The position numbers and the translations under genes are program-made. 64,000 nt of DNA from Nanobdellota archaeon (GTDB lineage: Archaea; Nanobdellota; Nanobdellia; Woesearchaeales; WJKV01), in assembly GCA_023133595.1 (NCBI GenBank), contig JAGLWF010000002.1:4905-68904 (forward strand). The letters are read 5' to 3'. The notes below the pieces were generated by a model. It did no database searches and had not been told where the DNA came from. It saw only the letters and a list, made by a program, of their open reading frames with translations. This document shows positions 1 through 64,000 of the stretch, in pieces; position 1 is the stretch's first letter, and every line of letters begins with the position of its first letter.

Positions 1-154
1 GGCCACAGGTAGAGCTCTCATAACCAAGAGTTTTTTTAGGAGTTACCCAAACATTATATCCTATATCATGCAAATTAGAAAGAGTCTCGATACCCCACTC
101 TGCCATTGTCCTTCTTTCCAGAACTTTGAAATCAATCGTGCTTGGCTTTTGCAT
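1..154 (-). CDS. Hypothetical protein, partial (runs off the window start)
   Basis: Read manually: ATG at 154, open frame MQKPSTIDFKVLERRTMAEWGIETLSNLHDIGYNVWVTPKKTLGYESSTCG to base 1; TATA-like tttatatata about 30 nt upstream. Confidence 0.6.
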   Translation of the reverse strand, partial: MQKPSTIDFKVLERRTMAEWGIETLSNLHDIGYNVWVTPKKTLGYESSTCG

Positions 155-267
155 TTTACTTTGAATGTATTTTCAATAATGAATATATAAAACTTCTGCT
201 GTAGCATTTATAAAAGCAAATCTTTAAATACGCAAATATCCTGATTAAATACATCAGGAGGATTACA

Positions 268-522
268 ATGGCAGAACGAAAAACAAAGAAAACAAAAGTT
301 GCAAAACCTAAAAAGGAAAAAACAAGAGAAGTTAGTTGGGTATTGACTGTTATCATGTCAGCTGTGTTTGGTCAACTGGGTGTTGACAGGTTTATCATGG
401 GTCATATTGGCTGGGGAATCCTAAAACTTGTGACACTAGGCGGCTTGGGAATCTGGTGGCTGATAGATTTAGTATTGATAGCTACAAAACATGAATTCAA
501 GGGCGTCAAATGGGTTGAATAA
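268..522 (+). CDS. TM2 domain (NINE) membrane protein
   Basis: Motif G.LG.DRF..G..G.GILKL.TLGG.GIWW.ID typical of TM2; AGGAGG Shine-Dalgarno upstream. Confidence 0.85.
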   Translation: MAERKTKKTKVAKPKKEKTREVSWVLTVIMSAVFGQLGVDRFIMGHIGWGILKLVTLGGLGIWWLIDLVLIATKHEFKGVKWVE

Positions 523-626
523 ACCCTTTTTTTCCTCTATTTCTATATACAAACTATAGATAAATTTATAAATCAGGAAATTACTTCCTATATAGATTAA
601 GCCTAAATACAAAGGAGGTGACGTAT

Positions 627-821
627 ATGGCAAAAGACACACTAAATTTAATTTCTGTGATTCTATGTTTGATTGCTGCAATCAATCTGGGACTTGTTGG
701 TCTGTTCAAGTATAATATACTTGCAACAATCTTCGGAGGAATCCCAATACTAGAAATGATAATCTACATTATCATTGGATTAGCAGGTCTATACATGTTG
801 TATGGTCTATTTAAGAAATAA
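627..821 (+). CDS. DUF378 family small membrane protein
   Basis: IAAINLGLVGLFKYN...IIYIIIGLAG resembles DUF378; GGAGGTG SD before the ATG at 627. Confidence 0.8.
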   Translation: MAKDTLNLISVILCLIAAINLGLVGLFKYNILATIFGGIPILEMIIYIIIGLAGLYMLYGLFKK

Positions 822-846
822 ATTTATTTCTTATTTTCTTTTTTCT

Positions 847-1359
847 TTATACAGCTTCAGGATATCTAGCCCTTATTTCAGCAAGAAGACATTTTCTGGC
901 TGGATTTGTTTTGCGATACATTGAATATCTTCCTGAATTTGCAAAAGACCGTCTAAGTATTGCCATCTGATCAACAGATTTTCCGCAAGCATCCAGAGAT
1001 CCTCCCACTACAAACTTTGAAACTGCAGGATACTGCTCAAGAAGAAAATATAAGCCTGACAATCTTCTCTTGAATTCTGGAAGTGTAGTTTCTCTGAATA
1101 TTCTCAATTCTTCTGCTGGAAATCTTGCATCCAATTTATCCAGGTCCATCTCTGCAAAACGGTCTTCAAGTAACTTATATGTTTCTCTGCATTTACTGAT
1201 CTCGTCTCTAAAGTCTTTCTCATCTTTACCCAGACTCTCTTCGATCCATTGCAGATTGCAAGAGAAAATAGAACCAACACTCATGAAATCACCGACATCA
1301 ATCATGTGCCATAATTTTTTTTCATCTGGATCCATTTTTACCTTTAGAACCATTACCAT
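847..1359 (-). CDS. Hypothetical protein
   Basis: 170-aa ORF overlapping the end of the upstream gene; no recognisable motif. Confidence 0.6.
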   Translation of the reverse strand: MVMVLKVKMDPDEKKLWHMIDVGDFMSVGSIFSCNLQWIEESLGKDEKDFRDEISKCRETYKLLEDRFAEMDLDKLDARFPAEELRIFRETTLPEFKRRLSGLYFLLEQYPAVSKFVVGGSLDACGKSVDQMAILRRSFANSGRYSMYRKTNPARKCLLAEIRARYPEAV

Positions 1360-2533
1360 TAGAGCCTAAAGCATAGAATACCTGCATCACATTGCCAAAA
1401 GCATCTGGGATGTAAGCAGCAGACTCATAAAGTTCTGTTTTTTGCTCTAGCTCTGTCAGAACATCTTTCATACCATATTTAGTTCTGCCTTTTCTATCTA
1501 CTCTTCGGTCTGTCTTCATTGCCTGGAAAAACTTTGCTCTTCTCAGGATACTTTTCATCAGATTTTCTTGATTTGTTGGATCATAGAAATATTCAGCAAA
1601 AAGATTTGATAGATTGTCAACCATATCAAGGATCTGTGTTTTTGTTGAAGAGTTAGGACTTCTGCAAGTAGTTTCAATTGTTTCAGGAGAAATCCGATCT
1701 TTGTTGTATACTTTTGCAGCCTGGATTGTAACATCGATTGCTAACTTACGAGCAGCATTAATAGCAAGATCATATTGTTGTGCCTTTGCTTCTAATTCAG
1801 TAAGTTTTTCTCTTAGTGATTCTCTTTGGTCTTCTAATTCCCTAAGCTGGTCTTTTACAAAATATAGACTCGCTTTCATCTTTTCATCAACTGAATTGTT
1901 ATTATGTAATCTTTTGTACATAGCAAATTCTTTGATAAACGGTCTCATTCTCTCATTTACTTTTTCGATTTCTTCACTTTTTCTCTTCACTTGACCCAGT
2001 TTCTGTCTCTGAAGGGCTGTGAAAAAACCAGTGTAAGCCAAAATGGTATAGTGCAGATAACAGTCTCTGTTCTCTTTTACTTTTTTAAGTCCTGCTTCAG
2101 ATGAATCAATAACATTTCCATTTGATCTGTCAATCTGAGCATTGATGCAGAAATTAGGATGCATTCCCATCTCTAGATAATTATTGATAACCTGTACCTC
2201 ATTTAAGTATGGTTTGACATCTTCTTTTATTGTGAATTTCACGCCCATAGCAGTGTCTTCCATTTCTCTTCCGTAAGGTTTTGGCCAGTAGATTGTCTTA
2301 TTGACTTCAGATTTTTTTGCTGCCTGTAATTGTTCGTTTACAAATCTCTTGATATCTACTAATCTCTCTTTTGATCTGAGAACTTTCGGAAGTGAAGCAC
2401 CGCAGATAAGCTTGATACCGTGCCAGCTTTCATTCTCAACCATCTCAATGACTTGAGTGTCAACACTAGAGATCCTTCTAGTTGTATTCTCGTCTGCTTT
2501 GTCAAAAAAATTATCGAGGCCAGTCAATTTCAT
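1322..2533 (-). CDS. Hypothetical coiled-coil protein
   Basis: 403-aa ORF with a central heptad-like charged helix (KDQLRELEDQRESLREKLTELEAKA). Confidence 0.7.
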   Translation of the reverse strand: MKLTGLDNFFDKADENTTRRISSVDTQVIEMVENESWHGIKLICGASLPKVLRSKERLVDIKRFVNEQLQAAKKSEVNKTIYWPKPYGREMEDTAMGVKFTIKEDVKPYLNEVQVINNYLEMGMHPNFCINAQIDRSNGNVIDSSEAGLKKVKENRDCYLHYTILAYTGFFTALQRQKLGQVKRKSEEIEKVNERMRPFIKEFAMYKRLHNNNSVDEKMKASLYFVKDQLRELEDQRESLREKLTELEAKAQQYDLAINAARKLAIDVTIQAAKVYNKDRISPETIETTCRSPNSSTKTQILDMVDNLSNLFAEYFYDPTNQENLMKSILRRAKFFQAMKTDRRVDRKGRTKYGMKDVLTELEQKTELYESAAYIPDAFGNVMQVFYALGSNGNGSKGKNGSR

Positions 2534-2753
2534 TTTATCATATGGTGTTTATTATTAATAAACACACTTTCGTATATCGCATTAAAAAAGCTCATTTTGA
2601 GCTTCTTTGAATTTTTAAAGCTTTATTTTTGCCTATAACCCTTTATAGGCTGAAAATAGGCTTTATAATGCCGATTATATATAGAAAAAAGATAGTCCTT
2701 TATAAAACTTTGGTATTTTTGTCACTACGTAGAGGCAACATACCCCCTTCATT

Positions 2754-5300
2754 TCACAATTTCTTAATCTGCTTCTTGAAATCTTCAAGATCATGAAGGA
2801 ATCTCTGTGCTGTCTTTATCAGGTGTTCTGGCTGTGTGGAAAAGACATTAGATACTTTCTCCACAACATCGCCTGCAAAAGTCTCTTTAGAAACAAGATT
2901 CAGGTCTTTCACATCAATCTTCTTTTTTTTCTTGACTGCTTTCCGCGCTTTTTTCCATTTTGTGAATAACTCCTCAGCACGTGCAGGAAGCTGGTTATCT
3001 TTTACCTTCAATAGTTTTGCCAACTGCTTCACAAGATCGCTCTCTTGCTTGCTTGCTTTTTTTGCAGCTTCACCAGCGACAAAAGTGATGCGTACAACAC
3101 CGTCCTGTATCTTTGTCGCACTGATTATCTTTATCTTTCCCGCTTCTTTTGTGTTGTGCAGATGCGTGCCAGCACAGCATTCAATATCAACCCCTGGAAT
3201 GTTTACCATCCTCAATTGTTTTCCAGGGACAGCTCCGCCTTGGTAGATGCTCATGCCGTACTTCTTCTCTGCTTCATTCCTTGGCATGAAGCATGATTCC
3301 ATCTCTATCCCCCCCCTGACAATCCTGTTTGATTCTTTTTCAATAGCATCCAATTCTTCTGGTGTCACACCTTGGAAATGCGTTATGTCCAGGTGTGCTT
3401 TCTCTTCTGTCTTTTTTGCACCAGCCTGGTTAATGTGCGGGCCCAGGATCCGCCTTGCAGCTGCATTGACAATATGTGTTGCAGTGTGATGTTTTGCTAA
3501 TTGAAACCGTCTGTCTTTATCAAGGATACAATCAACACTTTGGCCAACTTTAAACTTGTGATCCTTGTCCATGACATGGACAACAACATTTCCCTGCTTG
3601 AATACATCGACAACAGACTTGCCTGCAATGGTTCCAGTATCGTGCATCTGCCCTCCGGATGTTGGGTAGAAGAATGTTTTATCCAATACAATATTTTTTC
3701 CGACCATTGACAATACTTTTGCTTTGAACTTTGTGACTTTGTAATCATCATAGTAAAGAACTTCTGTCTCTGGCACTGCTTCAAAATCTGCCTCACCTTC
3801 TCTTCTTGTTGCGTGTATCTGTTCGATCTTCTCGTGTCTCTCAGAGACCAGTTTGTAGAAATTGTCAGGCACTTTTACTTTCTGTTTTGCTTTTGCAGCA
3901 GCCTCCTGTATTATTTCAGGTGCAATTCCCTGGGAATCGTAAAGCTCAACTAATTTGTCAGTGTCAATCTCCTGTTTTTTTGCAATGATTGATTCGACAA
4001 TACTGTGCGACTTTTGTTTTGTATTTTCATATTTGTTTATCTCCACGTCAAGGATACGGGTTGCATCATCTAAACTTTTCCGCAACTCTGGAAACACTGA
4101 CCTTAATTCATTTGCATGCCACTTGCATACATCCGGCAGATAGATTTTCCATCCATATTTATCAATGAAACCAAGCGAACGCCTGATAAGCATTCTTAAG
4201 TTATATCCACCGCCGACATTGGACGGAAGAGCACCATCATTCAAAGTAACCAAAAGTCCCCGCATATGTTCTGCGATTGAATAGATGCCTGCCATTGGCT
4301 GTATCTTTTCTTTCAAAGCTTTTGGTGTCATGTTTACTTTTTTTGCAACACTTCGCCATGCCTTGTCAATATCCTTTACTTCGTCAAGATTCAATTCTCC
4401 TGCGTGCGGTGTGAACTTTCGCATGAAAACAGGATCTGCCTTATACCCTGTTGCAGAATACATTTTCTTCAACACTGCTGGAAAAGTCGCGTCATAGATT
4501 GTAGGGGTTCCCTGCGAGAACCACGCATTCCTTTCCATGCCCATGCCCATATCAAGAACTTTTATGTTCAATTCTTTTGGTCCTGCTGATGTCTGTTCGT
4601 ATAACATGTAAACCTGATTGCCTAATTCAACTCCTCTGCTAAAGTATTCCATGCAGCAGCCGAAGTTTCCACCGCCTGCCCATGCATCTTCGTGGAATGT
4701 GACTTCTTTGTCAGGCAGACCCAGACCTTTGTTCAGCCACGCTTTGATATGCCTGAACACTTCATTCTGGTCCCAATCTTTTGGCTGGACAAACATGTGC
4801 TGTCCTATCATGACAAAACCAGTATTGTGCGATCCAGTAATACCAACATTGTCAGTGTCTGCGAATCGCATGCAGAACTGCGGTATCACAAGCGGATTTG
4901 CAGGAGGCTCCACTTCTCCTGAGACAACAAATGGCTGGAATGCTGCGATAGAAGAATTAGTATACTCCATTGTTGGATTCCAACGAGCAACAACAGGATA
5001 TCTTTTGATAGGTGTGTAGCCTAACTTCTTGAACATCTTTGCAAACTCAAGCCACACTTCAGCATAGCTCATCTTTTTTTTGCATGGATTGGATTTATAG
5101 AAACGGAAACCGCCAGAACATGCAGGGTCACCGCACGTCTTCTGGGTCTTGTTGACACTCCAGAAATGTGTACCGCACTTGCATCTCTTCCGCATGAAAC
5201 CTTCTTTCTTCAGGACAGAAGTGGCAAAATACTTGTCCGGACTCTTTGCAGTCACAGGCCTGAACTTCTCTTTCTGCTGTTTGTCAGTAAGCATCACCAT
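2754..5300 (-). CDS. alaS: Alanine--tRNA ligase (archaeal type)
   Basis: N-terminal Zn knuckle CKCG...CGDPAC, SIAAFQP, PQFCMRF, DMGMGMER, editing-domain HHTATH and CAGTH. Confidence 0.97.
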   Translation of the reverse strand: MVMLTDKQQKEKFRPVTAKSPDKYFATSVLKKEGFMRKRCKCGTHFWSVNKTQKTCGDPACSGGFRFYKSNPCKKKMSYAEVWLEFAKMFKKLGYTPIKRYPVVARWNPTMEYTNSSIAAFQPFVVSGEVEPPANPLVIPQFCMRFADTDNVGITGSHNTGFVMIGQHMFVQPKDWDQNEVFRHIKAWLNKGLGLPDKEVTFHEDAWAGGGNFGCCMEYFSRGVELGNQVYMLYEQTSAGPKELNIKVLDMGMGMERNAWFSQGTPTIYDATFPAVLKKMYSATGYKADPVFMRKFTPHAGELNLDEVKDIDKAWRSVAKKVNMTPKALKEKIQPMAGIYSIAEHMRGLLVTLNDGALPSNVGGGYNLRMLIRRSLGFIDKYGWKIYLPDVCKWHANELRSVFPELRKSLDDATRILDVEINKYENTKQKSHSIVESIIAKKQEIDTDKLVELYDSQGIAPEIIQEAAAKAKQKVKVPDNFYKLVSERHEKIEQIHATRREGEADFEAVPETEVLYYDDYKVTKFKAKVLSMVGKNIVLDKTFFYPTSGGQMHDTGTIAGKSVVDVFKQGNVVVHVMDKDHKFKVGQSVDCILDKDRRFQLAKHHTATHIVNAAARRILGPHINQAGAKKTEEKAHLDITHFQGVTPEELDAIEKESNRIVRGGIEMESCFMPRNEAEKKYGMSIYQGGAVPGKQLRMVNIPGVDIECCAGTHLHNTKEAGKIKIISATKIQDGVVRITFVAGEAAKKASKQESDLVKQLAKLLKVKDNQLPARAEELFTKWKKARKAVKKKKKIDVKDLNLVSKETFAGDVVEKVSNVFSTQPEHLIKTAQRFLHDLEDFKKQIKKL

Positions 5301-5378
5301 AGTGATTTGAATAGAAGAATGGTATATAAATGTTTTTATAGATAAGCTTATAAATTTCTATTTTATTTTTCTTCTAAA

Positions 5379-5570
5379 ATGGAATGCAAGCAGGCAAAGA
5401 ATAAAATTGATTGTGGATGCACTTATCCAGGCTGTCCCAGGAAAGGCAAGTGCTGCGAATGCATAAGATACCATTGGAAAAGGGGGGAACTGCCAGGTTG
5501 TTTGTTTTCAAGATCGGCAGAAAAGACTTATGACAGGACTGTTGAGAATTTCATAAGAGACCAGAGTTAA
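5379..5570 (+). CDS. Small Cys-rich protein (DUF6485-like)
   Basis: C.CTY..CPRKG.CCEC..YH....ELP.C.F....E.TYDR pattern. Confidence 0.75.
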   Translation: MECKQAKNKIDCGCTYPGCPRKGKCCECIRYHWKRGELPGCLFSRSAEKTYDRTVENFIRDQS

Positions 5571-5572
5571 GT

Positions 5573-6466
5573 TCATTCAAATAACCGCGCGAGGAAGTCA
5601 GTGATCAGTCCGCGGTGCTTTATCACTTCTTTTGTCGATACTAATGTCCTGTTCTTGACAACAGGTTTTTCTTTCTGCACTTCTTTGTATTCAACAGCAG
5701 GGATATGACTTGTCTTGTTCCGGTAGACAGTTGTTTCGACCAAACTCCTCTTCCCCACTTCAACTTCTTTCTGTCTTTTTTCACAGACTGTCTTCTGGCT
5801 CACGGATTCAGGTACAAGAATAATATCTTTGTCAAGGCTGAAAATAGTTTCCCATTGTATGCTTGGCAGTGTCAGGCATCTGCCAGGAAGAACTTCTGCA
5901 ATAACACCGCCGTGGCAGTCAACTTCCTCAGAACCATCCATCCTACAGTGCTTGTAGATCAACTGTAATTCATAATCTTCCTCTTGATTGCAGATGATCG
6001 GTGTCTGGTAGTAAGTCCCTTCCCAGTAGCCGACTGTGTGCAAGGAATCATATTTTTCATACATCTCGCTGAGATCACCGTGGTAGGAGATATTGAATTC
6101 CATATCAACATCATAGCAATAATCATAAGTAATGTTTGTCTTGCTCCTATTGCTGACAAGTTCTGTCACAGCCTCCTGCTCCTGCACAGGCACCACAACT
6201 TCATAAGGTATCTTTTCATATACATATTCAACATCGACTGTCATTATCTCTTCAGAGACAGTCTCCATTGCAGTGTACGGGACTGTGATGATTGTATTGA
6301 TGATTATCAGGAATATTAGAGTAAAAATAAAAGCCAGGAAGATAGGGGCGCTGAACTTGTGGTAGATGCACCAGAGCTTTACTTTCCTCTTCAATAGTTT
6401 GAAGAAGTGGGAAAGTTTCACCTCAGAATCTATGATCTCATCCACTATCTCTTTTTTCTTTTTCAT
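5573..6466 (-). CDS. Hypothetical membrane-anchored protein
   Basis: Single N-proximal TM helix followed by a beta-rich, Cys-containing extracellular region; start overlaps the rsmI stop (ATGA). Confidence 0.75.
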   Translation of the reverse strand: MKKKKEIVDEIIDSEVKLSHFFKLLKRKVKLWCIYHKFSAPIFLAFIFTLIFLIIINTIITVPYTAMETVSEEIMTVDVEYVYEKIPYEVVVPVQEQEAVTELVSNRSKTNITYDYCYDVDMEFNISYHGDLSEMYEKYDSLHTVGYWEGTYYQTPIICNQEEDYELQLIYKHCRMDGSEEVDCHGGVIAEVLPGRCLTLPSIQWETIFSLDKDIILVPESVSQKTVCEKRQKEVEVGKRSLVETTVYRNKTSHIPAVEYKEVQKEKPVVKNRTLVSTKEVIKHRGLITDFLARLFE

Positions 6467-7128
6467 TTTTTACCGATAATGATTACAAATTCTCCTTTTG
6501 GTTTTTTTTCCACAATCCTGTCCTTGATTTCAGAGACAGTGCTGCGGAATATCTCTTCAAATTTCTTTGTCAATTCACGACAAACCATGCACGGGCGGTC
6601 AGGCAGATGCTCTGCAAAGAACTCCATTGTCTTCTCTATCCTATATTGTGATTCATAGAAAACAGAAGTTTCATTCCTTTCTTTGACAATTGAAACAGTC
6701 TCTTCGCGTTTGCCCTGTTTCTTCTTCAAGAATCCGTAGAAAGTGAACATATTAGTAGGCAGGCCAGATATTGACAAAGCAGCAATAGCTGCAGACGGTC
6801 CAGGAACAGGAGAGATGTCTAATTTTTCTTTTGCAGCTTCCCGCACCAGATAAAAGCCAGGATCAGAGATTCCAGGAGTGCCTGCATCTGATACCAGAGC
6901 GACATCGTGATCTTTCTTAAGTACATCGATGATAAATTTTGTCCTCCTCTCTTTGTTCCTGTCATTATAAGAAATAGTTTTCTTGCCTTTGATCTCATAA
7001 CGACTCAACAACTTCTTTATCCGCCGGGTATCTTCTGCGCATATCAAATCCACTGTCCGCAAAACAGATATCAATCTAGAAGAGACATCATCAAGATTGC
7101 CTATAGGTGTTGCGCAGATGTATAACAT
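6463..7128 (-). CDS. rsmI: 16S rRNA (cytidine1402-2'-O)-methyltransferase
   Basis: LYICATPIGNLDD, AEDTR, VSDAGTPGISDPG, PGPSA, RELTK.FEE and KGE motifs. Confidence 0.93.
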   Translation of the reverse strand: MLYICATPIGNLDDVSSRLISVLRTVDLICAEDTRRIKKLLSRYEIKGKKTISYNDRNKERRTKFIIDVLKKDHDVALVSDAGTPGISDPGFYLVREAAKEKLDISPVPGPSAAIAALSISGLPTNMFTFYGFLKKKQGKREETVSIVKERNETSVFYESQYRIEKTMEFFAEHLPDRPCMVCRELTKKFEEIFRSTVSEIKDRIVEKKPKGEFVIIIGKK

Positions 7129-7137
7129 ATTACCCCC

Positions 7138-7296
7138 TCATTTAAATCTGGGCACCAAGACAAATGCAATCAATGCACAGCAGCCAATGACTATCCAGAA
7201 TGGGATTGCCCCTACCCATCCAGCACCATAAGCGATCAGATTAACAATCACAAAAGCTATTGTAATGATACTTACTATTTTCTTTACACCTGCCAT
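7138..7296 (-). CDS. Small two-TM membrane protein
   Basis: MAGVKKIVSIITIAFVIVNLIAYGAGWVGAIPFWIVIGCCALIAFVLVPRFK; TATA about 25 nt upstream. Confidence 0.7.
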   Translation of the reverse strand: MAGVKKIVSIITIAFVIVNLIAYGAGWVGAIPFWIVIGCCALIAFVLVPRFK

Positions 7297-7346
7297 ATCC
7301 AACAAAAAAGAAGCCGTGTTATAAAAATCTATTGAAAAAAGTACAC

Positions 7347-7439
7347 GCATAGCACGCTACGCTTGTTCATTAAATCTTCTCATTAAGTCGAGTCTATTTT
7401 ACTAGTATATTTATTCGAGAACTACGCTGGGTGCTATGC
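7347..7439 (-). repeat. Dispersed inverted-repeat element type A, copy 1 (93 bp, MITE/REP-like)
   Basis: Ends GCATAGCAC...GTGCTATGC; its reverse complement aligns end-to-end with 11428-11520. Confidence 0.85.
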
Positions 7440-8309
7440 CAGAAAAAGAGAATTTAAGAAGGGAGACAGAAATACTGTCCGCCATCACCTCCCTTCCTGT
7501 TAATTCCGGTCCCTGTTTTTCCTTTTTCTACCAAAAATCATTCATCTCTAGTTGCGGTTTACTTAACGGAGTGACCCATTGCTGGCCCAACCCAAAATAT
7601 TTCAATCTAACTTGTTCGAGCGCCTTTGGTTTTTTTCGTTTTGCAGTTCAGGTCTGCTCTGATTCCTCACCTTATCCTACTGCTCCCCAGGATATAATCC
7701 AGTTTACTTGCGACTCCAGTGTCAATCAGAGTCAATGTTTTTTAGTTTTTGGCAAACTATGACAGTAATTTTTGAATTATATCGAACATGAAGTGTATTA
7801 CCTTGTGTTCATAACTAATAAGGCCTGCAAAAATTAACATTACAGACTTCACAATTGATGTTGATGTGAGTGTCATAAGCATAAAAAAAGAAGGTCCATT
7901 TCCGATCTGATAGGGGTTGAGGGGTGTTATCAGAAATAAGTTTTCACGGAAATGGAAAGGACCTCTTTTTTGAACGTGAAATGGCTCTCCTTTTCTAGAA
8001 TGGGGAGAGGGGTTGCGAGAGGCCATCTAGAAATATAATATCCCTTTAAGGAGAGCCGGAATGCGTATGATCGGATACAAATCTCAGGTTTGTATACGTT
8101 TTTGTATACTGAGATATAATAAGCTATCCTCATATATAAATGTACCTCTTTTGTATCCGTGTTGTGTGTTAAATGACATTTTTAATATAGATATCTCGGC
8201 TGGGATGGAAAAGAGGAGGGCAGGATTGGTTTTTCAGAGGCAAGATCAGGGGAATTAATACATATCTTTTCAGAAATAGAGACTAAAACTGTTATTTTAA
8301 ATCATAGAT

Positions 8310-10199
8310 TTAATCAGAAATCTCAAAAAATTCCTTGATCCTGTCAACATAGAGCTGGGTGATTTTCAGGTTCATATCCTTGGGAAAGACTTTATGATAA
8401 TTGCCCCATGTGAATCTCCTATCCAGGAATATGATCACGCCTTTGTCTGTTTCTGTCCGGATACAACGGCCAGCTCCCTGCAGACAACGACTCATTGCAG
8501 GCAAAGAATAACCATAATCCCATCCCTTCTTGAACTTCTCATCATAATAAGAGATCAGTTTATTTGTCTCAAGATCAGGAACTGATAATGGGATGCCCAC
8601 AACAACAACACATTTCAGAAAATCACCTGGAAGATCAATGCCTTCTGCAAAAGAGCCAGACACAGCACCCAACAAAACAGCACCAGTATCAGCATATTCT
8701 TTGTATTTCTCCAGCATCTCCTGTTTTTCTCTTTTAGTCATCTCTGGCTCTTCAAGAAATGTTGTTTTTTTGCACCTGTTCAGGAAATATTCATATATCT
8801 TGTCACGCAAAAAATAGCTTGGAAAGAATAATGCACTGTTTCCAGGAACCAAGTTTGTGATATCAGCCAATATTGCTGCGATCTCATTGAACATCTCAGG
8901 CGAACGTTCATTATACTTTGTTGTTGTCTTGGGAATAACCATTGCCAATCTATTTTCAACTTTGAATGGTGACTTGTACGGCTTCAACTCAGTATTTTCT
9001 GGAAAGCCTAACAAATCATTATACATGTCCAATGGTTCAAGTGTTCCAGACATGGCGATCGTAGAATAAGATTCATTTATCATTGCAGCTGTTATCAAGG
9101 AAGGATCCAGGCATCGGTAAGATAATTCAACCTTATCCTTTCTCTTCTGCAGTATCCGCACAAAACCAAAATCATCCCCTTTCCAGTTCTCTAAGAATGT
9201 TGCTATGATGCCGACAAAAGAACGTTCTTTTTGCTCACGGATATCGTCAGCAATAAACTCAAGATCAGCAATCAGCTGTTCATAATCAGAAGAAGTTTCA
9301 GCCTCGACATTTGCGATAAAAGTTTTCTTGTCAATCATTTTCTCTTTGGTCTTCTCTTCATCTTTTTCTTCAAAAGTATCACAAAACCCGTCTAATACAT
9401 CTTTCACACCTTTGATTATAGCACAAGTCTCTTTGTAGTCAAACTTTTCAGCCTCTTTCAGAGCTGCGCTCAAGACAAAAGACGAGAGTTTTGAAGTCAT
9501 GAGATCACGCACACGGCCAGGCAGGTTGTGCCCTTCGTCTATTATTATGATGGCATTTGCAAGATGTTTTTCATTGCGGTTAAAGAAATGCTGTCTTATT
9601 GTAGGATGCAATATGTGAAAATAATCTGCGATAATCACCTTGGACTTTTTCCCCAATAAAGCAGATAGTTCATAGGCGCACAATTTTTCTTCTTTGCATA
9701 TCTCAATTATCTTATCAGAATGGCAAGGACCCATGCGTTCCAAATCTCTCATGACTTTCTCAGCTTTAACTGTTCCAGTCCCTTCAGACTTTTTAGTGTT
9801 CAGGTAAAACTCGCACCTGCGGGATTGAACCTGTTTCCTGCAGAACTCCTGGAATTGTCCAGAGACAAAGTTCTCAACACCAGGCATAGAGCACATCCAT
9901 TGTTTGCCGATAAAATCAACAGCTGTAAACTCCAGATCATACTTCTCCTTTATTAGCTTCAAAGTATCAATAACAATCCTATGCTGCGTATGCCTGGGAG
10001 TTATAAAGAAGATAGTCTTGCCTCGCTCCAGAGCAAACTTCAGAGCAGGACCTAGAGTAGCAACAGTCTTTCCGATCCCAGTCGGAGCATGTATCAGCAT
10101 ATGTTTCTTCTCTTTTAAACAACGAGCCACATCCTCCAGCATAGAAGACTGTTCATCACGAATCTTTTCAAATGGAAATAAAAAATCTGCCCCCTCCAT
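8310..10199 (-). CDS. XPD/Rad3/DinG-family Fe-S DNA helicase
   Basis: Q motif, APTGIGKT, four Fe-S Cys, DEGH, MSGTL, EGIDLP and QGAGRCIR motifs. Confidence 0.93.
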   Translation of the reverse strand: MEGADFLFPFEKIRDEQSSMLEDVARCLKEKKHMLIHAPTGIGKTVATLGPALKFALERGKTIFFITPRHTQHRIVIDTLKLIKEKYDLEFTAVDFIGKQWMCSMPGVENFVSGQFQEFCRKQVQSRRCEFYLNTKKSEGTGTVKAEKVMRDLERMGPCHSDKIIEICKEEKLCAYELSALLGKKSKVIIADYFHILHPTIRQHFFNRNEKHLANAIIIIDEGHNLPGRVRDLMTSKLSSFVLSAALKEAEKFDYKETCAIIKGVKDVLDGFCDTFEEKDEEKTKEKMIDKKTFIANVEAETSSDYEQLIADLEFIADDIREQKERSFVGIIATFLENWKGDDFGFVRILQKRKDKVELSYRCLDPSLITAAMINESYSTIAMSGTLEPLDMYNDLLGFPENTELKPYKSPFKVENRLAMVIPKTTTKYNERSPEMFNEIAAILADITNLVPGNSALFFPSYFLRDKIYEYFLNRCKKTTFLEEPEMTKREKQEMLEKYKEYADTGAVLLGAVSGSFAEGIDLPGDFLKCVVVVGIPLSVPDLETNKLISYYDEKFKKGWDYGYSLPAMSRCLQGAGRCIRTETDKGVIIFLDRRFTWGNYHKVFPKDMNLKITQLYVDRIKEFFEISD

Positions 10200-10223
10200 A
10201 AACCAAGAAGAAAATCCGAACTA

Positions 10224-10808
10224 TTAAAATGTTTTTATTGCTGTTGTACCAGCCATCTGCTCTAATATGCCAATATAGTCCCTGCAACTGTCAGAATAAA
10301 GACCGTCAACCACAACAGCTCCCTTATTACGGATCTCCATAAAAATCTGAGGGATGCCGTTGCATACAATGTCAAAGTAGATCATTGTATCATCCTCATC
10401 AGTTCTATTAAAAGTTATAACATCATCATGATCGAACTGTGTATCTGATACGACTTCTGTAAGATGGCGTGGAAAAACTTCAACCTCTTCATCAGGCAAT
10501 TCCTCTCTAAGATTCAGAATGACTTGATATCTATCATTGTAGATACTCTCGTCTTCCTGCCAGTCCTCCAGTCTGCTGGCCCTGATAAGTGCAACACGTT
10601 CCTTGATAATAGGATATCGCTTCCCGTATATTTCAGAAAATAAATCATTATTAAATTCTCTTCGGTTTCGTACAAGCTGTTTGCTTGCTTTCAGCTTCAA
10701 ATCCATAATCCATCGTGGAAAAAAATGCTTCTTATAAGTTTCCCAAGGATGAAAAGTTTTAAGATGATAGGTAAGACGTCTAATTCCAGACTCAATTTCA
10801 TCTGTCAT
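10224..10808 (-). CDS. Hypothetical protein (paralog of the adjacent gene)
   Basis: Long ORF sharing motifs with 10844-11377. Confidence 0.7.
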   Translation of the reverse strand: MTDEIESGIRRLTYHLKTFHPWETYKKHFFPRWIMDLKLKASKQLVRNRREFNNDLFSEIYGKRYPIIKERVALIRASRLEDWQEDESIYNDRYQVILNLREELPDEEVEVFPRHLTEVVSDTQFDHDDVITFNRTDEDDTMIYFDIVCNGIPQIFMEIRNKGAVVVDGLYSDSCRDYIGILEQMAGTTAIKTF

Positions 10809-10843
10809 ATGATACAAATAGTCAAAGAAATTTATAAAGCTTG

Positions 10844-11377
10844 TCAGAGGCCTGCTGTCTCTCTCAAAACCTCTATATAATTATGGCTCAGATTTTGACC
10901 TGCTTCTAAGTTGTCCAGCAAGATGATATTCTGCGCAATAGTCATTGCATGCAAAAACTGGTCTCTATGATATATTTGATATGCTAACAAGGTCTGGTCT
11001 GGATCCCGCAGTTCCTTAATTGAAAAATCTGAAGCTCGGGCTTGTTCATAGTAAATGCAAAGAACAGACACAAAATGTTCTGGAAAGATTCTCAATTCTT
11101 CTTCACATAATTCTTCATCAAGAGTGATTTCAACATATGGTTGATCTTGCTGGACTATTTCCTCTGCATTCCCCAGATGATTCCTGATCACTGCAATCTT
11201 TTCTTCTCCAGTTGCACATTCGATCATGTCAAGACGGAATTCAAGAGCAAGCTGATCCAGTTTTTCCTTGTTCGCACGAATAAAATCATCCTGGGATCTA
11301 GGCAAATAATGATACCTGTATATAGACCAGGCGTCGTTCAGTTCAATAGGTTTTCCAAGCATTATCATAACAGACAT
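10844..11377 (-). CDS. Hypothetical protein (paralog of the adjacent gene)
   Basis: The track ORF extends into repeat A2; the likely start is 11377 or 11362, just behind a TATA box at about 11400. Confidence 0.7.
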   Translation of the reverse strand: MSVMIMLGKPIELNDAWSIYRYHYLPRSQDDFIRANKEKLDQLALEFRLDMIECATGEEKIAVIRNHLGNAEEIVQQDQPYVEITLDEELCEEELRIFPEHFVSVLCIYYEQARASDFSIKELRDPDQTLLAYQIYHRDQFLHAMTIAQNIILLDNLEAGQNLSHNYIEVLRETAGL

Positions 11378-11427
11378 AAGAGAATCCACATCCAGTCCAT
11401 ATATAAAACTTATCTGTATATGAACAT

Positions 11428-11520
11428 GCATAGCACCTAGCGTAGTCTTATAGTAAACGATCAAGTAACATAGACTCGGTTTAATGATAAGATTTAATGA
11501 GCTAACGTAGCGTGCTATGC
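11428..11520 (+). repeat. Inverted-repeat element type A, copy 2
   Basis: GCATAGCACCTAGCGTAG...TAGACTCGG...CGTAGCGTGCTATGC, 93 bp. Confidence 0.85.
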
Positions 11521-11527
11521 ATATTCG

Positions 11528-11626
11528 AGCCATTGCTGCGTTCTGCTAGTTTTGCTCTTTGCTTTAGAAGCCGAGTCTATGCATCTCGCACAAAAAATCT
11601 GATAGCTGCACTTGGCAGCAATGGCT
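11528..11626 (-). repeat. Inverted-repeat element type B, copy 1 (99 bp)
   Basis: Ends AGCCATTGCTGC...GCAGCAATGGCT; similar to 24835-24933 and 52773-52871. Confidence 0.85.
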
Positions 11627-11698
11627 ATGCGCGTATATAGAGTCAAAACCTTTATATAGAGCATCAAACCCTGTAAACAACGAGGTCAATTATGCATA

Positions 11699-12727
11699 AT
11701 GATAAGCGAAAAGCAGTTGAAGGACATAAAAGACGAATTAGACCATTGCAAGAAGCCTATATTCTTTTTTCACGATGATCCAGACGGATTATGCTCATTT
11801 CTATTGATGTACAAATACAAAAGAGAGGGTAAAGGTATTGTTGTGAAAGCTATTCCAGAAATGAATGCTTTTTTCGCAAAGAAAGCTACAGAGTATAGTG
11901 CTGATAAAATATTTGTACTGGACATTGCAAGGATAAATGATTCTTTCTACAACTCTGTGAATGTTCCTATTGTATGGATCGACCACCACGACCCTCAGGA
12001 GCATCCTGCAAAAGTAAAATATTATAATCCACGGATACAAGATCCAGACGAGTACAGTCCAGTAGCTTACTGGGTCTACAAAGCATTGAAAGAATTTGAA
12101 TGGATTGCAGCAGCAGGCTGTATCGGAGATTTTTTCTATCCTCCGTTCATAGACAAGGTAAAAAAACAGTACCCGGACTTAGTCCCAAAAGAAGTTGACA
12201 ATATCACAACATTAAAATACGATACAAAACTAGGACGGATCGTCCGGATCTATGCATTCATCATGAAAGGAGGGACAAGCATGGTGATGAACTGTGTAAA
12301 AATACTTACACGGATGGATGATCCAAGAGAATTATTAGAAGGACAGACTTCACGCGCAAGATACGTGAAAAAACATTTTGACAGGATAGAGAAAGCATAC
12401 GATGAACTGCTGAAAGATGCACTGAAACAAAAGAAGAGAAAAAAATTATTTGTCTATACTTATGAAGAAAGCAAAATCTCATTGACAAAAGACCTGGCTG
12501 ACGAGCTTGCTGCAAGATTCCCGAACAAATTCGTCATTGTTGGCAGGGAAAAGAGCGGGGAGGTCAAGATGAGCCTCAGATATTCTCAAAAACCAATACC
12601 GCAGATACTTAAGAAAGCTCTTGCTGGTCTACAGGGATACGGAGCAGGCCATGCAAACGCAGGCGGATCGTGCGTGAGCATAGAGGATTTCGACATATTC
12701 TTAAAAAGGATAGAGGAAGAATTGTAA
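11699..12727 (+). CDS. DHH-family phosphoesterase (RecJ/NrnA-like) with DHHA1 domain
   Basis: HDDPDG, VLD, IDHH, GCIGD, and C-terminal SLR...GAGHANAGG. Confidence 0.88.
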   Translation: MISEKQLKDIKDELDHCKKPIFFFHDDPDGLCSFLLMYKYKREGKGIVVKAIPEMNAFFAKKATEYSADKIFVLDIARINDSFYNSVNVPIVWIDHHDPQEHPAKVKYYNPRIQDPDEYSPVAYWVYKALKEFEWIAAAGCIGDFFYPPFIDKVKKQYPDLVPKEVDNITTLKYDTKLGRIVRIYAFIMKGGTSMVMNCVKILTRMDDPRELLEGQTSRARYVKKHFDRIEKAYDELLKDALKQKKRKKLFVYTYEESKISLTKDLADELAARFPNKFVIVGREKSGEVKMSLRYSQKPIPQILKKALAGLQGYGAGHANAGGSCVSIEDFDIFLKRIEEEL

Positions 12728-12766
12728 AAGTTTATATATTGATTTCTTATTTGATCTCATGGGGAA

Positions 12767-14890
12767 ATGGACAGATTAGAACGCAGAGTTTTGGAATTTG
12801 TAGTTAGACATCCTAAAGGTACAGCTGCATTGGGCCTAGTAGTTGCATTTGGACAAATGGCAATGAGCGGCAATACTATAAGAGATCTAAAACCATCAAA
12901 CCTTAACTTTGCAGGAGCCTGCGCTCTTTACACCGGACTGACCCTGGCAAAAGATTATTGGTTAGGTGCCAGGGAGACAATCGAACCAAGGACAGATTCT
13001 TTGTTTCAGAAAGTTGTCACGGGGATAAGAAATAATCCAAAGATTCCAGCAGTTGCTGCAGGACTGGCACTTGGAGCCCAGTCTCTTGTGCTGCACCCCG
13101 GAGATTTTCCAAAAGCAGCATTCAATTATATTGTTGCGTTTGGATTAGGTTACTGGCTCTGTGAAACAAGCAAGCAGGAAGAACTTGCACGCAGAGCAGA
13201 GAAAAAAAGTAGAAAAGGATTAGCAGGAAAATTATTGGATATATATGACACAATACTAGAACATCCTAAGATTCCAGCTATTGGTGTTGCAGCCTACTGG
13301 GCTTTCAAATATTTACGTTTTGATCTTCCTCCAAAAGACCAGTTTACTCATCTTACTGCCTGGTGTTTTGTAACAGGTTTAGCTTCAGGAGCAGCTTATC
13401 TTGCAGGGTTAGGAATAGGAGGATTACTTCATACCTCCAGCCTTAATAAATTTAGATTAATGTATAAGAGATGGAGAGCAGAAAGAAAAGAAGATTATGA
13501 AAAAGCATCAGAGATCCAGGAAGAATTTTTAGAAACATCAATGCCGATACAAAAGAGATTAAAAGAAATGGCAAGACTTGCAAAATTTTATGCTCTTAAG
13601 GAAGATCTTCCAAGTGCAATGAATATAGCAAACGAGATGCTTGTTGTTCCAAAAAGTTATCCGGAAGTATCAAGTGCGTTAGATGTTCTGACAAACATGC
13701 TGAGTCCAGCAATCATAGAAAAAGAAAGGATGGTGAATGCTGCAAAAAGCTCGTTCAAGGAAGGAGGAGTTGAATTAGCATTACACTATTTCATGCAAAA
13801 AGATTATGAGAAATCAATCCAGGTTTGGGAAGATATAATCCCAAGAAGTTTTAACCCAGACTATACACGTCTTCTAAAAACACAAAATCTGAGATTAATG
13901 GAGATGCATGAAGAAGCAAATGCAGCCATAACTAGATTTATATCCAAAAACAGACAGTATTTCAAAACAAGGTTTGGGTCACTATTCAAAATTATTACTT
14001 TTGATCCTGAATCAGGGCTTGGAAATTTAATAGCAATAAAGACAGGAGTGCAGAAAAATCGTTATGTGACAGAATGTTTAAAGAGAGAGCATAATGTTTC
14101 AAGATATATCAACTTATGTCTCAGAAACCACTCTCCAGTTCCAATGGGACTGTATGATACTAAAGAAGCAACTTTCTATATGATGTCTCATCTTCGAGGA
14201 GAACCTCTAGGCGAACTTATAGACGAGGATAAAACAGTCCTGCGGCAATTGATGAGAGATTTTGCAACATTTCAAAAAAGGACTACAGAGAGCAGAGGCA
14301 AACTAAAAACATTGAAAATTGAGATTCCAAACTTATCAATACAGAATTGGGGTTATGACAAGATCCTGAAAAGATTGCGTACAGATGAACACGGTCTTTT
14401 AGATGCACTAAAAGAAATAGAAGTTCACATGCAGCATTTAACAATGTTGTTTTCAAACGGAGACCTGCACAGAGATAATGTTATACGAGGAAGAAATTAC
14501 TGTTTCCTTGATTTCGAGCGTTCATGTTTTACATGGCCGGCATTTGTCCTGTTTGGAATATATGAAGATCCCCGGAATGGAATTAATGGAAAAATGAAAA
14601 CCACTCTTATTAACGATTATCTCGAAGAATTAAATTGTGACAGAACTATAATCTCAAGAGATCAGTTTGATCTTGCTTACGATCTGATATACAGTCCAAG
14701 GATGCTCGCGACAGTAGCAATGTTCCATGATTATGCTAAAAGAGATTCACGATTCCTAGATTCTGCAAAAAGTGCATTAAGAAAATTAGATGAACATTCA
14801 CCGATCTCAAGCCCTGCAAAAGAGTTCAAAGATGCTGCAACAGATTTTGTCTATAGAACAGGATGTCTTGAACAGTACATTGCCTCTTAA
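12767..14890 (+). CDS. Multi-TM protein with TPR-like region and C-terminal APH/choline-kinase-like phosphotransferase domain
   Basis: About 6 N-terminal hydrophobic helices, helical middle region, IAIK, GDLHRDN and LDFE kinase-fold motifs. Confidence 0.72.
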   Translation: MDRLERRVLEFVVRHPKGTAALGLVVAFGQMAMSGNTIRDLKPSNLNFAGACALYTGLTLAKDYWLGARETIEPRTDSLFQKVVTGIRNNPKIPAVAAGLALGAQSLVLHPGDFPKAAFNYIVAFGLGYWLCETSKQEELARRAEKKSRKGLAGKLLDIYDTILEHPKIPAIGVAAYWAFKYLRFDLPPKDQFTHLTAWCFVTGLASGAAYLAGLGIGGLLHTSSLNKFRLMYKRWRAERKEDYEKASEIQEEFLETSMPIQKRLKEMARLAKFYALKEDLPSAMNIANEMLVVPKSYPEVSSALDVLTNMLSPAIIEKERMVNAAKSSFKEGGVELALHYFMQKDYEKSIQVWEDIIPRSFNPDYTRLLKTQNLRLMEMHEEANAAITRFISKNRQYFKTRFGSLFKIITFDPESGLGNLIAIKTGVQKNRYVTECLKREHNVSRYINLCLRNHSPVPMGLYDTKEATFYMMSHLRGEPLGELIDEDKTVLRQLMRDFATFQKRTTESRGKLKTLKIEIPNLSIQNWGYDKILKRLRTDEHGLLDALKEIEVHMQHLTMLFSNGDLHRDNVIRGRNYCFLDFERSCFTWPAFVLFGIYEDPRNGINGKMKTTLINDYLEELNCDRTIISRDQFDLAYDLIYSPRMLATVAMFHDYAKRDSRFLDSAKSALRKLDEHSPISSPAKEFKDAATDFVYRTGCLEQYIAS

Positions 14891-14939
14891 AAATATAATA
14901 ACAAACTTTATAAACCAAAACTGTATTTTTAGGTATAAA

Positions 14940-15134
14940 GTGGGGAAGAGATGCGTAATCTGCGGGGATGAGGCTGAGTTCATCATCAAGAATTCTCAGG
15001 ACGCTTACTGTAAAGGCTGTGCCCTGGATTGTTTCTCTGATTTATCCTACCTGCAGAAGGTCGAGAAGCAGGCACAGGAACTGAAATATCTTGTCAAAAA
15101 GAAGATGGAAGAGGACCTTCTAGACCAGGATTGA
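14940..15134 (+). CDS. Small Zn-finger protein
   Basis: GTG start behind a TATA box; CVICG...YCKGCA followed by a helical tail. Confidence 0.7.
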   Translation: MGKRCVICGDEAEFIIKNSQDAYCKGCALDCFSDLSYLQKVEKQAQELKYLVKKKMEEDLLDQD

Positions 15135-15566
15135 GTTTGACATGAATTTCTCTCGAACAATTTCCTTCAGGATATGGTGAACCTGCTTTCCATAGATAAT
15201 GTGATTTTTCTCTATCACCTCGATGAATGCTTCCAATTCATCAAGAGTCTGGAACACGACTTCCACTAAAAAATCAAAACCAGCATTTATCTTGTACAAT
15301 GAATTCACACAATCCTGTTTTTGCAGGAACTGCATCAATCTATCCTTGTCCTCTGGCGCGACTGCAAACGCGAGATTTGCCCTGATAAAATATCCAAGCT
15401 TGTCAAAGTTCAGAAGGGCAGTATACTTTTTCAGGTATCCCCTATTTTTTGCTATATTCTCATGCACAGAAGTCACAGGCATGTGAAGCTCTTTTGCAAT
15501 CTTTGAACTTTTCTTTCTCGCATCCTTGCGCAGGGCAGCTATCAATAAAAGATCATTTCTTTCCAT
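15120..15566 (-). CDS. Lrp/AsnC family transcriptional regulator
   Basis: D..LI..LR.DAR....IAK.L HTH; YTALLNF.KLG; RAM domain with G.DF.VEV. Confidence 0.9.
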   Translation of the reverse strand: MERNDLLLIAALRKDARKKSSKIAKELHMPVTSVHENIAKNRGYLKKYTALLNFDKLGYFIRANLAFAVAPEDKDRLMQFLQKQDCVNSLYKINAGFDFLVEVVFQTLDELEAFIEVIEKNHIIYGKQVHHILKEIVREKFMSNSILV

Positions 15567-15646
15567 GCAATAGAATAGACATCAAGACTATTTAGTTATT
15601 TTCCTTATACAAAATATAGAAGTATAGATGTATATACTTTAGATTT

Positions 15647-15976
15647 TTATTTTTTTTTGACAGTTGTTTTCTTCTTCACAACAAACCGCATGTGCTTTTT
15701 GCAGTCTTTGCAATAGTAAACAACCTTTCCCAGATGTGTCCTGACCCGCAGATTGACACCAGGAACCAGATAATGATAGCAGTGCTTGCAGAACTTCCGC
15801 TGCAAAGAAGCAGGTATTTTTGCATTATACCGCATGGCCATCTTTCTGGCCAAGGCTACATACCTGTTGGCGCGTGCCATATTCTTTGGAGCGATCCCTG
15901 CTGCCTGCTTGAAGAGCTCTTTGACCCGCTCCAGAGCAGCCTCTTTCTGTGCTTTCTTGTCTCTTGGTTTTGCCAT
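15647..15976 (-). CDS. rnp4: RNase P protein component 4 (Rpp21)
   Basis: A.ER...LF..A...A.RYV.LAR, FCKHC...L.PG...RVR...C..C....R. Confidence 0.92.
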   Translation of the reverse strand: MAKPRDKKAQKEAALERVKELFKQAAGIAPKNMARANRYVALARKMAMRYNAKIPASLQRKFCKHCYHYLVPGVNLRVRTHLGKVVYYCKDCKKHMRFVVKKKTTVKKK

Positions 15977-16085
15977 TATCAATATGCCAATACTGCTTCA
16001 GATAAAAAGGTTTAGATGCCACTCAAGAAGCATACCAAAATATTTATATACTATAATGGTTATTCTGGAGTATCTAATAGGGAAG

Positions 16086-16355
16086 ATGATGGCTGAAAAA
16101 ATCTTTGATATAATATTTAGGGAAAAGCCTGCTTTAATGCTGGTTAATATGAAGAATGCAAAAGACACTACATATGCTTCTTCACTGGCAAAATCAGTAG
16201 ACTGCACATATTCCCATGTTGTGAAGATCCTGCAGAAGATGCAGGAAGCAGACCTTGTCCAGTTCGAGAAACAGGGCAGGTTGAAACTTCTTCGTCTGAC
16301 AAAAAAAGGAAGAGAAGTTGCAGAGCATATTGAAGGTGCGAAGAATCTGCTTTAA
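16086..16355 (+). CDS. MarR-like winged HTH regulator
   Basis: YAS.LAK.VDCTYSHVVKIL...K.GR.K...LT.KG; true start at ATG 16086 or 16089. Confidence 0.85.
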   Translation: MMAEKIFDIIFREKPALMLVNMKNAKDTTYASSLAKSVDCTYSHVVKILQKMQEADLVQFEKQGRLKLLRLTKKGREVAEHIEGAKNLL

Positions 16356-16386
16356 GCACGAAGACTTCTAAGGGGATATTGATAAT

Positions 16387-17106
16387 TTATTTTGTCCTTC
16401 CAAAAATATCATTAAGCCATAATTTAAAGAGACAAATCCCCATATGCCGGCCCTCCCTGAAAACATTTATATTTGAATCCGCCCTTGTATCAGTATAAGT
16501 TATTGGAACCTGCACTACTCTAAGTCTTTTTTTGAAAGCTCGATATAGCAGCTCTGTGTCAAAGAACCATGTTTTGATTTTTATTTGTTTGAATAAATTA
16601 TTCGATAACGAATTCCATGATTTTGCGCCAGCACAGGCATCGTTCGTTTTTATATTTAAGGTTAATCTCAAAAGAGAATTGTATGTTCTAGATGCAATTT
16701 TCCTCATAAGAGGTCTGCTGGATTTGGTCCCCATATATCTTGAACCAATAGCTATATCTGCTTTATTATAAATAACTGCTTGAACTATCTTAAGGAATTC
16801 CCCTAATTCTACAGGAAGGTCAGCATCAATAAAAGCATAAAAATCACTATCATAAGCCATGGTTGCATTTATTATCTTTTCAGCCTTCCCGTTAGCAATT
16901 ATATCGGAATTGATTATATCGTCAAATTCTTCTGAAAGGTCTTTGGCTATTTTAGGTGAGGAATCTCTGCTTTCCTGCCCTGTGACTAATATTATCCTAA
17001 AAGCATGTTTTAAGTTTGATTTAAGGAAGTTCCTAAGCATAATAACATTCTGCCTAAGTATTTGTTCTTCATTATGTATTGGAATCAGTATTGATAATTT
17101 AGACAT
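16387..17106 (-). CDS. GT2 glycosyltransferase (Dol-P-sugar synthase-like)
   Basis: SILIPIHNEE, DADL, IAIGSRY and FDTELL motifs. Confidence 0.9.
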   Translation of the reverse strand: MSKLSILIPIHNEEQILRQNVIMLRNFLKSNLKHAFRIILVTGQESRDSSPKIAKDLSEEFDDIINSDIIANGKAEKIINATMAYDSDFYAFIDADLPVELGEFLKIVQAVIYNKADIAIGSRYMGTKSSRPLMRKIASRTYNSLLRLTLNIKTNDACAGAKSWNSLSNNLFKQIKIKTWFFDTELLYRAFKKRLRVVQVPITYTDTRADSNINVFREGRHMGICLFKLWLNDIFGRTK

Positions 17107-17181
17107 AATCCCCTGAATCTTATATGAGTTTTTAAATGTTTTTATAGCGGGATTTTCGATATAATGTTAAAACTGATTGTT

Positions 17182-18162
17182 TTAATCTGTTTTAAAGAAA
17201 TCAACATACCATTCGATAGTCTCTTTAAGACCTTTATCAATACCCCATTTTGCTTCCCAGCCCAGTAATTCTTTTGCCTTTTCACATGAAAGATACTGGT
17301 CTCTTATCTCATTAGCTGCTTCATTGAGTATTATAGGTTCAGTATCCCTTCTGAAAGCAGAGATTATTTTATTTACCAGATCCAAGGCCTTTAAATGATC
17401 TTCAGTCCCGAAATTGAAAGCTTCTCCTACTATTCTTGGATTATCCATATTTTCAGCAAGGCATAAATATGCGTCAACTGCGTCACGAACATAGAAATAA
17501 TCTCTTATGAATGTGCCGTCACTTCTAATGATAGGCACTCTATTCATTATAAGCGAACGGATAGTATCCGGAATGATTCTATTAAAATTAAGGTCCCCGC
17601 CGCCATAAAGATTTCCACATCTGGTAATACAAACAGGAAGTTTATATGTTTTGAAATAGGTCGTAGCTAAGAGATCACAGCACGATTTAGATGCATCATA
17701 GGGATATACTCCCTGAAGTGAAAAATCTTCTGTGTACGGAAGTTTACTATGAGTGCCATATGCTTTATCACTTGAAGCCAGGACCATTCTTTCAAGAGTG
17801 GCACTGTTCCTTGCTGCTTCCAGAACGTTCCAAGTTCCCTTTATGTTAATTTCAAATGTATCGAGCGGATTTTCAATAGCGATACTTACAATCGGTTGTG
17901 CTGCTAGATGGAAACAAGTATCAATCATGTAATCAGCAAAAATTCTCCTAATACAGTTGTAGTCTACGATATCCCCATTAGCCACATTAACTTTCTTTAT
18001 TGTTCCAGTTGTAACTAGCATGGATTTAGGAACAATATCTCTGACAAGACAAGTTACATTTGCGCCTTTATCGACTAAAGCACCAGTAAGCCAAGAACCG
18101 AGAAAGCCTGTTGCACCAGTTACAAAAACATTTCTATCCTGCCAAAAATTCTTTTCTTCCAT
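17182..18162 (-). CDS. NAD-dependent epimerase/dehydratase, CDP-glucose 4,6-dehydratase (RfbG)-like
   Basis: FW....VFVTGATGFLGSWL, HLAAQ, SSDKAY, Y..SK and R.GN.YGGGD motifs; start could be up to 18204. Confidence 0.88.
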   Translation of the reverse strand: MEEKNFWQDRNVFVTGATGFLGSWLTGALVDKGANVTCLVRDIVPKSMLVTTGTIKKVNVANGDIVDYNCIRRIFADYMIDTCFHLAAQPIVSIAIENPLDTFEINIKGTWNVLEAARNSATLERMVLASSDKAYGTHSKLPYTEDFSLQGVYPYDASKSCCDLLATTYFKTYKLPVCITRCGNLYGGGDLNFNRIIPDTIRSLIMNRVPIIRSDGTFIRDYFYVRDAVDAYLCLAENMDNPRIVGEAFNFGTEDHLKALDLVNKIISAFRRDTEPIILNEAANEIRDQYLSCEKAKELLGWEAKWGIDKGLKETIEWYVDFFKTD

Positions 18163-18167
18163 CTTAG

Positions 18168-18941
18168 TTACCATCTCCTCCATGGGGCATCCCCTTTTTT
18201 CCATAAATGATCCAGTTTTTGGGCATCTTTAAATGTGTTCATGCACTCCCAAAAACCATCGTGTTTAAAGACACCTATTTTCTTGTCTCTAACTAATTCT
18301 TCAAATGTTTCCCTTTCCAGATCATATCCTTCCTTGATATAATCAAATACTTTCCTGTTCATTACAAAAAATCCTCCATTGATCCAGTCTTTCATTCGAG
18401 GTTTTTCTTTGAATTGTGTTATCTTATTATCATTGTCAATTTCAAAAACTCCAAATTGGGAAATAGGTTTTATTGCTGTAAGAGTAATGATATTTCCAGT
18501 ATTTCTATGCTGGTATAACAATTCATTTATATTTACATCAGACAAATCATCACCATAAGCTAAAAAAAATTCATCTTCAGTTATGTGTTCTCTTACTTTC
18601 TTTAATCTTTCTGCTTTATTGCTTTTAAGGCCTGTTTCTACAAAAGTTATATTCCATTTTTCCATATTATTATTATGTACTTTTATGTTCTCAGCTTCAG
18701 AACCAAAATTAAGTGTAAAATCACTATTTTTTAAACTATTATAATTCAAGAAATACTCTTTGATTAAATGTCCTTTATATCCTAAGCATAGTATAAAATC
18801 ATTATATCCGTAACTCGCATATATTTTCATAATATGCCATATAATGGGCTTATCGCCTATTTCAATAAGAGCCTTGGGTATACTTTCTGTATGCTCTCTG
18901 ATCCGGGTTCCTTCCCCCCCACATAATATTGCTACTTTCAT
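18168..18941 (-). CDS. rfbF: Glucose-1-phosphate cytidylyltransferase
   Basis: ILCGG.GTRI.E.T..IPK, WHIMK.Y, INGGFFV and H.GFW.CM.T motifs; adjacent to the rfbG-like gene. Confidence 0.88.
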   Translation of the reverse strand: MKVAILCGGEGTRIREHTESIPKALIEIGDKPIIWHIMKIYASYGYNDFILCLGYKGHLIKEYFLNYNSLKNSDFTLNFGSEAENIKVHNNNMEKWNITFVETGLKSNKAERLKKVREHITEDEFFLAYGDDLSDVNINELLYQHRNTGNIITLTAIKPISQFGVFEIDNDNKITQFKEKPRMKDWINGGFFVMNRKVFDYIKEGYDLERETFEELVRDKKIGVFKHDGFWECMNTFKDAQKLDHLWKKGDAPWRRW

Positions 18942-19038
18942 TAGTCGCTCCACGAGATATAAGTACTAATGCCCTGAAAATTTACTGCAATATATAAATA
19001 TTCTGTTTAGAATTGAATAGAAAAAAAGAATAGAAAAT

Positions 19039-19491
19039 CTATTCTAACAGCAACTCTGCCCTTTTAGCATCATAGTACCAGTCTGCGTCAAGAACACCAG
19101 TTCTCTTATAGTACTTCATCAGCCTCTTGATCTTGGATTCTGTCAGTGTCAGACCGCGTTTTGCTGTCTGGTCTCTCTTAGAAGTGCTGATATGTTTTCT
19201 GATAGCAATCGCTTTCTCGATCAAAGAAATAAAATCTTCTGGTAGTTTTTTTGCAATCTTTTTCTCTTTCAGAATAGAATTAACTTTTTTTCCTGTGATC
19301 GCTTTTACACTCGGAACACCGTAAGCGTCTCGAAGATGCAATCCGATCTGGCTTGATGCCATGCCTTGTTTTGCAAGTTTCACAACAAGCATCTCCATCT
19401 CTTTCTGCTTAAAGCTAACCCATGTAGGTTTCTGCTTTAAAGGTTTCTTAGAACCAGCTTTTCCCTTATCTCTTGAATGCATACGTGCCAT
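19039..19491 (-). CDS. rps15: 30S ribosomal protein S15 (archaeal S15P/S13e)
   Basis: MARMHSR..GK.GS.KP, LRD.YG.P and ESKI.RL..YYK. Confidence 0.97.
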   Translation of the reverse strand: MARMHSRDKGKAGSKKPLKQKPTWVSFKQKEMEMLVVKLAKQGMASSQIGLHLRDAYGVPSVKAITGKKVNSILKEKKIAKKLPEDFISLIEKAIAIRKHISTSKRDQTAKRGLTLTESKIKRLMKYYKRTGVLDADWYYDAKRAELLLE

Positions 19492-19736
19492 TTTTGTCCT
19501 CCTGTAAGACCCAGCTATACACCGAATCTTCCCTCAGATACTCCATAGAAACGGCATTTCCTTTATAAAGGTTTGTATATGATATTTATAAATCGATTTT
19601 AGTTCGCCACCTAAGAGTAGTAGCTATACGAAAGGTTTAAATACTGCCTGCGTCTCCATTACTATCTTAGAAGGACAACATGAGAGATTTTGTGATAGGT
19701 GCTTGGTGATAGCACACACGTGGAGGCTTTATAAAA

Positions 19737-20534
19737 ATGATCGTAGAAACAGCGTTTTTAGACAAACTCAAACAATTCGGCTTAAACAGCTACCAAGCAA
19801 AACTATGGACAGCATTATTATCAAGAGGTGTTGCAACTGCAGGTGAATTATCTGATATTTCTAATGTTCCAAGATCAAGAGCCTACGATGTTCTTGAAAG
19901 TTTAGAGAAAAAAGGTTTCATAATCATGAAGATCGGCAAACCGATCAAATACATTGCTGTGCCACCAGCTGAAGTGGTCAAAAGAGTACAGAACAGAATA
20001 AAGACAGATGCTGACAAACAGACAGAACAGATCGAATCATTGAAAGCGAGCGAAACCATGAATGAGCTTCAACTGCTGCACACACAAGGCATTGAGAAGG
20101 TCGATCCTACTGAAATGACAGCTTCTATCAAAGGAAGAAATAATCTTTACGAGCATCTTTCTGATATGCTTGACAGAGCAGGAAAAAGTGTTGTGATCTG
20201 CACAACCTCACAGGGTCTTGTGCGGAAAGCAGATGCTTTGAAACGTAACTTCAAGCAGTTGAAACGAAAAGGTGTGAAGATAAGGATCGCAGCTCCTATG
20301 GATGATACTTCAAAACCTGTTGCAAAAGAACTTGCACAGTTCGGAGAAGTGCGAAATTCCAATATGGATGCAAGATTCGTCCTTATTGACGGAAAAGAAC
20401 TTACATTCATGCTTGTTGATGACAAGGATGTGAATGCAAGCTATGATACAGGGATCAAGGTACAATCAGATTTCTTTGTTAATTCATTCCAGAACATGTT
20501 TGATGTCCACTGGAAAGCTATGAAAAAGATATGA
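19737..20534 (+). CDS. TrmB family transcriptional regulator
   Basis: GL..Y.AK, VPRSRAYDVL.SLE.KG HTH plus effector domain. Confidence 0.92.
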   Translation: MIVETAFLDKLKQFGLNSYQAKLWTALLSRGVATAGELSDISNVPRSRAYDVLESLEKKGFIIMKIGKPIKYIAVPPAEVVKRVQNRIKTDADKQTEQIESLKASETMNELQLLHTQGIEKVDPTEMTASIKGRNNLYEHLSDMLDRAGKSVVICTTSQGLVRKADALKRNFKQLKRKGVKIRIAAPMDDTSKPVAKELAQFGEVRNSNMDARFVLIDGKELTFMLVDDKDVNASYDTGIKVQSDFFVNSFQNMFDVHWKAMKKI

Positions 20535-20547
20535 GGTGGAAGATAAA

Positions 20548-20670
20548 ATGAATGATAATTGTGATGGATGCGGTGCAGTACGGATTGTCAAGCGCGGTTA
20601 CTGCAAAAGATGCCGGATGGACGGTACAGTTCTAGCTGCAGAAGCAAGTATTGCAGAAGCTTCTGCTTGA
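20548..20670 (+). CDS. 40-aa Zn-finger microprotein (not in ORF track)
   Basis: GAGGTG SD; MNDNCDGCGAVRIVKRGYCKRCRMDGTVLAAEASIAEASA with two CxxC. Confidence 0.65.
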   Translation: MNDNCDGCGAVRIVKRGYCKRCRMDGTVLAAEASIAEASA

Positions 20671-20672
20671 TC

Positions 20673-20735
20673 TTATTTCTTCTTTATCAGATTCTCGCCA
20701 GTCATCTCTTTTGGTTTTTCTATGCCTAAAAGGAA
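20673..20735. repeat. 63-bp direct repeat (duplicate of the gpmI 3' end), att-like
   Basis: Identical to 21966-22028. Confidence 0.95.
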
Positions 20736-20842
20736 TATATGCAAAAAACAGCTATTCTTATTTTTAATAGTTAATAAAGTATAGGACTTTATTAATTTGA
20801 GAATTTATTTTGCACAAACAAAATTTTCTGAGAGGAGAATAA

Positions 20843-21850
20843 CTACAAGAAAAGGTTCCAGTATGTTTCAGTCAGTTCTTTTGTTGAGAATTCAACTAAA
20901 TCCTTATAATGTTTCACGCTGCTGTCTTCTAAATTAGCTTTGTCAGCAACACTTAAAAACTGAATATATTCTGTTCTATTCCTGTTTCTAAAGATTAAAG
21001 GAGGATAATTGTTATTCATTAAGATATGGTTCATCAACATTCTTCCTGTTCTTCCGTTTCCGTCCATAAATGGATGTATTTTTTCAAACTTATGATGAAA
21101 CAAAACAGCTAAAACAAAAGGATGCAGCTTATTTTTGTTTTCATTATGCCACTTTAACAACAAGTTCATGTCAGTTAAAACATATTGTGCTGGAGAAGAT
21201 TTGAATCTGCTCCTGAAAACTCTTACATCCTCTTTTCTGTATCCTTTTCTATCATCAATTCTTTCAAGCAGATCATCATGAATTTTAGATATTAATTCAT
21301 GATTTAATACTTTATTGGGATTCTCAATTAAATCGAGGAATACTTTTTCTGTGTTCTGCAAATCATAAATCTCCCTTACTGTTCTATTTTTAGGAGTTCT
21401 GTTTTCAAGCAATAGCTTTTCTGCTTCTTTTAATGTGATCGTATTTCCTTCTATAGATGTTGTGTTAAATGCAAATTCTATTGTAAATGCTTCAAGAATC
21501 TCTTTTCGTGTCAATTTATGATGTTTTTTGAATACTTTATTCCAATGCAATCTGCATGCTTCTAAATTATTAAGATATTCTTTGGGTAAATAAGGATTAG
21601 ATTTAAGTTTTAAGGCCTTTATTTCATTAAGATAATTGTTTATCTCAATAAATCTATTTATTGTTCTGTAAGCTTTCCTTATTTCCTTAGAGTATTTTTT
21701 AGGTAATTTGTCTATTCGAGCTTTAAGCTTATTCGCATCATTGCCAAGATAAGCTATATCTTTGATGATTACTTTAGAGCCTTTTCTAGAGCCAGCTCTA
21801 AGATAATAATATTCCTTATCCCCTATCCTTTTTCGGTATATGTAAACCAT
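20843..21850 (-). CDS. Fic family protein
   Basis: Canonical HPFMDGNGRTGR; TSIEGNT; N-terminal basic YYYL...YLG domain. Confidence 0.93.
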   Translation of the reverse strand: MVYIYRKRIGDKEYYYLRAGSRKGSKVIIKDIAYLGNDANKLKARIDKLPKKYSKEIRKAYRTINRFIEINNYLNEIKALKLKSNPYLPKEYLNNLEACRLHWNKVFKKHHKLTRKEILEAFTIEFAFNTTSIEGNTITLKEAEKLLLENRTPKNRTVREIYDLQNTEKVFLDLIENPNKVLNHELISKIHDDLLERIDDRKGYRKEDVRVFRSRFKSSPAQYVLTDMNLLLKWHNENKNKLHPFVLAVLFHHKFEKIHPFMDGNGRTGRMLMNHILMNNNYPPLIFRNRNRTEYIQFLSVADKANLEDSSVKHYKDLVEFSTKELTETYWNLFL

Positions 21851-21965
21851 GTTGTAAGGTAATAATATCTAGTATATAAATATTACCCCTAACAATGGAA
21901 TGTATATATGTTGAGGGTAAAACTTAAAATATCAGAAATAATATGCTATTTTCTAATATCTCTTA

Positions 21966-23495
21966 TTATTTCTTCTTTATCAGATTCTCGCCAGTCATCT
22001 CTTTTGGTTTTTCTATGCCTAAAAGGAAGAGTATGGATGGTGCGACATCACCCAGTCTGCCGTCCTTCACTTTGCATTTGTAGAAATTATAGATAATAAA
22101 GTCAACAGGATTCTTTGAATGCTGTGTCAGCATGTTTCCTTCTGCATCAATCATGTATTCTGCATTGCCGTGGTCAGCTGTTATCACAGCGCAGCCATCT
22201 AATTCCTTGATCTTCTCCAGAACTTTACCCACACATTCGTCAACAACTTCCACTGATTTGATAGTCGCGTCAAAATCACCTGTATGAGCGACCATGTCTG
22301 TATTTGCATAGTTCAGGACAACAAGATCATACTTATGCATCACTTCCAGCAATTGTTCTGTGATCTTATACGCGCTCATCTCAGGAGTCTCGTCATAAGT
22401 TGCTACTTTCGGGGATGGTATCACTATCCGATCCTCGCCCGGCAACGCCTCTTCATTCTCGTCATTGAAAAAGAATGTGACATGCGCATATTTCTCAGTC
22501 TCTGCAATGCGCAGTTGTTTCATATTGCTCTTTGCAACCATAACACCTAAAATATTCTTCAATTCCTGCACATGGTACGCAACACAGACATTAGGAATAT
22601 CATTCAGTTTTGCATAATAGTCTGCAAACGGAACATATACAATATTCTTTTTCTTCCTCTCAAACTTGTCAAACACAGGATCAACTAGAGCGTGCGACAG
22701 CTGGCGCGAACGGTCATAGCGGTAATTGAACAATATAATAGAATCATTGTCCTGCATACCAGAATAGTCTCCAATGATTGTCGGTGAGATGAATTCATCC
22801 CGTTCTTTATTCTCATAAGCCATCTCCACAGCATGTTTCATTGTCTGCGCTTTCCTGCCTTCTGCATTTACAATGCAATTGTATGCTTTCTCAGTGCGTT
22901 CCCAGCGATTGTCACGGTCCATTGCAAAATATCTTCCGCATAATGTTGCAAATGTGGCATCAACTTCTAATTTTTTTATCTCTTCCTGCAGTTCTTCAAG
23001 ATATCTGTTCACTGACTTAGGCAGACTGTCCCTGCCGTCGCTGATTATGTGAAGCTTGATTTTCTTCAATCCATTTATCAGGACAAGATGAAGAAGAGCA
23101 TAGAGGTGCGTGTTCATTGCATGCACACCTTCATCCTGCAGAAGGCCTGCGATATGGAGTGTTGAGTCATGCGTTTTGCAGTTCTCGACAGCTGCAAGCA
23201 ATGCCTTGTTCCTTTCAAACTCACCGCTCTCAATCTCTTCATTGATCCCTGTCGCCATCTGTTTTACAACACGGCCGGCACCTAAATTAAGATGACCGAC
23301 TTCACTGTTTCCCTGCAGGCCAGGAGGCTGGCCAACATCAACACCAGAAGCTTTCAATTGTGAGTGCGGGCACTGTTCAAAGAGGACGTCGTGCACAGGT
23401 GTATGCGCCTGTGCAACTGCATTGCCTTCTATATCTTTAGAGATACCCCATCCATCCCGGATAATCAGAACAACTGGGCCTTTTACTAATTTCAT
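21966..23495 (-). CDS. gpmI: 2,3-bisphosphoglycerate-independent phosphoglycerate mutase (bacterial type)
   Basis: DGWG, GNSEVGH, GRYFAMDRD.RW, ETEKYAHVTFF and TADHGNAE motifs. Confidence 0.96.
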   Translation of the reverse strand: MKLVKGPVVLIIRDGWGISKDIEGNAVAQAHTPVHDVLFEQCPHSQLKASGVDVGQPPGLQGNSEVGHLNLGAGRVVKQMATGINEEIESGEFERNKALLAAVENCKTHDSTLHIAGLLQDEGVHAMNTHLYALLHLVLINGLKKIKLHIISDGRDSLPKSVNRYLEELQEEIKKLEVDATFATLCGRYFAMDRDNRWERTEKAYNCIVNAEGRKAQTMKHAVEMAYENKERDEFISPTIIGDYSGMQDNDSIILFNYRYDRSRQLSHALVDPVFDKFERKKKNIVYVPFADYYAKLNDIPNVCVAYHVQELKNILGVMVAKSNMKQLRIAETEKYAHVTFFFNDENEEALPGEDRIVIPSPKVATYDETPEMSAYKITEQLLEVMHKYDLVVLNYANTDMVAHTGDFDATIKSVEVVDECVGKVLEKIKELDGCAVITADHGNAEYMIDAEGNMLTQHSKNPVDFIIYNFYKCKVKDGRLGDVAPSILFLLGIEKPKEMTGENLIKKK

Positions 23496-24754
23496 ATTAT
23501 CCTCCTGCCTGCATATCTTGCTTTTGGCCCCAGCTGATCTTCGATACGAAGAAGCTGGTTGTACTTTGCCAATCTCTCACCCCGGCACGGAGCTCCTGCT
23601 TTTATCTGTCCGCACCCGATGCCGACTGCAAGATCTGCAATGAATGAAGAGTTTGTCTCTCCGCTTCTATGTGATACCATGACTTTCCACCTGTTTCTCA
23701 TTGCAAGAGAAGCAGCATCCAGTGTTTCTGTCAATGTGCCAATCTGGTTAGGTTTCAGCAACAATGTGTTGCACATTTTATTCTGGATCGCATTCTTTAT
23801 CCGTTCAGGATTTGTGACAAGAAGATCATCTCCCACAATATGTACTTTTCTGCCGATCTTTTTTGTCAGTTCTGCAAAATTCTTTTCATCTCTCTGATCA
23901 AACGGATCCTCGATAGAGATTATTGGATAAGTCTTGACTAATTTCCTATAATAATCTACTAATTCCCCTCCTTGATAATATTTCTTGTTAACATAGTAAC
24001 CTTTATGCGCATAATAAAATTCAGAGGCTGCTGCATCTATTGCCAGCTTAATCTTTCGTTTGTAACCCAACTTGTTCACAGCCCTCATTATCAGGCGGAA
24101 AGGCTCCTCGACATTTGACAGATTAGGTGCAAAACCACCTTCATCACCAACATTTGTAAAAGCTTTGCCGTACTTGGAAGCAATTATCTTCTTTAGCTCA
24201 TGGTAAGTTTCAGTGCCAATGCGCAATGATTCTGCAAAAGTCTTTCCAAACGGTGCGATCATATACTCCTGGAAGGATAAATCATTCTCTGCATGCTTTC
24301 CACCATTGATAATGTTCAGGAATGGAACAGGCAACAATAAACGGCCGCCGAACTTTTCATATAAAGGCACTTCTTCTATCATTGCTGACAAGCGGGCGCA
24401 CGCTAGTGAGACACCGAGAATAGAATTCGCACCAAGCTTTGACTTGTTCTTGGTACTGTCAAGATCTATCAGGATATTATCTATCTGTCTCTGGTCTTTT
24501 AGTTCAAGCCCTATCAACCGGGAATTGATTTTTGTATTGATCAGCTTGACAGCTTTCTTGACACCAAGACCGCGATACGCTTTTCCGCCATCGCGCACCT
24601 CTTTTGCTTCGTACAATCCTTTTGACGCACCTTCCGGCACTTCCTCGCGCGCGACAAATTTCCGTCTGTCAACTTTTGTCATGACATCGACTTCGATTGT
24701 AGGATTGCCGCGCGAATCCAGTATCTGGCGTGCATGAATTTTGCGGATATACAT
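23492..24754 (-). CDS. eno: Enolase
   Basis: DSRGNPT.E, GDEGG, SIEDP, VGDDL, SHRSGET and QIK.GAP.R.ER..KYN. Confidence 0.97.
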   Translation of the reverse strand: MYIRKIHARQILDSRGNPTIEVDVMTKVDRRKFVAREEVPEGASKGLYEAKEVRDGGKAYRGLGVKKAVKLINTKINSRLIGLELKDQRQIDNILIDLDSTKNKSKLGANSILGVSLACARLSAMIEEVPLYEKFGGRLLLPVPFLNIINGGKHAENDLSFQEYMIAPFGKTFAESLRIGTETYHELKKIIASKYGKAFTNVGDEGGFAPNLSNVEEPFRLIMRAVNKLGYKRKIKLAIDAAASEFYYAHKGYYVNKKYYQGGELVDYYRKLVKTYPIISIEDPFDQRDEKNFAELTKKIGRKVHIVGDDLLVTNPERIKNAIQNKMCNTLLLKPNQIGTLTETLDAASLAMRNRWKVMVSHRSGETNSSFIADLAVGIGCGQIKAGAPCRGERLAKYNQLLRIEDQLGPKARYAGRRII

Positions 24755-24818
24755 CTAGACACCTCTTTTTTGTTTGTTATGTTTTTGTTGTTTAAAAACA
24801 TTGTGATTATGAGTATGT

Positions 24819-25004
24819 GCATAGCACCAAGCGTAGCCATTGCTGCCAAGTGCAGCCTTCTGATTTTCTCATACTACATACATAGAGTCGTCTTCTAAAA
24901 CAAAAAACCAAACTAGCGGAACGCAGCAATGGCCATAAAACAGTCAAGGTTACTAGACTCGTCTTCTGGATACAATCTTTGATCAATAGCGAAGCGTGCT
25001 ATGC
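24819..25004 (+). repeat. Type A element copy 3, interrupted by nested type B copy 2 (24835-24933)
   Basis: A ends GCATAGCACCAAGCG / GAAGCGTGCTATGC enclose the B ends AGCCATTGCTGC / GCAGCAATGGC. Confidence 0.85.
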
Positions 25005-25334
25005 ACGTGTGATTATGATGGGGATAAAAAAAAGAAAAAAAAGGGGGAAAATTCCAAAGTAGAATTTTCCTTCCGACTGCTTGCCATAGTTCTGAGTGTT
25101 GAAGGCTTTTTGGGATATAGGGCCTTTACGATTCTCAAAACTATTCACAGTTGGATGAAAAGCTGCACGAGATAGCTGGCTGCTATTCGCTGGCTGCCTA
25201 CCAGTTGGCCAACTGGCTAGCACAAATTCCACCCATTCTGGAATACCCCCGAAAAATATGAGGTCATTTGCATTCTCACATCTAGTTTGTTCCCATTCTC
25301 GGGTTCGTGTTTCAACTAGTGTTTTGTATCTCAT
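24999..25334 (-). other. Possible small CDS or gene remnant resembling an internal domain of the giant protein
   Basis: ATGA overlap with the giant gene stop; shares EN...L.FFGGIP and GPISQ with giant-gene region 43850-44020. Confidence 0.4.
25025..25072 (-). terminator. Hairpin plus long U-tract, probable terminator of the giant-gene transcript
   Basis: GGAAAATTC-7 nt-GAATTTTCC stem followed on the minus strand by a T-rich tract. Confidence 0.55.
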
Positions 25335-28300
25335 TCTAACTCGACATAGAAGACGACACCCTCAGTGCCGCTATCATAGGTTCTCATTATTGCAGGCACT
25401 CTAACCTCGTAGTCTATTGCTCCGTATTGGCTAGCTGCATTATTGCTGATGTTAGTGATGAACAAGAGATCCTCCTGGTCAGAAGTGTCGTATTCACCAT
25501 CTGCACCGATATCGTCAGAATAATCCCAGACAATACCAGTGACAAATTGGCTGTTGTTCGTACTGTTGATTATAGGAACATCATCAATCTGTAAACCAGT
25601 TAAGGTGAAGGATTTTGTGAAGTTTGCAACCGAACCATTGTTGCCAGTCCATAAGATCGAGACAGAATCATTGAAATCTGTCATATTAAGGTTCGAATCA
25701 ACATCAGAGAAATCAGTTGTTGCATTGGCGCCGCTTGAATTTTTACCAAGCGCCTGCAACGTTAAAAAGTTAATGCCGCTGTCAATATCAGTGAGGTATA
25801 CAACGCCTTTTGGCGATGCGACTGTCCAGGAATACATTGTATCGCCGGATGCATCTGCCAATGATATATTGCCTGATATCTGTCCCCAGAAAATGTGGTG
25901 CGCTCTGGTGTGCAATTGTGTTGCTGCATAATTGTTTGATTCGTTATATTCTGTGATTGATCCGTTTGTTGCTGTCGGCGGATCGACAACAACTGTGATT
26001 GTCTTGTTTCCTATTGTTGCATTATATGTTATGTTCATAGTGACATTGCTGGTTGCAGAGATATTTACAGTCAAGTTTCCATTGATCTGCGTTCCGTGAG
26101 TTTCATTTCCTTCAAAGAATTGTACTATGACATCTGTCGCGTTCGTTGTTCCTAAATTGTAAATGGTCGCATTTATCGTGATATTGTCCTTCTCATTAGG
26201 ATTAGAATCATTGAACTGTATATCTGTCGCGTTCAAGGTGAGATCTATATTCGCAGCTGCTCCAGTGAAATTTATCTCAATGCTCCTGTTCTCATCACCC
26301 CAATCACTGTTATCAGACGTATCATAAGCAAGACAGTTCCAGGTGTAATTTCCATTCTGCAGGCTCAGGGTCCAGTTCGAGGAATTGCTTGTGCCGCCGA
26401 TGTTTGTTGTCTGGTTCAAGGTGAAGGAACTATTTGTCGAGTCTGTGATGTAAAGGCTGATATTGAACAAATTAATATTATCTGTCGCTGAGCAATTGAA
26501 AGGTATGTCAACAGGATCAGAAGTATCATTGTAATATGGATGCGCTGGAAGATTCAGGGTTATATTTGGATTCTCAACATCATCAAGTGTTATGTTAATG
26601 TTAATTGTTTGAGAATATTCGATCAATTCTATTGTCTCATTGCTGCTTGTTGATTTGTTTGCTGTGAAGTTTGACTGAGTGAAATATGTGAAACCAGTAC
26701 TACTCTGGTTGTATTCAACGATTTCTCTCCATCCTGTCAAACCACTTGCTTCTGTCTGAGTAGAGAAAGATTCAACCCAGGTACCAGAATTATTGAAATA
26801 ACCTTTGACAGTTGCGTCATCGATTGGATTTCCGACATTAGTTGTCACATTTCCACGCACATACCATTTTGTAGTCAGTATCGCAGTGTCGCTCATGAAA
26901 GGTTCTGACTTGTTGAAAGTGGAATTTATTGAAGTCATTAATGCGCCATTCAATAACCAGATCTCGTAATATGTTGGTATAGAATAATTTGCAGTCAATG
27001 TAGAGTTTGAAAGAGTTATATTCTGGGAATTCGGAGCATAGATTGCATAATAATTGGTATTATCGATTTTGGTATTATCTATAACAGTATTATCAACCTG
27101 GTCTATCCATATACCGTTTGTGTTAGTGTAATTAATTATAGTATCTTCTACTGTGCTATTATATCCTTGAAGCCAGAGAAGGATACCTGCACTGTTTACT
27201 CCCCATGTGTTATTGATGTTATTGTTGATGATATAGTTGAATGGTGTCTCGAGTGTAATACCATAAAGCTGGGCATCGCTGACAGAGTTGTCTATAATCG
27301 TATTGTTAATCGATCCGCCACCAACATTGTAAATAGATATTCCTCGCAGACCACCAACAACTGTATTGTTCCGGATAATGTTATTGTTTGCGTCCAAATC
27401 CAGAGCGATCATTGCAGTGCCGCCGCCGATATGCTCTACAGTATTATTCTCGACAATACTATTATTTGCAGAATCTAAGACAATTCCCCAATTGCTGTTA
27501 TTTACGATAAAATTAGAATAAATCTTAATATCTGTTCCATTTGAGATCTGGATACCACGGTCGCTGTTATTGAGAACAGTATTATTCTTTATTGTTACAT
27601 TTGTATTTACTTCGTCAAGGAAGATTCCATACAATGGATGGAATTTTGCAGTATTATTCTCGATAAGATGATTGCTATTATTACCATATAAATAAATCCC
27701 AGAGTAAGTATTATTGATTAGTGTATTATTAATTATTCTAGAATCATTGGAATCAAAAGCTACAGTTAGGCCATATATCCCGTTATAATTAATCTGGTTA
27801 TTTGTGAAATTATTGCGCAGACCAGCAGTAGAATAGATACCATAGAAGCCATTAAAGCGGATATCATTTCCATCGAACAGATTATCAGTTGTGGGTCCAG
27901 GAGTATATATTCCATAATTAGTATTGTTCCAGATTGTGTTGTCTTGGATGACATGATTAGAGATATATTCTAGATTAAGACCATTATCACCAGATTCATT
28001 TAGTGTATTGTTTATGATTCTATTGCCAGTAGAATTTCCATAAATATAGATGTTATCATCAGTGCTGTCTATAATAGTATTGTTTGTTATATTGATGTAA
28101 TTAGAATTCTGGACCACAATCCCATATAAATTATTGACAAAGATATTGTCTGTTATCAGGGAATTATTTGTGCTGTTCAGATAGAGATAACGGGAGTGAT
28201 TGATTCTGTTTCCTCGTAACACAACATTGTCCAAATCCTTAAGCAATATACCGAAAGAACCATTATTAACACCAGCCTGGCTTACTTCAGAATACTGCAT

Positions 28301-31300
28301 TGTGAAGTTATCATTATCATTCGACCCAAACACGTAGAAATCAAAGAAAAGTCCTGTTTCATTCGACTGCAATATACTTTTATCATTTGTTGTTGCTTGA
28401 TTACTGTCCAGGTCATAGATCCACAATCCGCCTCCAGATGATTTATTGATGAAGAGGCTTCCATTATAGTCCAAGTTGAAATTGAAAGTTGCATTTCTTA
28501 ATGTTAGATTACCTCCTTGCAGGATTGTCACGTTACCAGTTATAGGGACTGTCTCATTTTCACACACAACATTTGTCAAGATATCCCAATCACCGGAGAA
28601 ATATTGACCCTGACAATATGATGCATTAATCTCAATACTTCTGTTAGCATCTCCCCAATCAGAATTTCCAGAGGAGTCATAAGCAAGACAATTCCAGGTA
28701 TAATTCCCATTGTTCAAGTCAAGCTGCCAATTAGAAGAATTGTAGGTTCCAGTTGTATTCATTGTCTGGTTCAGTGTGAAAGAACTGTTTGTCTGGTCTG
28801 TGATGTACAAGCTTAAGTTTTGCAGCAGATAATCATCTGTCACAGAACAATTAAATGTTACAATAGTTGGTTCAGTATCATCATAATACTCAGGCCCAGG
28901 AAGATTCAGAGTTACAGTAGGATTATTTGCATCTGTCACTGTGAAATTATCAGTAACAGGATCCGCTCTGTTGTTCTGTGTATCATTTGCATAGACAGTG
29001 TAATTCTGGATGCCTACTAATGTTGTGATATTAACAGTTACATTCCAGATATTTCCTGAAGTTTGGATGCCAGTCAGATTTATACCATCGACATACCAGT
29101 CATCTGCATCCCCATTCATTCCGTCTGATAGGAATTTTATCTCGACAGTATCATCAAATGTACAATTCTCAGTTGATAGCTCGATTTCAGAATAAATCCA
29201 TTGTTCTTCAGCATAATCCCCATCAGTCAGCCTCCAGATCTCGTTTCCATCGCAGAGTACCTGTACATATTCATTAGGCTCAAAACTATATTCCCAAGAC
29301 CAGAAACTTATATTGACTGAATCATAACCAGTGAAGCTGAAGCTTTGATTGAAACGAGAATCAAGAGTATCATCCTGGAGGTGCGCGATAAATCCTCCCG
29401 CAGCACTGCAATCACCACTATCATCACACTGACTTGGCGGCGGCCGCAGTGCACCTTCTGCAATTCTCTCTGAATCTGCAGCGCCTGCTGGAAGATAAGT
29501 GAAATTCCATCCTTGGTCTCCTGCTTCAAATCCAGCAAAATGAATGCCTACTTCTTCTGCAGATGTTGCGCTCACTAGGGAATAATTAGTGCCATTGATC
29601 GTTACCCAGACAGAATTCACTGAATAGGATCCTGCTGTGACATTAGCAGTTATAGTTATGTTCTGGTTCTGGTCTATCGGATCAGGAGTATCATTGATTG
29701 CATTGATGACTGGCAGGGTTACACTCGTTGTTGTGAAATTATAAGGTCCTGTTGTGTTGCAGTTGCCGGCAATATCACAGGATGTGACATTATAATAATA
29801 AAGTGTGTTGTTCATCAACCCTGTTATCAATACATTATGTGATGTCACACGAGCAGTGCCTACCTTGATGGTTCCTAAGGCAGTAGTATCTCCATAATTG
29901 ACAGAACTATTAGAGTCTTCATCTGTGGTCCATACGATATTTGCTCTATCAGCATAAATATTTGTTGCATTCTCATCAGAGATAAATGGAGGAGTATTAT
30001 CTATGGTGAAATTATTAACAGTCAATACACTTTCAATATTTGAAGAATTATCATCTGCAACTGCAGTGACATTCATTCTGTATTCGCCGTCGTCAACAAG
30101 AGAGGTATTGAAGGAGATGTTAAGATCACTGTCATTAGGACTGTAGAAACTTGCATTTATAGTATAATTGATTGTTCCATCCAGATTACATAGATATAAA
30201 GAATGGTTCACTGTTCCAGGAACATTCGGATCTATCCCTATGTTGACATGGATTGTCATGTTCCTGCTGTGTGCTCCATCTAATGTTATATCGAATCCTC
30301 CAGCATCGCTCGTATAAGTTTCTATATTCGGGGAAGAGATAGGGAGATTAAGTGGATCAAGGGAATCGTTATATAACACAAGGTTAGTATAATTGTTTCC
30401 AGCCAGATCTGTGATATATACTCCCATCTGGAACTGGTCTCCTACCTTGGCTTGGGCATCCCAGATGTCAGGTGTAAAGTTTGCCTGGATGAAATTATTC
30501 CCGCCATCATTTGTGGTCCAGGCTGTCTGTGTCTCGCTGAAGCTTACATTTGTGATAGTACTTCCATTAGCATACCGGATTAGGAATTTTCCTGTTGCTG
30601 CCAGTGAATCACTCTGATAGTAGAGATAATTAGCTCCTGTTGCTTCTATCCCTCCGATCTCTCCATTGATTATCGAGAATTTGTCAGAGATATAACTGCT
30701 GTTTCTCGAAGTGAAATCACAAGACCCATTCAAGTCAGCTGTAGACAGTGATTGTATGAATACACAGTTGGTTATATCATCCAATGGAGTCACTGTTCCA
30801 GATATATTATAACTGCTGTTACAATAATAAATCGTCAGGTCCTCGACAGGAGCTCCGCTGAAATTAACATTAACAAATATAGACATAGTATAATTATCTA
30901 TATCTCTCATACTCTCTATATTCCAGAATTTGACCAACAAAGCATTCTGTTCAAAGACTTCATAATCCTTCTTTATCTCTGCCTCCATATCTTTTATAGT
31001 CAAATAATGCATCTGGCTGTAACCAGTAGACTCGACAAGCCAGGTATAATTCAGCAATGCCCAGTCACTGCCAGTTGTCACATTCAGTTTATCATTCTCT
31101 CCATCATTGACAGCATAAGAATAAGTGTCATTGAATATTCCAAGAGTTTCATACCAGAAACTCTCATTCCTTCCCATTGCGCGCAGTATCGGTTCGGTCA
31201 CAGGTCCTCCGCTTACAGTGAGATTGTTGGCAGGAGGATAGAGACTCCAGAAGCGTCCCAGAAAAGGACTGTAAGGCAGACTTAGGTTATGGATTGTTCT

Positions 31301-34300
31301 TGTGACAAAAGTGTTATAGTGATTTCCAGTCAGGGTCACATTCAATCCACTAGGATCAGTACAATTTATTATTGCTTCAAACGCTCCTCCTGAAAATATA
31401 GTTAGATTGCTTGGAGTCACAGACACTATTGTACAATTTGGAGGAGTTACGTCTGCTTCAGAAATTGTTAAATTAAATATTTTTGAATATTCAATCAATT
31501 CTATTGTCTCATTAGCTACAGATGATTTATTCGCAGTGAAATTTGACCAGGTGAAATAAGTGAATCCTCCACTGCTCTGGTTGTACTCGACAATTTCTCT
31601 CCATCCTGTCAGACCGTCTGCACCAGTCTGCGAAGAGAAAGATTCAACCCATGTTCCAGAATTATTAAAGTAGCCTTTGACAGTCGCGCCAGAAACAGGA
31701 CTCTTGAACTGGTCTGTCACATTTCCTTGGACGTACCATCTTCTTGTCAGGACTGCAGTGTCACTCATGAACGGTTCTGTCTTTAAGAATGTGGAATTTG
31801 TCGCAATCATCTTTGCACCATTCAAGAGCCACATCTCATAATATGAAACATTATTATAATCACCATTGATCGAAGAATTAGCAAATGTGATATTCAGGGC
31901 AGTATCTCCAAGAATACCAAACTGACTTGAATTACTTATATGTGTATTATCTATGAATGTATTATCTATTCCTTGATAAATCCACATTCCACAATAGCCG
32001 CTATGATTTATTCTATTTCCTATAATCGTAGTGTTTGAGCCATTAGCTTGTAGAAGCATACCACAAGAACTCGCTCCACCAACAGTATTATTGATATAAT
32101 TAGCAATAATAAAGTTGTTAGCCTGCTCTATTGCAAGACCATAATCTGTTGCATCAGAGACATTGTTACCTTGAATTGTATTGTTTATGTTTATTCTGAC
32201 ATTATAAATTCCGATTCCTCGGGTTCCTCCAGAGACAATATTATCTTTGATCAAGTTGTGGCAGGCCCCATAATCAATTCCGATCTGTGCGTATGCACTG
32301 CCAGATACATTGTTCTCAGCCATTTCTCCATACATTACCTCGTCAAATATCAGTCCCCAGTTACCGTTGTTTATAGCAGTGTTATTGTAGATATAGATCT
32401 CAGATACATTCCATATCAGCATTCCTCTCTCGATATTAGAATTAACAGTGTTGTATTGTATAGTGACATTCCGGCTGGAATTATATATGTATATTCCGAC
32501 CTCAGTGTTTATATTCGCAGTATTATTCTCGATCAAAATATCTTCAGATTCCCACGTTACATAGATACCGTGAACACTGTTATTATTTACAGTGTTGTTG
32601 ATGATCCTTGTATTGTTCGATCTTTCTGTGAATATTCCATACCAAGTGTTGTTATGGGCTATGTTGTTGGTGACATTAACATAATTAGAACGATCCACTA
32701 GAATTCCAGGATATGCATTATATGTCACTTCGTTGCTGTCAATAGTATTGTAATCTGCAAAGTAAAGCATAATTCCATAGTTGGTACCAGTAGTATTACT
32801 AACAGTATTATCTTGAATCAAGTTATAATTTGCATTATTCTGAAGTGTTATTCCATCCCAAACTGTAATATTTATTAGAGTATTATTTAGTACCTTGTTA
32901 TTGTTGCTATTATTTTGTAAGATAATTCCAGACTGATCTATGTTATTTATTGTATTGTTTGCGATTGTTACATTATTACAACGTCGCTCACAAGAGATTG
33001 CCCACATACTATCATTAATAGTGTTATCTACAACTATACTGTTGTTGGAGATATCAAGAAGGATTCCACGAGTGTCATTTATGTAATTGCCTTTTATCAA
33101 TGCATCGCTTACATTACACATTGTTATTGCTCCGGTTCCTATAACTCCATTCCAAAGTCCTGCACTGGATATCCGCGAGTATTGGACTGTTAGATTATCA
33201 TTTCCATTTACACCCCATGCAAAGAAATCATAATATAATCCTGTTTCATTCGGCTGAAGAACACTTCTGTCATTTGTTGTTGCTTTATCATTATCCAGGT
33301 CAGTGATGAACAAGGCACCGCCTTCTGTCTTGTTAAGGAAAAGAGTTCCATTACCATCCAGATTGAAAGTGAAAGTTGCATTTCTTAATGTCAGATTACC
33401 TCCTTGCTGGATTGTCACGTTACCAGTGATCGGAACTGTCTCATTCTCACAGACAACAGCTGTTGAGATATCCCAATCACCAGAACTGTACGCACCGTTA
33501 CAATACGTCCCTGCCGCTGTATAATTTATCTCAATGCTCCTGTTCGCATCACCCCAGTCAGTGTAGCCTACACTATCATATGCAAGACAGTTCCAAGTGT
33601 AATTGCCGTTCTGCAGACTCAGAATCCAGTTCGAGGAATTGTAAGTTCCAGAAGTGTTCATTGTCTGGTTCAGTGTGAAGGACTGGTTCAAGGAGTTTGT
33701 GATGTATAAGCTTAAATTTGTCAGATTATAATTATCTGTAACTGAACAGTTGAAAGGAACATTGACTGGGTCAGAAGTGTCATTGTAATATGGATGCGCT
33801 GGCAGGTTCAAGGTCACATTCGGAGGGGAAGTGTCAATAAAAAATGTCCAGGTGTCGCTGACATTAGTCAAACTGCCGTCACTGCAATTGACAAATACAG
33901 TATAATTGCCGTCACCCAAAGTCTGATTTATCTCGATAAGTGAAGGGGTGGCAGCAGGAATCGAGCTGTTTGCACCATAACCAACAGAACTATTCACATA
34001 TAATTCACAAGATAACGTGGACTCTTCAGAATCCTGGACAGTGAAATTTATTTCAGGCTGATTATCATTTGTAACAGAATTATTTGCCTTGCCGTCTATA
34101 TCATGGATAGTAATGCCATAAGGGGCAGTATTTACACCTTCAATTATCGTGACATTGAACTTGCTGGTTGTATTGCTTATTGACTCATCGCTTGTCAGGT
34201 TAGCGTATGCAAAGAATTCCCAGACAGAATTTATCGAGCCTGTCGCATTGACCCAGAAAGTGACCAACTGGCTCTGGCTATTATTCAAATTAATTATCCT

Positions 34301-37300
34301 TGGGTTTGAATCATTTGTCCAGAATGGTTCTGTTCCAGGCGCTGTAGAGATCAAGCCTTTTTCCAGGAAGTCGATTGTAAGGTTTCTTACTTCAGACATA
34401 TTCTGGCTGGCCCGGTCTGAGCAGTTGATCCACCAGGTATAATTATCATCTGCTAATGTGTCGTTTGCAGAAATAGTTGTTGTTGTAGCGTTCAATACAG
34501 AATCATTGATTCCATAAGATTCTACTGAACTATTAGTATTATTCATCCATAATACGCAGCTCATGTTTGTTGCCATATTATCTGTTGCATTGAAGATAAA
34601 GTCAGGCTGTCTTGATGTTGTATTTTTAGTATTATTTGCAGGGGCTTCCAAATAGATATGTGGCGGAGTTGTATCAGTGAAATAGGTAAAGGTACTTATC
34701 GAGCTCGTGCTGTTTCCTTCGCTGTCATAAGCAGTGACCTTCCAGTACCAGATTGTGTCTGTTGTCCAGTCAGAAGTGACCTGGTATGAAGAATTCGTGA
34801 CAGTATTTCCAAGCACATAGGTGTAGTTGACAGAAGTGAAATCTGCATCATCGTCAACCTCCACAGTATAATTCTGGAAATCAGCATCTGATGTGTCCTC
34901 CCAGTCAAGGAAAGGTGTCAGATTTGCTGATCTGGTGCCGTTTGCAGGCAAAAGAAGGTCGAATGGTGTTGGCAGTCCTGCTTCCAGCAGGAAAATCGTT
35001 ATTGAAGAGTCATTTTCAAGATCAGTGGTGTTCATTGCATAAAAGCTGGAATTTGCCTTCAATAAATCCCATGAAGAATTGTACCAGTTCACATTATAAT
35101 CATTGTTGTTCATGGTTACATTAGAAACATTGTGATCATAATTATTTGTAATAGTGCAGACAGTCTCTCCAGAAGCTGTTGTGCAATTCGCCTTGACATA
35201 CTGCCACTCTGTCAGGCAATCACTACAATAGCCAGTACGCTGGTTGTCGTACTTGAGGGTTGACCAGTTTTTGCCAGTGCCAACACCTATGTCAAATGCA
35301 TAGACATACCAATCATCAGTTGTGAAAGACAGTATTCCGTCTGCAACAGCAGGAGCACTGAAACTTCCAGCTCCCATCTGATAACTCCAGATCTCATCTC
35401 CATTGGTCTCATTAAATAGATGAACTTTGTCAGTAGCGATCAAAAGCATAAATACAAAGTCATTGTAGACGCTAGCATAACTCCCATAGTTACTGCCTGA
35501 ATCTCCAGGAGTGACTGATGTTGTCCATAGCTCAGCACCAGTCGAGGCATTCAATCCATAAACCATATGTTCAGTAGCATCTGCAGTTGAAAAGAAAAGC
35601 TTGTCATCGTGGTAGCTCGGAGTCCTGTATATGTCACCGTTAGGATCATAGGACCAGTTCACTCCTCCAACTCCGTCATTGTTCAACGAATATAACCTGC
35701 TGCCAGTTGTTCCGACATAAACTCTGCCAAGATCTGTTGCGATTGTCGGAGAACTGTCCCAGATCATTGCATTCAAGCTCGTGTTCCAGATATGATCTCC
35801 AGTTGTCGCGTTCTGTGCATAGAAGTCTGTTGAAGCTCCTCCACTGATGTAGACAATATCTTCATAATATGATGGAGAAGAACCTGGAGAGCCCCACCCA
35901 GCAACTCCAAATGATTGGTTCCAGATAGGAGTGCAGTCAGTTGCATTCAATGCCCACACAAGAGAAGGTACGCTTGCGTCATACAACTCTGCGAAGTAGA
36001 AATAATCTCCCTCGACCAGAGGAGAGTTTGCAGAACCATCATAAGTATCATTGCCTTCAAAAGTATAATTGCAGATCTGCAGACCTGTTGTTGTATTATA
36101 TATAAATGCAGTGCTGAATCCATTATACGTCAAATGGTAGACCTTGTCATCTCTGGAGTAAGGTGTAGCATCACTGTTTCCATATGTCTCATTCCAGAGG
36201 AACTCGCCTGTTGTATGATTCAAACAAGCAATCCAGGTAAAACCATCTTCGTCAGGGCCTGGTTCTGGCCAGCCTTGTTTTGATGTGATCGCCAGTCTGT
36301 CATTGAGCACTGATGTACCGCCGAACTCATCGTAGGTTCCAGTTGCATTTGTCTTCCACAATAATTCATGTCCAATTGCATCACCTGTCAAATTCAGATC
36401 TATCAATACACTCGGAGCATCAATATTTACCAGATTATAAGCATAATCAACACTTATGCCGAACTCGAATTTAAGTACGTGTTTGCCAGGTGTCTTTACC
36501 ATCGAGATTTCTGTACCAGTCTCATTACACGAATAATTTTGATAGAATACTGATGATCCATTATATGTTGCATTCAGAACCGTATTTCCGCATTTTAATT
36601 CTAAAAAGTCTAAATCTGTCATAAACGCAGTACCTAAAACAGGAGTGATTGTCAGGTTCGCGCTTCCATTTGTAGAGAATAAGACTGTCCAGTTGCCGTT
36701 CAGGGTTGGATAACTTTGCGTATTGATTATCTGTATCTGGCCAGCGATATATGCTGAGAATTCATTCACTGTGAATGTCACTTCACCATCAGCTTCTGTA
36801 AAAGGTATGCCTGTTGCAAGCCATTGCATGCATTCGCCAGTGTCTGTATTGAAATCAGGACAGTGAAGGATAGTGCTCACTTTTCCCTCGACAGGCAGTG
36901 TTATTGTTGCATTTGTGAACTCAAAGCTTTCATTGACAGCAAATACTTCTGATTTTACTGCTATTTGGGTGAGCTGTCTCATTCCCCGGACAACGGTCTT
37001 TACCTGTTTTTCAGGAGCAGCCTCAGAATAGACAGTTATATTCTTTAATTCTGTCATACCTCTTATATTCACTTTCACGCCTTTTGCTTTCTGCTCGACA
37101 ATCTCCAGATCATACAATGCGCCTCTTTGATTCACAGTATAATCAAAGAATTCAGGCTTATTGCTCTTGAAAGTAATTTTCATCATATCTGATTCTGCCA
37201 CTATAACTGATTCTGTAAATGCAGTTGTTTCTATAGTTTCTTCTATCTCTGATTCGATTACAGGTTCTTTAACAAGCGGTTCTGGGTCTGGAATTGGTTC

Positions 37301-40300
37301 TGGAGTTTGAGCTGGAACCAGCTTTGGAACTGGTTGTTCAGCTTTGATGATTTCAGGATAAATATATTCTGTCTCAGCAAGAATTTCTTCAGGAACAGAT
37401 GCTGCAGAACTTTCTGGGTCGAGGCTGACATTAATATTGCCACAATCAGCATTATAACAACTAACATTGACTGTGACATTGAACCATCCATACTGAGTTG
37501 CATTGATGTCTGTTGTCGGTGATACTAAATAAATGCCGATTGTAGGTTGTACAGCAGGAGTAGCATTGATCTCAATACTCCTGTTCGCATCTCCCCAGTC
37601 ACTGTTATCAGACGTATCATAGGCAAGACAGTTCCATGTATAATTGCCATTCTGCAGGCTCAGGGTCCAGTTCGATGAATTGCTTGTTCCGCCAATGTTT
37701 GTTGTTTGGTTTAAAGTGAAGGAACTGTTTGTTGAATCTGTGATGTATAGTGAGATGTTTGTTAATCCAGTATCGTCTGTTACAGAACAGTTGAAAAGCA
37801 CATCAACTGGATCAGAAGTGTCATTGTGATAATCAGGTGCTGGCAGGTTTAGGGTTACGTTTGGAGGATTTAATTCTGTCACTTTAAAGTATGTGGCAGT
37901 AAATGTCTGGGAATTGCTGTTGCCATAAGAATCAGTACCATATCCATTTGTTATGTTATATGTTCCAAACTGGTCTGTATTGTTAAAGTCTGTATAATAC
38001 ACGCCTGTTACATTTTGATAATATATTTTTACCCATACATTTACGTAATTTATCTCATCAATGATTGATGCAGTATGCCAGTCCAGACCAACCCCTCTTA
38101 CCTTTATGTTCCTGTTTTTGTAGCTTTGCTGCCAGGCATTTAAATAAGCTGCAGTAGTGATGTTGACAGTGAAATTAACATTAGTCGTATTCAACGAACC
38201 TCCTGTATATGTATTATTGAGACTAAAGTTAGCCACTGGCATGAATCCTGATTCATATCCGCCACCAGTATAAATGTATAATTCCAGATCAGGATATGCA
38301 TTTCCTTGTTCTGCGCTTGCATTAGGGTCATAAGAATCTACTTCAACAATCACACTTATTTGAGTGATATTGCCATATTCATTTGTTGTCACATAGGTAT
38401 AATCTGTATAATTTGTATACATGTCAGTTGTGTTTGAATCATTGAATTTCGCAAGGAAACAGCCCCATTTGTAAGAATTGTCTAGCAGATTCAAGTATGG
38501 TATAGGGTCTGGCAGACTTGGGTATGGATTTGTCCAGTCATAAACCCGGCTCCTGGCATCACCCCTTCCAGCCGCAACCCTATAAGCACAGTCAGTATTC
38601 TGTACAGTTGGTACAAAATAGTATGTTGTTGAAGCATTAAGCATGCAATCATCTGAAGATGCATTGACAGCACCGCACTGCCATCCGTTTGCATCAGGTA
38701 TGCTTATAGGCACTGAATAACATAAAAGATCATTCGGTCTGTCTGTAGTGCCATTTTGCGTGTATATCCCAATAATCATATTATTCGTGCCAGCTCCTGC
38801 ATTTGTTGTGTAAACACAAAGCTCGGTTACATTTCCAGAACCAGTATAAACCCCTGTGCCTACCATCTCTTCGAGGGGTCCCAGTGTTCTTTCTTCAGAT
38901 TCAAGAGCATATGTTTCCGGAGTGTCCAAGCCGCCAGAATATCCAAAATGTTCAGGTCTGTTATTCATACATCCAAACTTTCCTCCTGTGTAGCCTTTTT
39001 TGCTGACAGTTCCATTCTCTCTGTCAGAGGATGTATCATTAAAGCTGTCCATGTAAGAAGTTAGTGTTACATTTGTTTTGCTGGAGTTTGGATACCTGAT
39101 TGTGGCATTTACAATTGTTACTTTATTGTTTCCACCTGGATGAGTAGCTGTCATGTTGATTCTAACTGAAGCATTCTGGGCTACACTGGTGTCATTGACC
39201 ACTGCATTGCTTAGTGTAGGCAGGGTTGTATTTGAAGTGAAGGTTATTGTGTCTGTTGCAAGGTCATTGTCACTGTTGTTAGCGTATACAATTATAGTAT
39301 TAGAACCAGAGGTTGGTGTTATTTCAGCAGTGTATATCACTGAAATGTTTCCAAATGCATAAAGCATCCAGGTGTCAGTAGGCATGTATAAGATGCCGTC
39401 AACAAGTGCAGGAGAACCAAACACCTGTCCGCCATGATCATAAGACCATATCAGGCTTCCGTCTGTTTCATTTAAAACATATGTCTTGTTATCAAGAGAG
39501 CCGAACACTATCTTTCCGTCAGCAACAACAGGCGATGAATATACATCGTTGCCAGTTGAGTAATCCCACTTTAATTCACCTGTTTTTGCATCCAGGGCAT
39601 ATATTTTATTAGTTGCTCCTCCTGCAAATATTGTTCCATCATGCAGTGCCGGAGTTGCAAGCATGTACGTGTTTCTTGACCCTGTGTCATATTTCCATTC
39701 TACTTCCAGGTTTGTTGCATTGTAAGCATATATATTGCCATCACCTCCTCCTATGTAAAAAATTCCAGTATCCTTGTCTATTGTTGGTGAAGAATCCCAG
39801 TAGCCTCTTAGCTCGTTCTGCGTCGCGTAAAGGGCAGCGCCGTTTGATTCGTTTATTATAAATAAGTTTCCTCCGCTTTCACCGTATGTGAATCCTGGAA
39901 CATAGAGTTTGTCATTGTATATTGTGATTGAGCTTATCATGTAGTAATAATAAAATCCAAGGCTTACATTCCATATGTGCGCTCCTGTTGTTGAGTTTAG
40001 TGCAAATACGCGCGAATAATCTTTTGTGTTGACAAAAACCATATCTTTTTCTTGGTCAAGTGCTGGCGCGCCTATGAATTTTCCAGGATAGGTAAAGTTC
40101 CATATATGTTGGCAATTTGTTGCGTTTAAAGCATAAGTTGTGTTATAACTGCCGTCAATAGATGCCATGTATGCCATTCCATTGTCTCCAATGCTCAGTG
40201 GACTGTCTGTTCCTCCTGTGGTTATATTGCATATCTGCTCTCCTGTTGTGGCATTTATGAAAAAAGTGCGCCTGTGGCCTGCATATGTTGTTTCATCGTC

Positions 40301-43300
40301 ATCATAATCTTTTCCTGCAATGTATAATATATCATTCTTAATAGTTGGCTGTTGGAATATATCAAACTCGCCTGTCACATTTATCATCCATAACACGTTT
40401 GCTTGTTTTGGCATTCTGCCTTTGACTGCTGATGTTCTGTATTGGTCTGCTCCCCGCTGTGTGTAATTGATTATGTATTTTGTCATTGAAACATTGGCAG
40501 CGCCGTTTAAAGAATAAGTTACACCATCTGGCACCACGCGGTCCACTATCACTTCAACTGTCACAGTGCTTGAATAATTTTCACTATTATCAGCCGGAGT
40601 TATTATTTCTATTAATGGCGTTGCCTCATTTACAGTGCAAGCCACAGTTATATTGTCCCCTGTTGAATTCTGGTCTGATTTGACATTGAATATGGATGTG
40701 TAATTGCCTGGTGCCTGGACTTTTGAAGGTGAGCACTCGAACCGCACCTCACTTAGGTTATTGTTCATGTCACCCAAAGACATTGGAGTGGCAGTTATGA
40801 AATGTACAGGGGTTGCATTAAAGTCAGTTGCATTAGTGAACACCTCAGTTACAACCACGTTTTCATTGGAATTCGTTGCATTGACAGTGGCGTTTTTTGA
40901 ACCTGTGAGTCCCTGGTCTGCACTTAATGACAATGTTGACTGGTTCCATTCAACAGATGCTGTTGCTGTAGAATTGATCTCAATGCTCCTGTTTGCATCA
41001 CCCCAGTCACTGTTGCCAGCAGCATCATAAGCAATACAGTTCCAGGTGTAATTGCCGTTCTGCAAACTCAAGGCCCAGTTAGAAGAATTGTAAGTCCCGC
41101 TTGTGTTCATTGTCTGGTTCAGAGTGAAGGAACTGTTTGTTGAATCTGTAATGTATAAACTTAGATTGGTCAGATTATGATTGTCTGTTACAGAACAGTT
41201 GAAAGGCACATTGACTGGACTGGAAGTGTCATTGTAATAATCTGCTGCTGGAAGATTCAAGGTCACATTTGGAGATGCAGTGTCAATAGTAAACGCCCAA
41301 GTATCGCTGACATTAGTCAAACCATTGTCACTGCAATTGACAAATACAGTATAGTTGCCGTCACCCAAACTCTGATTTATCTCAATAATTGAAGGAGTGG
41401 CGACAGGAATCGAGCTGTTGGCGCCATAACCAACAGAACCATTCACGTACAACTCGCAAGACAAAGTAGCTTGCTCAGAGTCCTGGACAGTGAAATTAAC
41501 CTCAGGCTGGTTGTCATTTGTGGCAGAATTATTTGCCTTGCCGTCAATATCATGGATAATCATGCCATAAGGGGCAGTGGCTTGTAATGTATAATGAACT
41601 TCAACCCATGCTTGTGTGACATACGCTGTTGTTCCGCCCCAGCTGCCTATTGCTCTTGATTTTACACCAATTTCCAATACATCAATGTCTGCCCATTCCC
41701 ACGCTTGGTCATCTGCAGGATTCAGCAGCCATGTCTCACTGTCATTTGTCCATGTTGCATAATCAAGTTTGTCTGCACTGCAGGATTCTGTTCCATCAGA
41801 TTGAATGCAGACTGCAAATTCTTCTGTGCCTGTGCTGGATTTTGTTCTTAACCATACTGTTATATTATGGATCGTGCCTATTTCTGTAGTGTGGTTTTCT
41901 ACTGTCCAGTAATCTTCATAATTTTGTGTGCCAGCAGAAACATAGCTAGAATCATCATCTGCAATTGTCTCATTGACCTCTTCAAAATGCGTGTTTCCTC
42001 CTAAAGGTGTCCAGTCCAGTTCATGGCCATCTCCATCTGGTCTTAATATTAAGACGCTTGGGTCTATGATGTGATCAAATTCCAGGTATGCGCTTGCATT
42101 AGCATCATTGTTCTTGATCTTCAGATCAAATGTGTCGTGGCTTCCATTCATCCCTGTCAGGTACACTTTATAGTATTTTGTTTCTGTTATGACTGGAAAT
42201 TCTGTTATCTTATTAGATGAGTTGAAATAATAAACTTCCACTGTTGTGTTCGCACTTTGATTGTTTCTTGCATACAAAGTTATGTCTCGTGACTGGTCCA
42301 GTTCCTGCTCGAATGTCACCCTGATATATTCGTTGTGATAAATTGCAGGAGACCATATATTATCCAGTGCTCTCACATGGTTATATATATCTTCAATAGT
42401 GCTTTTGTTTAAATCCAGATGCAGTGCCTTTGTGATCAGAATCTCGCCTGCACCGCTTCCAGTCACATTTTCTATTACATACTTGCCAGCGTCGATATAT
42501 ACAGTGTATCCGTCTTTTGTCACGTTCGCAAGGATCTCAGCATAAAAGAAGGTGGTCATGTTTGCACAGCCCTGATAAACGCCAGACAATTCCTCTGCTT
42601 GTGGACAGATGTACAATCCAATGTTCTGCGTATTCTCAAAATAGAGTGTGTGCGCTTCTTCAACACCAGTTACTCCTGAGAAATTTACAGCAATTCTTGT
42701 GCTGTCTTTTCTTATCTTTAATTTTCGCAGATCAACATTACCTTCACCGAACTTTGCTCTCAATCCAAGTGCTCTTCCTTTTGCTGGATGACGGAACAAT
42801 ACTTCCTGGTCCTCTTTAGAGACCCAGCCGCCAGTTATAACAGGAGTCACATCACCTTCTGCAAGATATTCAGCTGTCTCTGCATCTTCTGGTGCAAGAT
42901 ACAATGAAGAGATTGAATAGTTGATTCCACTTATCTCTCCGCGCAGGTAGAAGTTGTTGATTGTTGTCAGGTAGACTGCCTGCTTCCCTTGTTGTTTTTT
43001 ATCCTGGCCTTTGCCCTTGCCTTTACTTGTTCCTGGGCCTCTAGGAGGAGGAGCATCTGGTATAACGATCTCTTCTTGCACTGGTTCTTCTGGCAGTTGC
43101 TCTTCTTCTGCTCCCTGCGAAGTTTCATTTACTTGCGGTCCTGGGATTGGTTCTAGAGCTTCTGGTATAACAGGAGCAGTTATCTCTTCTTCTGGTGCTA
43201 TTACTGCACCACCACTAATAGAATCTATGTCAGAATCAAATCCGAACAGGCCAAAGATCTTAAGGAAAAGGTACTGGACAATGTAGTATCCAGATTTCAT

Positions 43301-45724
43301 AAAAGGCTTGATTATTTTATCTGTTTCTTTATATTCGCCAACTATTGCCAAAGCTGTGGCAATTTCCAGGGAAGTATTCGATCCTCCAGGAGGATCGTAG
43401 GTCACGTTAATCTTTGTCAACTCTGAGATGTTCTGCAGTGCTGTCACAGAGACATTGAACACTTTAGTTTCATTCACTGCAAAAGGAGGCCATTCACAAT
43501 AGACAGCGCTCTTCCCTTCAAAGCTGATGATTGATTTATTCTCGCAGGCATCAGATACATCATTTGCCGTGATCAGGAACTTGGTTGGATCGAATCTCCA
43601 GTGGAACATCACAGGATATCCCACCATAGATTCAGTATTACCAATGTTCGAGACATTAATCTTCAGCATTGCAGTGTCGACAAATGTTCGCTTGTCAATC
43701 ACTGTTGTCTGATTCCCTGCAAACTCATAACTCATATCAAAGAATGCTCGAGAATCATTAACCAAAAAAGAAAAAAAAGTTGTATTCGATATGAAAGAAG
43801 CATTGTTTATAGTGTAATTGGCTGAAGCACTAAAGTTAAACTGGCCTGTTTGGGATATAGGGCCTCTTACTTTTAACTTCAGGACTCGCAGCTCTTTTAC
43901 TTCCAAATCTCCTACTGAAATAACAATGGAGTTGTTACCCAATGAAGAATTGGATGGCATACCTACAATACTAAATCCATCTGGAATACCTCCAAAGAAT
44001 GTAAGATTTGTGATATTTTCCTGTCTGTCATTGACAAGAACAATTTCTATGTCTGCCTCTTTTCCCTGGCCAATTCCGTCAGGCGCTTCGACATAGATCC
44101 TGAGATCCTCTGCAATCTCCTGCGTGACCAGAGTCACATTTTCTGGCTCAACAAATTTCTCTGCAAATCCAGGATCATCTGCTGTCAAGGTCAATGTATA
44201 ACCAGAGCCAGAGAAAGTCTGTAATTCTTCCCATTCACCTCTGCATATCCGGAAATCAAAGTTCCAATCTTTGCATTTATAGACAACATTTGATCCAGAG
44301 GCTGTGACACCGACAGTTGCGAAATTCAGATTGAAATCAGAAAGATCAATAGCATACATCTGCTTCCATTCCCCAGACATATTGCCGTACAAAGGAATTA
44401 CTGGATCTAATCTAAGAGTAAGATCCTTATCTTCCTCAATCATGAAATCGTGGATCTCGATATTGAAAATCGGTCCGGTGTGCGGTTCAACAATAAGATC
44501 GTATTTCTCTCCAGCGTATAAAGTGAATTTGTTGTTATTATTGTGTATCTCTTTTCCATTCTCTACTGCTTCATAGCAGGTGATTGTTGCTGGAACATCT
44601 AATCCAAGCGCATTCTTCATGCTCAGCTGTGCCCGGACTTCAGCAGCAATTATCACATCAAAGTATATTGTCTGTGATACAGGTTCTCCGCCAATAGTTC
44701 CATACACTGTGATTGCATATCTTCCAGGACCAGACGGGATGAAAGTATATTCCCTCCTGTCAGTCTCAAATATCTTGAACAGTTCTTTATCAATGACCTG
44801 GCTCACTTCCATCCTGTCGAAATTAGCAATATCCACTGTAATGCTGACTGGCTCACCGAATGAATACACAGCTTTGTCAATATGTACAAGATCTCCAGAA
44901 ACAGGATGTACCTCAAATGTTGCAGTCGCGTTCTTGACAATACTGCCAAGACGTGCTTCTGCATAAACAGTGTATGTTCCTGTTTCCTGTGGAGAAAATG
45001 TGTCTGAACCTCCTAGCAATTGATAATCCTGACCAGCTTTAGTGATAGTTATCTCATAGCCAAGATAATCAGGGGAGGTTACATCAAACAAGACTTGTTC
45101 TCCAAGAGTATAGAGTGTCTTGTCTGTGGATATGAAGAACTCGATAGTTTCAGGATCAACAAAAAAAGCAGAAAGAGAGCTTTTTTCAGAATAATCAACA
45201 CTTATGTTTTCAAGCGAGGATAGATCAACATAAATGACTTGCGCAGATACAATATTATTTTCAGTCGCACCCAACCGGCCAGGATAGATTTGTAAAGGAG
45301 AATCCCAGGCATCCAGGATAGGATCAAGATCTATAAAGTTACAGCAGATCTCTTCACCATAACATTCGTATCTTGTCCTGCCAGAATCAAGAGATTCAAC
45401 TTCCCATCTGGTACATAGTTTATTTTGATCAAGAGCAATCTCAAACAAGGTGTCTTCTACTGTGAAATCTATAACACCATGAGGAAGAAATTCAATACCA
45501 TCATCATCAGGATCCCAAAGTGTTCCGGATTTAAAGTTTAGGTCCAATAGGATTTGTCCGTTATTTTGTTCAGAAAGAGTTGTTTCAGGTGCATAGTTCC
45601 CACTATATGGGTTCGCTGATACTAAAGCTGTATCACTAACCAAAGCTGAAGTGAAAATAGTTAAAATAGCTAAAATTAGAGCTAACACTAAAAAATACTT
45701 TAGCTTCTGGTTTACTTTAGCCAA
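25331..45724 (-). CDS. Giant (6797 aa) secreted surface/adhesin-like protein: signal peptide, Ig-like repeats, two PQQ-like beta-propellers, two NosD/right-handed beta-helix regions, FN3-like and CARDB-like domains
   Basis: Uninterrupted 20.4-kb ORF; N-terminal signal; repeated YAL.A.TG..W motifs; N-rich I..N.I..N...GI repeats; very dense N-x-S/T sequons; TTG start. Confidence 0.9.
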   Translation of the reverse strand: MAKVNQKLKYFLVLALILAILTIFTSALVSDTALVSANPYSGNYAPETTLSEQNNGQILLDLNFKSGTLWDPDDDGIEFLPHGVIDFTVEDTLFEIALDQNKLCTRWEVESLDSGRTRYECYGEEICCNFIDLDPILDAWDSPLQIYPGRLGATENNIVSAQVIYVDLSSLENISVDYSEKSSLSAFFVDPETIEFFISTDKTLYTLGEQVLFDVTSPDYLGYEITITKAGQDYQLLGGSDTFSPQETGTYTVYAEARLGSIVKNATATFEVHPVSGDLVHIDKAVYSFGEPVSITVDIANFDRMEVSQVIDKELFKIFETDRREYTFIPSGPGRYAITVYGTIGGEPVSQTIYFDVIIAAEVRAQLSMKNALGLDVPATITCYEAVENGKEIHNNNNKFTLYAGEKYDLIVEPHTGPIFNIEIHDFMIEEDKDLTLRLDPVIPLYGNMSGEWKQMYAIDLSDFNLNFATVGVTASGSNVVYKCKDWNFDFRICRGEWEELQTFSGSGYTLTLTADDPGFAEKFVEPENVTLVTQEIAEDLRIYVEAPDGIGQGKEADIEIVLVNDRQENITNLTFFGGIPDGFSIVGMPSNSSLGNNSIVISVGDLEVKELRVLKLKVRGPISQTGQFNFSASANYTINNASFISNTTFFSFLVNDSRAFFDMSYEFAGNQTTVIDKRTFVDTAMLKINVSNIGNTESMVGYPVMFHWRFDPTKFLITANDVSDACENKSIISFEGKSAVYCEWPPFAVNETKVFNVSVTALQNISELTKINVTYDPPGGSNTSLEIATALAIVGEYKETDKIIKPFMKSGYYIVQYLFLKIFGLFGFDSDIDSISGGAVIAPEEEITAPVIPEALEPIPGPQVNETSQGAEEEQLPEEPVQEEIVIPDAPPPRGPGTSKGKGKGQDKKQQGKQAVYLTTINNFYLRGEISGINYSISSLYLAPEDAETAEYLAEGDVTPVITGGWVSKEDQEVLFRHPAKGRALGLRAKFGEGNVDLRKLKIRKDSTRIAVNFSGVTGVEEAHTLYFENTQNIGLYICPQAEELSGVYQGCANMTTFFYAEILANVTKDGYTVYIDAGKYVIENVTGSGAGEILITKALHLDLNKSTIEDIYNHVRALDNIWSPAIYHNEYIRVTFEQELDQSRDITLYARNNQSANTTVEVYYFNSSNKITEFPVITETKYYKVYLTGMNGSHDTFDLKIKNNDANASAYLEFDHIIDPSVLILRPDGDGHELDWTPLGGNTHFEEVNETIADDDSSYVSAGTQNYEDYWTVENHTTEIGTIHNITVWLRTKSSTGTEEFAVCIQSDGTESCSADKLDYATWTNDSETWLLNPADDQAWEWADIDVLEIGVKSRAIGSWGGTTAYVTQAWVEVHYTLQATAPYGMIIHDIDGKANNSATNDNQPEVNFTVQDSEQATLSCELYVNGSVGYGANSSIPVATPSIIEINQSLGDGNYTVFVNCSDNGLTNVSDTWAFTIDTASPNVTLNLPAADYYNDTSSPVNVPFNCSVTDNHNLTNLSLYITDSTNSSFTLNQTMNTSGTYNSSNWALSLQNGNYTWNCIAYDAAGNSDWGDANRSIEINSTATASVEWNQSTLSLSADQGLTGSKNATVNATNSNENVVVTEVFTNATDFNATPVHFITATPMSLGDMNNNLSEVRFECSPSKVQAPGNYTSIFNVKSDQNSTGDNITVACTVNEATPLIEIITPADNSENYSSTVTVEVIVDRVVPDGVTYSLNGAANVSMTKYIINYTQRGADQYRTSAVKGRMPKQANVLWMINVTGEFDIFQQPTIKNDILYIAGKDYDDDETTYAGHRRTFFINATTGEQICNITTGGTDSPLSIGDNGMAYMASIDGSYNTTYALNATNCQHIWNFTYPGKFIGAPALDQEKDMVFVNTKDYSRVFALNSTTGAHIWNVSLGFYYYYMISSITIYNDKLYVPGFTYGESGGNLFIINESNGAALYATQNELRGYWDSSPTIDKDTGIFYIGGGDGNIYAYNATNLEVEWKYDTGSRNTYMLATPALHDGTIFAGGATNKIYALDAKTGELKWDYSTGNDVYSSPVVADGKIVFGSLDNKTYVLNETDGSLIWSYDHGGQVFGSPALVDGILYMPTDTWMLYAFGNISVIYTAEITPTSGSNTIIVYANNSDNDLATDTITFTSNTTLPTLSNAVVNDTSVAQNASVRINMTATHPGGNNKVTIVNATIRYPNSSKTNVTLTSYMDSFNDTSSDRENGTVSKKGYTGGKFGCMNNRPEHFGYSGGLDTPETYALESEERTLGPLEEMVGTGVYTGSGNVTELCVYTTNAGAGTNNMIIGIYTQNGTTDRPNDLLCYSVPISIPDANGWQCGAVNASSDDCMLNASTTYYFVPTVQNTDCAYRVAAGRGDARSRVYDWTNPYPSLPDPIPYLNLLDNSYKWGCFLAKFNDSNTTDMYTNYTDYTYVTTNEYGNITQISVIVEVDSYDPNASAEQGNAYPDLELYIYTGGGYESGFMPVANFSLNNTYTGGSLNTTNVNFTVNITTAAYLNAWQQSYKNRNIKVRGVGLDWHTASIIDEINYVNVWVKIYYQNVTGVYYTDFNNTDQFGTYNITNGYGTDSYGNSNSQTFTATYFKVTELNPPNVTLNLPAPDYHNDTSDPVDVLFNCSVTDDTGLTNISLYITDSTNSSFTLNQTTNIGGTSNSSNWTLSLQNGNYTWNCLAYDTSDNSDWGDANRSIEINATPAVQPTIGIYLVSPTTDINATQYGWFNVTVNVSCYNADCGNINVSLDPESSAASVPEEILAETEYIYPEIIKAEQPVPKLVPAQTPEPIPDPEPLVKEPVIESEIEETIETTAFTESVIVAESDMMKITFKSNKPEFFDYTVNQRGALYDLEIVEQKAKGVKVNIRGMTELKNITVYSEAAPEKQVKTVVRGMRQLTQIAVKSEVFAVNESFEFTNATITLPVEGKVSTILHCPDFNTDTGECMQWLATGIPFTEADGEVTFTVNEFSAYIAGQIQIINTQSYPTLNGNWTVLFSTNGSANLTITPVLGTAFMTDLDFLELKCGNTVLNATYNGSSVFYQNYSCNETGTEISMVKTPGKHVLKFEFGISVDYAYNLVNIDAPSVLIDLNLTGDAIGHELLWKTNATGTYDEFGGTSVLNDRLAITSKQGWPEPGPDEDGFTWIACLNHTTGEFLWNETYGNSDATPYSRDDKVYHLTYNGFSTAFIYNTTTGLQICNYTFEGNDTYDGSANSPLVEGDYFYFAELYDASVPSLVWALNATDCTPIWNQSFGVAGWGSPGSSPSYYEDIVYISGGASTDFYAQNATTGDHIWNTSLNAMIWDSSPTIATDLGRVYVGTTGSRLYSLNNDGVGGVNWSYDPNGDIYRTPSYHDDKLFFSTADATEHMVYGLNASTGAELWTTSVTPGDSGSNYGSYASVYNDFVFMLLIATDKVHLFNETNGDEIWSYQMGAGSFSAPAVADGILSFTTDDWYVYAFDIGVGTGKNWSTLKYDNQRTGYCSDCLTEWQYVKANCTTASGETVCTITNNYDHNVSNVTMNNNDYNVNWYNSSWDLLKANSSFYAMNTTDLENDSSITIFLLEAGLPTPFDLLLPANGTRSANLTPFLDWEDTSDADFQNYTVEVDDDADFTSVNYTYVLGNTVTNSSYQVTSDWTTDTIWYWKVTAYDSEGNSTSSISTFTYFTDTTPPHIYLEAPANNTKNTTSRQPDFIFNATDNMATNMSCVLWMNNTNSSVESYGINDSVLNATTTTISANDTLADDNYTWWINCSDRASQNMSEVRNLTIDFLEKGLISTAPGTEPFWTNDSNPRIINLNNSQSQLVTFWVNATGSINSVWEFFAYANLTSDESISNTTSKFNVTIIEGVNTAPYGITIHDIDGKANNSVTNDNQPEINFTVQDSEESTLSCELYVNSSVGYGANSSIPAATPSLIEINQTLGDGNYTVFVNCSDGSLTNVSDTWTFFIDTSPPNVTLNLPAHPYYNDTSDPVNVPFNCSVTDNYNLTNLSLYITNSLNQSFTLNQTMNTSGTYNSSNWILSLQNGNYTWNCLAYDSVGYTDWGDANRSIEINYTAAGTYCNGAYSSGDWDISTAVVCENETVPITGNVTIQQGGNLTLRNATFTFNLDGNGTLFLNKTEGGALFITDLDNDKATTNDRSVLQPNETGLYYDFFAWGVNGNDNLTVQYSRISSAGLWNGVIGTGAITMCNVSDALIKGNYINDTRGILLDISNNSIVVDNTINDSMWAISCERRCNNVTIANNTINNIDQSGIILQNNSNNNKVLNNTLINITVWDGITLQNNANYNLIQDNTVSNTTGTNYGIMLYFADYNTIDSNEVTYNAYPGILVDRSNYVNVTNNIAHNNTWYGIFTERSNNTRIINNTVNNNSVHGIYVTWESEDILIENNTANINTEVGIYIYNSSRNVTIQYNTVNSNIERGMLIWNVSEIYIYNNTAINNGNWGLIFDEVMYGEMAENNVSGSAYAQIGIDYGACHNLIKDNIVSGGTRGIGIYNVRININNTIQGNNVSDATDYGLAIEQANNFIIANYINNTVGGASSCGMLLQANGSNTTIIGNRINHSGYCGMWIYQGIDNTFIDNTHISNSSQFGILGDTALNITFANSSINGDYNNVSYYEMWLLNGAKMIATNSTFLKTEPFMSDTAVLTRRWYVQGNVTDQFKSPVSGATVKGYFNNSGTWVESFSSQTGADGLTGWREIVEYNQSSGGFTYFTWSNFTANKSSVANETIELIEYSKIFNLTISEADVTPPNCTIVSVTPSNLTIFSGGAFEAIINCTDPSGLNVTLTGNHYNTFVTRTIHNLSLPYSPFLGRFWSLYPPANNLTVSGGPVTEPILRAMGRNESFWYETLGIFNDTYSYAVNDGENDKLNVTTGSDWALLNYTWLVESTGYSQMHYLTIKDMEAEIKKDYEVFEQNALLVKFWNIESMRDIDNYTMSIFVNVNFSGAPVEDLTIYYCNSSYNISGTVTPLDDITNCVFIQSLSTADLNGSCDFTSRNSSYISDKFSIINGEIGGIEATGANYLYYQSDSLAATGKFLIRYANGSTITNVSFSETQTAWTTNDGGNNFIQANFTPDIWDAQAKVGDQFQMGVYITDLAGNNYTNLVLYNDSLDPLNLPISSPNIETYTSDAGGFDITLDGAHSRNMTIHVNIGIDPNVPGTVNHSLYLCNLDGTINYTINASFYSPNDSDLNISFNTSLVDDGEYRMNVTAVADDNSSNIESVLTVNNFTIDNTPPFISDENATNIYADRANIVWTTDEDSNSSVNYGDTTALGTIKVGTARVTSHNVLITGLMNNTLYYYNVTSCDIAGNCNTTGPYNFTTTSVTLPVINAINDTPDPIDQNQNITITANVTAGSYSVNSVWVTINGTNYSLVSATSAEEVGIHFAGFEAGDQGWNFTYLPAGAADSERIAEGALRPPPSQCDDSGDCSAAGGFIAHLQDDTLDSRFNQSFSFTGYDSVNISFWSWEYSFEPNEYVQVLCDGNEIWRLTDGDYAEEQWIYSEIELSTENCTFDDTVEIKFLSDGMNGDADDWYVDGINLTGIQTSGNIWNVTVNITTLVGIQNYTVYANDTQNNRADPVTDNFTVTDANNPTVTLNLPGPEYYDDTEPTIVTFNCSVTDDYLLQNLSLYITDQTNSSFTLNQTMNTTGTYNSSNWQLDLNNGNYTWNCLAYDSSGNSDWGDANRSIEINASYCQGQYFSGDWDILTNVVCENETVPITGNVTILQGGNLTLRNATFNFNLDYNGSLFINKSSGGGLWIYDLDSNQATTNDKSILQSNETGLFFDFYVFGSNDNDNFTMQYSEVSQAGVNNGSFGILLKDLDNVVLRGNRINHSRYLYLNSTNNSLITDNIFVNNLYGIVVQNSNYINITNNTIIDSTDDNIYIYGNSTGNRIINNTLNESGDNGLNLEYISNHVIQDNTIWNNTNYGIYTPGPTTDNLFDGNDIRFNGFYGIYSTAGLRNNFTNNQINYNGIYGLTVAFDSNDSRIINNTLINNTYSGIYLYGNNSNHLIENNTAKFHPLYGIFLDEVNTNVTIKNNTVLNNSDRGIQISNGTDIKIYSNFIVNNSNWGIVLDSANNSIVENNTVEHIGGGTAMIALDLDANNNIIRNNTVVGGLRGISIYNVGGGSINNTIIDNSVSDAQLYGITLETPFNYIINNNINNTWGVNSAGILLWLQGYNSTVEDTIINYTNTNGIWIDQVDNTVIDNTKIDNTNYYAIYAPNSQNITLSNSTLTANYSIPTYYEIWLLNGALMTSINSTFNKSEPFMSDTAILTTKWYVRGNVTTNVGNPIDDATVKGYFNNSGTWVESFSTQTEASGLTGWREIVEYNQSSTGFTYFTQSNFTANKSTSSNETIELIEYSQTININITLDDVENPNITLNLPAHPYYNDTSDPVDIPFNCSATDNINLFNISLYITDSTNSSFTLNQTTNIGGTSNSSNWTLSLQNGNYTWNCLAYDTSDNSDWGDENRSIEINFTGAAANIDLTLNATDIQFNDSNPNEKDNITINATIYNLGTTNATDVIVQFFEGNETHGTQINGNLTVNISATSNVTMNITYNATIGNKTITVVVDPPTATNGSITEYNESNNYAATQLHTRAHHIFWGQISGNISLADASGDTMYSWTVASPKGVVYLTDIDSGINFLTLQALGKNSSGANATTDFSDVDSNLNMTDFNDSVSILWTGNNGSVANFTKSFTLTGLQIDDVPIINSTNNSQFVTGIVWDYSDDIGADGEYDTSDQEDLLFITNISNNAASQYGAIDYEVRVPAIMRTYDSGTEGVVFYVELE
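26268..41284 (-). repeat. Five ~310-bp intragenic repeats encoding an Ig-like module (about 26268-26575, 28625-28925, 33521-33835, 37564-37866, 40971-41284)
   Basis: Repeated peptide P.VTLNLP...Y.DT......FNCS.TD...L.N.SLYIT...N.SFTLNQT.N..GT.NSSNW.L.L.NGNYTWNC.AYD.....DWGD.NRSIEIN with high DNA identity. Confidence 0.92.
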
Positions 45725-46000
45725 ATCTATACACCCTATACCCCAATTAAAACCGGTAGTGAAGTTAGAATAAAAAGATGCATTTGCACTGAAGAGTACT
45801 CCTAATATTTTTTATGTCAAGAATCGCCAGTCAAATAGACTGGCAGTATGAACGTTGTTCATAGACTATCTAGGCGGTTCTTGAGCACGCTCAGGAATTC
45901 CTTGACCTTCGCCATCCAATGGATATTTCAACCCCTCCTCAATAGAGGAGAGGAGTTCCTGACGTTTCAATTTAATTATACGTAGGTGTAATTCGTATGT

Positions 46001-46186
46001 GCATAGCACCAAGCATAGCCTTTGAATAAACGCGCCAATAATATAGAATCGTTTTTATGAGCAATATGCTAAACCGCAACCAAAATTTCAAACTATTATA
46101 CTTGCGGTTTAGTATTACGAAGCCGCAACAAGTTAGTAATAATATTTGCGGCTGAGTATATTATAATCGTGCAAAGCGTGCTATGT
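46001..46186 (+). repeat. Type A element copy 4 with a ~94-bp internal insertion (46068-46161)
   Basis: Near-identical to 52674-52765 once the insertion is removed. Confidence 0.85.
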
Positions 46187-46207
46187 GCATACGAGAATAG
46201 GCTATAA

Positions 46208-46504
46208 TTATAAATATCCTAATTTCTTAAGATATATTCTGAGTTCTTTATATTCCTTTGCTCTGTCAAGGATACAAAGGATTTTTACAAAAGGTTTATC
46301 TACAAGATAAATCACTCTTTTCTCTTTGCGATTATCTTCAAATCTTATTCTGAATAAAAATAAACCATATCCATGAATTCGTTTATATCTAAATGGATTT
46401 ATTTTAATTATTTTAAGTTTTTTATCTAGAAGTTTGGCAGCTTCATTACTGAGATCATCAAGTTGTTTTAAGAAAAATTTAGTTGGTTTTAATGTAAAAA
46501 CCAT
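46208..46504 (-). CDS. RelE/ParE-like type II toxin
   Basis: Basic 98-aa protein with F.K.L..L...I..NP.R.K.I.G...FRIR...RVIY. Confidence 0.78.
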   Translation of the reverse strand: MVFTLKPTKFFLKQLDDLSNEAAKLLDKKLKIIKINPFRYKRIHGYGLFLFRIRFEDNRKEKRVIYLVDKPFVKILCILDRAKEYKELRIYLKKLGYL

Positions 46505-46509
46505 TCTAT

Positions 46510-46755
46510 TTATTTTCTCCTTAGCTTCTTAAATAATTCTTCTTCTGTTCCATAGAGATTTTTTTTCTCACTAATTTCAGCAAGTTTTCTAACTAAAGCT
46601 AATTCTTCTTTAGATATTTCTGGTTCATCAAACAGCTTTTCTCTTACAATTTCCTTTATAAATTCTTGCACAGTACTAAATCCATGCTCTTCAGCATACG
46701 TCTTGGCTGTGCTAAGGATTTTTTCTTGAAACCTTACATTTATTTGTGTGTTCAT
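46510..46755 (-). CDS. Probable RHH-type antitoxin
   Basis: N-terminal beta strand QINVRF, two helices (EFIKEIVR), acidic tail; directly upstream of the toxin. Confidence 0.72.
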   Translation of the reverse strand: MNTQINVRFQEKILSTAKTYAEEHGFSTVQEFIKEIVREKLFDEPEISKEELALVRKLAEISEKKNLYGTEEELFKKLRRK

Positions 46756-46758
46756 ATT

Positions 46759-46774
46759 GGTATCTATAGATACC
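46759..46774. promoter_or_regulatory. Perfect 16-bp palindrome, probable TA operator
   Basis: GGTATCTATAGATACC between the TATA (about 46781-46790) and the antitoxin start. Confidence 0.65.
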
Positions 46775-47048
46775 TGAAACTATATAAATGTTTCGGTTTT
46801 TTGTGCCCATACATTATTAATTTATTTTATAATTTTTCTATCTGCTTTTTTCTACATCTGACTACATACAAACCCTATTTTTGAAAATTTAGTAAAGTCA
46901 TCAAATTGGACAAAGTTATTCCGAAAGGTACGGAATTTAGGGAAAATCTTACCCCTACTTTTCTTTGAAAAATTAAATATTTGCAGAAAGGTAAGGGCAA
47001 ACTTTAGAAATTTTATTGGTTCTCAAAAAACTCTTATGGTTTCGGAAA

Positions 47049-47297
47049 TTACTGCTCGTTTTTATGGTACAAACTTAGAAAGACAATTTCATCCTTTTCC
47101 TTAAAATAAACATAGGCCAGCCTGAATGGTTTGATATAAACTTCTCTTGTTCCTTTTCTGACATTTCTCAGGGGTTTTCCAATTTCTGGATTGTCTTTGA
47201 TTTTAGAAAACTGTTTAATTATTTTCTCTTTCAGACCATTATCTTTTATTTTCGAAAAAATCTTCCGAAAGACAGGATTAAAAGAAACTTTCACCAT
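47049..47297 (-). CDS. RelE/ParE family type II toxin
   Basis: I..NPEIGKPLR...G.R.V.I.PFRL.Y. Confidence 0.85.
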   Translation of the reverse strand: MVKVSFNPVFRKIFSKIKDNGLKEKIIKQFSKIKDNPEIGKPLRNVRKGTREVYIKPFRLAYVYFKEKDEIVFLSLYHKNEQ

Positions 47298-47557
47298 TTT
47301 TTAGCTTTTTCAATAAATTCATCAAAATCCATTTTGATGAATTCCCCTCTTTCATAAGCTTTCAAGGCTTCTTCTGTTTTCCTGGCGAATTCCAGATCTT
47401 CTTTTAGGTTCTCATCTAGTTTACTGGCCTTCTTCAGGATTAATTGTCCATTGTTCTTGATAACAACAATTTTATCTCCTTCATGAAGCCCTCTCCTCAT
47501 CTCAACAGGTATAACAATCTGGCCTTTGGAACTCATTTTGGTTATAGCAATATCCAT
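47291..47557 (-). CDS. AbrB/MazE/SpoVT family antitoxin
   Basis: KMSSKGQIVIP.EMR.....GD. Confidence 0.9.
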   Translation of the reverse strand: MDIAITKMSSKGQIVIPVEMRRGLHEGDKIVVIKNNGQLILKKASKLDENLKEDLEFARKTEEALKAYERGEFIKMDFDEFIEKAKKW

Positions 47558-47569
47558 TTTTAATCACCA

Positions 47570-47587
47570 AGTAAGATTAGTCTTACT
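47570..47587. promoter_or_regulatory. Inverted repeat, probable AbrB operator
   Basis: AGTAAGA-ttag-TCTTACT adjacent to the TATA (about 47591-47598). Confidence 0.6.
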
Positions 47588-47718
47588 AACTATATAAACC
47601 TTTCGGGTTTTTTTGATGAGAATAATCAGAGAAAATAATAAATAAGCACAAAAAATTATTTAACATCTATTTTTTGCAACAATAATGTTTAAATAGAAGC
47701 AAGGGTTTTCAATTAATT

Positions 47719-47766
47719 CCACAACATCTTGTGTATTCTAGACCAACTCTACGCAAGGGGTTGTAT
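47719..47766 (+). promoter_or_regulatory. NrdR boxes (strong box 47719-47734; weak box 47751-47766)
   Basis: ccaCaAcATcTtGtgt fits the consensus acaCwAtATaTwGtgt; second degenerate copy 32 bp downstream; TTTAAATA TATA box at about 47688. Confidence 0.72.
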
Positions 47767-47835
47767 TACTTGAGAGGTGTAAAATTAGCATCTTTAGAAA
47801 CTAGCGAGAGCTATTAACTACATGAGGTAAGATAA

Positions 47836-48288
47836 ATGAGATGTCCGTACTGCTCTGCCACAGAATCAAAAGTTGTAGACAAGAGAGAGACAACTAACAA
47901 CGACAGCACACGAAGAAGAAGAGAATGTCTCAAGTGCAGCAAGCGTTACACAACTTATGAACGCACTGAAAACTTCAATGTCACAATAATCAAGAAAGAC
48001 GGCAGAAGAGAAGCATTTGACAGGGAAAAAGTTCTGAAAGGAATATTGAGGGCGTGTGAAAAAAGACCGGTTCCAAGAGAAACTATTGAGAACGGAATCG
48101 ACATGATCGAGACAAAAATAAAAAATCATGACAACAGCGAAGTCCCAAGCAAAATCATTGGAGAGGAGATAATGACCTTTCTGGCAGAACTGGACAAGAT
48201 CGCTTACATCAGATTCGCATCTGTATACAGGGAATTCACAGATGTGAACACATTCATCGAGGAGATAAACAAGATTCTGAAAAAATAA
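47836..48288 (+). CDS. nrdR: Transcriptional repressor NrdR
   Basis: MRCPYC...V.D.R...RRRREC..C..R.TTYE Zn ribbon, ATP-cone, AYIRFASVYR.F. Confidence 0.96.
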   Translation: MRCPYCSATESKVVDKRETTNNDSTRRRRECLKCSKRYTTYERTENFNVTIIKKDGRREAFDREKVLKGILRACEKRPVPRETIENGIDMIETKIKNHDNSEVPSKIIGEEIMTFLAELDKIAYIRFASVYREFTDVNTFIEEINKILKK

Positions 48289-48303
48289 AGGTGAGGGAAA
48301 AAA

Positions 48304-50904
48304 ATGGTACGAATAGAAGCAGATTATGCAACACTTAAAGAGGCACTTATTGGATTTCAACAAGCAAAAGCAAAAGAGCTTGGTAGAACTTGTCCAATAC
48401 GGACAGGAAATTTCGCTTACAAAGTTGGAGAGGTGCAGGATCTCGAAGAGGAAAGAGCTATTTCGCTTACAGATAAATTAAAGGGAGAATATGATAGTTT
48501 ATCAGAACCTAATTTAAATCCGATCTCAGTAGCTGTTCTCGAAGACAGGTATCTAAAAAAGACTGAAAAAGGAAGGTTTTTAGAAAAACCTAAAGATTGT
48601 CTTTTTCGGGTTGCTCGAGTGGCAGCAATGGTTGAAGCACAGTATGGAAAAATAGACGAAGAAGTTGTAGATTACTTCAAAAGTTTCTATAATGTAATGG
48701 CAAATTGTGATTTCATGCCTAATTCTCCAACATTGATGAATGCTGGAATGGCCCTGGGGCAATTAAGTGCTTGTTTTGTACTGCCTATAGAGGATGAGAT
48801 TGCAAACGAATTAGAAGAAGGAGGAATCTTTGACACTGTCAAAGCAACAGCAATTGTGCACAAATCAGGGGGAGGAACTGGATTTTCGTTCAGCAGAATA
48901 AGGCCTCACGATGATTTTGTAAAGACTACGTATGGAAAATCCAGTGGTGTGCTTTCATTCATGAAAGTTTTTAACAGTGCAACAGAAGAAATAAACCAGG
49001 GAGGTTTCAGGCGCGGAGCAAACATGGGTGTTCTTCGGGTTGATCATCCGCAGATAATTGAATGGATAAATGCAAAGACAGATGGAACCTCTTTTAATAA
49101 TTTCAATATTTCAGTTGCCGTTACTGATAAATTCCTAGAAGCCTACAAAACTGATGGCGAATACGAACTAGTTAATCCTAGAAATGGAAAAGTTACTGGA
49201 AAATTAAGAGCAAGAGAAGTAATTGCTTTGATTGAGAAGAATGCGCACGAATACGGAGAACCAGGAATCATGTTCCTCGATAGGATGAACAGGGACAATC
49301 CAACTCCGCATATAGGAGAAATAGAAAGCACAAATCCATGCGGTGAACAGCCACTGCTTCCACACGAAGCATGCAACCTGGGTTCAATCAATATAGACAC
49401 TTGTGTAACAAAAGAAGGAGAAATTGATTATGAGAAACTAGGAAGATTAGTAAGAACAAGTGTAAGATTCCTAGATAATATTATTGATGCAAGCAATTAT
49501 CCAAAGTATGAAATTGCAGAAATGGTTGGTGGAAACAGGAAGATTGGTATGGGTATCATGGGTCTTACTGATGCATTGATCAGAATGGGTATTCCCTACG
49601 ATAGTAAGGAAGCTGTTGAAGAAGCAGGAAGGATAATGAAATTTGTCCAGGAAGAAGGACATAAAGCATCACAAGAACTTGGAAAAGAAAAAGGAAACTT
49701 TTCTAATTTCAAGGGAAGTGTCTACGACGGAAAAGTAGAGTATATGAGAAATGCAACAGTTACAACAATCGCTCCAACAGGCAGTATTAGCTTGATAGCA
49801 AATAATACTTCCAGTGGAATAGAACCTTTATTCAGGGTCCAGGCTCAAAGAACCATTACTGGATCAGATACAACCCTTGTCTATATGAGTCAGGCTTTTG
49901 AGTACTTAATGAGAAAAGCAGACTTAAAACCTGAAGATTTCACAAACCAAATAGTAAAAAATAATGGAAGTATACAAGGGATAGAGGGAATTCCAGAGGA
50001 GATTCAGAGGCTTTGCAAGATCTCAGGAGAAATTCATCATGATTGGCATTTTGCAATGCAGGAAGCAATCCAAGAACAAACAGATAATGCAGTATCAAAG
50101 ACAGTTAACTTTTTTGCTGATGAACCACGAGAAAAAGTCGCTGAACTCATTCAACGAGCAATAAATAGCAAAGTCCTGAAAGGACTTACTGTTTATAGAG
50201 AAGGCTCAAGAGAGGATGTTATTAGTTCTGGAAAAGGGATTGAAGAGTTAGTCTTCTTTAACATTGAAAAACCAGGTCTTCTGATGGAAAAGCCATTGGT
50301 CTGGGGTTTCAAGATAGAGATAGGGTCAGATGAGAAAATCCATCCATTCATGAGCTGCAGTTTCTACAGGCACAAAGAGACTGGAAAGATATATGCCATG
50401 CCTTACGAGATATTCCAATTAAAGAGGCCTATCGGCCATAAAGAGAATGTCCGTTTTGCGCAGAGTGGTGTGGAACGTTCAAGAATCCTTGTCGGAGCGG
50501 ATCCTGATTTTGCAGAATTCATCGAGGATCTGAAAAGTGTCAGGGAGACAGAATGGGGTCTTGGTCCTAAGAAAACATTTGGCCAGGATTATTCAGTAGG
50601 TGTTGCACTGGAATACGTCCTTAGAACATTAGGAATCATTGGCAGCGACAAGACAACAGGCAGGATCGTAAATCTGATCCAGAAATCCGACCTTGAGCCG
50701 ATCACAGACATGGATGAGAAGAGGGAGATCCAGAAAAGATTCTTTCATCTGCGAGGAAATTTCAAGGGAGCAAAAGAATTAAAATACAATATCACTGAGG
50801 GTATTAAGAAGAAAGACAATTGTCCTATATGTGGAAAACCATTAGTCCACGACGGCGGTTGCCACGGCGGAAGATGTCCTGACGGGCATGTTGATTCGTG
50901 CTAA
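48304..50904 (+). CDS. nrdJ: Adenosylcobalamin-dependent (class II) ribonucleotide reductase
   Basis: PNSPTLMNAG, SACFV, GGFRRGANM, TNPCGEQPL, IAPTG, D.AVSKT.N; C-terminal Cys cluster; no beta subunit nearby. Confidence 0.92.
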   Translation: MVRIEADYATLKEALIGFQQAKAKELGRTCPIRTGNFAYKVGEVQDLEEERAISLTDKLKGEYDSLSEPNLNPISVAVLEDRYLKKTEKGRFLEKPKDCLFRVARVAAMVEAQYGKIDEEVVDYFKSFYNVMANCDFMPNSPTLMNAGMALGQLSACFVLPIEDEIANELEEGGIFDTVKATAIVHKSGGGTGFSFSRIRPHDDFVKTTYGKSSGVLSFMKVFNSATEEINQGGFRRGANMGVLRVDHPQIIEWINAKTDGTSFNNFNISVAVTDKFLEAYKTDGEYELVNPRNGKVTGKLRAREVIALIEKNAHEYGEPGIMFLDRMNRDNPTPHIGEIESTNPCGEQPLLPHEACNLGSINIDTCVTKEGEIDYEKLGRLVRTSVRFLDNIIDASNYPKYEIAEMVGGNRKIGMGIMGLTDALIRMGIPYDSKEAVEEAGRIMKFVQEEGHKASQELGKEKGNFSNFKGSVYDGKVEYMRNATVTTIAPTGSISLIANNTSSGIEPLFRVQAQRTITGSDTTLVYMSQAFEYLMRKADLKPEDFTNQIVKNNGSIQGIEGIPEEIQRLCKISGEIHHDWHFAMQEAIQEQTDNAVSKTVNFFADEPREKVAELIQRAINSKVLKGLTVYREGSREDVISSGKGIEELVFFNIEKPGLLMEKPLVWGFKIEIGSDEKIHPFMSCSFYRHKETGKIYAMPYEIFQLKRPIGHKENVRFAQSGVERSRILVGADPDFAEFIEDLKSVRETEWGLGPKKTFGQDYSVGVALEYVLRTLGIIGSDKTTGRIVNLIQKSDLEPITDMDEKREIQKRFFHLRGNFKGAKELKYNITEGIKKKDNCPICGKPLVHDGGCHGGRCPDGHVDSC

Positions 50905-51176
50905 GAATAAGCAATCCCAAAACCGTTGAGGTCTCCGCGGTAAATCTCTTTTTCTATTTTTATATCTTTTACTTCTGCGTTAGACGGTCCCTGCCGGCAC
51001 AATGAGATAAGTTCATTTATTTTCCTTTCTTCGCCTTCGACCAGGATTTCGACCTGGTTATGGTCCTTGTTCCGCACCCATCCCTTGAGATCGAGATGGT
51101 TTGCCTTCCTGTAAACAAATCTTCGAAATAAAACTCCCTGAACAATACCAGTAAGAAAGATATGACATCTGATCAT
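50901..51176 (-). CDS. acyP: Acylphosphatase
   Basis: G.VQGV.FR...L.GWV.N...V....EG...GP..A.V. Confidence 0.93.
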   Translation of the reverse strand: MIRCHIFLTGIVQGVLFRRFVYRKANHLDLKGWVRNKDHNQVEILVEGEERKINELISLCRQGPSNAEVKDIKIEKEIYRGDLNGFGIAYS

Positions 51177-52615
51177 CGTGATTGTTTCATTCGAAGGCTG
51201 ACAGGAGAAGAAAACACTATCTTTGCAATTTTGTCTTTGTCAAACCTTGCTTCAGCAGCTGGCAATCTAAGATCGCCCATGACTTTCAGTTTTGCTTTTA
51301 TCCTGTATGTGATTATCCTTTCATCTTTTCCGTACAGATCACCCAGCTCCCAGATCAGGACCTCGCCTGCTTCCATTGTCTTTATTTTTGTCGGACGGAT
51401 AGAACCAAGGATATCTTTTGGAACATACGACGCTATCTTTGGTATTTTATCACGGATCTTCACGTTTCTTAATGTTTGATTGGTTGCGTTCTTGAAACTA
51501 AGGATGATTTTCGCGCCTGTCAAGGTGCCGTCTTCTGGACTGAAGATCGGTTTTGCCTTCTTTGTTATGACAATGTCTGGCTTGAAATGTTGATAGATGA
51601 AGACAAGAAGCAGTATCGCGATTATTGTCAATAAGATGTATCGATAATTATAAGTAACAACAACCCTGGTTGCCTGTTCTGGATACAAGCTGAGGTCCCA
51701 TTGGTATGCTTTAGAGATAATAGGCACTTTAGGTTTTGTCGAGGTCACAACGCGCCCGAAAAATGAGACTGGAACCCGAAACTGTTCTGTCTTCTTGATA
51801 TTTGCAGGATTATCAATCTTGTAGGTCACTTTTTTCCTGAGAAAACTTTTGTCGACAACCTCTTTGATATTGAATGAGATGTCAGCATCAATGATTTCAT
51901 ACTCAAATTCTTTTGAAGTGATGACTTCATTATCAACAAGAAGCTTAATGTATAAAGTATCTGTCTGCGGCAAAGTATGTGAATCAAGATCAAAATTAAA
52001 TTTCAGGTCTGCTTTTTCGTACGGCCCCATTGGGATTGTCTTTTCTCCCTTGAAGAAATTAGAAGACACCTTTACCAATAACTCAGGGATATTAAGGCTG
52101 TTCTTGTTCAACAGATGGACATCTACTGTGAAGGGCTTGCTTGGATCTATCTTTTCTGGAAATTCTGGTGCAGGATCAACAACAACGCGCGGAAGATAGG
52201 TCACAAGATAGCCAGACGGATTGATTAAATGCACATTAAGATTATTTCTTATCTTGGTTCCTTCGCCTTCAACCTCTATGATTATCGTATATATCCCATA
52301 CCCAAGACCAGAACCTATTGCCCTGATAAAAAGATCCACTGTCTTTGTCATCCCTGGCCGCAGTTCAAATTGCGAATCTTTTATAGGTTTTGTGAGAACA
52401 GACCATTTGGTTGTGATTACATTAGGGGAGGTGACACTGAACCTTATCCTATTATTATCATTGTTCGCCACTGTAAGCTTGTATTGCGCGCTCTCGTTGC
52501 GAAGAATCCTGTCATTGACAGGAATTATATCCACGTCAAAACTTGCAGCAGAAACCACTGTAGCTAGAAGTAGCAGTAATATTGCACAGATTATACTCCC
52601 GACGAATAACTTCAC
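51173..52615 (-). CDS. Hypothetical membrane protein with Ig-like domains
   Basis: Signal peptide, beta-rich domains, internal TM helix, C-terminal DUF11/BatD-like domain (V.I.D.IP...W....L...ER.ITY). Confidence 0.75.
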   Translation of the reverse strand: MKLFVGSIICAILLLLLATVVSAASFDVDIIPVNDRILRNESAQYKLTVANNDNNRIRFSVTSPNVITTKWSVLTKPIKDSQFELRPGMTKTVDLFIRAIGSGLGYGIYTIIIEVEGEGTKIRNNLNVHLINPSGYLVTYLPRVVVDPAPEFPEKIDPSKPFTVDVHLLNKNSLNIPELLVKVSSNFFKGEKTIPMGPYEKADLKFNFDLDSHTLPQTDTLYIKLLVDNEVITSKEFEYEIIDADISFNIKEVVDKSFLRKKVTYKIDNPANIKKTEQFRVPVSFFGRVVTSTKPKVPIISKAYQWDLSLYPEQATRVVVTYNYRYILLTIIAILLLVFIYQHFKPDIVITKKAKPIFSPEDGTLTGAKIILSFKNATNQTLRNVKIRDKIPKIASYVPKDILGSIRPTKIKTMEAGEVLIWELGDLYGKDERIITYRIKAKLKVMGDLRLPAAEARFDKDKIAKIVFSSPVSLRMKQSR

Positions 52616-52673
52616 AATCTCACCCAGTCAGAGATATTAGACCGGTTTATATAAACTTTTCTTATTGTTGTGT

Positions 52674-52765
52674 GCATAGCACCAAGCGTAGCCTTTGAAT
52701 AAACGCACCAATAATATAGAATCGTTTTAATGAGCAATATTATAATCTTGCGAAGCGTGCTATGC
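52674..52765 (+). repeat. Type A element copy 5
   Basis: GCATAGCACCAAGCGTAG...GCGAAGCGTGCTATGC, 92 bp. Confidence 0.85.
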
Positions 52766-52772
52766 ACAATAG

Positions 52773-52871
52773 AGCCATTGCTGCGTTCCGCTCGCATTGC
52801 TTTTCGTTTTAAAAGCCGAGTCTACGTATCCAGTAGAAAAAATCAGAAAGCTGCACTTGGCAGCAATGGCT
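52773..52871 (-). repeat. Type B element copy 3
   Basis: Same ends and same position relative to A as at 11528-11626. Confidence 0.85.
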
Positions 52872-52947
52872 ATGCACATATTTATGGTTTAAAAACTGGA
52901 AATCAAGAATGTAGGGATAGTAAAAATAAAGAAAGAAAAAAGAAGAT

Positions 52948-53535
52948 TTATTTCTTCTTCTTTTTAGACTTTTTGCCTTTGCCTTTCATGAAGTACCATA
53001 GCACTATCAAGATTATTACTATGATAACAATCCATAATGCGCCAAGTCCTTTCTTCTCAGGCTCTGGTTCCGGAGTTACTTCTGGTGCTGGTTCTGGTGC
53101 TGGTTCTGGTTCAGCAAGTCCAAGCTCTTCAGCAACTTCCTTTTTTGCCTCTTCTGTGATTGTCTCGATATCTGGTGCAGCTTCTCTTTTCGCAATATCT
53201 TCTGATGTGAAACCTTCGTCTGCATCGTATTCAGCGTATGGAATTGGAGGCTGATCATTCAGTTCAAGACATGTCTTTTCAGCGATTCTTTCACAGACAG
53301 CTAATTGCTCTTCTGTCCATTTTGGATCACATAATCTTGCAAAAGTTTTACATGCTCTTTGCGCAAGTATAATATCTTCTTCTGCATCGCCGGTATTGTC
53401 ACAGTTTCGCTCTGCTCTCATAATCCCTACTTTTTCAGGGTCGCATTCAAAACGTTCGTAAGCAGCTGATGCAAATACAGATGTAATAAGTAACATACAT
53501 ACTGCCAATAGAACAAATAAACTCAATTTTTTCAT
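52948..53535 (-). CDS. Secreted Cys-rich protein with PE-rich linker and C-terminal membrane anchor
   Basis: Signal peptide, 6 Cys in the ectodomain, (EP) repeats, TM helix and poly-Lys tail; GAGGTG SD. Confidence 0.8.
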   Translation of the reverse strand: MKKLSLFVLLAVCMLLITSVFASAAYERFECDPEKVGIMRAERNCDNTGDAEEDIILAQRACKTFARLCDPKWTEEQLAVCERIAEKTCLELNDQPPIPYAEYDADEGFTSEDIAKREAAPDIETITEEAKKEVAEELGLAEPEPAPEPAPEVTPEPEPEKKGLGALWIVIIVIILIVLWYFMKGKGKKSKKKKK

Positions 53536-53689
53536 GTAATCCACCTCGGTTTTTTTATCTATCTAATATGATACTAGTGTACATCTGAAAACCATTCTTA
53601 AATATAAATGTTGCGGTTTTTAAAGGGGCAAATTTACCCTTTTTGTAAATAAAAAGCTTTTTAAACAGCGATTGAACCCATATGATCAG

Positions 53690-53819
53690 CCCCGCTTAGT
53701 TCAGTGGCTAGAACGCTCGGCTGTAGATGATATCGCTGCTCGACTGTGTCTTTGGACAATGGGATGACCAGCAGTCAGCCGGGACCGAGAGATCCCCGGT
53801 TCGAGTCCGGGAGCGGGGA
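53690..53819 (+). tRNA. tRNA-Tyr(GTA) with 57-nt intron at 37/38 (53727-53783)
   Basis: Acceptor CCCCGCT/AGCGGGG (C1:G72), anticodon stem CTCGG/CCGAG, T-arm CCCGG-TTCGAGT-CCGGG, relaxed BHB. Confidence 0.93.
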
Positions 53820-54063
53820 CTTTCTTTTTTCTACTATATTGAAGAGTTTTGTCCCAATATTGGAGTAACGGACAGAAATCGTATATAATTCCTAAATAGC
53901 TGATTATATTGGATTTTACCACAATCTTTATAAACGGGTGCTAATTTTTCCATGCAAAATGCCGAAAAAACCCTTCTTAGCTTATAGTCTATTAGATATG
54001 TAAATTTTATAGAGAGAAGAGTAGGTATAATCAAAAAGAAGGGGAGGGGAAAATTATACATAT

Positions 54064-54193
54064 GCCCTGGTAGTGTAGTGGCCTAGCATGAAGCCCTGTC
54101 GAGGTGACATAATTGCCACAGAAAGGCTTCGACCCGGGTTCGAAAGGGCATTTAGGCTTGTAGCTTAATACCACGAAAGTCCCGGCCGGGGCG
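54064..54193 (+). tRNA. tRNA-Asp(GTC) with two introns (37/38: 54102-54123; T-loop 59/60: 54145-54179)
   Basis: Acceptor GCCCTGG/CCGGGGC, anticodon stem AAGCC/GGCTT; BHB helices CTGT/ACAG and TTCG/CGAA; splicing restores the TTCGAAT loop. Confidence 0.9.
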
Positions 54194-54202
54194 TTTTCCC
54201 TT

Positions 54203-54276
54203 GGGCCGGTAGCTTAGCTCGGTAGAGCACTCGACTTTTAATCGAGTGGTCGCGGGTTCAAATCCCGCCCGGCCCA
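54203..54276 (+). tRNA. tRNA-Lys(TTT)
   Basis: Canonical cloverleaf GGGCCGG/CCGGCCC, CTCGA-CTTTTAA-TCGAG, GCGGG-TTCAAAT-CCCGC. Confidence 0.96.
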
Positions 54277-54309
54277 TCATATTCATTTCATTCACCCGAC
54301 AAACCAAAA

Positions 54310-54552
54310 ATGGCTAAAGACGATTATCTAGATAAACATGAGCTTATCCCTAAGCATACAAAATTAGGCGAGCGCGCAGTGAAAGAGTTGCTTGCAACTT
54401 TTAATATTTCAAAGGTGCAGCTCCCAAAAATTCTTGCTTCTGATGTTGTTGTAAAAAATCTTGGTTTGAAGATCGGCGATATTGTCAAGATAGAAAGAAA
54501 AAGTCCAACAGCAGGAAAGAGTACATATTACAGGGTGGTTGCAGATGGCTAA
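54310..54552 (+). CDS. rpoH: RNA polymerase subunit H (Rpo5)
   Basis: HELIPKH, QLPKI...D, GDIVKI.R.S.TAG...YYR.V. Confidence 0.96.
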   Translation: MAKDDYLDKHELIPKHTKLGERAVKELLATFNISKVQLPKILASDVVVKNLGLKIGDIVKIERKSPTAGKSTYYRVVADG

Positions 54553-56044
54553 CGAGAGATCCAAGATTTTGCTAAAAAATTATTTCGGGAACAGGACATT
54601 CGTAAAGTCAGACATAGAGTCGTACAATAATCTCATAACCTTAGGGCTGCAGAAGGTTATTGGAGAACTGGAAGATATTGAACCAACAATAATTCCGCAC
54701 GATATCGACGAACTGAAAATAAGGTTCGACAATGTGCGTGTTGCAAAACCGATCATCATCGAGGCTGACGGTTCTGAAAGGAAAATATTCCCTCGGGAAG
54801 CAAGACTGAGGAACATAAGTTATTCTGCCCAAGTCATGGTCGATGTCTCGACACACATCAATGGTGTGCAGCGGGAGGTTTTCCAGGCAAACATCGGAAA
54901 GATCCCTGTCATGCTGAAGAGTGATATCTGCCACCTGAAAGGATTATCAAAAGACCAGCGTACAGAGGTCGGTGAGGATCCTAATGATCCAGGCGGATAT
55001 TTTATCATCAATGGAACAGAGCGTGTCCTGATCGCAATGGAAGACCTGGCACCGAACACATTTTTCATCGAGAAGGCTTCGACAGGAACATCTCCGTTCG
55101 TAGGAAAATTATTCTCCCAGCGAGGGGCGTATCGGATCCTCCATAAGATGGAGCAACCTAAAGACGGCATCTTCTATCTTTCTTTCACACGCGTTTCAAA
55201 AATCCCGATCATTGTCATCATAAAAGCGCTGGGTCTTATCAAGGACGAGGAAATCACACACTTTGTCTCTTCAAAGACAGACTATGACCAGGTCCTGGTG
55301 AACTTGTACAATTATACAGATATCAAGACAGAAGAAGATGCCCTGGATTATATTGCCAAGAAATTAAGGAGCACAAAACCAAAAGAAATCAGGATACAGA
55401 GAATGCAGGAAACACTGGACAAATATCTTCTTCCGCATCTCGGAACATCAAAAGAGGACAGGATATACAAAGCATACAACCTGTGCAAGATGATCAAGAA
55501 GTTTATCCGGGTTTCAAACGGAGAGCTTCCACTGGATGACCGGGACCATTATGCTAACAAAAGACTGAAACTGAGCGGTGAACTGCTGGAAGAACTGTTC
55601 AGGACAAATCTGAGAAGTCTTGTCAAAGATTTATTGTATAACTTCCAGAGAATTGTCAAGAGAGGAAAATTCCCGTCGATAAAAGTCATTATCCGTGATA
55701 AACTATTGACAAACAGCATATATTCTGCAATGGCGACCGGGAACTGGGTTGGCGGAAGGAAAGGTGTCAGCCAGAGGATACAGAGAGTTAATCATCTTGA
55801 TACAATATCACACCTGCAGAGGGTTGTCTCTCCGCTGTCTCCATCGCAGGAGAATTTCGCGGCTCGTGCACTGCACCCGACACATCTTGGAAGATTGTGT
55901 CCTATCGAGACTCCAGAAGGTACTAACATCGGTCTGAGAAAAAATCTCTGCCTGTTGGCAGAAGTCAGCATGGGCCTGGAAAAAGATGAGAGACAAAAAA
56001 CAATGGAGGCACTGCGCAATCTTGGCCTGCGCTCAGTAAGATAA
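54545..56044 (+). CDS. rpoB2: RNA polymerase subunit B''
   Basis: P.EARLRN.SY, DPGGYFIING.ERV, GRLCP.ETPEG.N.GL.KNL. Confidence 0.96.
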   Translation: MANERSKILLKNYFGNRTFVKSDIESYNNLITLGLQKVIGELEDIEPTIIPHDIDELKIRFDNVRVAKPIIIEADGSERKIFPREARLRNISYSAQVMVDVSTHINGVQREVFQANIGKIPVMLKSDICHLKGLSKDQRTEVGEDPNDPGGYFIINGTERVLIAMEDLAPNTFFIEKASTGTSPFVGKLFSQRGAYRILHKMEQPKDGIFYLSFTRVSKIPIIVIIKALGLIKDEEITHFVSSKTDYDQVLVNLYNYTDIKTEEDALDYIAKKLRSTKPKEIRIQRMQETLDKYLLPHLGTSKEDRIYKAYNLCKMIKKFIRVSNGELPLDDRDHYANKRLKLSGELLEELFRTNLRSLVKDLLYNFQRIVKRGKFPSIKVIIRDKLLTNSIYSAMATGNWVGGRKGVSQRIQRVNHLDTISHLQRVVSPLSPSQENFAARALHPTHLGRLCPIETPEGTNIGLRKNLCLLAEVSMGLEKDERQKTMEALRNLGLRSVR

Positions 56045-56049
56045 TCACG

Positions 56050-57852
56050 ATGACTGAAGTATACATTGATTCAACATTTGTCGGAAAAGTCGAGGATCCG
56101 AAATCATTCATTGAACAGATCAAGGCTGAACGTAGAGCTAGCAGTATCACTAAAGAGATCAATGTCAGATACAATGCTCAATCAGATGAGATAAAGATCG
56201 AGCTCGCAAAAGGAAGAATCAGGAAACCGCTTATTGTTATCGAGAATGGAGAACCAAAATTAAGAAAAGAGCACCTGGAAAAATTAGAGAAAGGCGAGAT
56301 ATCATGGGACAATCTTGTCAAGGCTGGGATCATAGAATATATTGATGCGAATGAAGAAGAGGATTGTCTTGTTGCATTCTTTCCAGAAGATCTGACAAAG
56401 GACCATACTCATCTTGAGATAACTCCGTTCGCAATGCTGAGCCTGGCAACATCTATTGTTCCGTTCTCAAACTATTGTCTCGCGACAAGGACACACGGAG
56501 GCATGAAAAGTTTAAGACAGGCTCTTGGCCTTTATACTGCAAATTACGCAGTACGAATGGATACTGATGTTAATCTGCTTATGTATCCCCAGATTCCTAT
56601 CTCAAAAACTTTGATGTACGATATTGCAAATGAGGACGAGCATCCTTCTGGACAGAATATTGTTGTCGCGATCCTAAGTTATGAAGGTTATAACATGGAT
56701 GACGCAATCATCATCAACAAAGGAAGTGTTGATCGTGGATTCGCGCGTTCCATCTACTTCAGGCCGTATGTCGCTGAAGAATTAAGATATTCCGGAGGAT
56801 TGATCGATGAGATCAGCATTCCAGACAAAGAAGTCAAGGGATACAAGAGTGAAAAAGATTACAGATTCCTTAACGACGACGGTATTGCTTATCTTGAGGC
56901 GCAGATCAATCCAGATGATGTATTGATCGGAAAGACTTCACCGCCAAGATTCCTTAGCGGAATGGATGAATATACTTTAGGCACAAGTTCAAGACGTGAA
57001 TCTTCAACAGCAGTGCGGCACGGAGAGAAAGGCACTGTTGATTTTGTTGTGGTCACAGAGAATGAAGAAGGGAACAAATTTGTCCAGGTCAGGGTAAGAG
57101 ACCAGAGACTTCCTGAGATAGGAGACAAGTTTTCATCCCGGCACGGACAGAAAGGTGTTGTGGGTATGCTTTTCCCCCAGACAGATATGCCGTTCACAGC
57201 ATCTGGAATTATTCCTGATGTAATATTTTCACCGCATTCCATACCAACTCGTATGACAATCTCGCACCTGATCGAGCTTGTCGCAGGAAAAGTAGGATGC
57301 CTGTCAGGAAGAAACATCGACGCTACTGCGTTCTCTTCTGAGCCAGAGAAAGCCCTGAGAGAGGAACTGAAATCACTAGGATTCCGGGAGAATGGATCAG
57401 AAACATTATACAATGGCCTTACAGGCGAACAATTCAAAGTAAAGATCTTTATCGGAAACCAGTTCTACCTGAAACTAAGACACATGGTCGCGAACAAGAT
57501 ACACAGCAGAGCAACAGGGCCGATTACACTCCTTACACGACAGCCTACAGAAGGCAAGGCAAAAGAGGGTGGACTTCGTCTTGGAGAGATGGAGAAGGAC
57601 ACATTTGTTGCGCACGGCGCAGCATTATTGTTGAAAGAAAGGTTCGACTCTGACAAGACAATTGTACCTGTCTGCGAAGAGTGCGGGATGATGGCTTATG
57701 TCGACAAATTCAAGAACAGGCACATCTGTCCTATCTGCGGAGAGACAGCAGAGATCAACCAGGTTGAGATGAGTTACGCTTTCAAGCTATTGCTCGACGA
57801 ACTGAAGAGCATGGCAGTATACCCAGAGATAAGACTGGAGGACCAGTACTAA
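56050..57852 (+). CDS. rpoB1: RNA polymerase subunit B'
   Basis: GYNMDDA, GDKF.SRHGQKG, RQPTEG.A..GGLR.GEME; C-terminal Zn ribbon. Confidence 0.97.
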   Translation: MTEVYIDSTFVGKVEDPKSFIEQIKAERRASSITKEINVRYNAQSDEIKIELAKGRIRKPLIVIENGEPKLRKEHLEKLEKGEISWDNLVKAGIIEYIDANEEEDCLVAFFPEDLTKDHTHLEITPFAMLSLATSIVPFSNYCLATRTHGGMKSLRQALGLYTANYAVRMDTDVNLLMYPQIPISKTLMYDIANEDEHPSGQNIVVAILSYEGYNMDDAIIINKGSVDRGFARSIYFRPYVAEELRYSGGLIDEISIPDKEVKGYKSEKDYRFLNDDGIAYLEAQINPDDVLIGKTSPPRFLSGMDEYTLGTSSRRESSTAVRHGEKGTVDFVVVTENEEGNKFVQVRVRDQRLPEIGDKFSSRHGQKGVVGMLFPQTDMPFTASGIIPDVIFSPHSIPTRMTISHLIELVAGKVGCLSGRNIDATAFSSEPEKALREELKSLGFRENGSETLYNGLTGEQFKVKIFIGNQFYLKLRHMVANKIHSRATGPITLLTRQPTEGKAKEGGLRLGEMEKDTFVAHGAALLLKERFDSDKTIVPVCEECGMMAYVDKFKNRHICPICGETAEINQVEMSYAFKLLLDELKSMAVYPEIRLEDQY

Positions 57853-57853
57853 A

Positions 57854-60481
57854 ATGACAGAATATATCCATAAAAAGGTGCAGAGCATCAAGTTCAGGGT
57901 AATGTCACCTAAAATTATCAAGAAGATGTCAGCAGCCAAAGTTGTCACACCAGAACTCTACGACAAGGAAGGTTATCCTGTCGACGGTGGACTGATGGAT
58001 ATCCGTCTTGGTGTCATTGATCCTGGTCTGACATGCAAGACATGCGGTTCAAAACTGAAAGAATGCCCTGGACACTCGGGATACATCGAGCTTGCACGTC
58101 CAGTCCTTCACATTCAATTTATCACTACTATCCTTAATCTATTGAGATGCAGCTGCCGGGAATGTGGCAGAATCCTTGCGTCTGAAGCAGAGATCGGTGC
58201 GCAGAAAAGAAAGCTGAAAAAGATTATCGCTGAGCGTGGACTGAAAGAAAAGAACACTGCGATCAAGACTTTCCTGCAGAAAGTAAGGACAGTCAGCAAG
58301 TGTCCGCACTGCAGGTCACGGCAGATACCAGTCACACTGGAAAAACCTACCCGCTACCTTGAGAAAGATAAAAGATTGTCACCTATTGAGATCAGGAGCA
58401 GGCTGGAAAATGTTCCAGACAATGATGTTGAACTGTTCGGCATTGATCCAGCTGCATTAAGACCGGAATGGATGATACTGACTATATTGCCTATTCCATC
58501 TGTAAGCATGAGGCCTTCGATCACACTGCAGTCTGGAGAACGTGCAGAGGATGATCTTACTCATAAGCTTGGCGACATTGTAAGGATTAACCAGAGACTG
58601 TTCGAGAACATCAATGCAGGCGCGCCAGAAATCATTATCGAGGACCTGTGGGACCTATTGCAATATCACGTTACAACATTCTTCAAGAATGATGTTGCTC
58701 AGCTTCCTCCTGCCCGGCACAGGAGCGGAGAACCATTGAAGACATTGAGCAACCGTATCAAGAGCAAACAAGGACGTATCAGGCATAACCTTGCCGGTAA
58801 GAGGACTAATTACAGTGCGCGTACTGTAATCTCTCCAGACGCAATGCTTAAGATCAACGAGGTCGGTGTTCCGTCACAGATGGCCAGGAAATTAACTGTT
58901 CCTGAAAGAGTCACATCATGGAACATTGAATACCTTAAATCATTGATCCAGAAAGGCCCTGGTGTTTATCCAGGTGCGAATTATGTTACACGGCCAGACG
59001 GCCGGAGAAAAAGGATCACAGACGAGACAAAAGAGGAGCTGCTTGAAGAGCTTGAGCCAGGATATACTGTAGAGCGACACATCATCGACGGAGATGTTGC
59101 ACTTTTCAACAGGCAGCCGTCACTTCACAGGATGAGCATGATGTGCCACAGGGTAAAAGTTCTTGACGGCAAGACCTTCAGGATGAATGTTGCTGTCTGT
59201 AATCCGTACAACGCAGACTTTGACGGTGATGAGATGAACCTGCACATCCCGCAGACAGAAGAGGCAAGGGCAGAAGCAGAAATTCTCATGGAAGTACAGA
59301 CACAATTGATCAGTCCTGCTTATGGATTGTCTGTCATGGGCTGTGTGCAGGACGCTGTCACTGGCAATTATATCCTGACAAGCGGAACAAAGATGTCGCG
59401 CCACGAAGCAATCTCATTATTATACTCACTTGGAATCGATGATTTCACGAAATTAAGAAAGAATGAACTGGATGGCAAGGAAATATTTTCAGCATTGCTC
59501 CCGAACGATTTCAAATTCAATGGAAGGAACAATGCATGCATTGCACCAGGAGACCCGTGCAAGAGCTGTCCAAAATGGAAGAACAACAAATGCCAGCTTG
59601 ACGCCCGTATCGATATTGTAGACGGGCAATTGATGAATGGAGTTATCGACAGCAAACAGCTGGCTTCTGGATCCGGGTTATTGCTGAGAAACATCCACAA
59701 GCAGTACGGTCCAGACATGACAGCAACCATCCTGACAAATCTTTTCAAGCTAGGTATCAAAGTTTTATTGAAGTATGGATTCACAGTCGGTCTTAGTGAT
59801 GCTGAATTGACAGATGATGTCGTGGCAGAGATCAAAGAGGAGATCAAGAAGGCATACGAGGAAGTTGAAGAGGTGATCGCGACATACAAAAGCGGAGACC
59901 TGAAAGAGCTTCCAGGACGTACTGCACGGGAAACTTTAGAGAACATGATTCTAGGAATACTGAACAAAGCCAGGAACAAGACAGGTGAGATTGTCGCAAG
60001 GCATGCAAAAGCAGACAATCCAATACTGACAATGGCAAGATGCGGACGTGGAAGAACACTGAATCTTGCAATGATGACTGCATGTGTCGGCCAGCAGTCG
60101 CTGAGAGGCGGACGGATCAGCGGCGGATTCCACGAGAGAAGCTTATCATGCTTCAGGAAGAAAGACCTTGGTGCAGCTGCTCATGGTTTTGTAAAGAACA
60201 GTTTCAAGGACGGATTGTCTCCTGCTGAATTCTTCTTCGGAGCAATCACAGGAAGAGACTCCCTGATGGATACTGCGCTTCGAACACCTAGATCCGGATA
60301 TCTTTACAGAAGATTATCTAACGCAATGCAGGATCTTAAGGTTGAATACGACCAGACAGTGCGTGACGCTTCAAAACAGATCATACAGTTCAACTATGGT
60401 GAAGATGGGATTGATGTTTCAAAATCAGAAAAAGGTACGATCAATGTACAGAAGATCGTAACAAATGTTTGCGGTGAATAA
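57854..60481 (+). CDS. rpoA1: RNA polymerase subunit A'
   Basis: Catalytic NADFDGDEMN, NRQPSLH, SGYL.RRL. Confidence 0.98.
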   Translation: MTEYIHKKVQSIKFRVMSPKIIKKMSAAKVVTPELYDKEGYPVDGGLMDIRLGVIDPGLTCKTCGSKLKECPGHSGYIELARPVLHIQFITTILNLLRCSCRECGRILASEAEIGAQKRKLKKIIAERGLKEKNTAIKTFLQKVRTVSKCPHCRSRQIPVTLEKPTRYLEKDKRLSPIEIRSRLENVPDNDVELFGIDPAALRPEWMILTILPIPSVSMRPSITLQSGERAEDDLTHKLGDIVRINQRLFENINAGAPEIIIEDLWDLLQYHVTTFFKNDVAQLPPARHRSGEPLKTLSNRIKSKQGRIRHNLAGKRTNYSARTVISPDAMLKINEVGVPSQMARKLTVPERVTSWNIEYLKSLIQKGPGVYPGANYVTRPDGRRKRITDETKEELLEELEPGYTVERHIIDGDVALFNRQPSLHRMSMMCHRVKVLDGKTFRMNVAVCNPYNADFDGDEMNLHIPQTEEARAEAEILMEVQTQLISPAYGLSVMGCVQDAVTGNYILTSGTKMSRHEAISLLYSLGIDDFTKLRKNELDGKEIFSALLPNDFKFNGRNNACIAPGDPCKSCPKWKNNKCQLDARIDIVDGQLMNGVIDSKQLASGSGLLLRNIHKQYGPDMTATILTNLFKLGIKVLLKYGFTVGLSDAELTDDVVAEIKEEIKKAYEEVEEVIATYKSGDLKELPGRTARETLENMILGILNKARNKTGEIVARHAKADNPILTMARCGRGRTLNLAMMTACVGQQSLRGGRISGGFHERSLSCFRKKDLGAAAHGFVKNSFKDGLSPAEFFFGAITGRDSLMDTALRTPRSGYLYRRLSNAMQDLKVEYDQTVRDASKQIIQFNYGEDGIDVSKSEKGTINVQKIVTNVCGE

Positions 60482-60483
60482 AT

Positions 60484-61629
60484 ATGAGTGAAGAACTGAT
60501 AAAAGAATATATAGACGTGATTCCAAACAGCCTACTGGACCAAGTCCGGAAGCATCTTCCTGCAAAAGCAAAGAAAGCTGAGGTCAAGAAGATACTTGAA
60601 CTGCTGAGAGAAGAATTCGACAACATGCAGATCGAGGCAGGGGAATGTGTAGGTCTTGTTGCTGCTGAAAGTATCGGCGAGCCTGGTACCCAGATGACCC
60701 TGAACACAAAACACTTTGGTGGTGTTGCAGAGCTTCAGGTTACTCTAGGTCTTCCTCGATTGATCGAGATTTTCGACGGCAGACAAAATATTTCAACACC
60801 TATGATGGAGATCTATCTTAAGAATCCTAAATGTTCTGTTGAAGAAGTCACAAAGATCGCTGGTAAGATCAAGGAGACACCATTATCAGAGCTTGCAAAA
60901 TCTTTTGAAGTCAATATAGCTGACGCTACCATCGAAGTCGAGCTTGACAAGGAAGCTGTTGCGCAGGCAGGTATCAGGGTTGCAACTATTGTCAAAAGAC
61001 TGCAGACCGGGTTGAAGAATGTTAATGTAAAAAATAAGGAAGATATAATATTTATCAAGGTCACCAAAGAAGGAGACGAGCTGAACAAATTATATGCTGT
61101 AAAAGAAACTTCAAAAGGAGTGTTTGTCTCTGGAATCAAAGGAGTGACACAGGTACTTCCTGTAAAGATAGGGGAAGAATATGTCATCAAGACCGCAGGC
61201 TCAAACCTGAAATCAGTCCTGAAGATGGATGAAATTGATACATACAAGACAAGGACAAACGATATCTTTGAGACATGCAAAGTCCTGGGATTAGAGGCTG
61301 CACGTCAGCTTATCATTGATGAAGCGCTTAATGTCCTGGAGACTCAGGGTCTTGATATCAATATAAGACATATCATGCTTGCAGCTGACACAATGACAGT
61401 TGCTGGAGAGATCCGGGGTATCACACGTTACGGAATTGTCGGACAGAAAAGTTCTGTTCTTGCGCGTGCATCGTTCGAGACTCCGATCAAACATATTATT
61501 GCAGCAGCTGAGAGAGGAGAGATTGATAAACTAAACAGTGTAATTGAGAATGTCATGATCAACCAGCCAGTACCGATCGGAACTGGACTTCCTGGTTTAA
61601 GAACCAAAGAACAAGGTAAAGGCACATGA
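60484..61629 (+). CDS. rpoA2: RNA polymerase subunit A''
   Basis: SIGEPGTQMTL.T.H, TLGLPRL.EI, SVLARASFE. Confidence 0.97.
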   Translation: MSEELIKEYIDVIPNSLLDQVRKHLPAKAKKAEVKKILELLREEFDNMQIEAGECVGLVAAESIGEPGTQMTLNTKHFGGVAELQVTLGLPRLIEIFDGRQNISTPMMEIYLKNPKCSVEEVTKIAGKIKETPLSELAKSFEVNIADATIEVELDKEAVAQAGIRVATIVKRLQTGLKNVNVKNKEDIIFIKVTKEGDELNKLYAVKETSKGVFVSGIKGVTQVLPVKIGEEYVIKTAGSNLKSVLKMDEIDTYKTRTNDIFETCKVLGLEAARQLIIDEALNVLETQGLDINIRHIMLAADTMTVAGEIRGITRYGIVGQKSSVLARASFETPIKHIIAAAERGEIDKLNSVIENVMINQPVPIGTGLPGLRTKEQGKGT

Positions 61630-61883
61630 TCGAAGATTTAAAAGAAAGGATTGCGAAAAAACTTGTGACAATAGGGACAGAGGCAACTTTAAAGAATCTC
61701 AGACAAGGAAATCTGGAAAAAGTGTTCATCACAAAGAATTGTCCTGAAAAGGTGCGTGATGACATAAAAGATTTCAAAGAGGATGTCGAGATTGTGGAAC
61801 TAGATAAGACAAACGAAGAACTGGGAGTTATGTGCAAGAAACAGTATGCGATATCTGTTTTGGGATTTCTAAAGGAGAAATAA
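61626..61883 (+). CDS. rpl30e: 50S ribosomal protein L30e
   Basis: IG...T.K, NCP, ELG..C.K...SV; conserved operon position. Confidence 0.9.
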   Translation: MIEDLKERIAKKLVTIGTEATLKNLRQGNLEKVFITKNCPEKVRDDIKDFKEDVEIVELDKTNEELGVMCKKQYAISVLGFLKEK

Positions 61884-62297
61884 ATGACCATTAAATATGA
61901 TATAAGAAGTATGCAACTTATGTCTTCGTTTGAAAAGATCACGAGAAGCAAGCTAAAAGATTTTTTCGAGACCGATGATATGCTTATCTTCATTGTCCAG
62001 CCAATGCAGTTGCGGAGAGCATTAGGCCCGCAGGGAAAGAATGCAAAGTTCCTGCGCAGAAAGTTCAACAAGAACATCAAGATTGTTGAATACAATCCTA
62101 ACAAGATCACATTTATCAAGAATATGATCTATCCGCTGAAAGCTTTGAAAATCACAGAAGAGGACGGTATAGTGACCATAAAAGGCCCGGATAGGGAGAC
62201 GAAAGCTTTATTAATAGGGAGAAATGCATCAAATTTGAGGGCATTAGAGGACGCTGTAAGGCGATATTTCGATGTCAAAGAGATAAAAGTTGTATAA
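61884..62297 (+). CDS. nusA: Archaeal NusA (KH domains)
   Basis: A.G..G.N...I..VEY; IG.N..N; conserved operon position. Confidence 0.92.
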
Positions 62298-62298
62298 A

Positions 62299-62736
62299 AT
62301 GGGAAAGAAGCCAAGAGGACTGAACGCTGGGAAAAAACTGGTAAAGAGACGTAGGACTGGCAGACGGCTTCATACAAAATACCTGATCCGGCTTCACGGT
62401 CTTAAAAAAAAAGCTGATCCACTAGAAGGAGCGCACCAGGCAAAAGGTATTGTCCTGGAGAAAGTTGAGCGGGAAGCTAAACAGCCAAACTCTGCTATGA
62501 GAAAGTGTGTCCGTGTCCAGCTTATTAAAAATGGAAAACAAATCACAGCTTTTGTTCCTGGTGATGGCGCGATCAAGATGGTTGATGAGCACGATGAAGT
62601 CATTGTCGAATGTATCGGTGGAACAAAAGGACGTGCAAAAGGAGATATTCCAGCTGTCAAATGGCAGGTCATCAAAACTAATGCTCAATCTTTGAAAGCA
62701 CTGCTTTCTGGAAAACTTGAAAAAGCTAGAAGATAA
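62299..62736 (+). CDS. rps12: 30S ribosomal protein S12
   Basis: [21 protein letters not shown]; ATG at 62299. Confidence 0.97.
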
Positions 62737-62738
62737 GG

Positions 62739-63335
62739 ATGGAAGCGAAATTATTCAACAAATGGTCATTCGAAGGGATCAAGGTAGACGATCCTGGACT
62801 GCAGAAATATATTTCCCTGAATCCTGTTATCATTCCAAAGACAGGAGCGCACTATGTTGGTGCACGTTTCCACAAATCAGATATAAACATCATTGAAAGA
62901 TTCCTGAACAAGATAATGGTTTCCGGGCATAAAGGCAAGAAACATTTCATAAGTTCTGGCAAGAATACAGGAAAAGCTGCAAACGCCCTAGAGATAATGG
63001 AAAAGACAATGCAGATCATTGAAGAAAGAACAAAACTAAATCCGATCCTTGTCATGGTCAAAGCACTTGAAAATGCTGCTCCGCGCGAAGAGATCATCAC
63101 AATCGAGTATGGTGGCGCGCGTTATCCAAAAGCAGTCGAGTGCGCACCCCAGAGAAGAATTGACATTGTCATCAGATACATGGTGCAGGGCTCTTTCCAA
63201 AAAGCCTTCAACAAAGGAAAGAAAGCACATGAGACATTGGCAGCAGAGATTATTAACGCATACAATCTTTCCAACCAATCATCTGCAATCGCAAAGAAAC
63301 AAGAACTGGAAAGACAATCCGATTCCAGCAGATAG
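62739..63335 (+). CDS. rps7: 30S ribosomal protein S7
   Basis: ENAAPREE, YGG..Y..AV...P.RR.D. Confidence 0.97.
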   Translation: MEAKLFNKWSFEGIKVDDPGLQKYISLNPVIIPKTGAHYVGARFHKSDINIIERFLNKIMVSGHKGKKHFISSGKNTGKAANALEIMEKTMQIIEERTKLNPILVMVKALENAAPREEIITIEYGGARYPKAVECAPQRRIDIVIRYMVQGSFQKAFNKGKKAHETLAAEIINAYNLSNQSSAIAKKQELERQSDSSR

Positions 63336-63336
63336 A

Positions 63337-63699
63337 ATGAAATCAATTTTCATTGCAGGGAGCCGGAAATTCTACGACAAAGTTTCAAATCTTATTGAAG
63401 AGATGAAAAAGAATAATATTAAGGCTGACAAAGCTGAGGAATGGGATCAGACACAGGAAGACACACTCGAAAGCGAGAAAAAAGCACTGTTCCTGGCTTT
63501 TGAAAAGATCGATGATGCTGATGTTGTGTATATCTTTGCTGACAACGGATACACTGGAAAAACTGTTGCAATAGAGATTGCCTATGCATATGCAAAAGGC
63601 AAAGAAGTTATTTCTTCTGAGGAGATTGAAGAGTTTTCTGCGCGGGCATTGATCTCTAAAATAATAAAACCAGAAGAGTTGATAGAATACTGCAGATAA
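63337..63699 (+). CDS. Small nucleoside 2-deoxyribosyltransferase/TIR-like fold protein
   Basis: MKSIFIAGS..F...KID.AD.VY.....GY.G.....EI.YA...GK.V; real start ATG 63337 within the track ORF. Confidence 0.7.
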   Translation: MKSIFIAGSRKFYDKVSNLIEEMKKNNIKADKAEEWDQTQEDTLESEKKALFLAFEKIDDADVVYIFADNGYTGKTVAIEIAYAYAKGKEVISSEEIEEFSARALISKIIKPEELIEYCR

Positions 63700-63731
63700 G
63701 TTATATAAATTCATGCCATTTCTTCTTACAT

Positions 63732-64000
63732 ATGGGGGCTTTAAATGATCTTGTTGCAATCATAGAAGAGAAGGTAGATCCATTAGACTTCTATAGAGAT
63801 GAAGCATATCAAGTGGCTCGCGTATTCAGGAAATGTTTCAAACAGTTAGGCAGGAATGTCGGAGATACAGTCGATGTGATGGAAGCTGTCAATCTTCGTG
63901 GCATGGCTATTTTCAAAGCTACAAATGTGGAAGAAATCCGCAAGAATATTGTAGATAATCATAACTCTCTTGAAAACTGGCCAAAAGCAGGGATAGTAGA
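63732..64000 (+). CDS. Hypothetical protein, partial
   Basis: Read manually: ATG 63732 behind a TTATATAA box; open to the window end (MGALNDLVAIIEEKVDPLDFYRDE...). Confidence 0.65.
   Translation, partial: MGALNDLVAIIEEKVDPLDFYRDEAYQVARVFRKCFKQLGRNVGDTVDVMEAVNLRGMAIFKATNVEEIRKNIVDNHNSLENWPKAGIV

Follow-up and report, generated by a model that had tools for sequence, protein, structure and literature searches.

DPANN archaea have tiny, gene-dense genomes that are assumed to hold few mobile elements. The 64,000-nucleotide stretch of a Nanobdellota archaeon contig analysed here (the window) contains two related inverted-repeat elements, type A and type B, which raises the question of what these repeats are and how they came to occupy their sites. 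They are small non-coding mobile DNA inserted beside promoters in a tiny DPANN genome, and their conserved hairpin core is common to relatives across the whole archaeal order. The initial annotation had placed type A at five loci (7347-7439, 11428-11520, 24819-25004, 46001-46186 and 52674-52765) and type B at three (11528-11626, 24835-24933 and 52773-52871), and all of these are present. Their features in the window are as follows.

7341 to 7445, minus strand: solo type A, core 7347-7439, with 15-bp inverted ends partly decayed on one side.
11422 to 11526, plus strand: type A, forming the A half of a tail-to-tail A/B composite.
11528 to 11636, minus strand: type B with an outer A-type end ATGCGCGTAT; the composite is 11422-11636.
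24805 to 24812, no strand: target-site duplication GATTATGA, left copy, matching 25011-25018 at 8/8 positions.
24813 to 25010, plus strand: nested composite, a type A holding a type B (24835-24933) after about A position 17.
25011 to 25018, no strand: target-site duplication GATTATGA, right copy.
45995 to 46192, plus strand: type A with a 94-nt palindromic insert inside it (about 46068-46161), no clear duplication.
52647 to 52654, minus strand: TATA box of the gene 51173-52615, just outside the end of the following composite and its duplication.
52668 to 52771, plus strand: type A, the A half of a tail-to-tail A/B composite.
52773 to 52881, minus strand: type B with an outer A-type end ATGCACATAT; the composite is 52668-52881.

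The copies at 24819-25004 and 46001-46186 do have type A ends, but neither is a plain type A, since the first has a nested B and the second the 94-nt insert. The nested A(B) architecture of the first recurs at C6:22809 and C38:44249. The insert in the second was considered as a third repeat family and ruled out, being unique in the genome. The flanking 8-mers of the solo copy agree at only 3/8 positions, and a TATA-like TTTTATAA begins 14 nt past its end on the low-coordinate side. The composite at 11422-11636 lies between two divergent genes whose TATA boxes begin 13-14 nt past both ends, and its duplication is ambiguous (about 6/8). The earlier description of all copies as intergenic was borne out: the one open reading frame that overlaps a copy (10844-11533, A at 11428) has been called too long, as shown by a TATA box and an ATG further inside. 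ORF calls can be inflated by these elements.

The inverted ends described for type A proved real, but the element extends 6 nt beyond them on each side (GTAYGT / ACRTAC), so that type A measures 104-105 bp with 15-bp terminal inverted repeats GTAYGTGCATAGCAC / GTGCTATGCACRTAC. A reading of the six outer bases as a GTAC/ACGT target duplication was rejected, as they behave as inverted and not as direct repeats. The design proposed to be shared by A and B was likewise confirmed and consists of a terminal stem, a 3-nt CAA-type bulge, a left GYGNAGC facing a right GCGNARC, and a central TAGACTCG; the A and B profiles also match each other's copies. Type B bears on its outer side the same end as A, GTATGTGCAT(AGC), and corresponds to the outer 13 bases of A with an extra 9-bp inner stem. 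It is mostly fused to A, either tail-to-tail or nested.

Many more copies are present in the rest of the 1,369,550-bp genome. Iterated nhmmer searches returned 61 matches to the A profile and 40 to the B profile at E<=1e-3, and those scoring above 55 bits, which were counted as full copies, number about 46 and 26, respectively. The end 9- and 11-mers of A and B are far over-represented in the genome (GCATAGCAC 46, GTGCTATGC 48, GCCATTGCTGC 20 and GCAGCAATGGC 18 times), and left and right ends no more than 600 nt apart form 50 pairs. Near-identical subfamilies with 94-98% identity occur among the copies. This one orphan element family amounts to about 8 kb of the 1.37-Mb genome. The repeats also fragment assemblies; three contigs of this one begin within an element copy.

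The flanks of the copies carry the mark of insertion. Exactly outside the 15-bp ends, the 8-mers on both sides match at 7/8 positions or better in 16 of 26 solo A copies (the other 10 have no good duplication), whereas 12 other offsets used as a control give 0-1 of 26. Composites have 8-bp duplications around the whole unit, for example GATTATGA, TACTTCAA, GGAGCGAT and TATTTTTT, each matching 8/8. Comparison of empty and filled sites showed that the A-B composite is absent from a relative of about 85% identity, in whose contigs (runs X2 and X4) 31 other letters stand in place of 52665-52921, between 52664 and 52922. A distant family in genome G100 has 8-bp duplications in 7/10 copies, and one in G140 a clear duplication in only 1/10, as judged by eye and without statistics. 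The suggestion in the initial annotation of a MITE-type family is supported by the 8-bp duplications outside the inverted ends and around composites, the empty site and the many copies. Very probably, then, A and B are one family of non-autonomous DNA transposons (MITEs), moved by the mechanism proposed here and sharing the conserved core. A transposase supplied in trans would cut with an 8-bp stagger to leave 8-bp target duplications, and A/B composites would be moved as single units.

The elements have a fixed insertion geometry relative to BRE/TATA. Of 103 flanks, 34 have the sequence TTTATATA, with up to one mismatch, beginning 12-16 nt past the element end (at +14 in 21 flanks), against a background of 2.9% of all intergenic positions (6,411/222,303). 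Flanks that face a start codon place it exactly 50 nt away in 11/73 cases and 47-55 nt away in 24/73; genome-wide, the TATA box begins at -30 in 128/1,261 genes. In the G100 family, the TATA box lies 12-15 nt past the end in 6 of the 7 copies with a duplication. Integration falls on the 8 bp that immediately precede the BRE/TATA of an archaeal promoter, and the site is frequently flanked by an oligo-T terminator and the next promoter. Whether the geometry arises from targeting or from the survival of harmless insertions is about evenly balanced, and we lean to targeting. If targeted, this would be a prokaryotic case of promoter-complex-guided integration, and archaeal promoters would be naturally marked by the elements. 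About 25 nt upstream of A lies an A/T-rich signal, which was considered as a promoter of the element itself and rejected, since such signals are the promoters of neighbouring genes and point away from the element.

The most conserved part of the elements is internal. Every element has a closing stem, a 3-nt bulge, GCGNAGY facing RCGNAGC and a central A-rich TCG motif, and the facing heptamers place G.A / N.N / A.G between Watson-Crick pairs. A covariance model found the same module of about 104 nt in 11 of 151 genomes of the order and in none of the other 140, and BLAST found no copies in the same-genus relative G001 (99% complete). The G100 family combines a different outer end, GGTTAAGTCAAG, with the same module. 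The closing arms vary within a genome and stay complementary, while the core motifs are conserved. Inner arms form Watson-Crick pairs at 89/90, 90/90 and 66/68 positions without any G.T, at arm identities of only 0.78, 0.60 and 0.40, respectively, and G.U pairs fill 2 of about 450 cells in the inner 9 arm pairs. In A3, a model-fitted alignment of 53 rows, 19 of 20 pairs of the closing helix vary on both sides, cells changed on both sides number 244 versus 83 +/- 7 in shuffles, and positions 25 and 85 covary perfectly as C-G or T-A. We infer that the core acts in cis as a DNA structure needed for mobilisation or for tolerated maintenance, and that it is not an RNA gene. A core kept across the order, with arms that vary freely and pair perfectly, points to structure-specific DNA recognition by a putative enzyme.

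In G140, all copies on a contig point the same way (40/40), and on the two contigs tested this direction is opposite to the sign of the GC skew. In the 1.37-Mb genome, 22/27 B copies follow this skew-strand rule, solo A copies have no strand bias, and A copies with paired ones included follow the rule in 24/51 cases. Three features of these families are not typical of DDE-type MITEs, namely variable complementary ends with a conserved internal core, the orientation in G140, and the scarcity of duplications in G140.

An alternative is that the copies are kept for a putative host function at each locus, as a terminator or promoter insulator, an upstream platform for regulator binding or a single-strand DNA signal, and that mobility explains only their origin. 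As to the origin of the elements, this account is compatible with the MITE reading. Such a role would fit several observations: copies with interiors only 41-47% identical still have the core motifs and perfectly paired arms, their position between an oligo-T stretch and BRE/TATA is precise, and in G140 the orientation follows the chromosome strand and the duplications are mostly no longer visible by eye. Against it, the absence of the elements from G001 (by BLAST) and from 140 of the 151 genomes implies no essential function, and we consider maintenance by host function unlikely.

It is very unlikely that the repeats are a multicopy family of structured non-coding RNA genes, with the stem, the G.A loop and the central motif as features of the RNA, which might be a protein-binding RNA spread in a SINE-like manner. 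The strong covariation in the closing helix of A3, including positions 25 and 85, the conservation of the core across 10 other families of the order and the occurrence of the mismatches as G.A in one strand orientation only are what such genes would display. However, the 8-bp duplications and the empty site show insertion of DNA, and copies occur in both orientations relative to genes and promoters (14 versus 8 by eye among copies about 50 nt from a start codon) next to promoters that point away from the element. The near-absence of G.U is also unusual for an evolving RNA helix, and the interior folds inconsistently: an RNAalifold consensus retains the terminal helices only, and single-sequence folds disagree. 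Rfam models matched only 2 tRNAs in the whole window at gathering scores and had 0 matches to eight copies at E<=5. The RNA option of the initial annotation is thus disfavoured by the orientations, the lack of an own promoter, the rarity of G.U and the Rfam result, and its statement that the repeats belong to no described family stands as far as tested, Rfam being negative. Separately, C/D box, K-turn, BHB intron, attC and hammerhead/twister structures were dropped by eye (boxes unconserved, G.A not adjacent to the bulge, a single bulge, no arrays).

Also very unlikely is a reading as REP/REPIN-like or IS200/IS605-derived (PATE) hairpins, in which a Y1 (HUH) transposase would move the elements in single-stranded form. 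REP/REPIN-RAYT repeats and PATEs are likewise extragenic hairpin repeats with inverted doublets, which the inverted A/B pairs resemble, and with strand bias. IS200/IS605 elements show replication-strand bias, as do the G140 copies and the B copies here; arm pairing is preserved whatever the sequence, and a TnpB-like gene (PF07282) is present at C12:118501-119871. The target duplications set the elements apart: they are fixed at 8 bp in two distant families, and Y1 transposases of the IS200/IS605 and REP/RAYT families are not known to make such duplications. The Y1 family PF01797 was found in 0/5 genomes (G000, G004, G009, G100 and G140), solo A copies lack the strand bias, and no element adjoins the TnpB gene, the nearest copies being at C12:110093 and C12:124975. 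The REP/REPIN option of the initial annotation fails on the duplications and the absence of a Y1 transposase from the five genomes searched. The GCGNAGC heptamers would also suit this mode of movement, in that they fit the DNA mini-hairpin motif of PMC13037366.

For the MITE reading, the expected partner is a transposase. The initial annotation had proposed looking for a longer copy with the same ends enclosing one; there is none in the genome, and no autonomous IS with these ends was encountered. Long repeats in the genome comprise only the TnpB-like gene and unrelated proteins. PF03050, PF01609, PF00872, PF01610, PF12762, PF00665, PF13610 and PF01797 had no match in the element's own genome, where absence of a transposase is not proven because that genome is only 91.7% complete. 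PF01610 was absent from five other module-rich genomes, and PF13610 and PF01797 from four each (seven genomes overall); in all, nine Pfam transposase families were searched for, eight of them in the own genome, and none turned up in the genomes covered. The GGCTCTGTCAAG ends in G019 and G049 presumably resemble ISL3 or IS6 ends, and PF01610 and PF13610 are absent from both genomes. Two ORFs adjoining a G009 copy were considered as a transposase and turned out to encode a condensation-domain protein and an Na/H exchanger. Exact-pattern scans gave 0 matches among viral sequences and 17 loci among metagenomes, with 4 plain copies, 1 relic and no long element. A 16-mer scan of genome contigs gave at least 109 stretches, mostly due to chance, with 6 real copies and no autonomous partner among the matches listed. 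One could picture an archaeal transposition system whose enzyme lies outside the nine families, is possibly encoded outside these reduced genomes, recognises the hairpin or cruciform core instead of the end sequence, and integrates exactly at the upstream border of the TBP/TFB-bound BRE/TATA in a replication-strand-dependent manner with the arms templated on each other. Such mutual templating would explain arms that evolve fast and yet are always perfectly complementary, but we regard this system as a whole as distinctly unlikely.

Among known systems, the Ty3 retrotransposon uses TFIIIB to integrate at the start sites of RNA polymerase III. Its fixed distance from a promoter complex of the TBP/TFB type (Brf) makes it an analogy for possible promoter-edge targeting, although Ty3 is eukaryotic, an LTR retroelement that has an integrase, and targeting here is putative. 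The target duplication of Neisseria Correia elements is a TA dinucleotide, unlike the 8-bp duplication of the elements here, which lie outside the promoter and have no promoter of their own that we could see. According to PMC10969869, Correia elements are orphan MITEs of about 100-200 bp immediately upstream of genes, with a central protein-binding site (IHF), a hairpin-forming transcript and no transposase known in the host. They share with our elements similar size, a position directly upstream of genes and the lack of a known host transposase, and differ in being bacterial, carrying their own promoters and targeting TA (PMC10969869). For the mini-hairpin motif GCGNAGC, natural examples given in PMC13037366 are single-strand DNA priming sites and the hairpin promoters of phage N4. 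Both type A heptamers, GCGTAGC and GCGAAGC, fit the motif as given there; unlike it, the heptamers in other genomes are GCGNAGT and ACGNAGC, with outer bases covarying as T-A or C-G, so pairing between the two heptamers fits better than two separate mini-hairpins. Prokaryotic MITEs, which in PMC10969869 include the archaeal SM1-SM4 of Sulfolobus and those of Halobacterium and Haloquadratum, are by that account small, non-coding, multicopy, intergenic and nested, with inverted ends, fixed-length duplications and tens of copies per genome, as are the elements described here. Unlike known MITEs, these elements have no cognate IS found so far, and conservation falls on an internal asymmetric hairpin core instead of the ends, which vary within a genome while remaining perfectly complementary; their insertion point is also fixed relative to BRE/TATA.

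The eight copies reported in the initial annotation, five of A and three of B, are present in the window where it had placed them, and repeat detection re-found them, grouping them with one another in both direct and inverted orientation. The window lies on contig C12 of a genome of 1,369,550 bp (G000), in which both elements are repeated far above chance: the A end 9-mers occur 46 and 48 times, the B end 11-mers occur 20 and 18 times, and left and right A ends pair within 600 nt at 50 places. Iterated nhmmer searches of the whole genome (E<=1e-3) returned 61 matches to the A profile and 40 to the B profile, of which 46 of A and 26 of B were strong (>55 bits). The two profiles also match each other weakly, so A and B are related as had been proposed. 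Three contig starts (C9:9-98, C25:13-104 and C34:18-107) fall inside A copies and are preceded by identical odd letters (..AAGCTTTA), a pattern that suggests a broken assembly or a fold-back artefact at these repeats. Separate repeats in the window are a perfect 63-nt direct repeat (20673-20735 and 21966-22028, 1,293 nt apart) at the 3' ends of two adjacent minus-strand ORFs, and internal repeats of ~300 nt (families D1-D4, 64-85% identity) within one 6,797-aa minus-strand ORF at 25331-45724; a crude ORF caller gave a 17,311-aa ORF on contig C36 of G000.

A flank position profile built from the 26 solo copies among 40 full-length A elements moved the ends of A outward: six further bases belong to each side (GTAYGT left, ACRTAC right), so the inverted end of A is 15 bp long. 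It encloses a 3-nt bulge (CAA in 24/40 copies, CTA in 12/40), inward of which GCGTAGC on the left stands opposite GCGAAGC on the right. If paired, these heptamers form G-C, C-G, G.A, T-A, A.G, G-C and C-G, and their Watson-Crick positions show compensatory changes. The central TAGACTCG-like motif was retained; the remaining interior is subfamily-specific, and no consistent fold was found in it. The copy at window 46001 carries a 94-nt palindromic insert that does not recur in the genome, and in short relics (C32:895, C23:45494 and metagenome locus L141) the left end is joined directly to the right end.

The 8-mers that directly flank the 15-bp ends repeat each other in the same orientation, with a mean match of 6.19/8 over the 26 solo copies and at least 7/8 in 16 of them; at 12 other offsets the mean was 1.65-3.46 and 0-1 of the 26 reached 7/8. 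The duplicated 8-mers have no sequence in common. An empty site was examined by aligning contigs of a relative, from the public sequencing runs X2 and X4, to window 50900-54400. The source organism differs from the window at 281 of 1,763 flanking positions. Its contigs join 52664 to 52922 via 31 other letters, the counterpart of the window's right flank, so the A-B unit is missing from the relative at that site; A-like copies occur elsewhere among the contigs of both runs. The contigs with the empty site replace 82 nt at 53823-53906 with 510 other letters, a further insertion/deletion between window and relative. It lies just past a 130-nt tRNA match (53690-53819, plus strand; Rfam, 54.2 bits) which ARAGORN did not report and which is probably an intron-containing tRNA gene, adjacent to tRNA-Lys at 54202-54278. 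With fixed 8-bp duplications at A ends and an empty site in a relative, the mobile reading offered in the initial annotation holds, and A and B are best read as a family of non-autonomous DNA transposons (MITEs).

Outside B lies GTATGTGCAT followed by B's own AGC, so the outer 13 bases are common to A and B; inward of them B has an additional inner stem, CATTGCTGC. Among the 26 strong B copies, placed by eye from the unit list, about 15 stand tail-to-tail with A at 7-9 nt spacing, 4-5 are nested within A after about position 17, and one is in tandem with A; the rest are solitary or adjoin A fragments. In composites the 8-bp duplications enclose the whole unit, perfectly in cases that include the following and at 7/8 in several others.

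Composite units with an 8/8 flanking duplication
24805-24812 / 25011-25018 (window), duplicated sequence GATTATGA
C12:126012, composite unit
C16:13569, composite unit
C33:102067, composite unit

No convincing duplication around B alone was found among the units of this genome. The duplications around entire composites indicate that composites move as units.

The position of the elements relative to genes was examined with the crude ORF caller (1,277 ORFs, 92% coverage). Of 73 flanks that face a start codon, 24 place the core end 47-55 nt from it and 11 at exactly 50 nt; stop codons lie at widely spread distances, from -6 to 48 nt and more. When the flanks are aligned at the element, its end is followed by the 8-bp duplication, then roughly 6 nt (often RAAAG) and then TTTATATA. 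Of 103 flanks, 34 have TTTATATA, with at most one mismatch, beginning 12-16 nt past the end (21 of these at +14), against a background of 2.9% over all intergenic positions in either reading direction; such a flank occurs in 28 of 56 units, and on both sides in six of them. Across the genome, 128 of 1,261 genes have TTTATATA starting at position -30 relative to their start codon, and from the known archaeal promoter layout we read this arrangement as a predicted BRE/TATA. Read on the complementary strand, the other flank is commonly an oligo-T run behind the preceding gene. Neighbouring predicted promoters face away from the element, which lies in either orientation relative to them (14 vs 8 among copies with a start codon some 50 nt away). 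On the best reading, the elements insert at the upstream promoter edge; directed integration and survival of harmless insertions are about equally likely sources of this geometry, with a slight lean to the former. Directed integration is favoured by the sharp mode at +14 and by the same geometry in a distant family, that of genome G100; moreover, offsets down to about 8 should be harmless too because 8 bp are duplicated, yet they are absent. Survival of harmless insertions draws support from the shortness of the linker between terminator and BRE.

An enzyme acting in trans would make the 8-bp staggered cuts and move the elements. No longer copy with the same ends was found in the assembly, and self-BLAST gave no multicopy IS. 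Six-frame searches of G000 with PF03050, PF01609, PF00872, PF01610, PF12762, PF00665, PF13610 and PF01797 gave no match, each family having matched in its control genomes; PF01610, PF13610 and PF01797 were also without match in the module-rich genomes searched. Exact-pattern scans gave no match at all in viral sequences, and they gave no long element in metagenomes (17 loci: four ordinary copies, one relic, the rest chance) or among the matches listed for the genome collection (at least 109 stretches, at least six real copies). The real copies among those listed were in contigs titled Candidatus Woesearchaeota archaeon, plus one in a MAG labelled Methanosarcinales; mis-binning could explain this A-like module (L017:1918-2022), as could its transfer between a possible host lineage and a DPANN archaeon. 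The only transposon-related gene found in G000 was TnpB-like, lies outside the window and adjoins no A/B element.

TnpB-like sequences in G000
C12:118501-119871, TnpB-like gene, 456 aa, PF07282 (Cas12f1-like TNB domain), 2.6e-17
C6:1748-3187, decayed second copy, 85% identity, split into two ORFs

Genome completeness is 91.7% and repeats are prone to poor assembly, so the partner may simply have escaped assembly; a host, plasmid or virus could also carry it.

When one A copy was compared by BLAST with 40 relatives, only G004 and G006, of another genus of the same family, matched, and same-genus G001 (99% complete) did not; G004 and G006 are flagged unpublished, and these matches and 17 covariance-model matches in G004 rest on them. 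Identical copies occur in public contigs L051, L056, L102 and L104. A covariance model (32 copies, 20 pairs specified by hand) matched 11 genomes, one of them G000, in a sample of 151 from across the order, the matches extending to ten further families; at E<=0.01 there were 40 modules in G140, 49 in G009 and 12 in G100. Their terminal arms have other sequences; what stays constant is CC-NN-GCG-N-AG-Y at the left, R-CG-N-AGC-G at the right and, between them, an A-rich TCG motif. In G100 the module sits within an element of ~150 bp that is bounded by separate outer inverted ends, GGTTAAGTCAAG, outside which 8-bp duplications were found in 7/10 copies; six of these seven have a TATA-like box starting 12-15 nt past the end. 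G019 and G049 have outer repeats GGCTCTGTCAAG, and in G019 two modules stand tail-to-tail, like the A/B pairs of the window.

Pairing was assessed in a model-fitted alignment of 53 matches (including three reverse-strand rows), which leans to the model structure: 90.0% of cells were paired vs 67.7% in shuffles, and both-side changes affected 19 of 20 pairs (244 cells vs 83 +/- 7). Nine inner arm positions were then compared within genomes (10 copies each), with no G.T pair in any of the three.

Inner arms and core within genomes
G140, arm identity between copies 0.78, Watson-Crick paired 89/90, core identity 0.81
G009, arm identity between copies 0.60, Watson-Crick paired 90/90, core identity 0.93
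G100, arm identity between copies 0.40, Watson-Crick paired 66/68, core identity 0.87

Ends more variable than the interior, with neither mismatch nor wobble, are not usual for RNA helices or for a transposase that binds a specific sequence; the arms may be copied from each other, or a DNA hairpin or cruciform may be under selection. GCGNAGC is described as a DNA mini-hairpin motif (PMC13037366). The outer bases of the heptamers covary (UA 36, CG 17, unpaired 0), which favours pairing of the heptamers with each other. On the best reading the elements carry a conserved DNA hairpin core. All 40 G140 matches, on 9 contigs, keep one orientation per contig, and orientation was compared with GC skew on two of them.

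Module orientation and GC skew in G140
C4, skew positive in 12/12 bins of 20 kb, 10 modules, all minus strand
C8, skew negative in 7/7 bins, 7 modules, all plus strand

Gene direction is locally mixed on both contigs and the skew is independent of it. The skew itself is very strong and uniform in sign (C4, +0.04 to +0.25 over 240 kb; C8, -0.08 to -0.32 over 140 kb). In G000, B obeys this strand rule in 22/27 copies and A does not follow it (24/51).

Direct observation covers the copies and their ends, the duplications, the empty site, the position beside predicted promoters, the distribution and the pairing statistics; the type of enzyme, directed insertion over selection and the core's role are inferred. 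The A/B elements matched no Rfam family, and full-text term searches of the literature returned no account of the core, of archaeal promoter-edge insertion or of Woesearchaeota repeats. A prokaryotic MITE census (PMC11602168) places a Woesearchaea genome among the MITE-densest archaeal genomes, so MITEs of this group are already known in bulk, and its lists may include the present family. Four of the five features listed for MITEs were found in A/B, a cognate IS being the exception.
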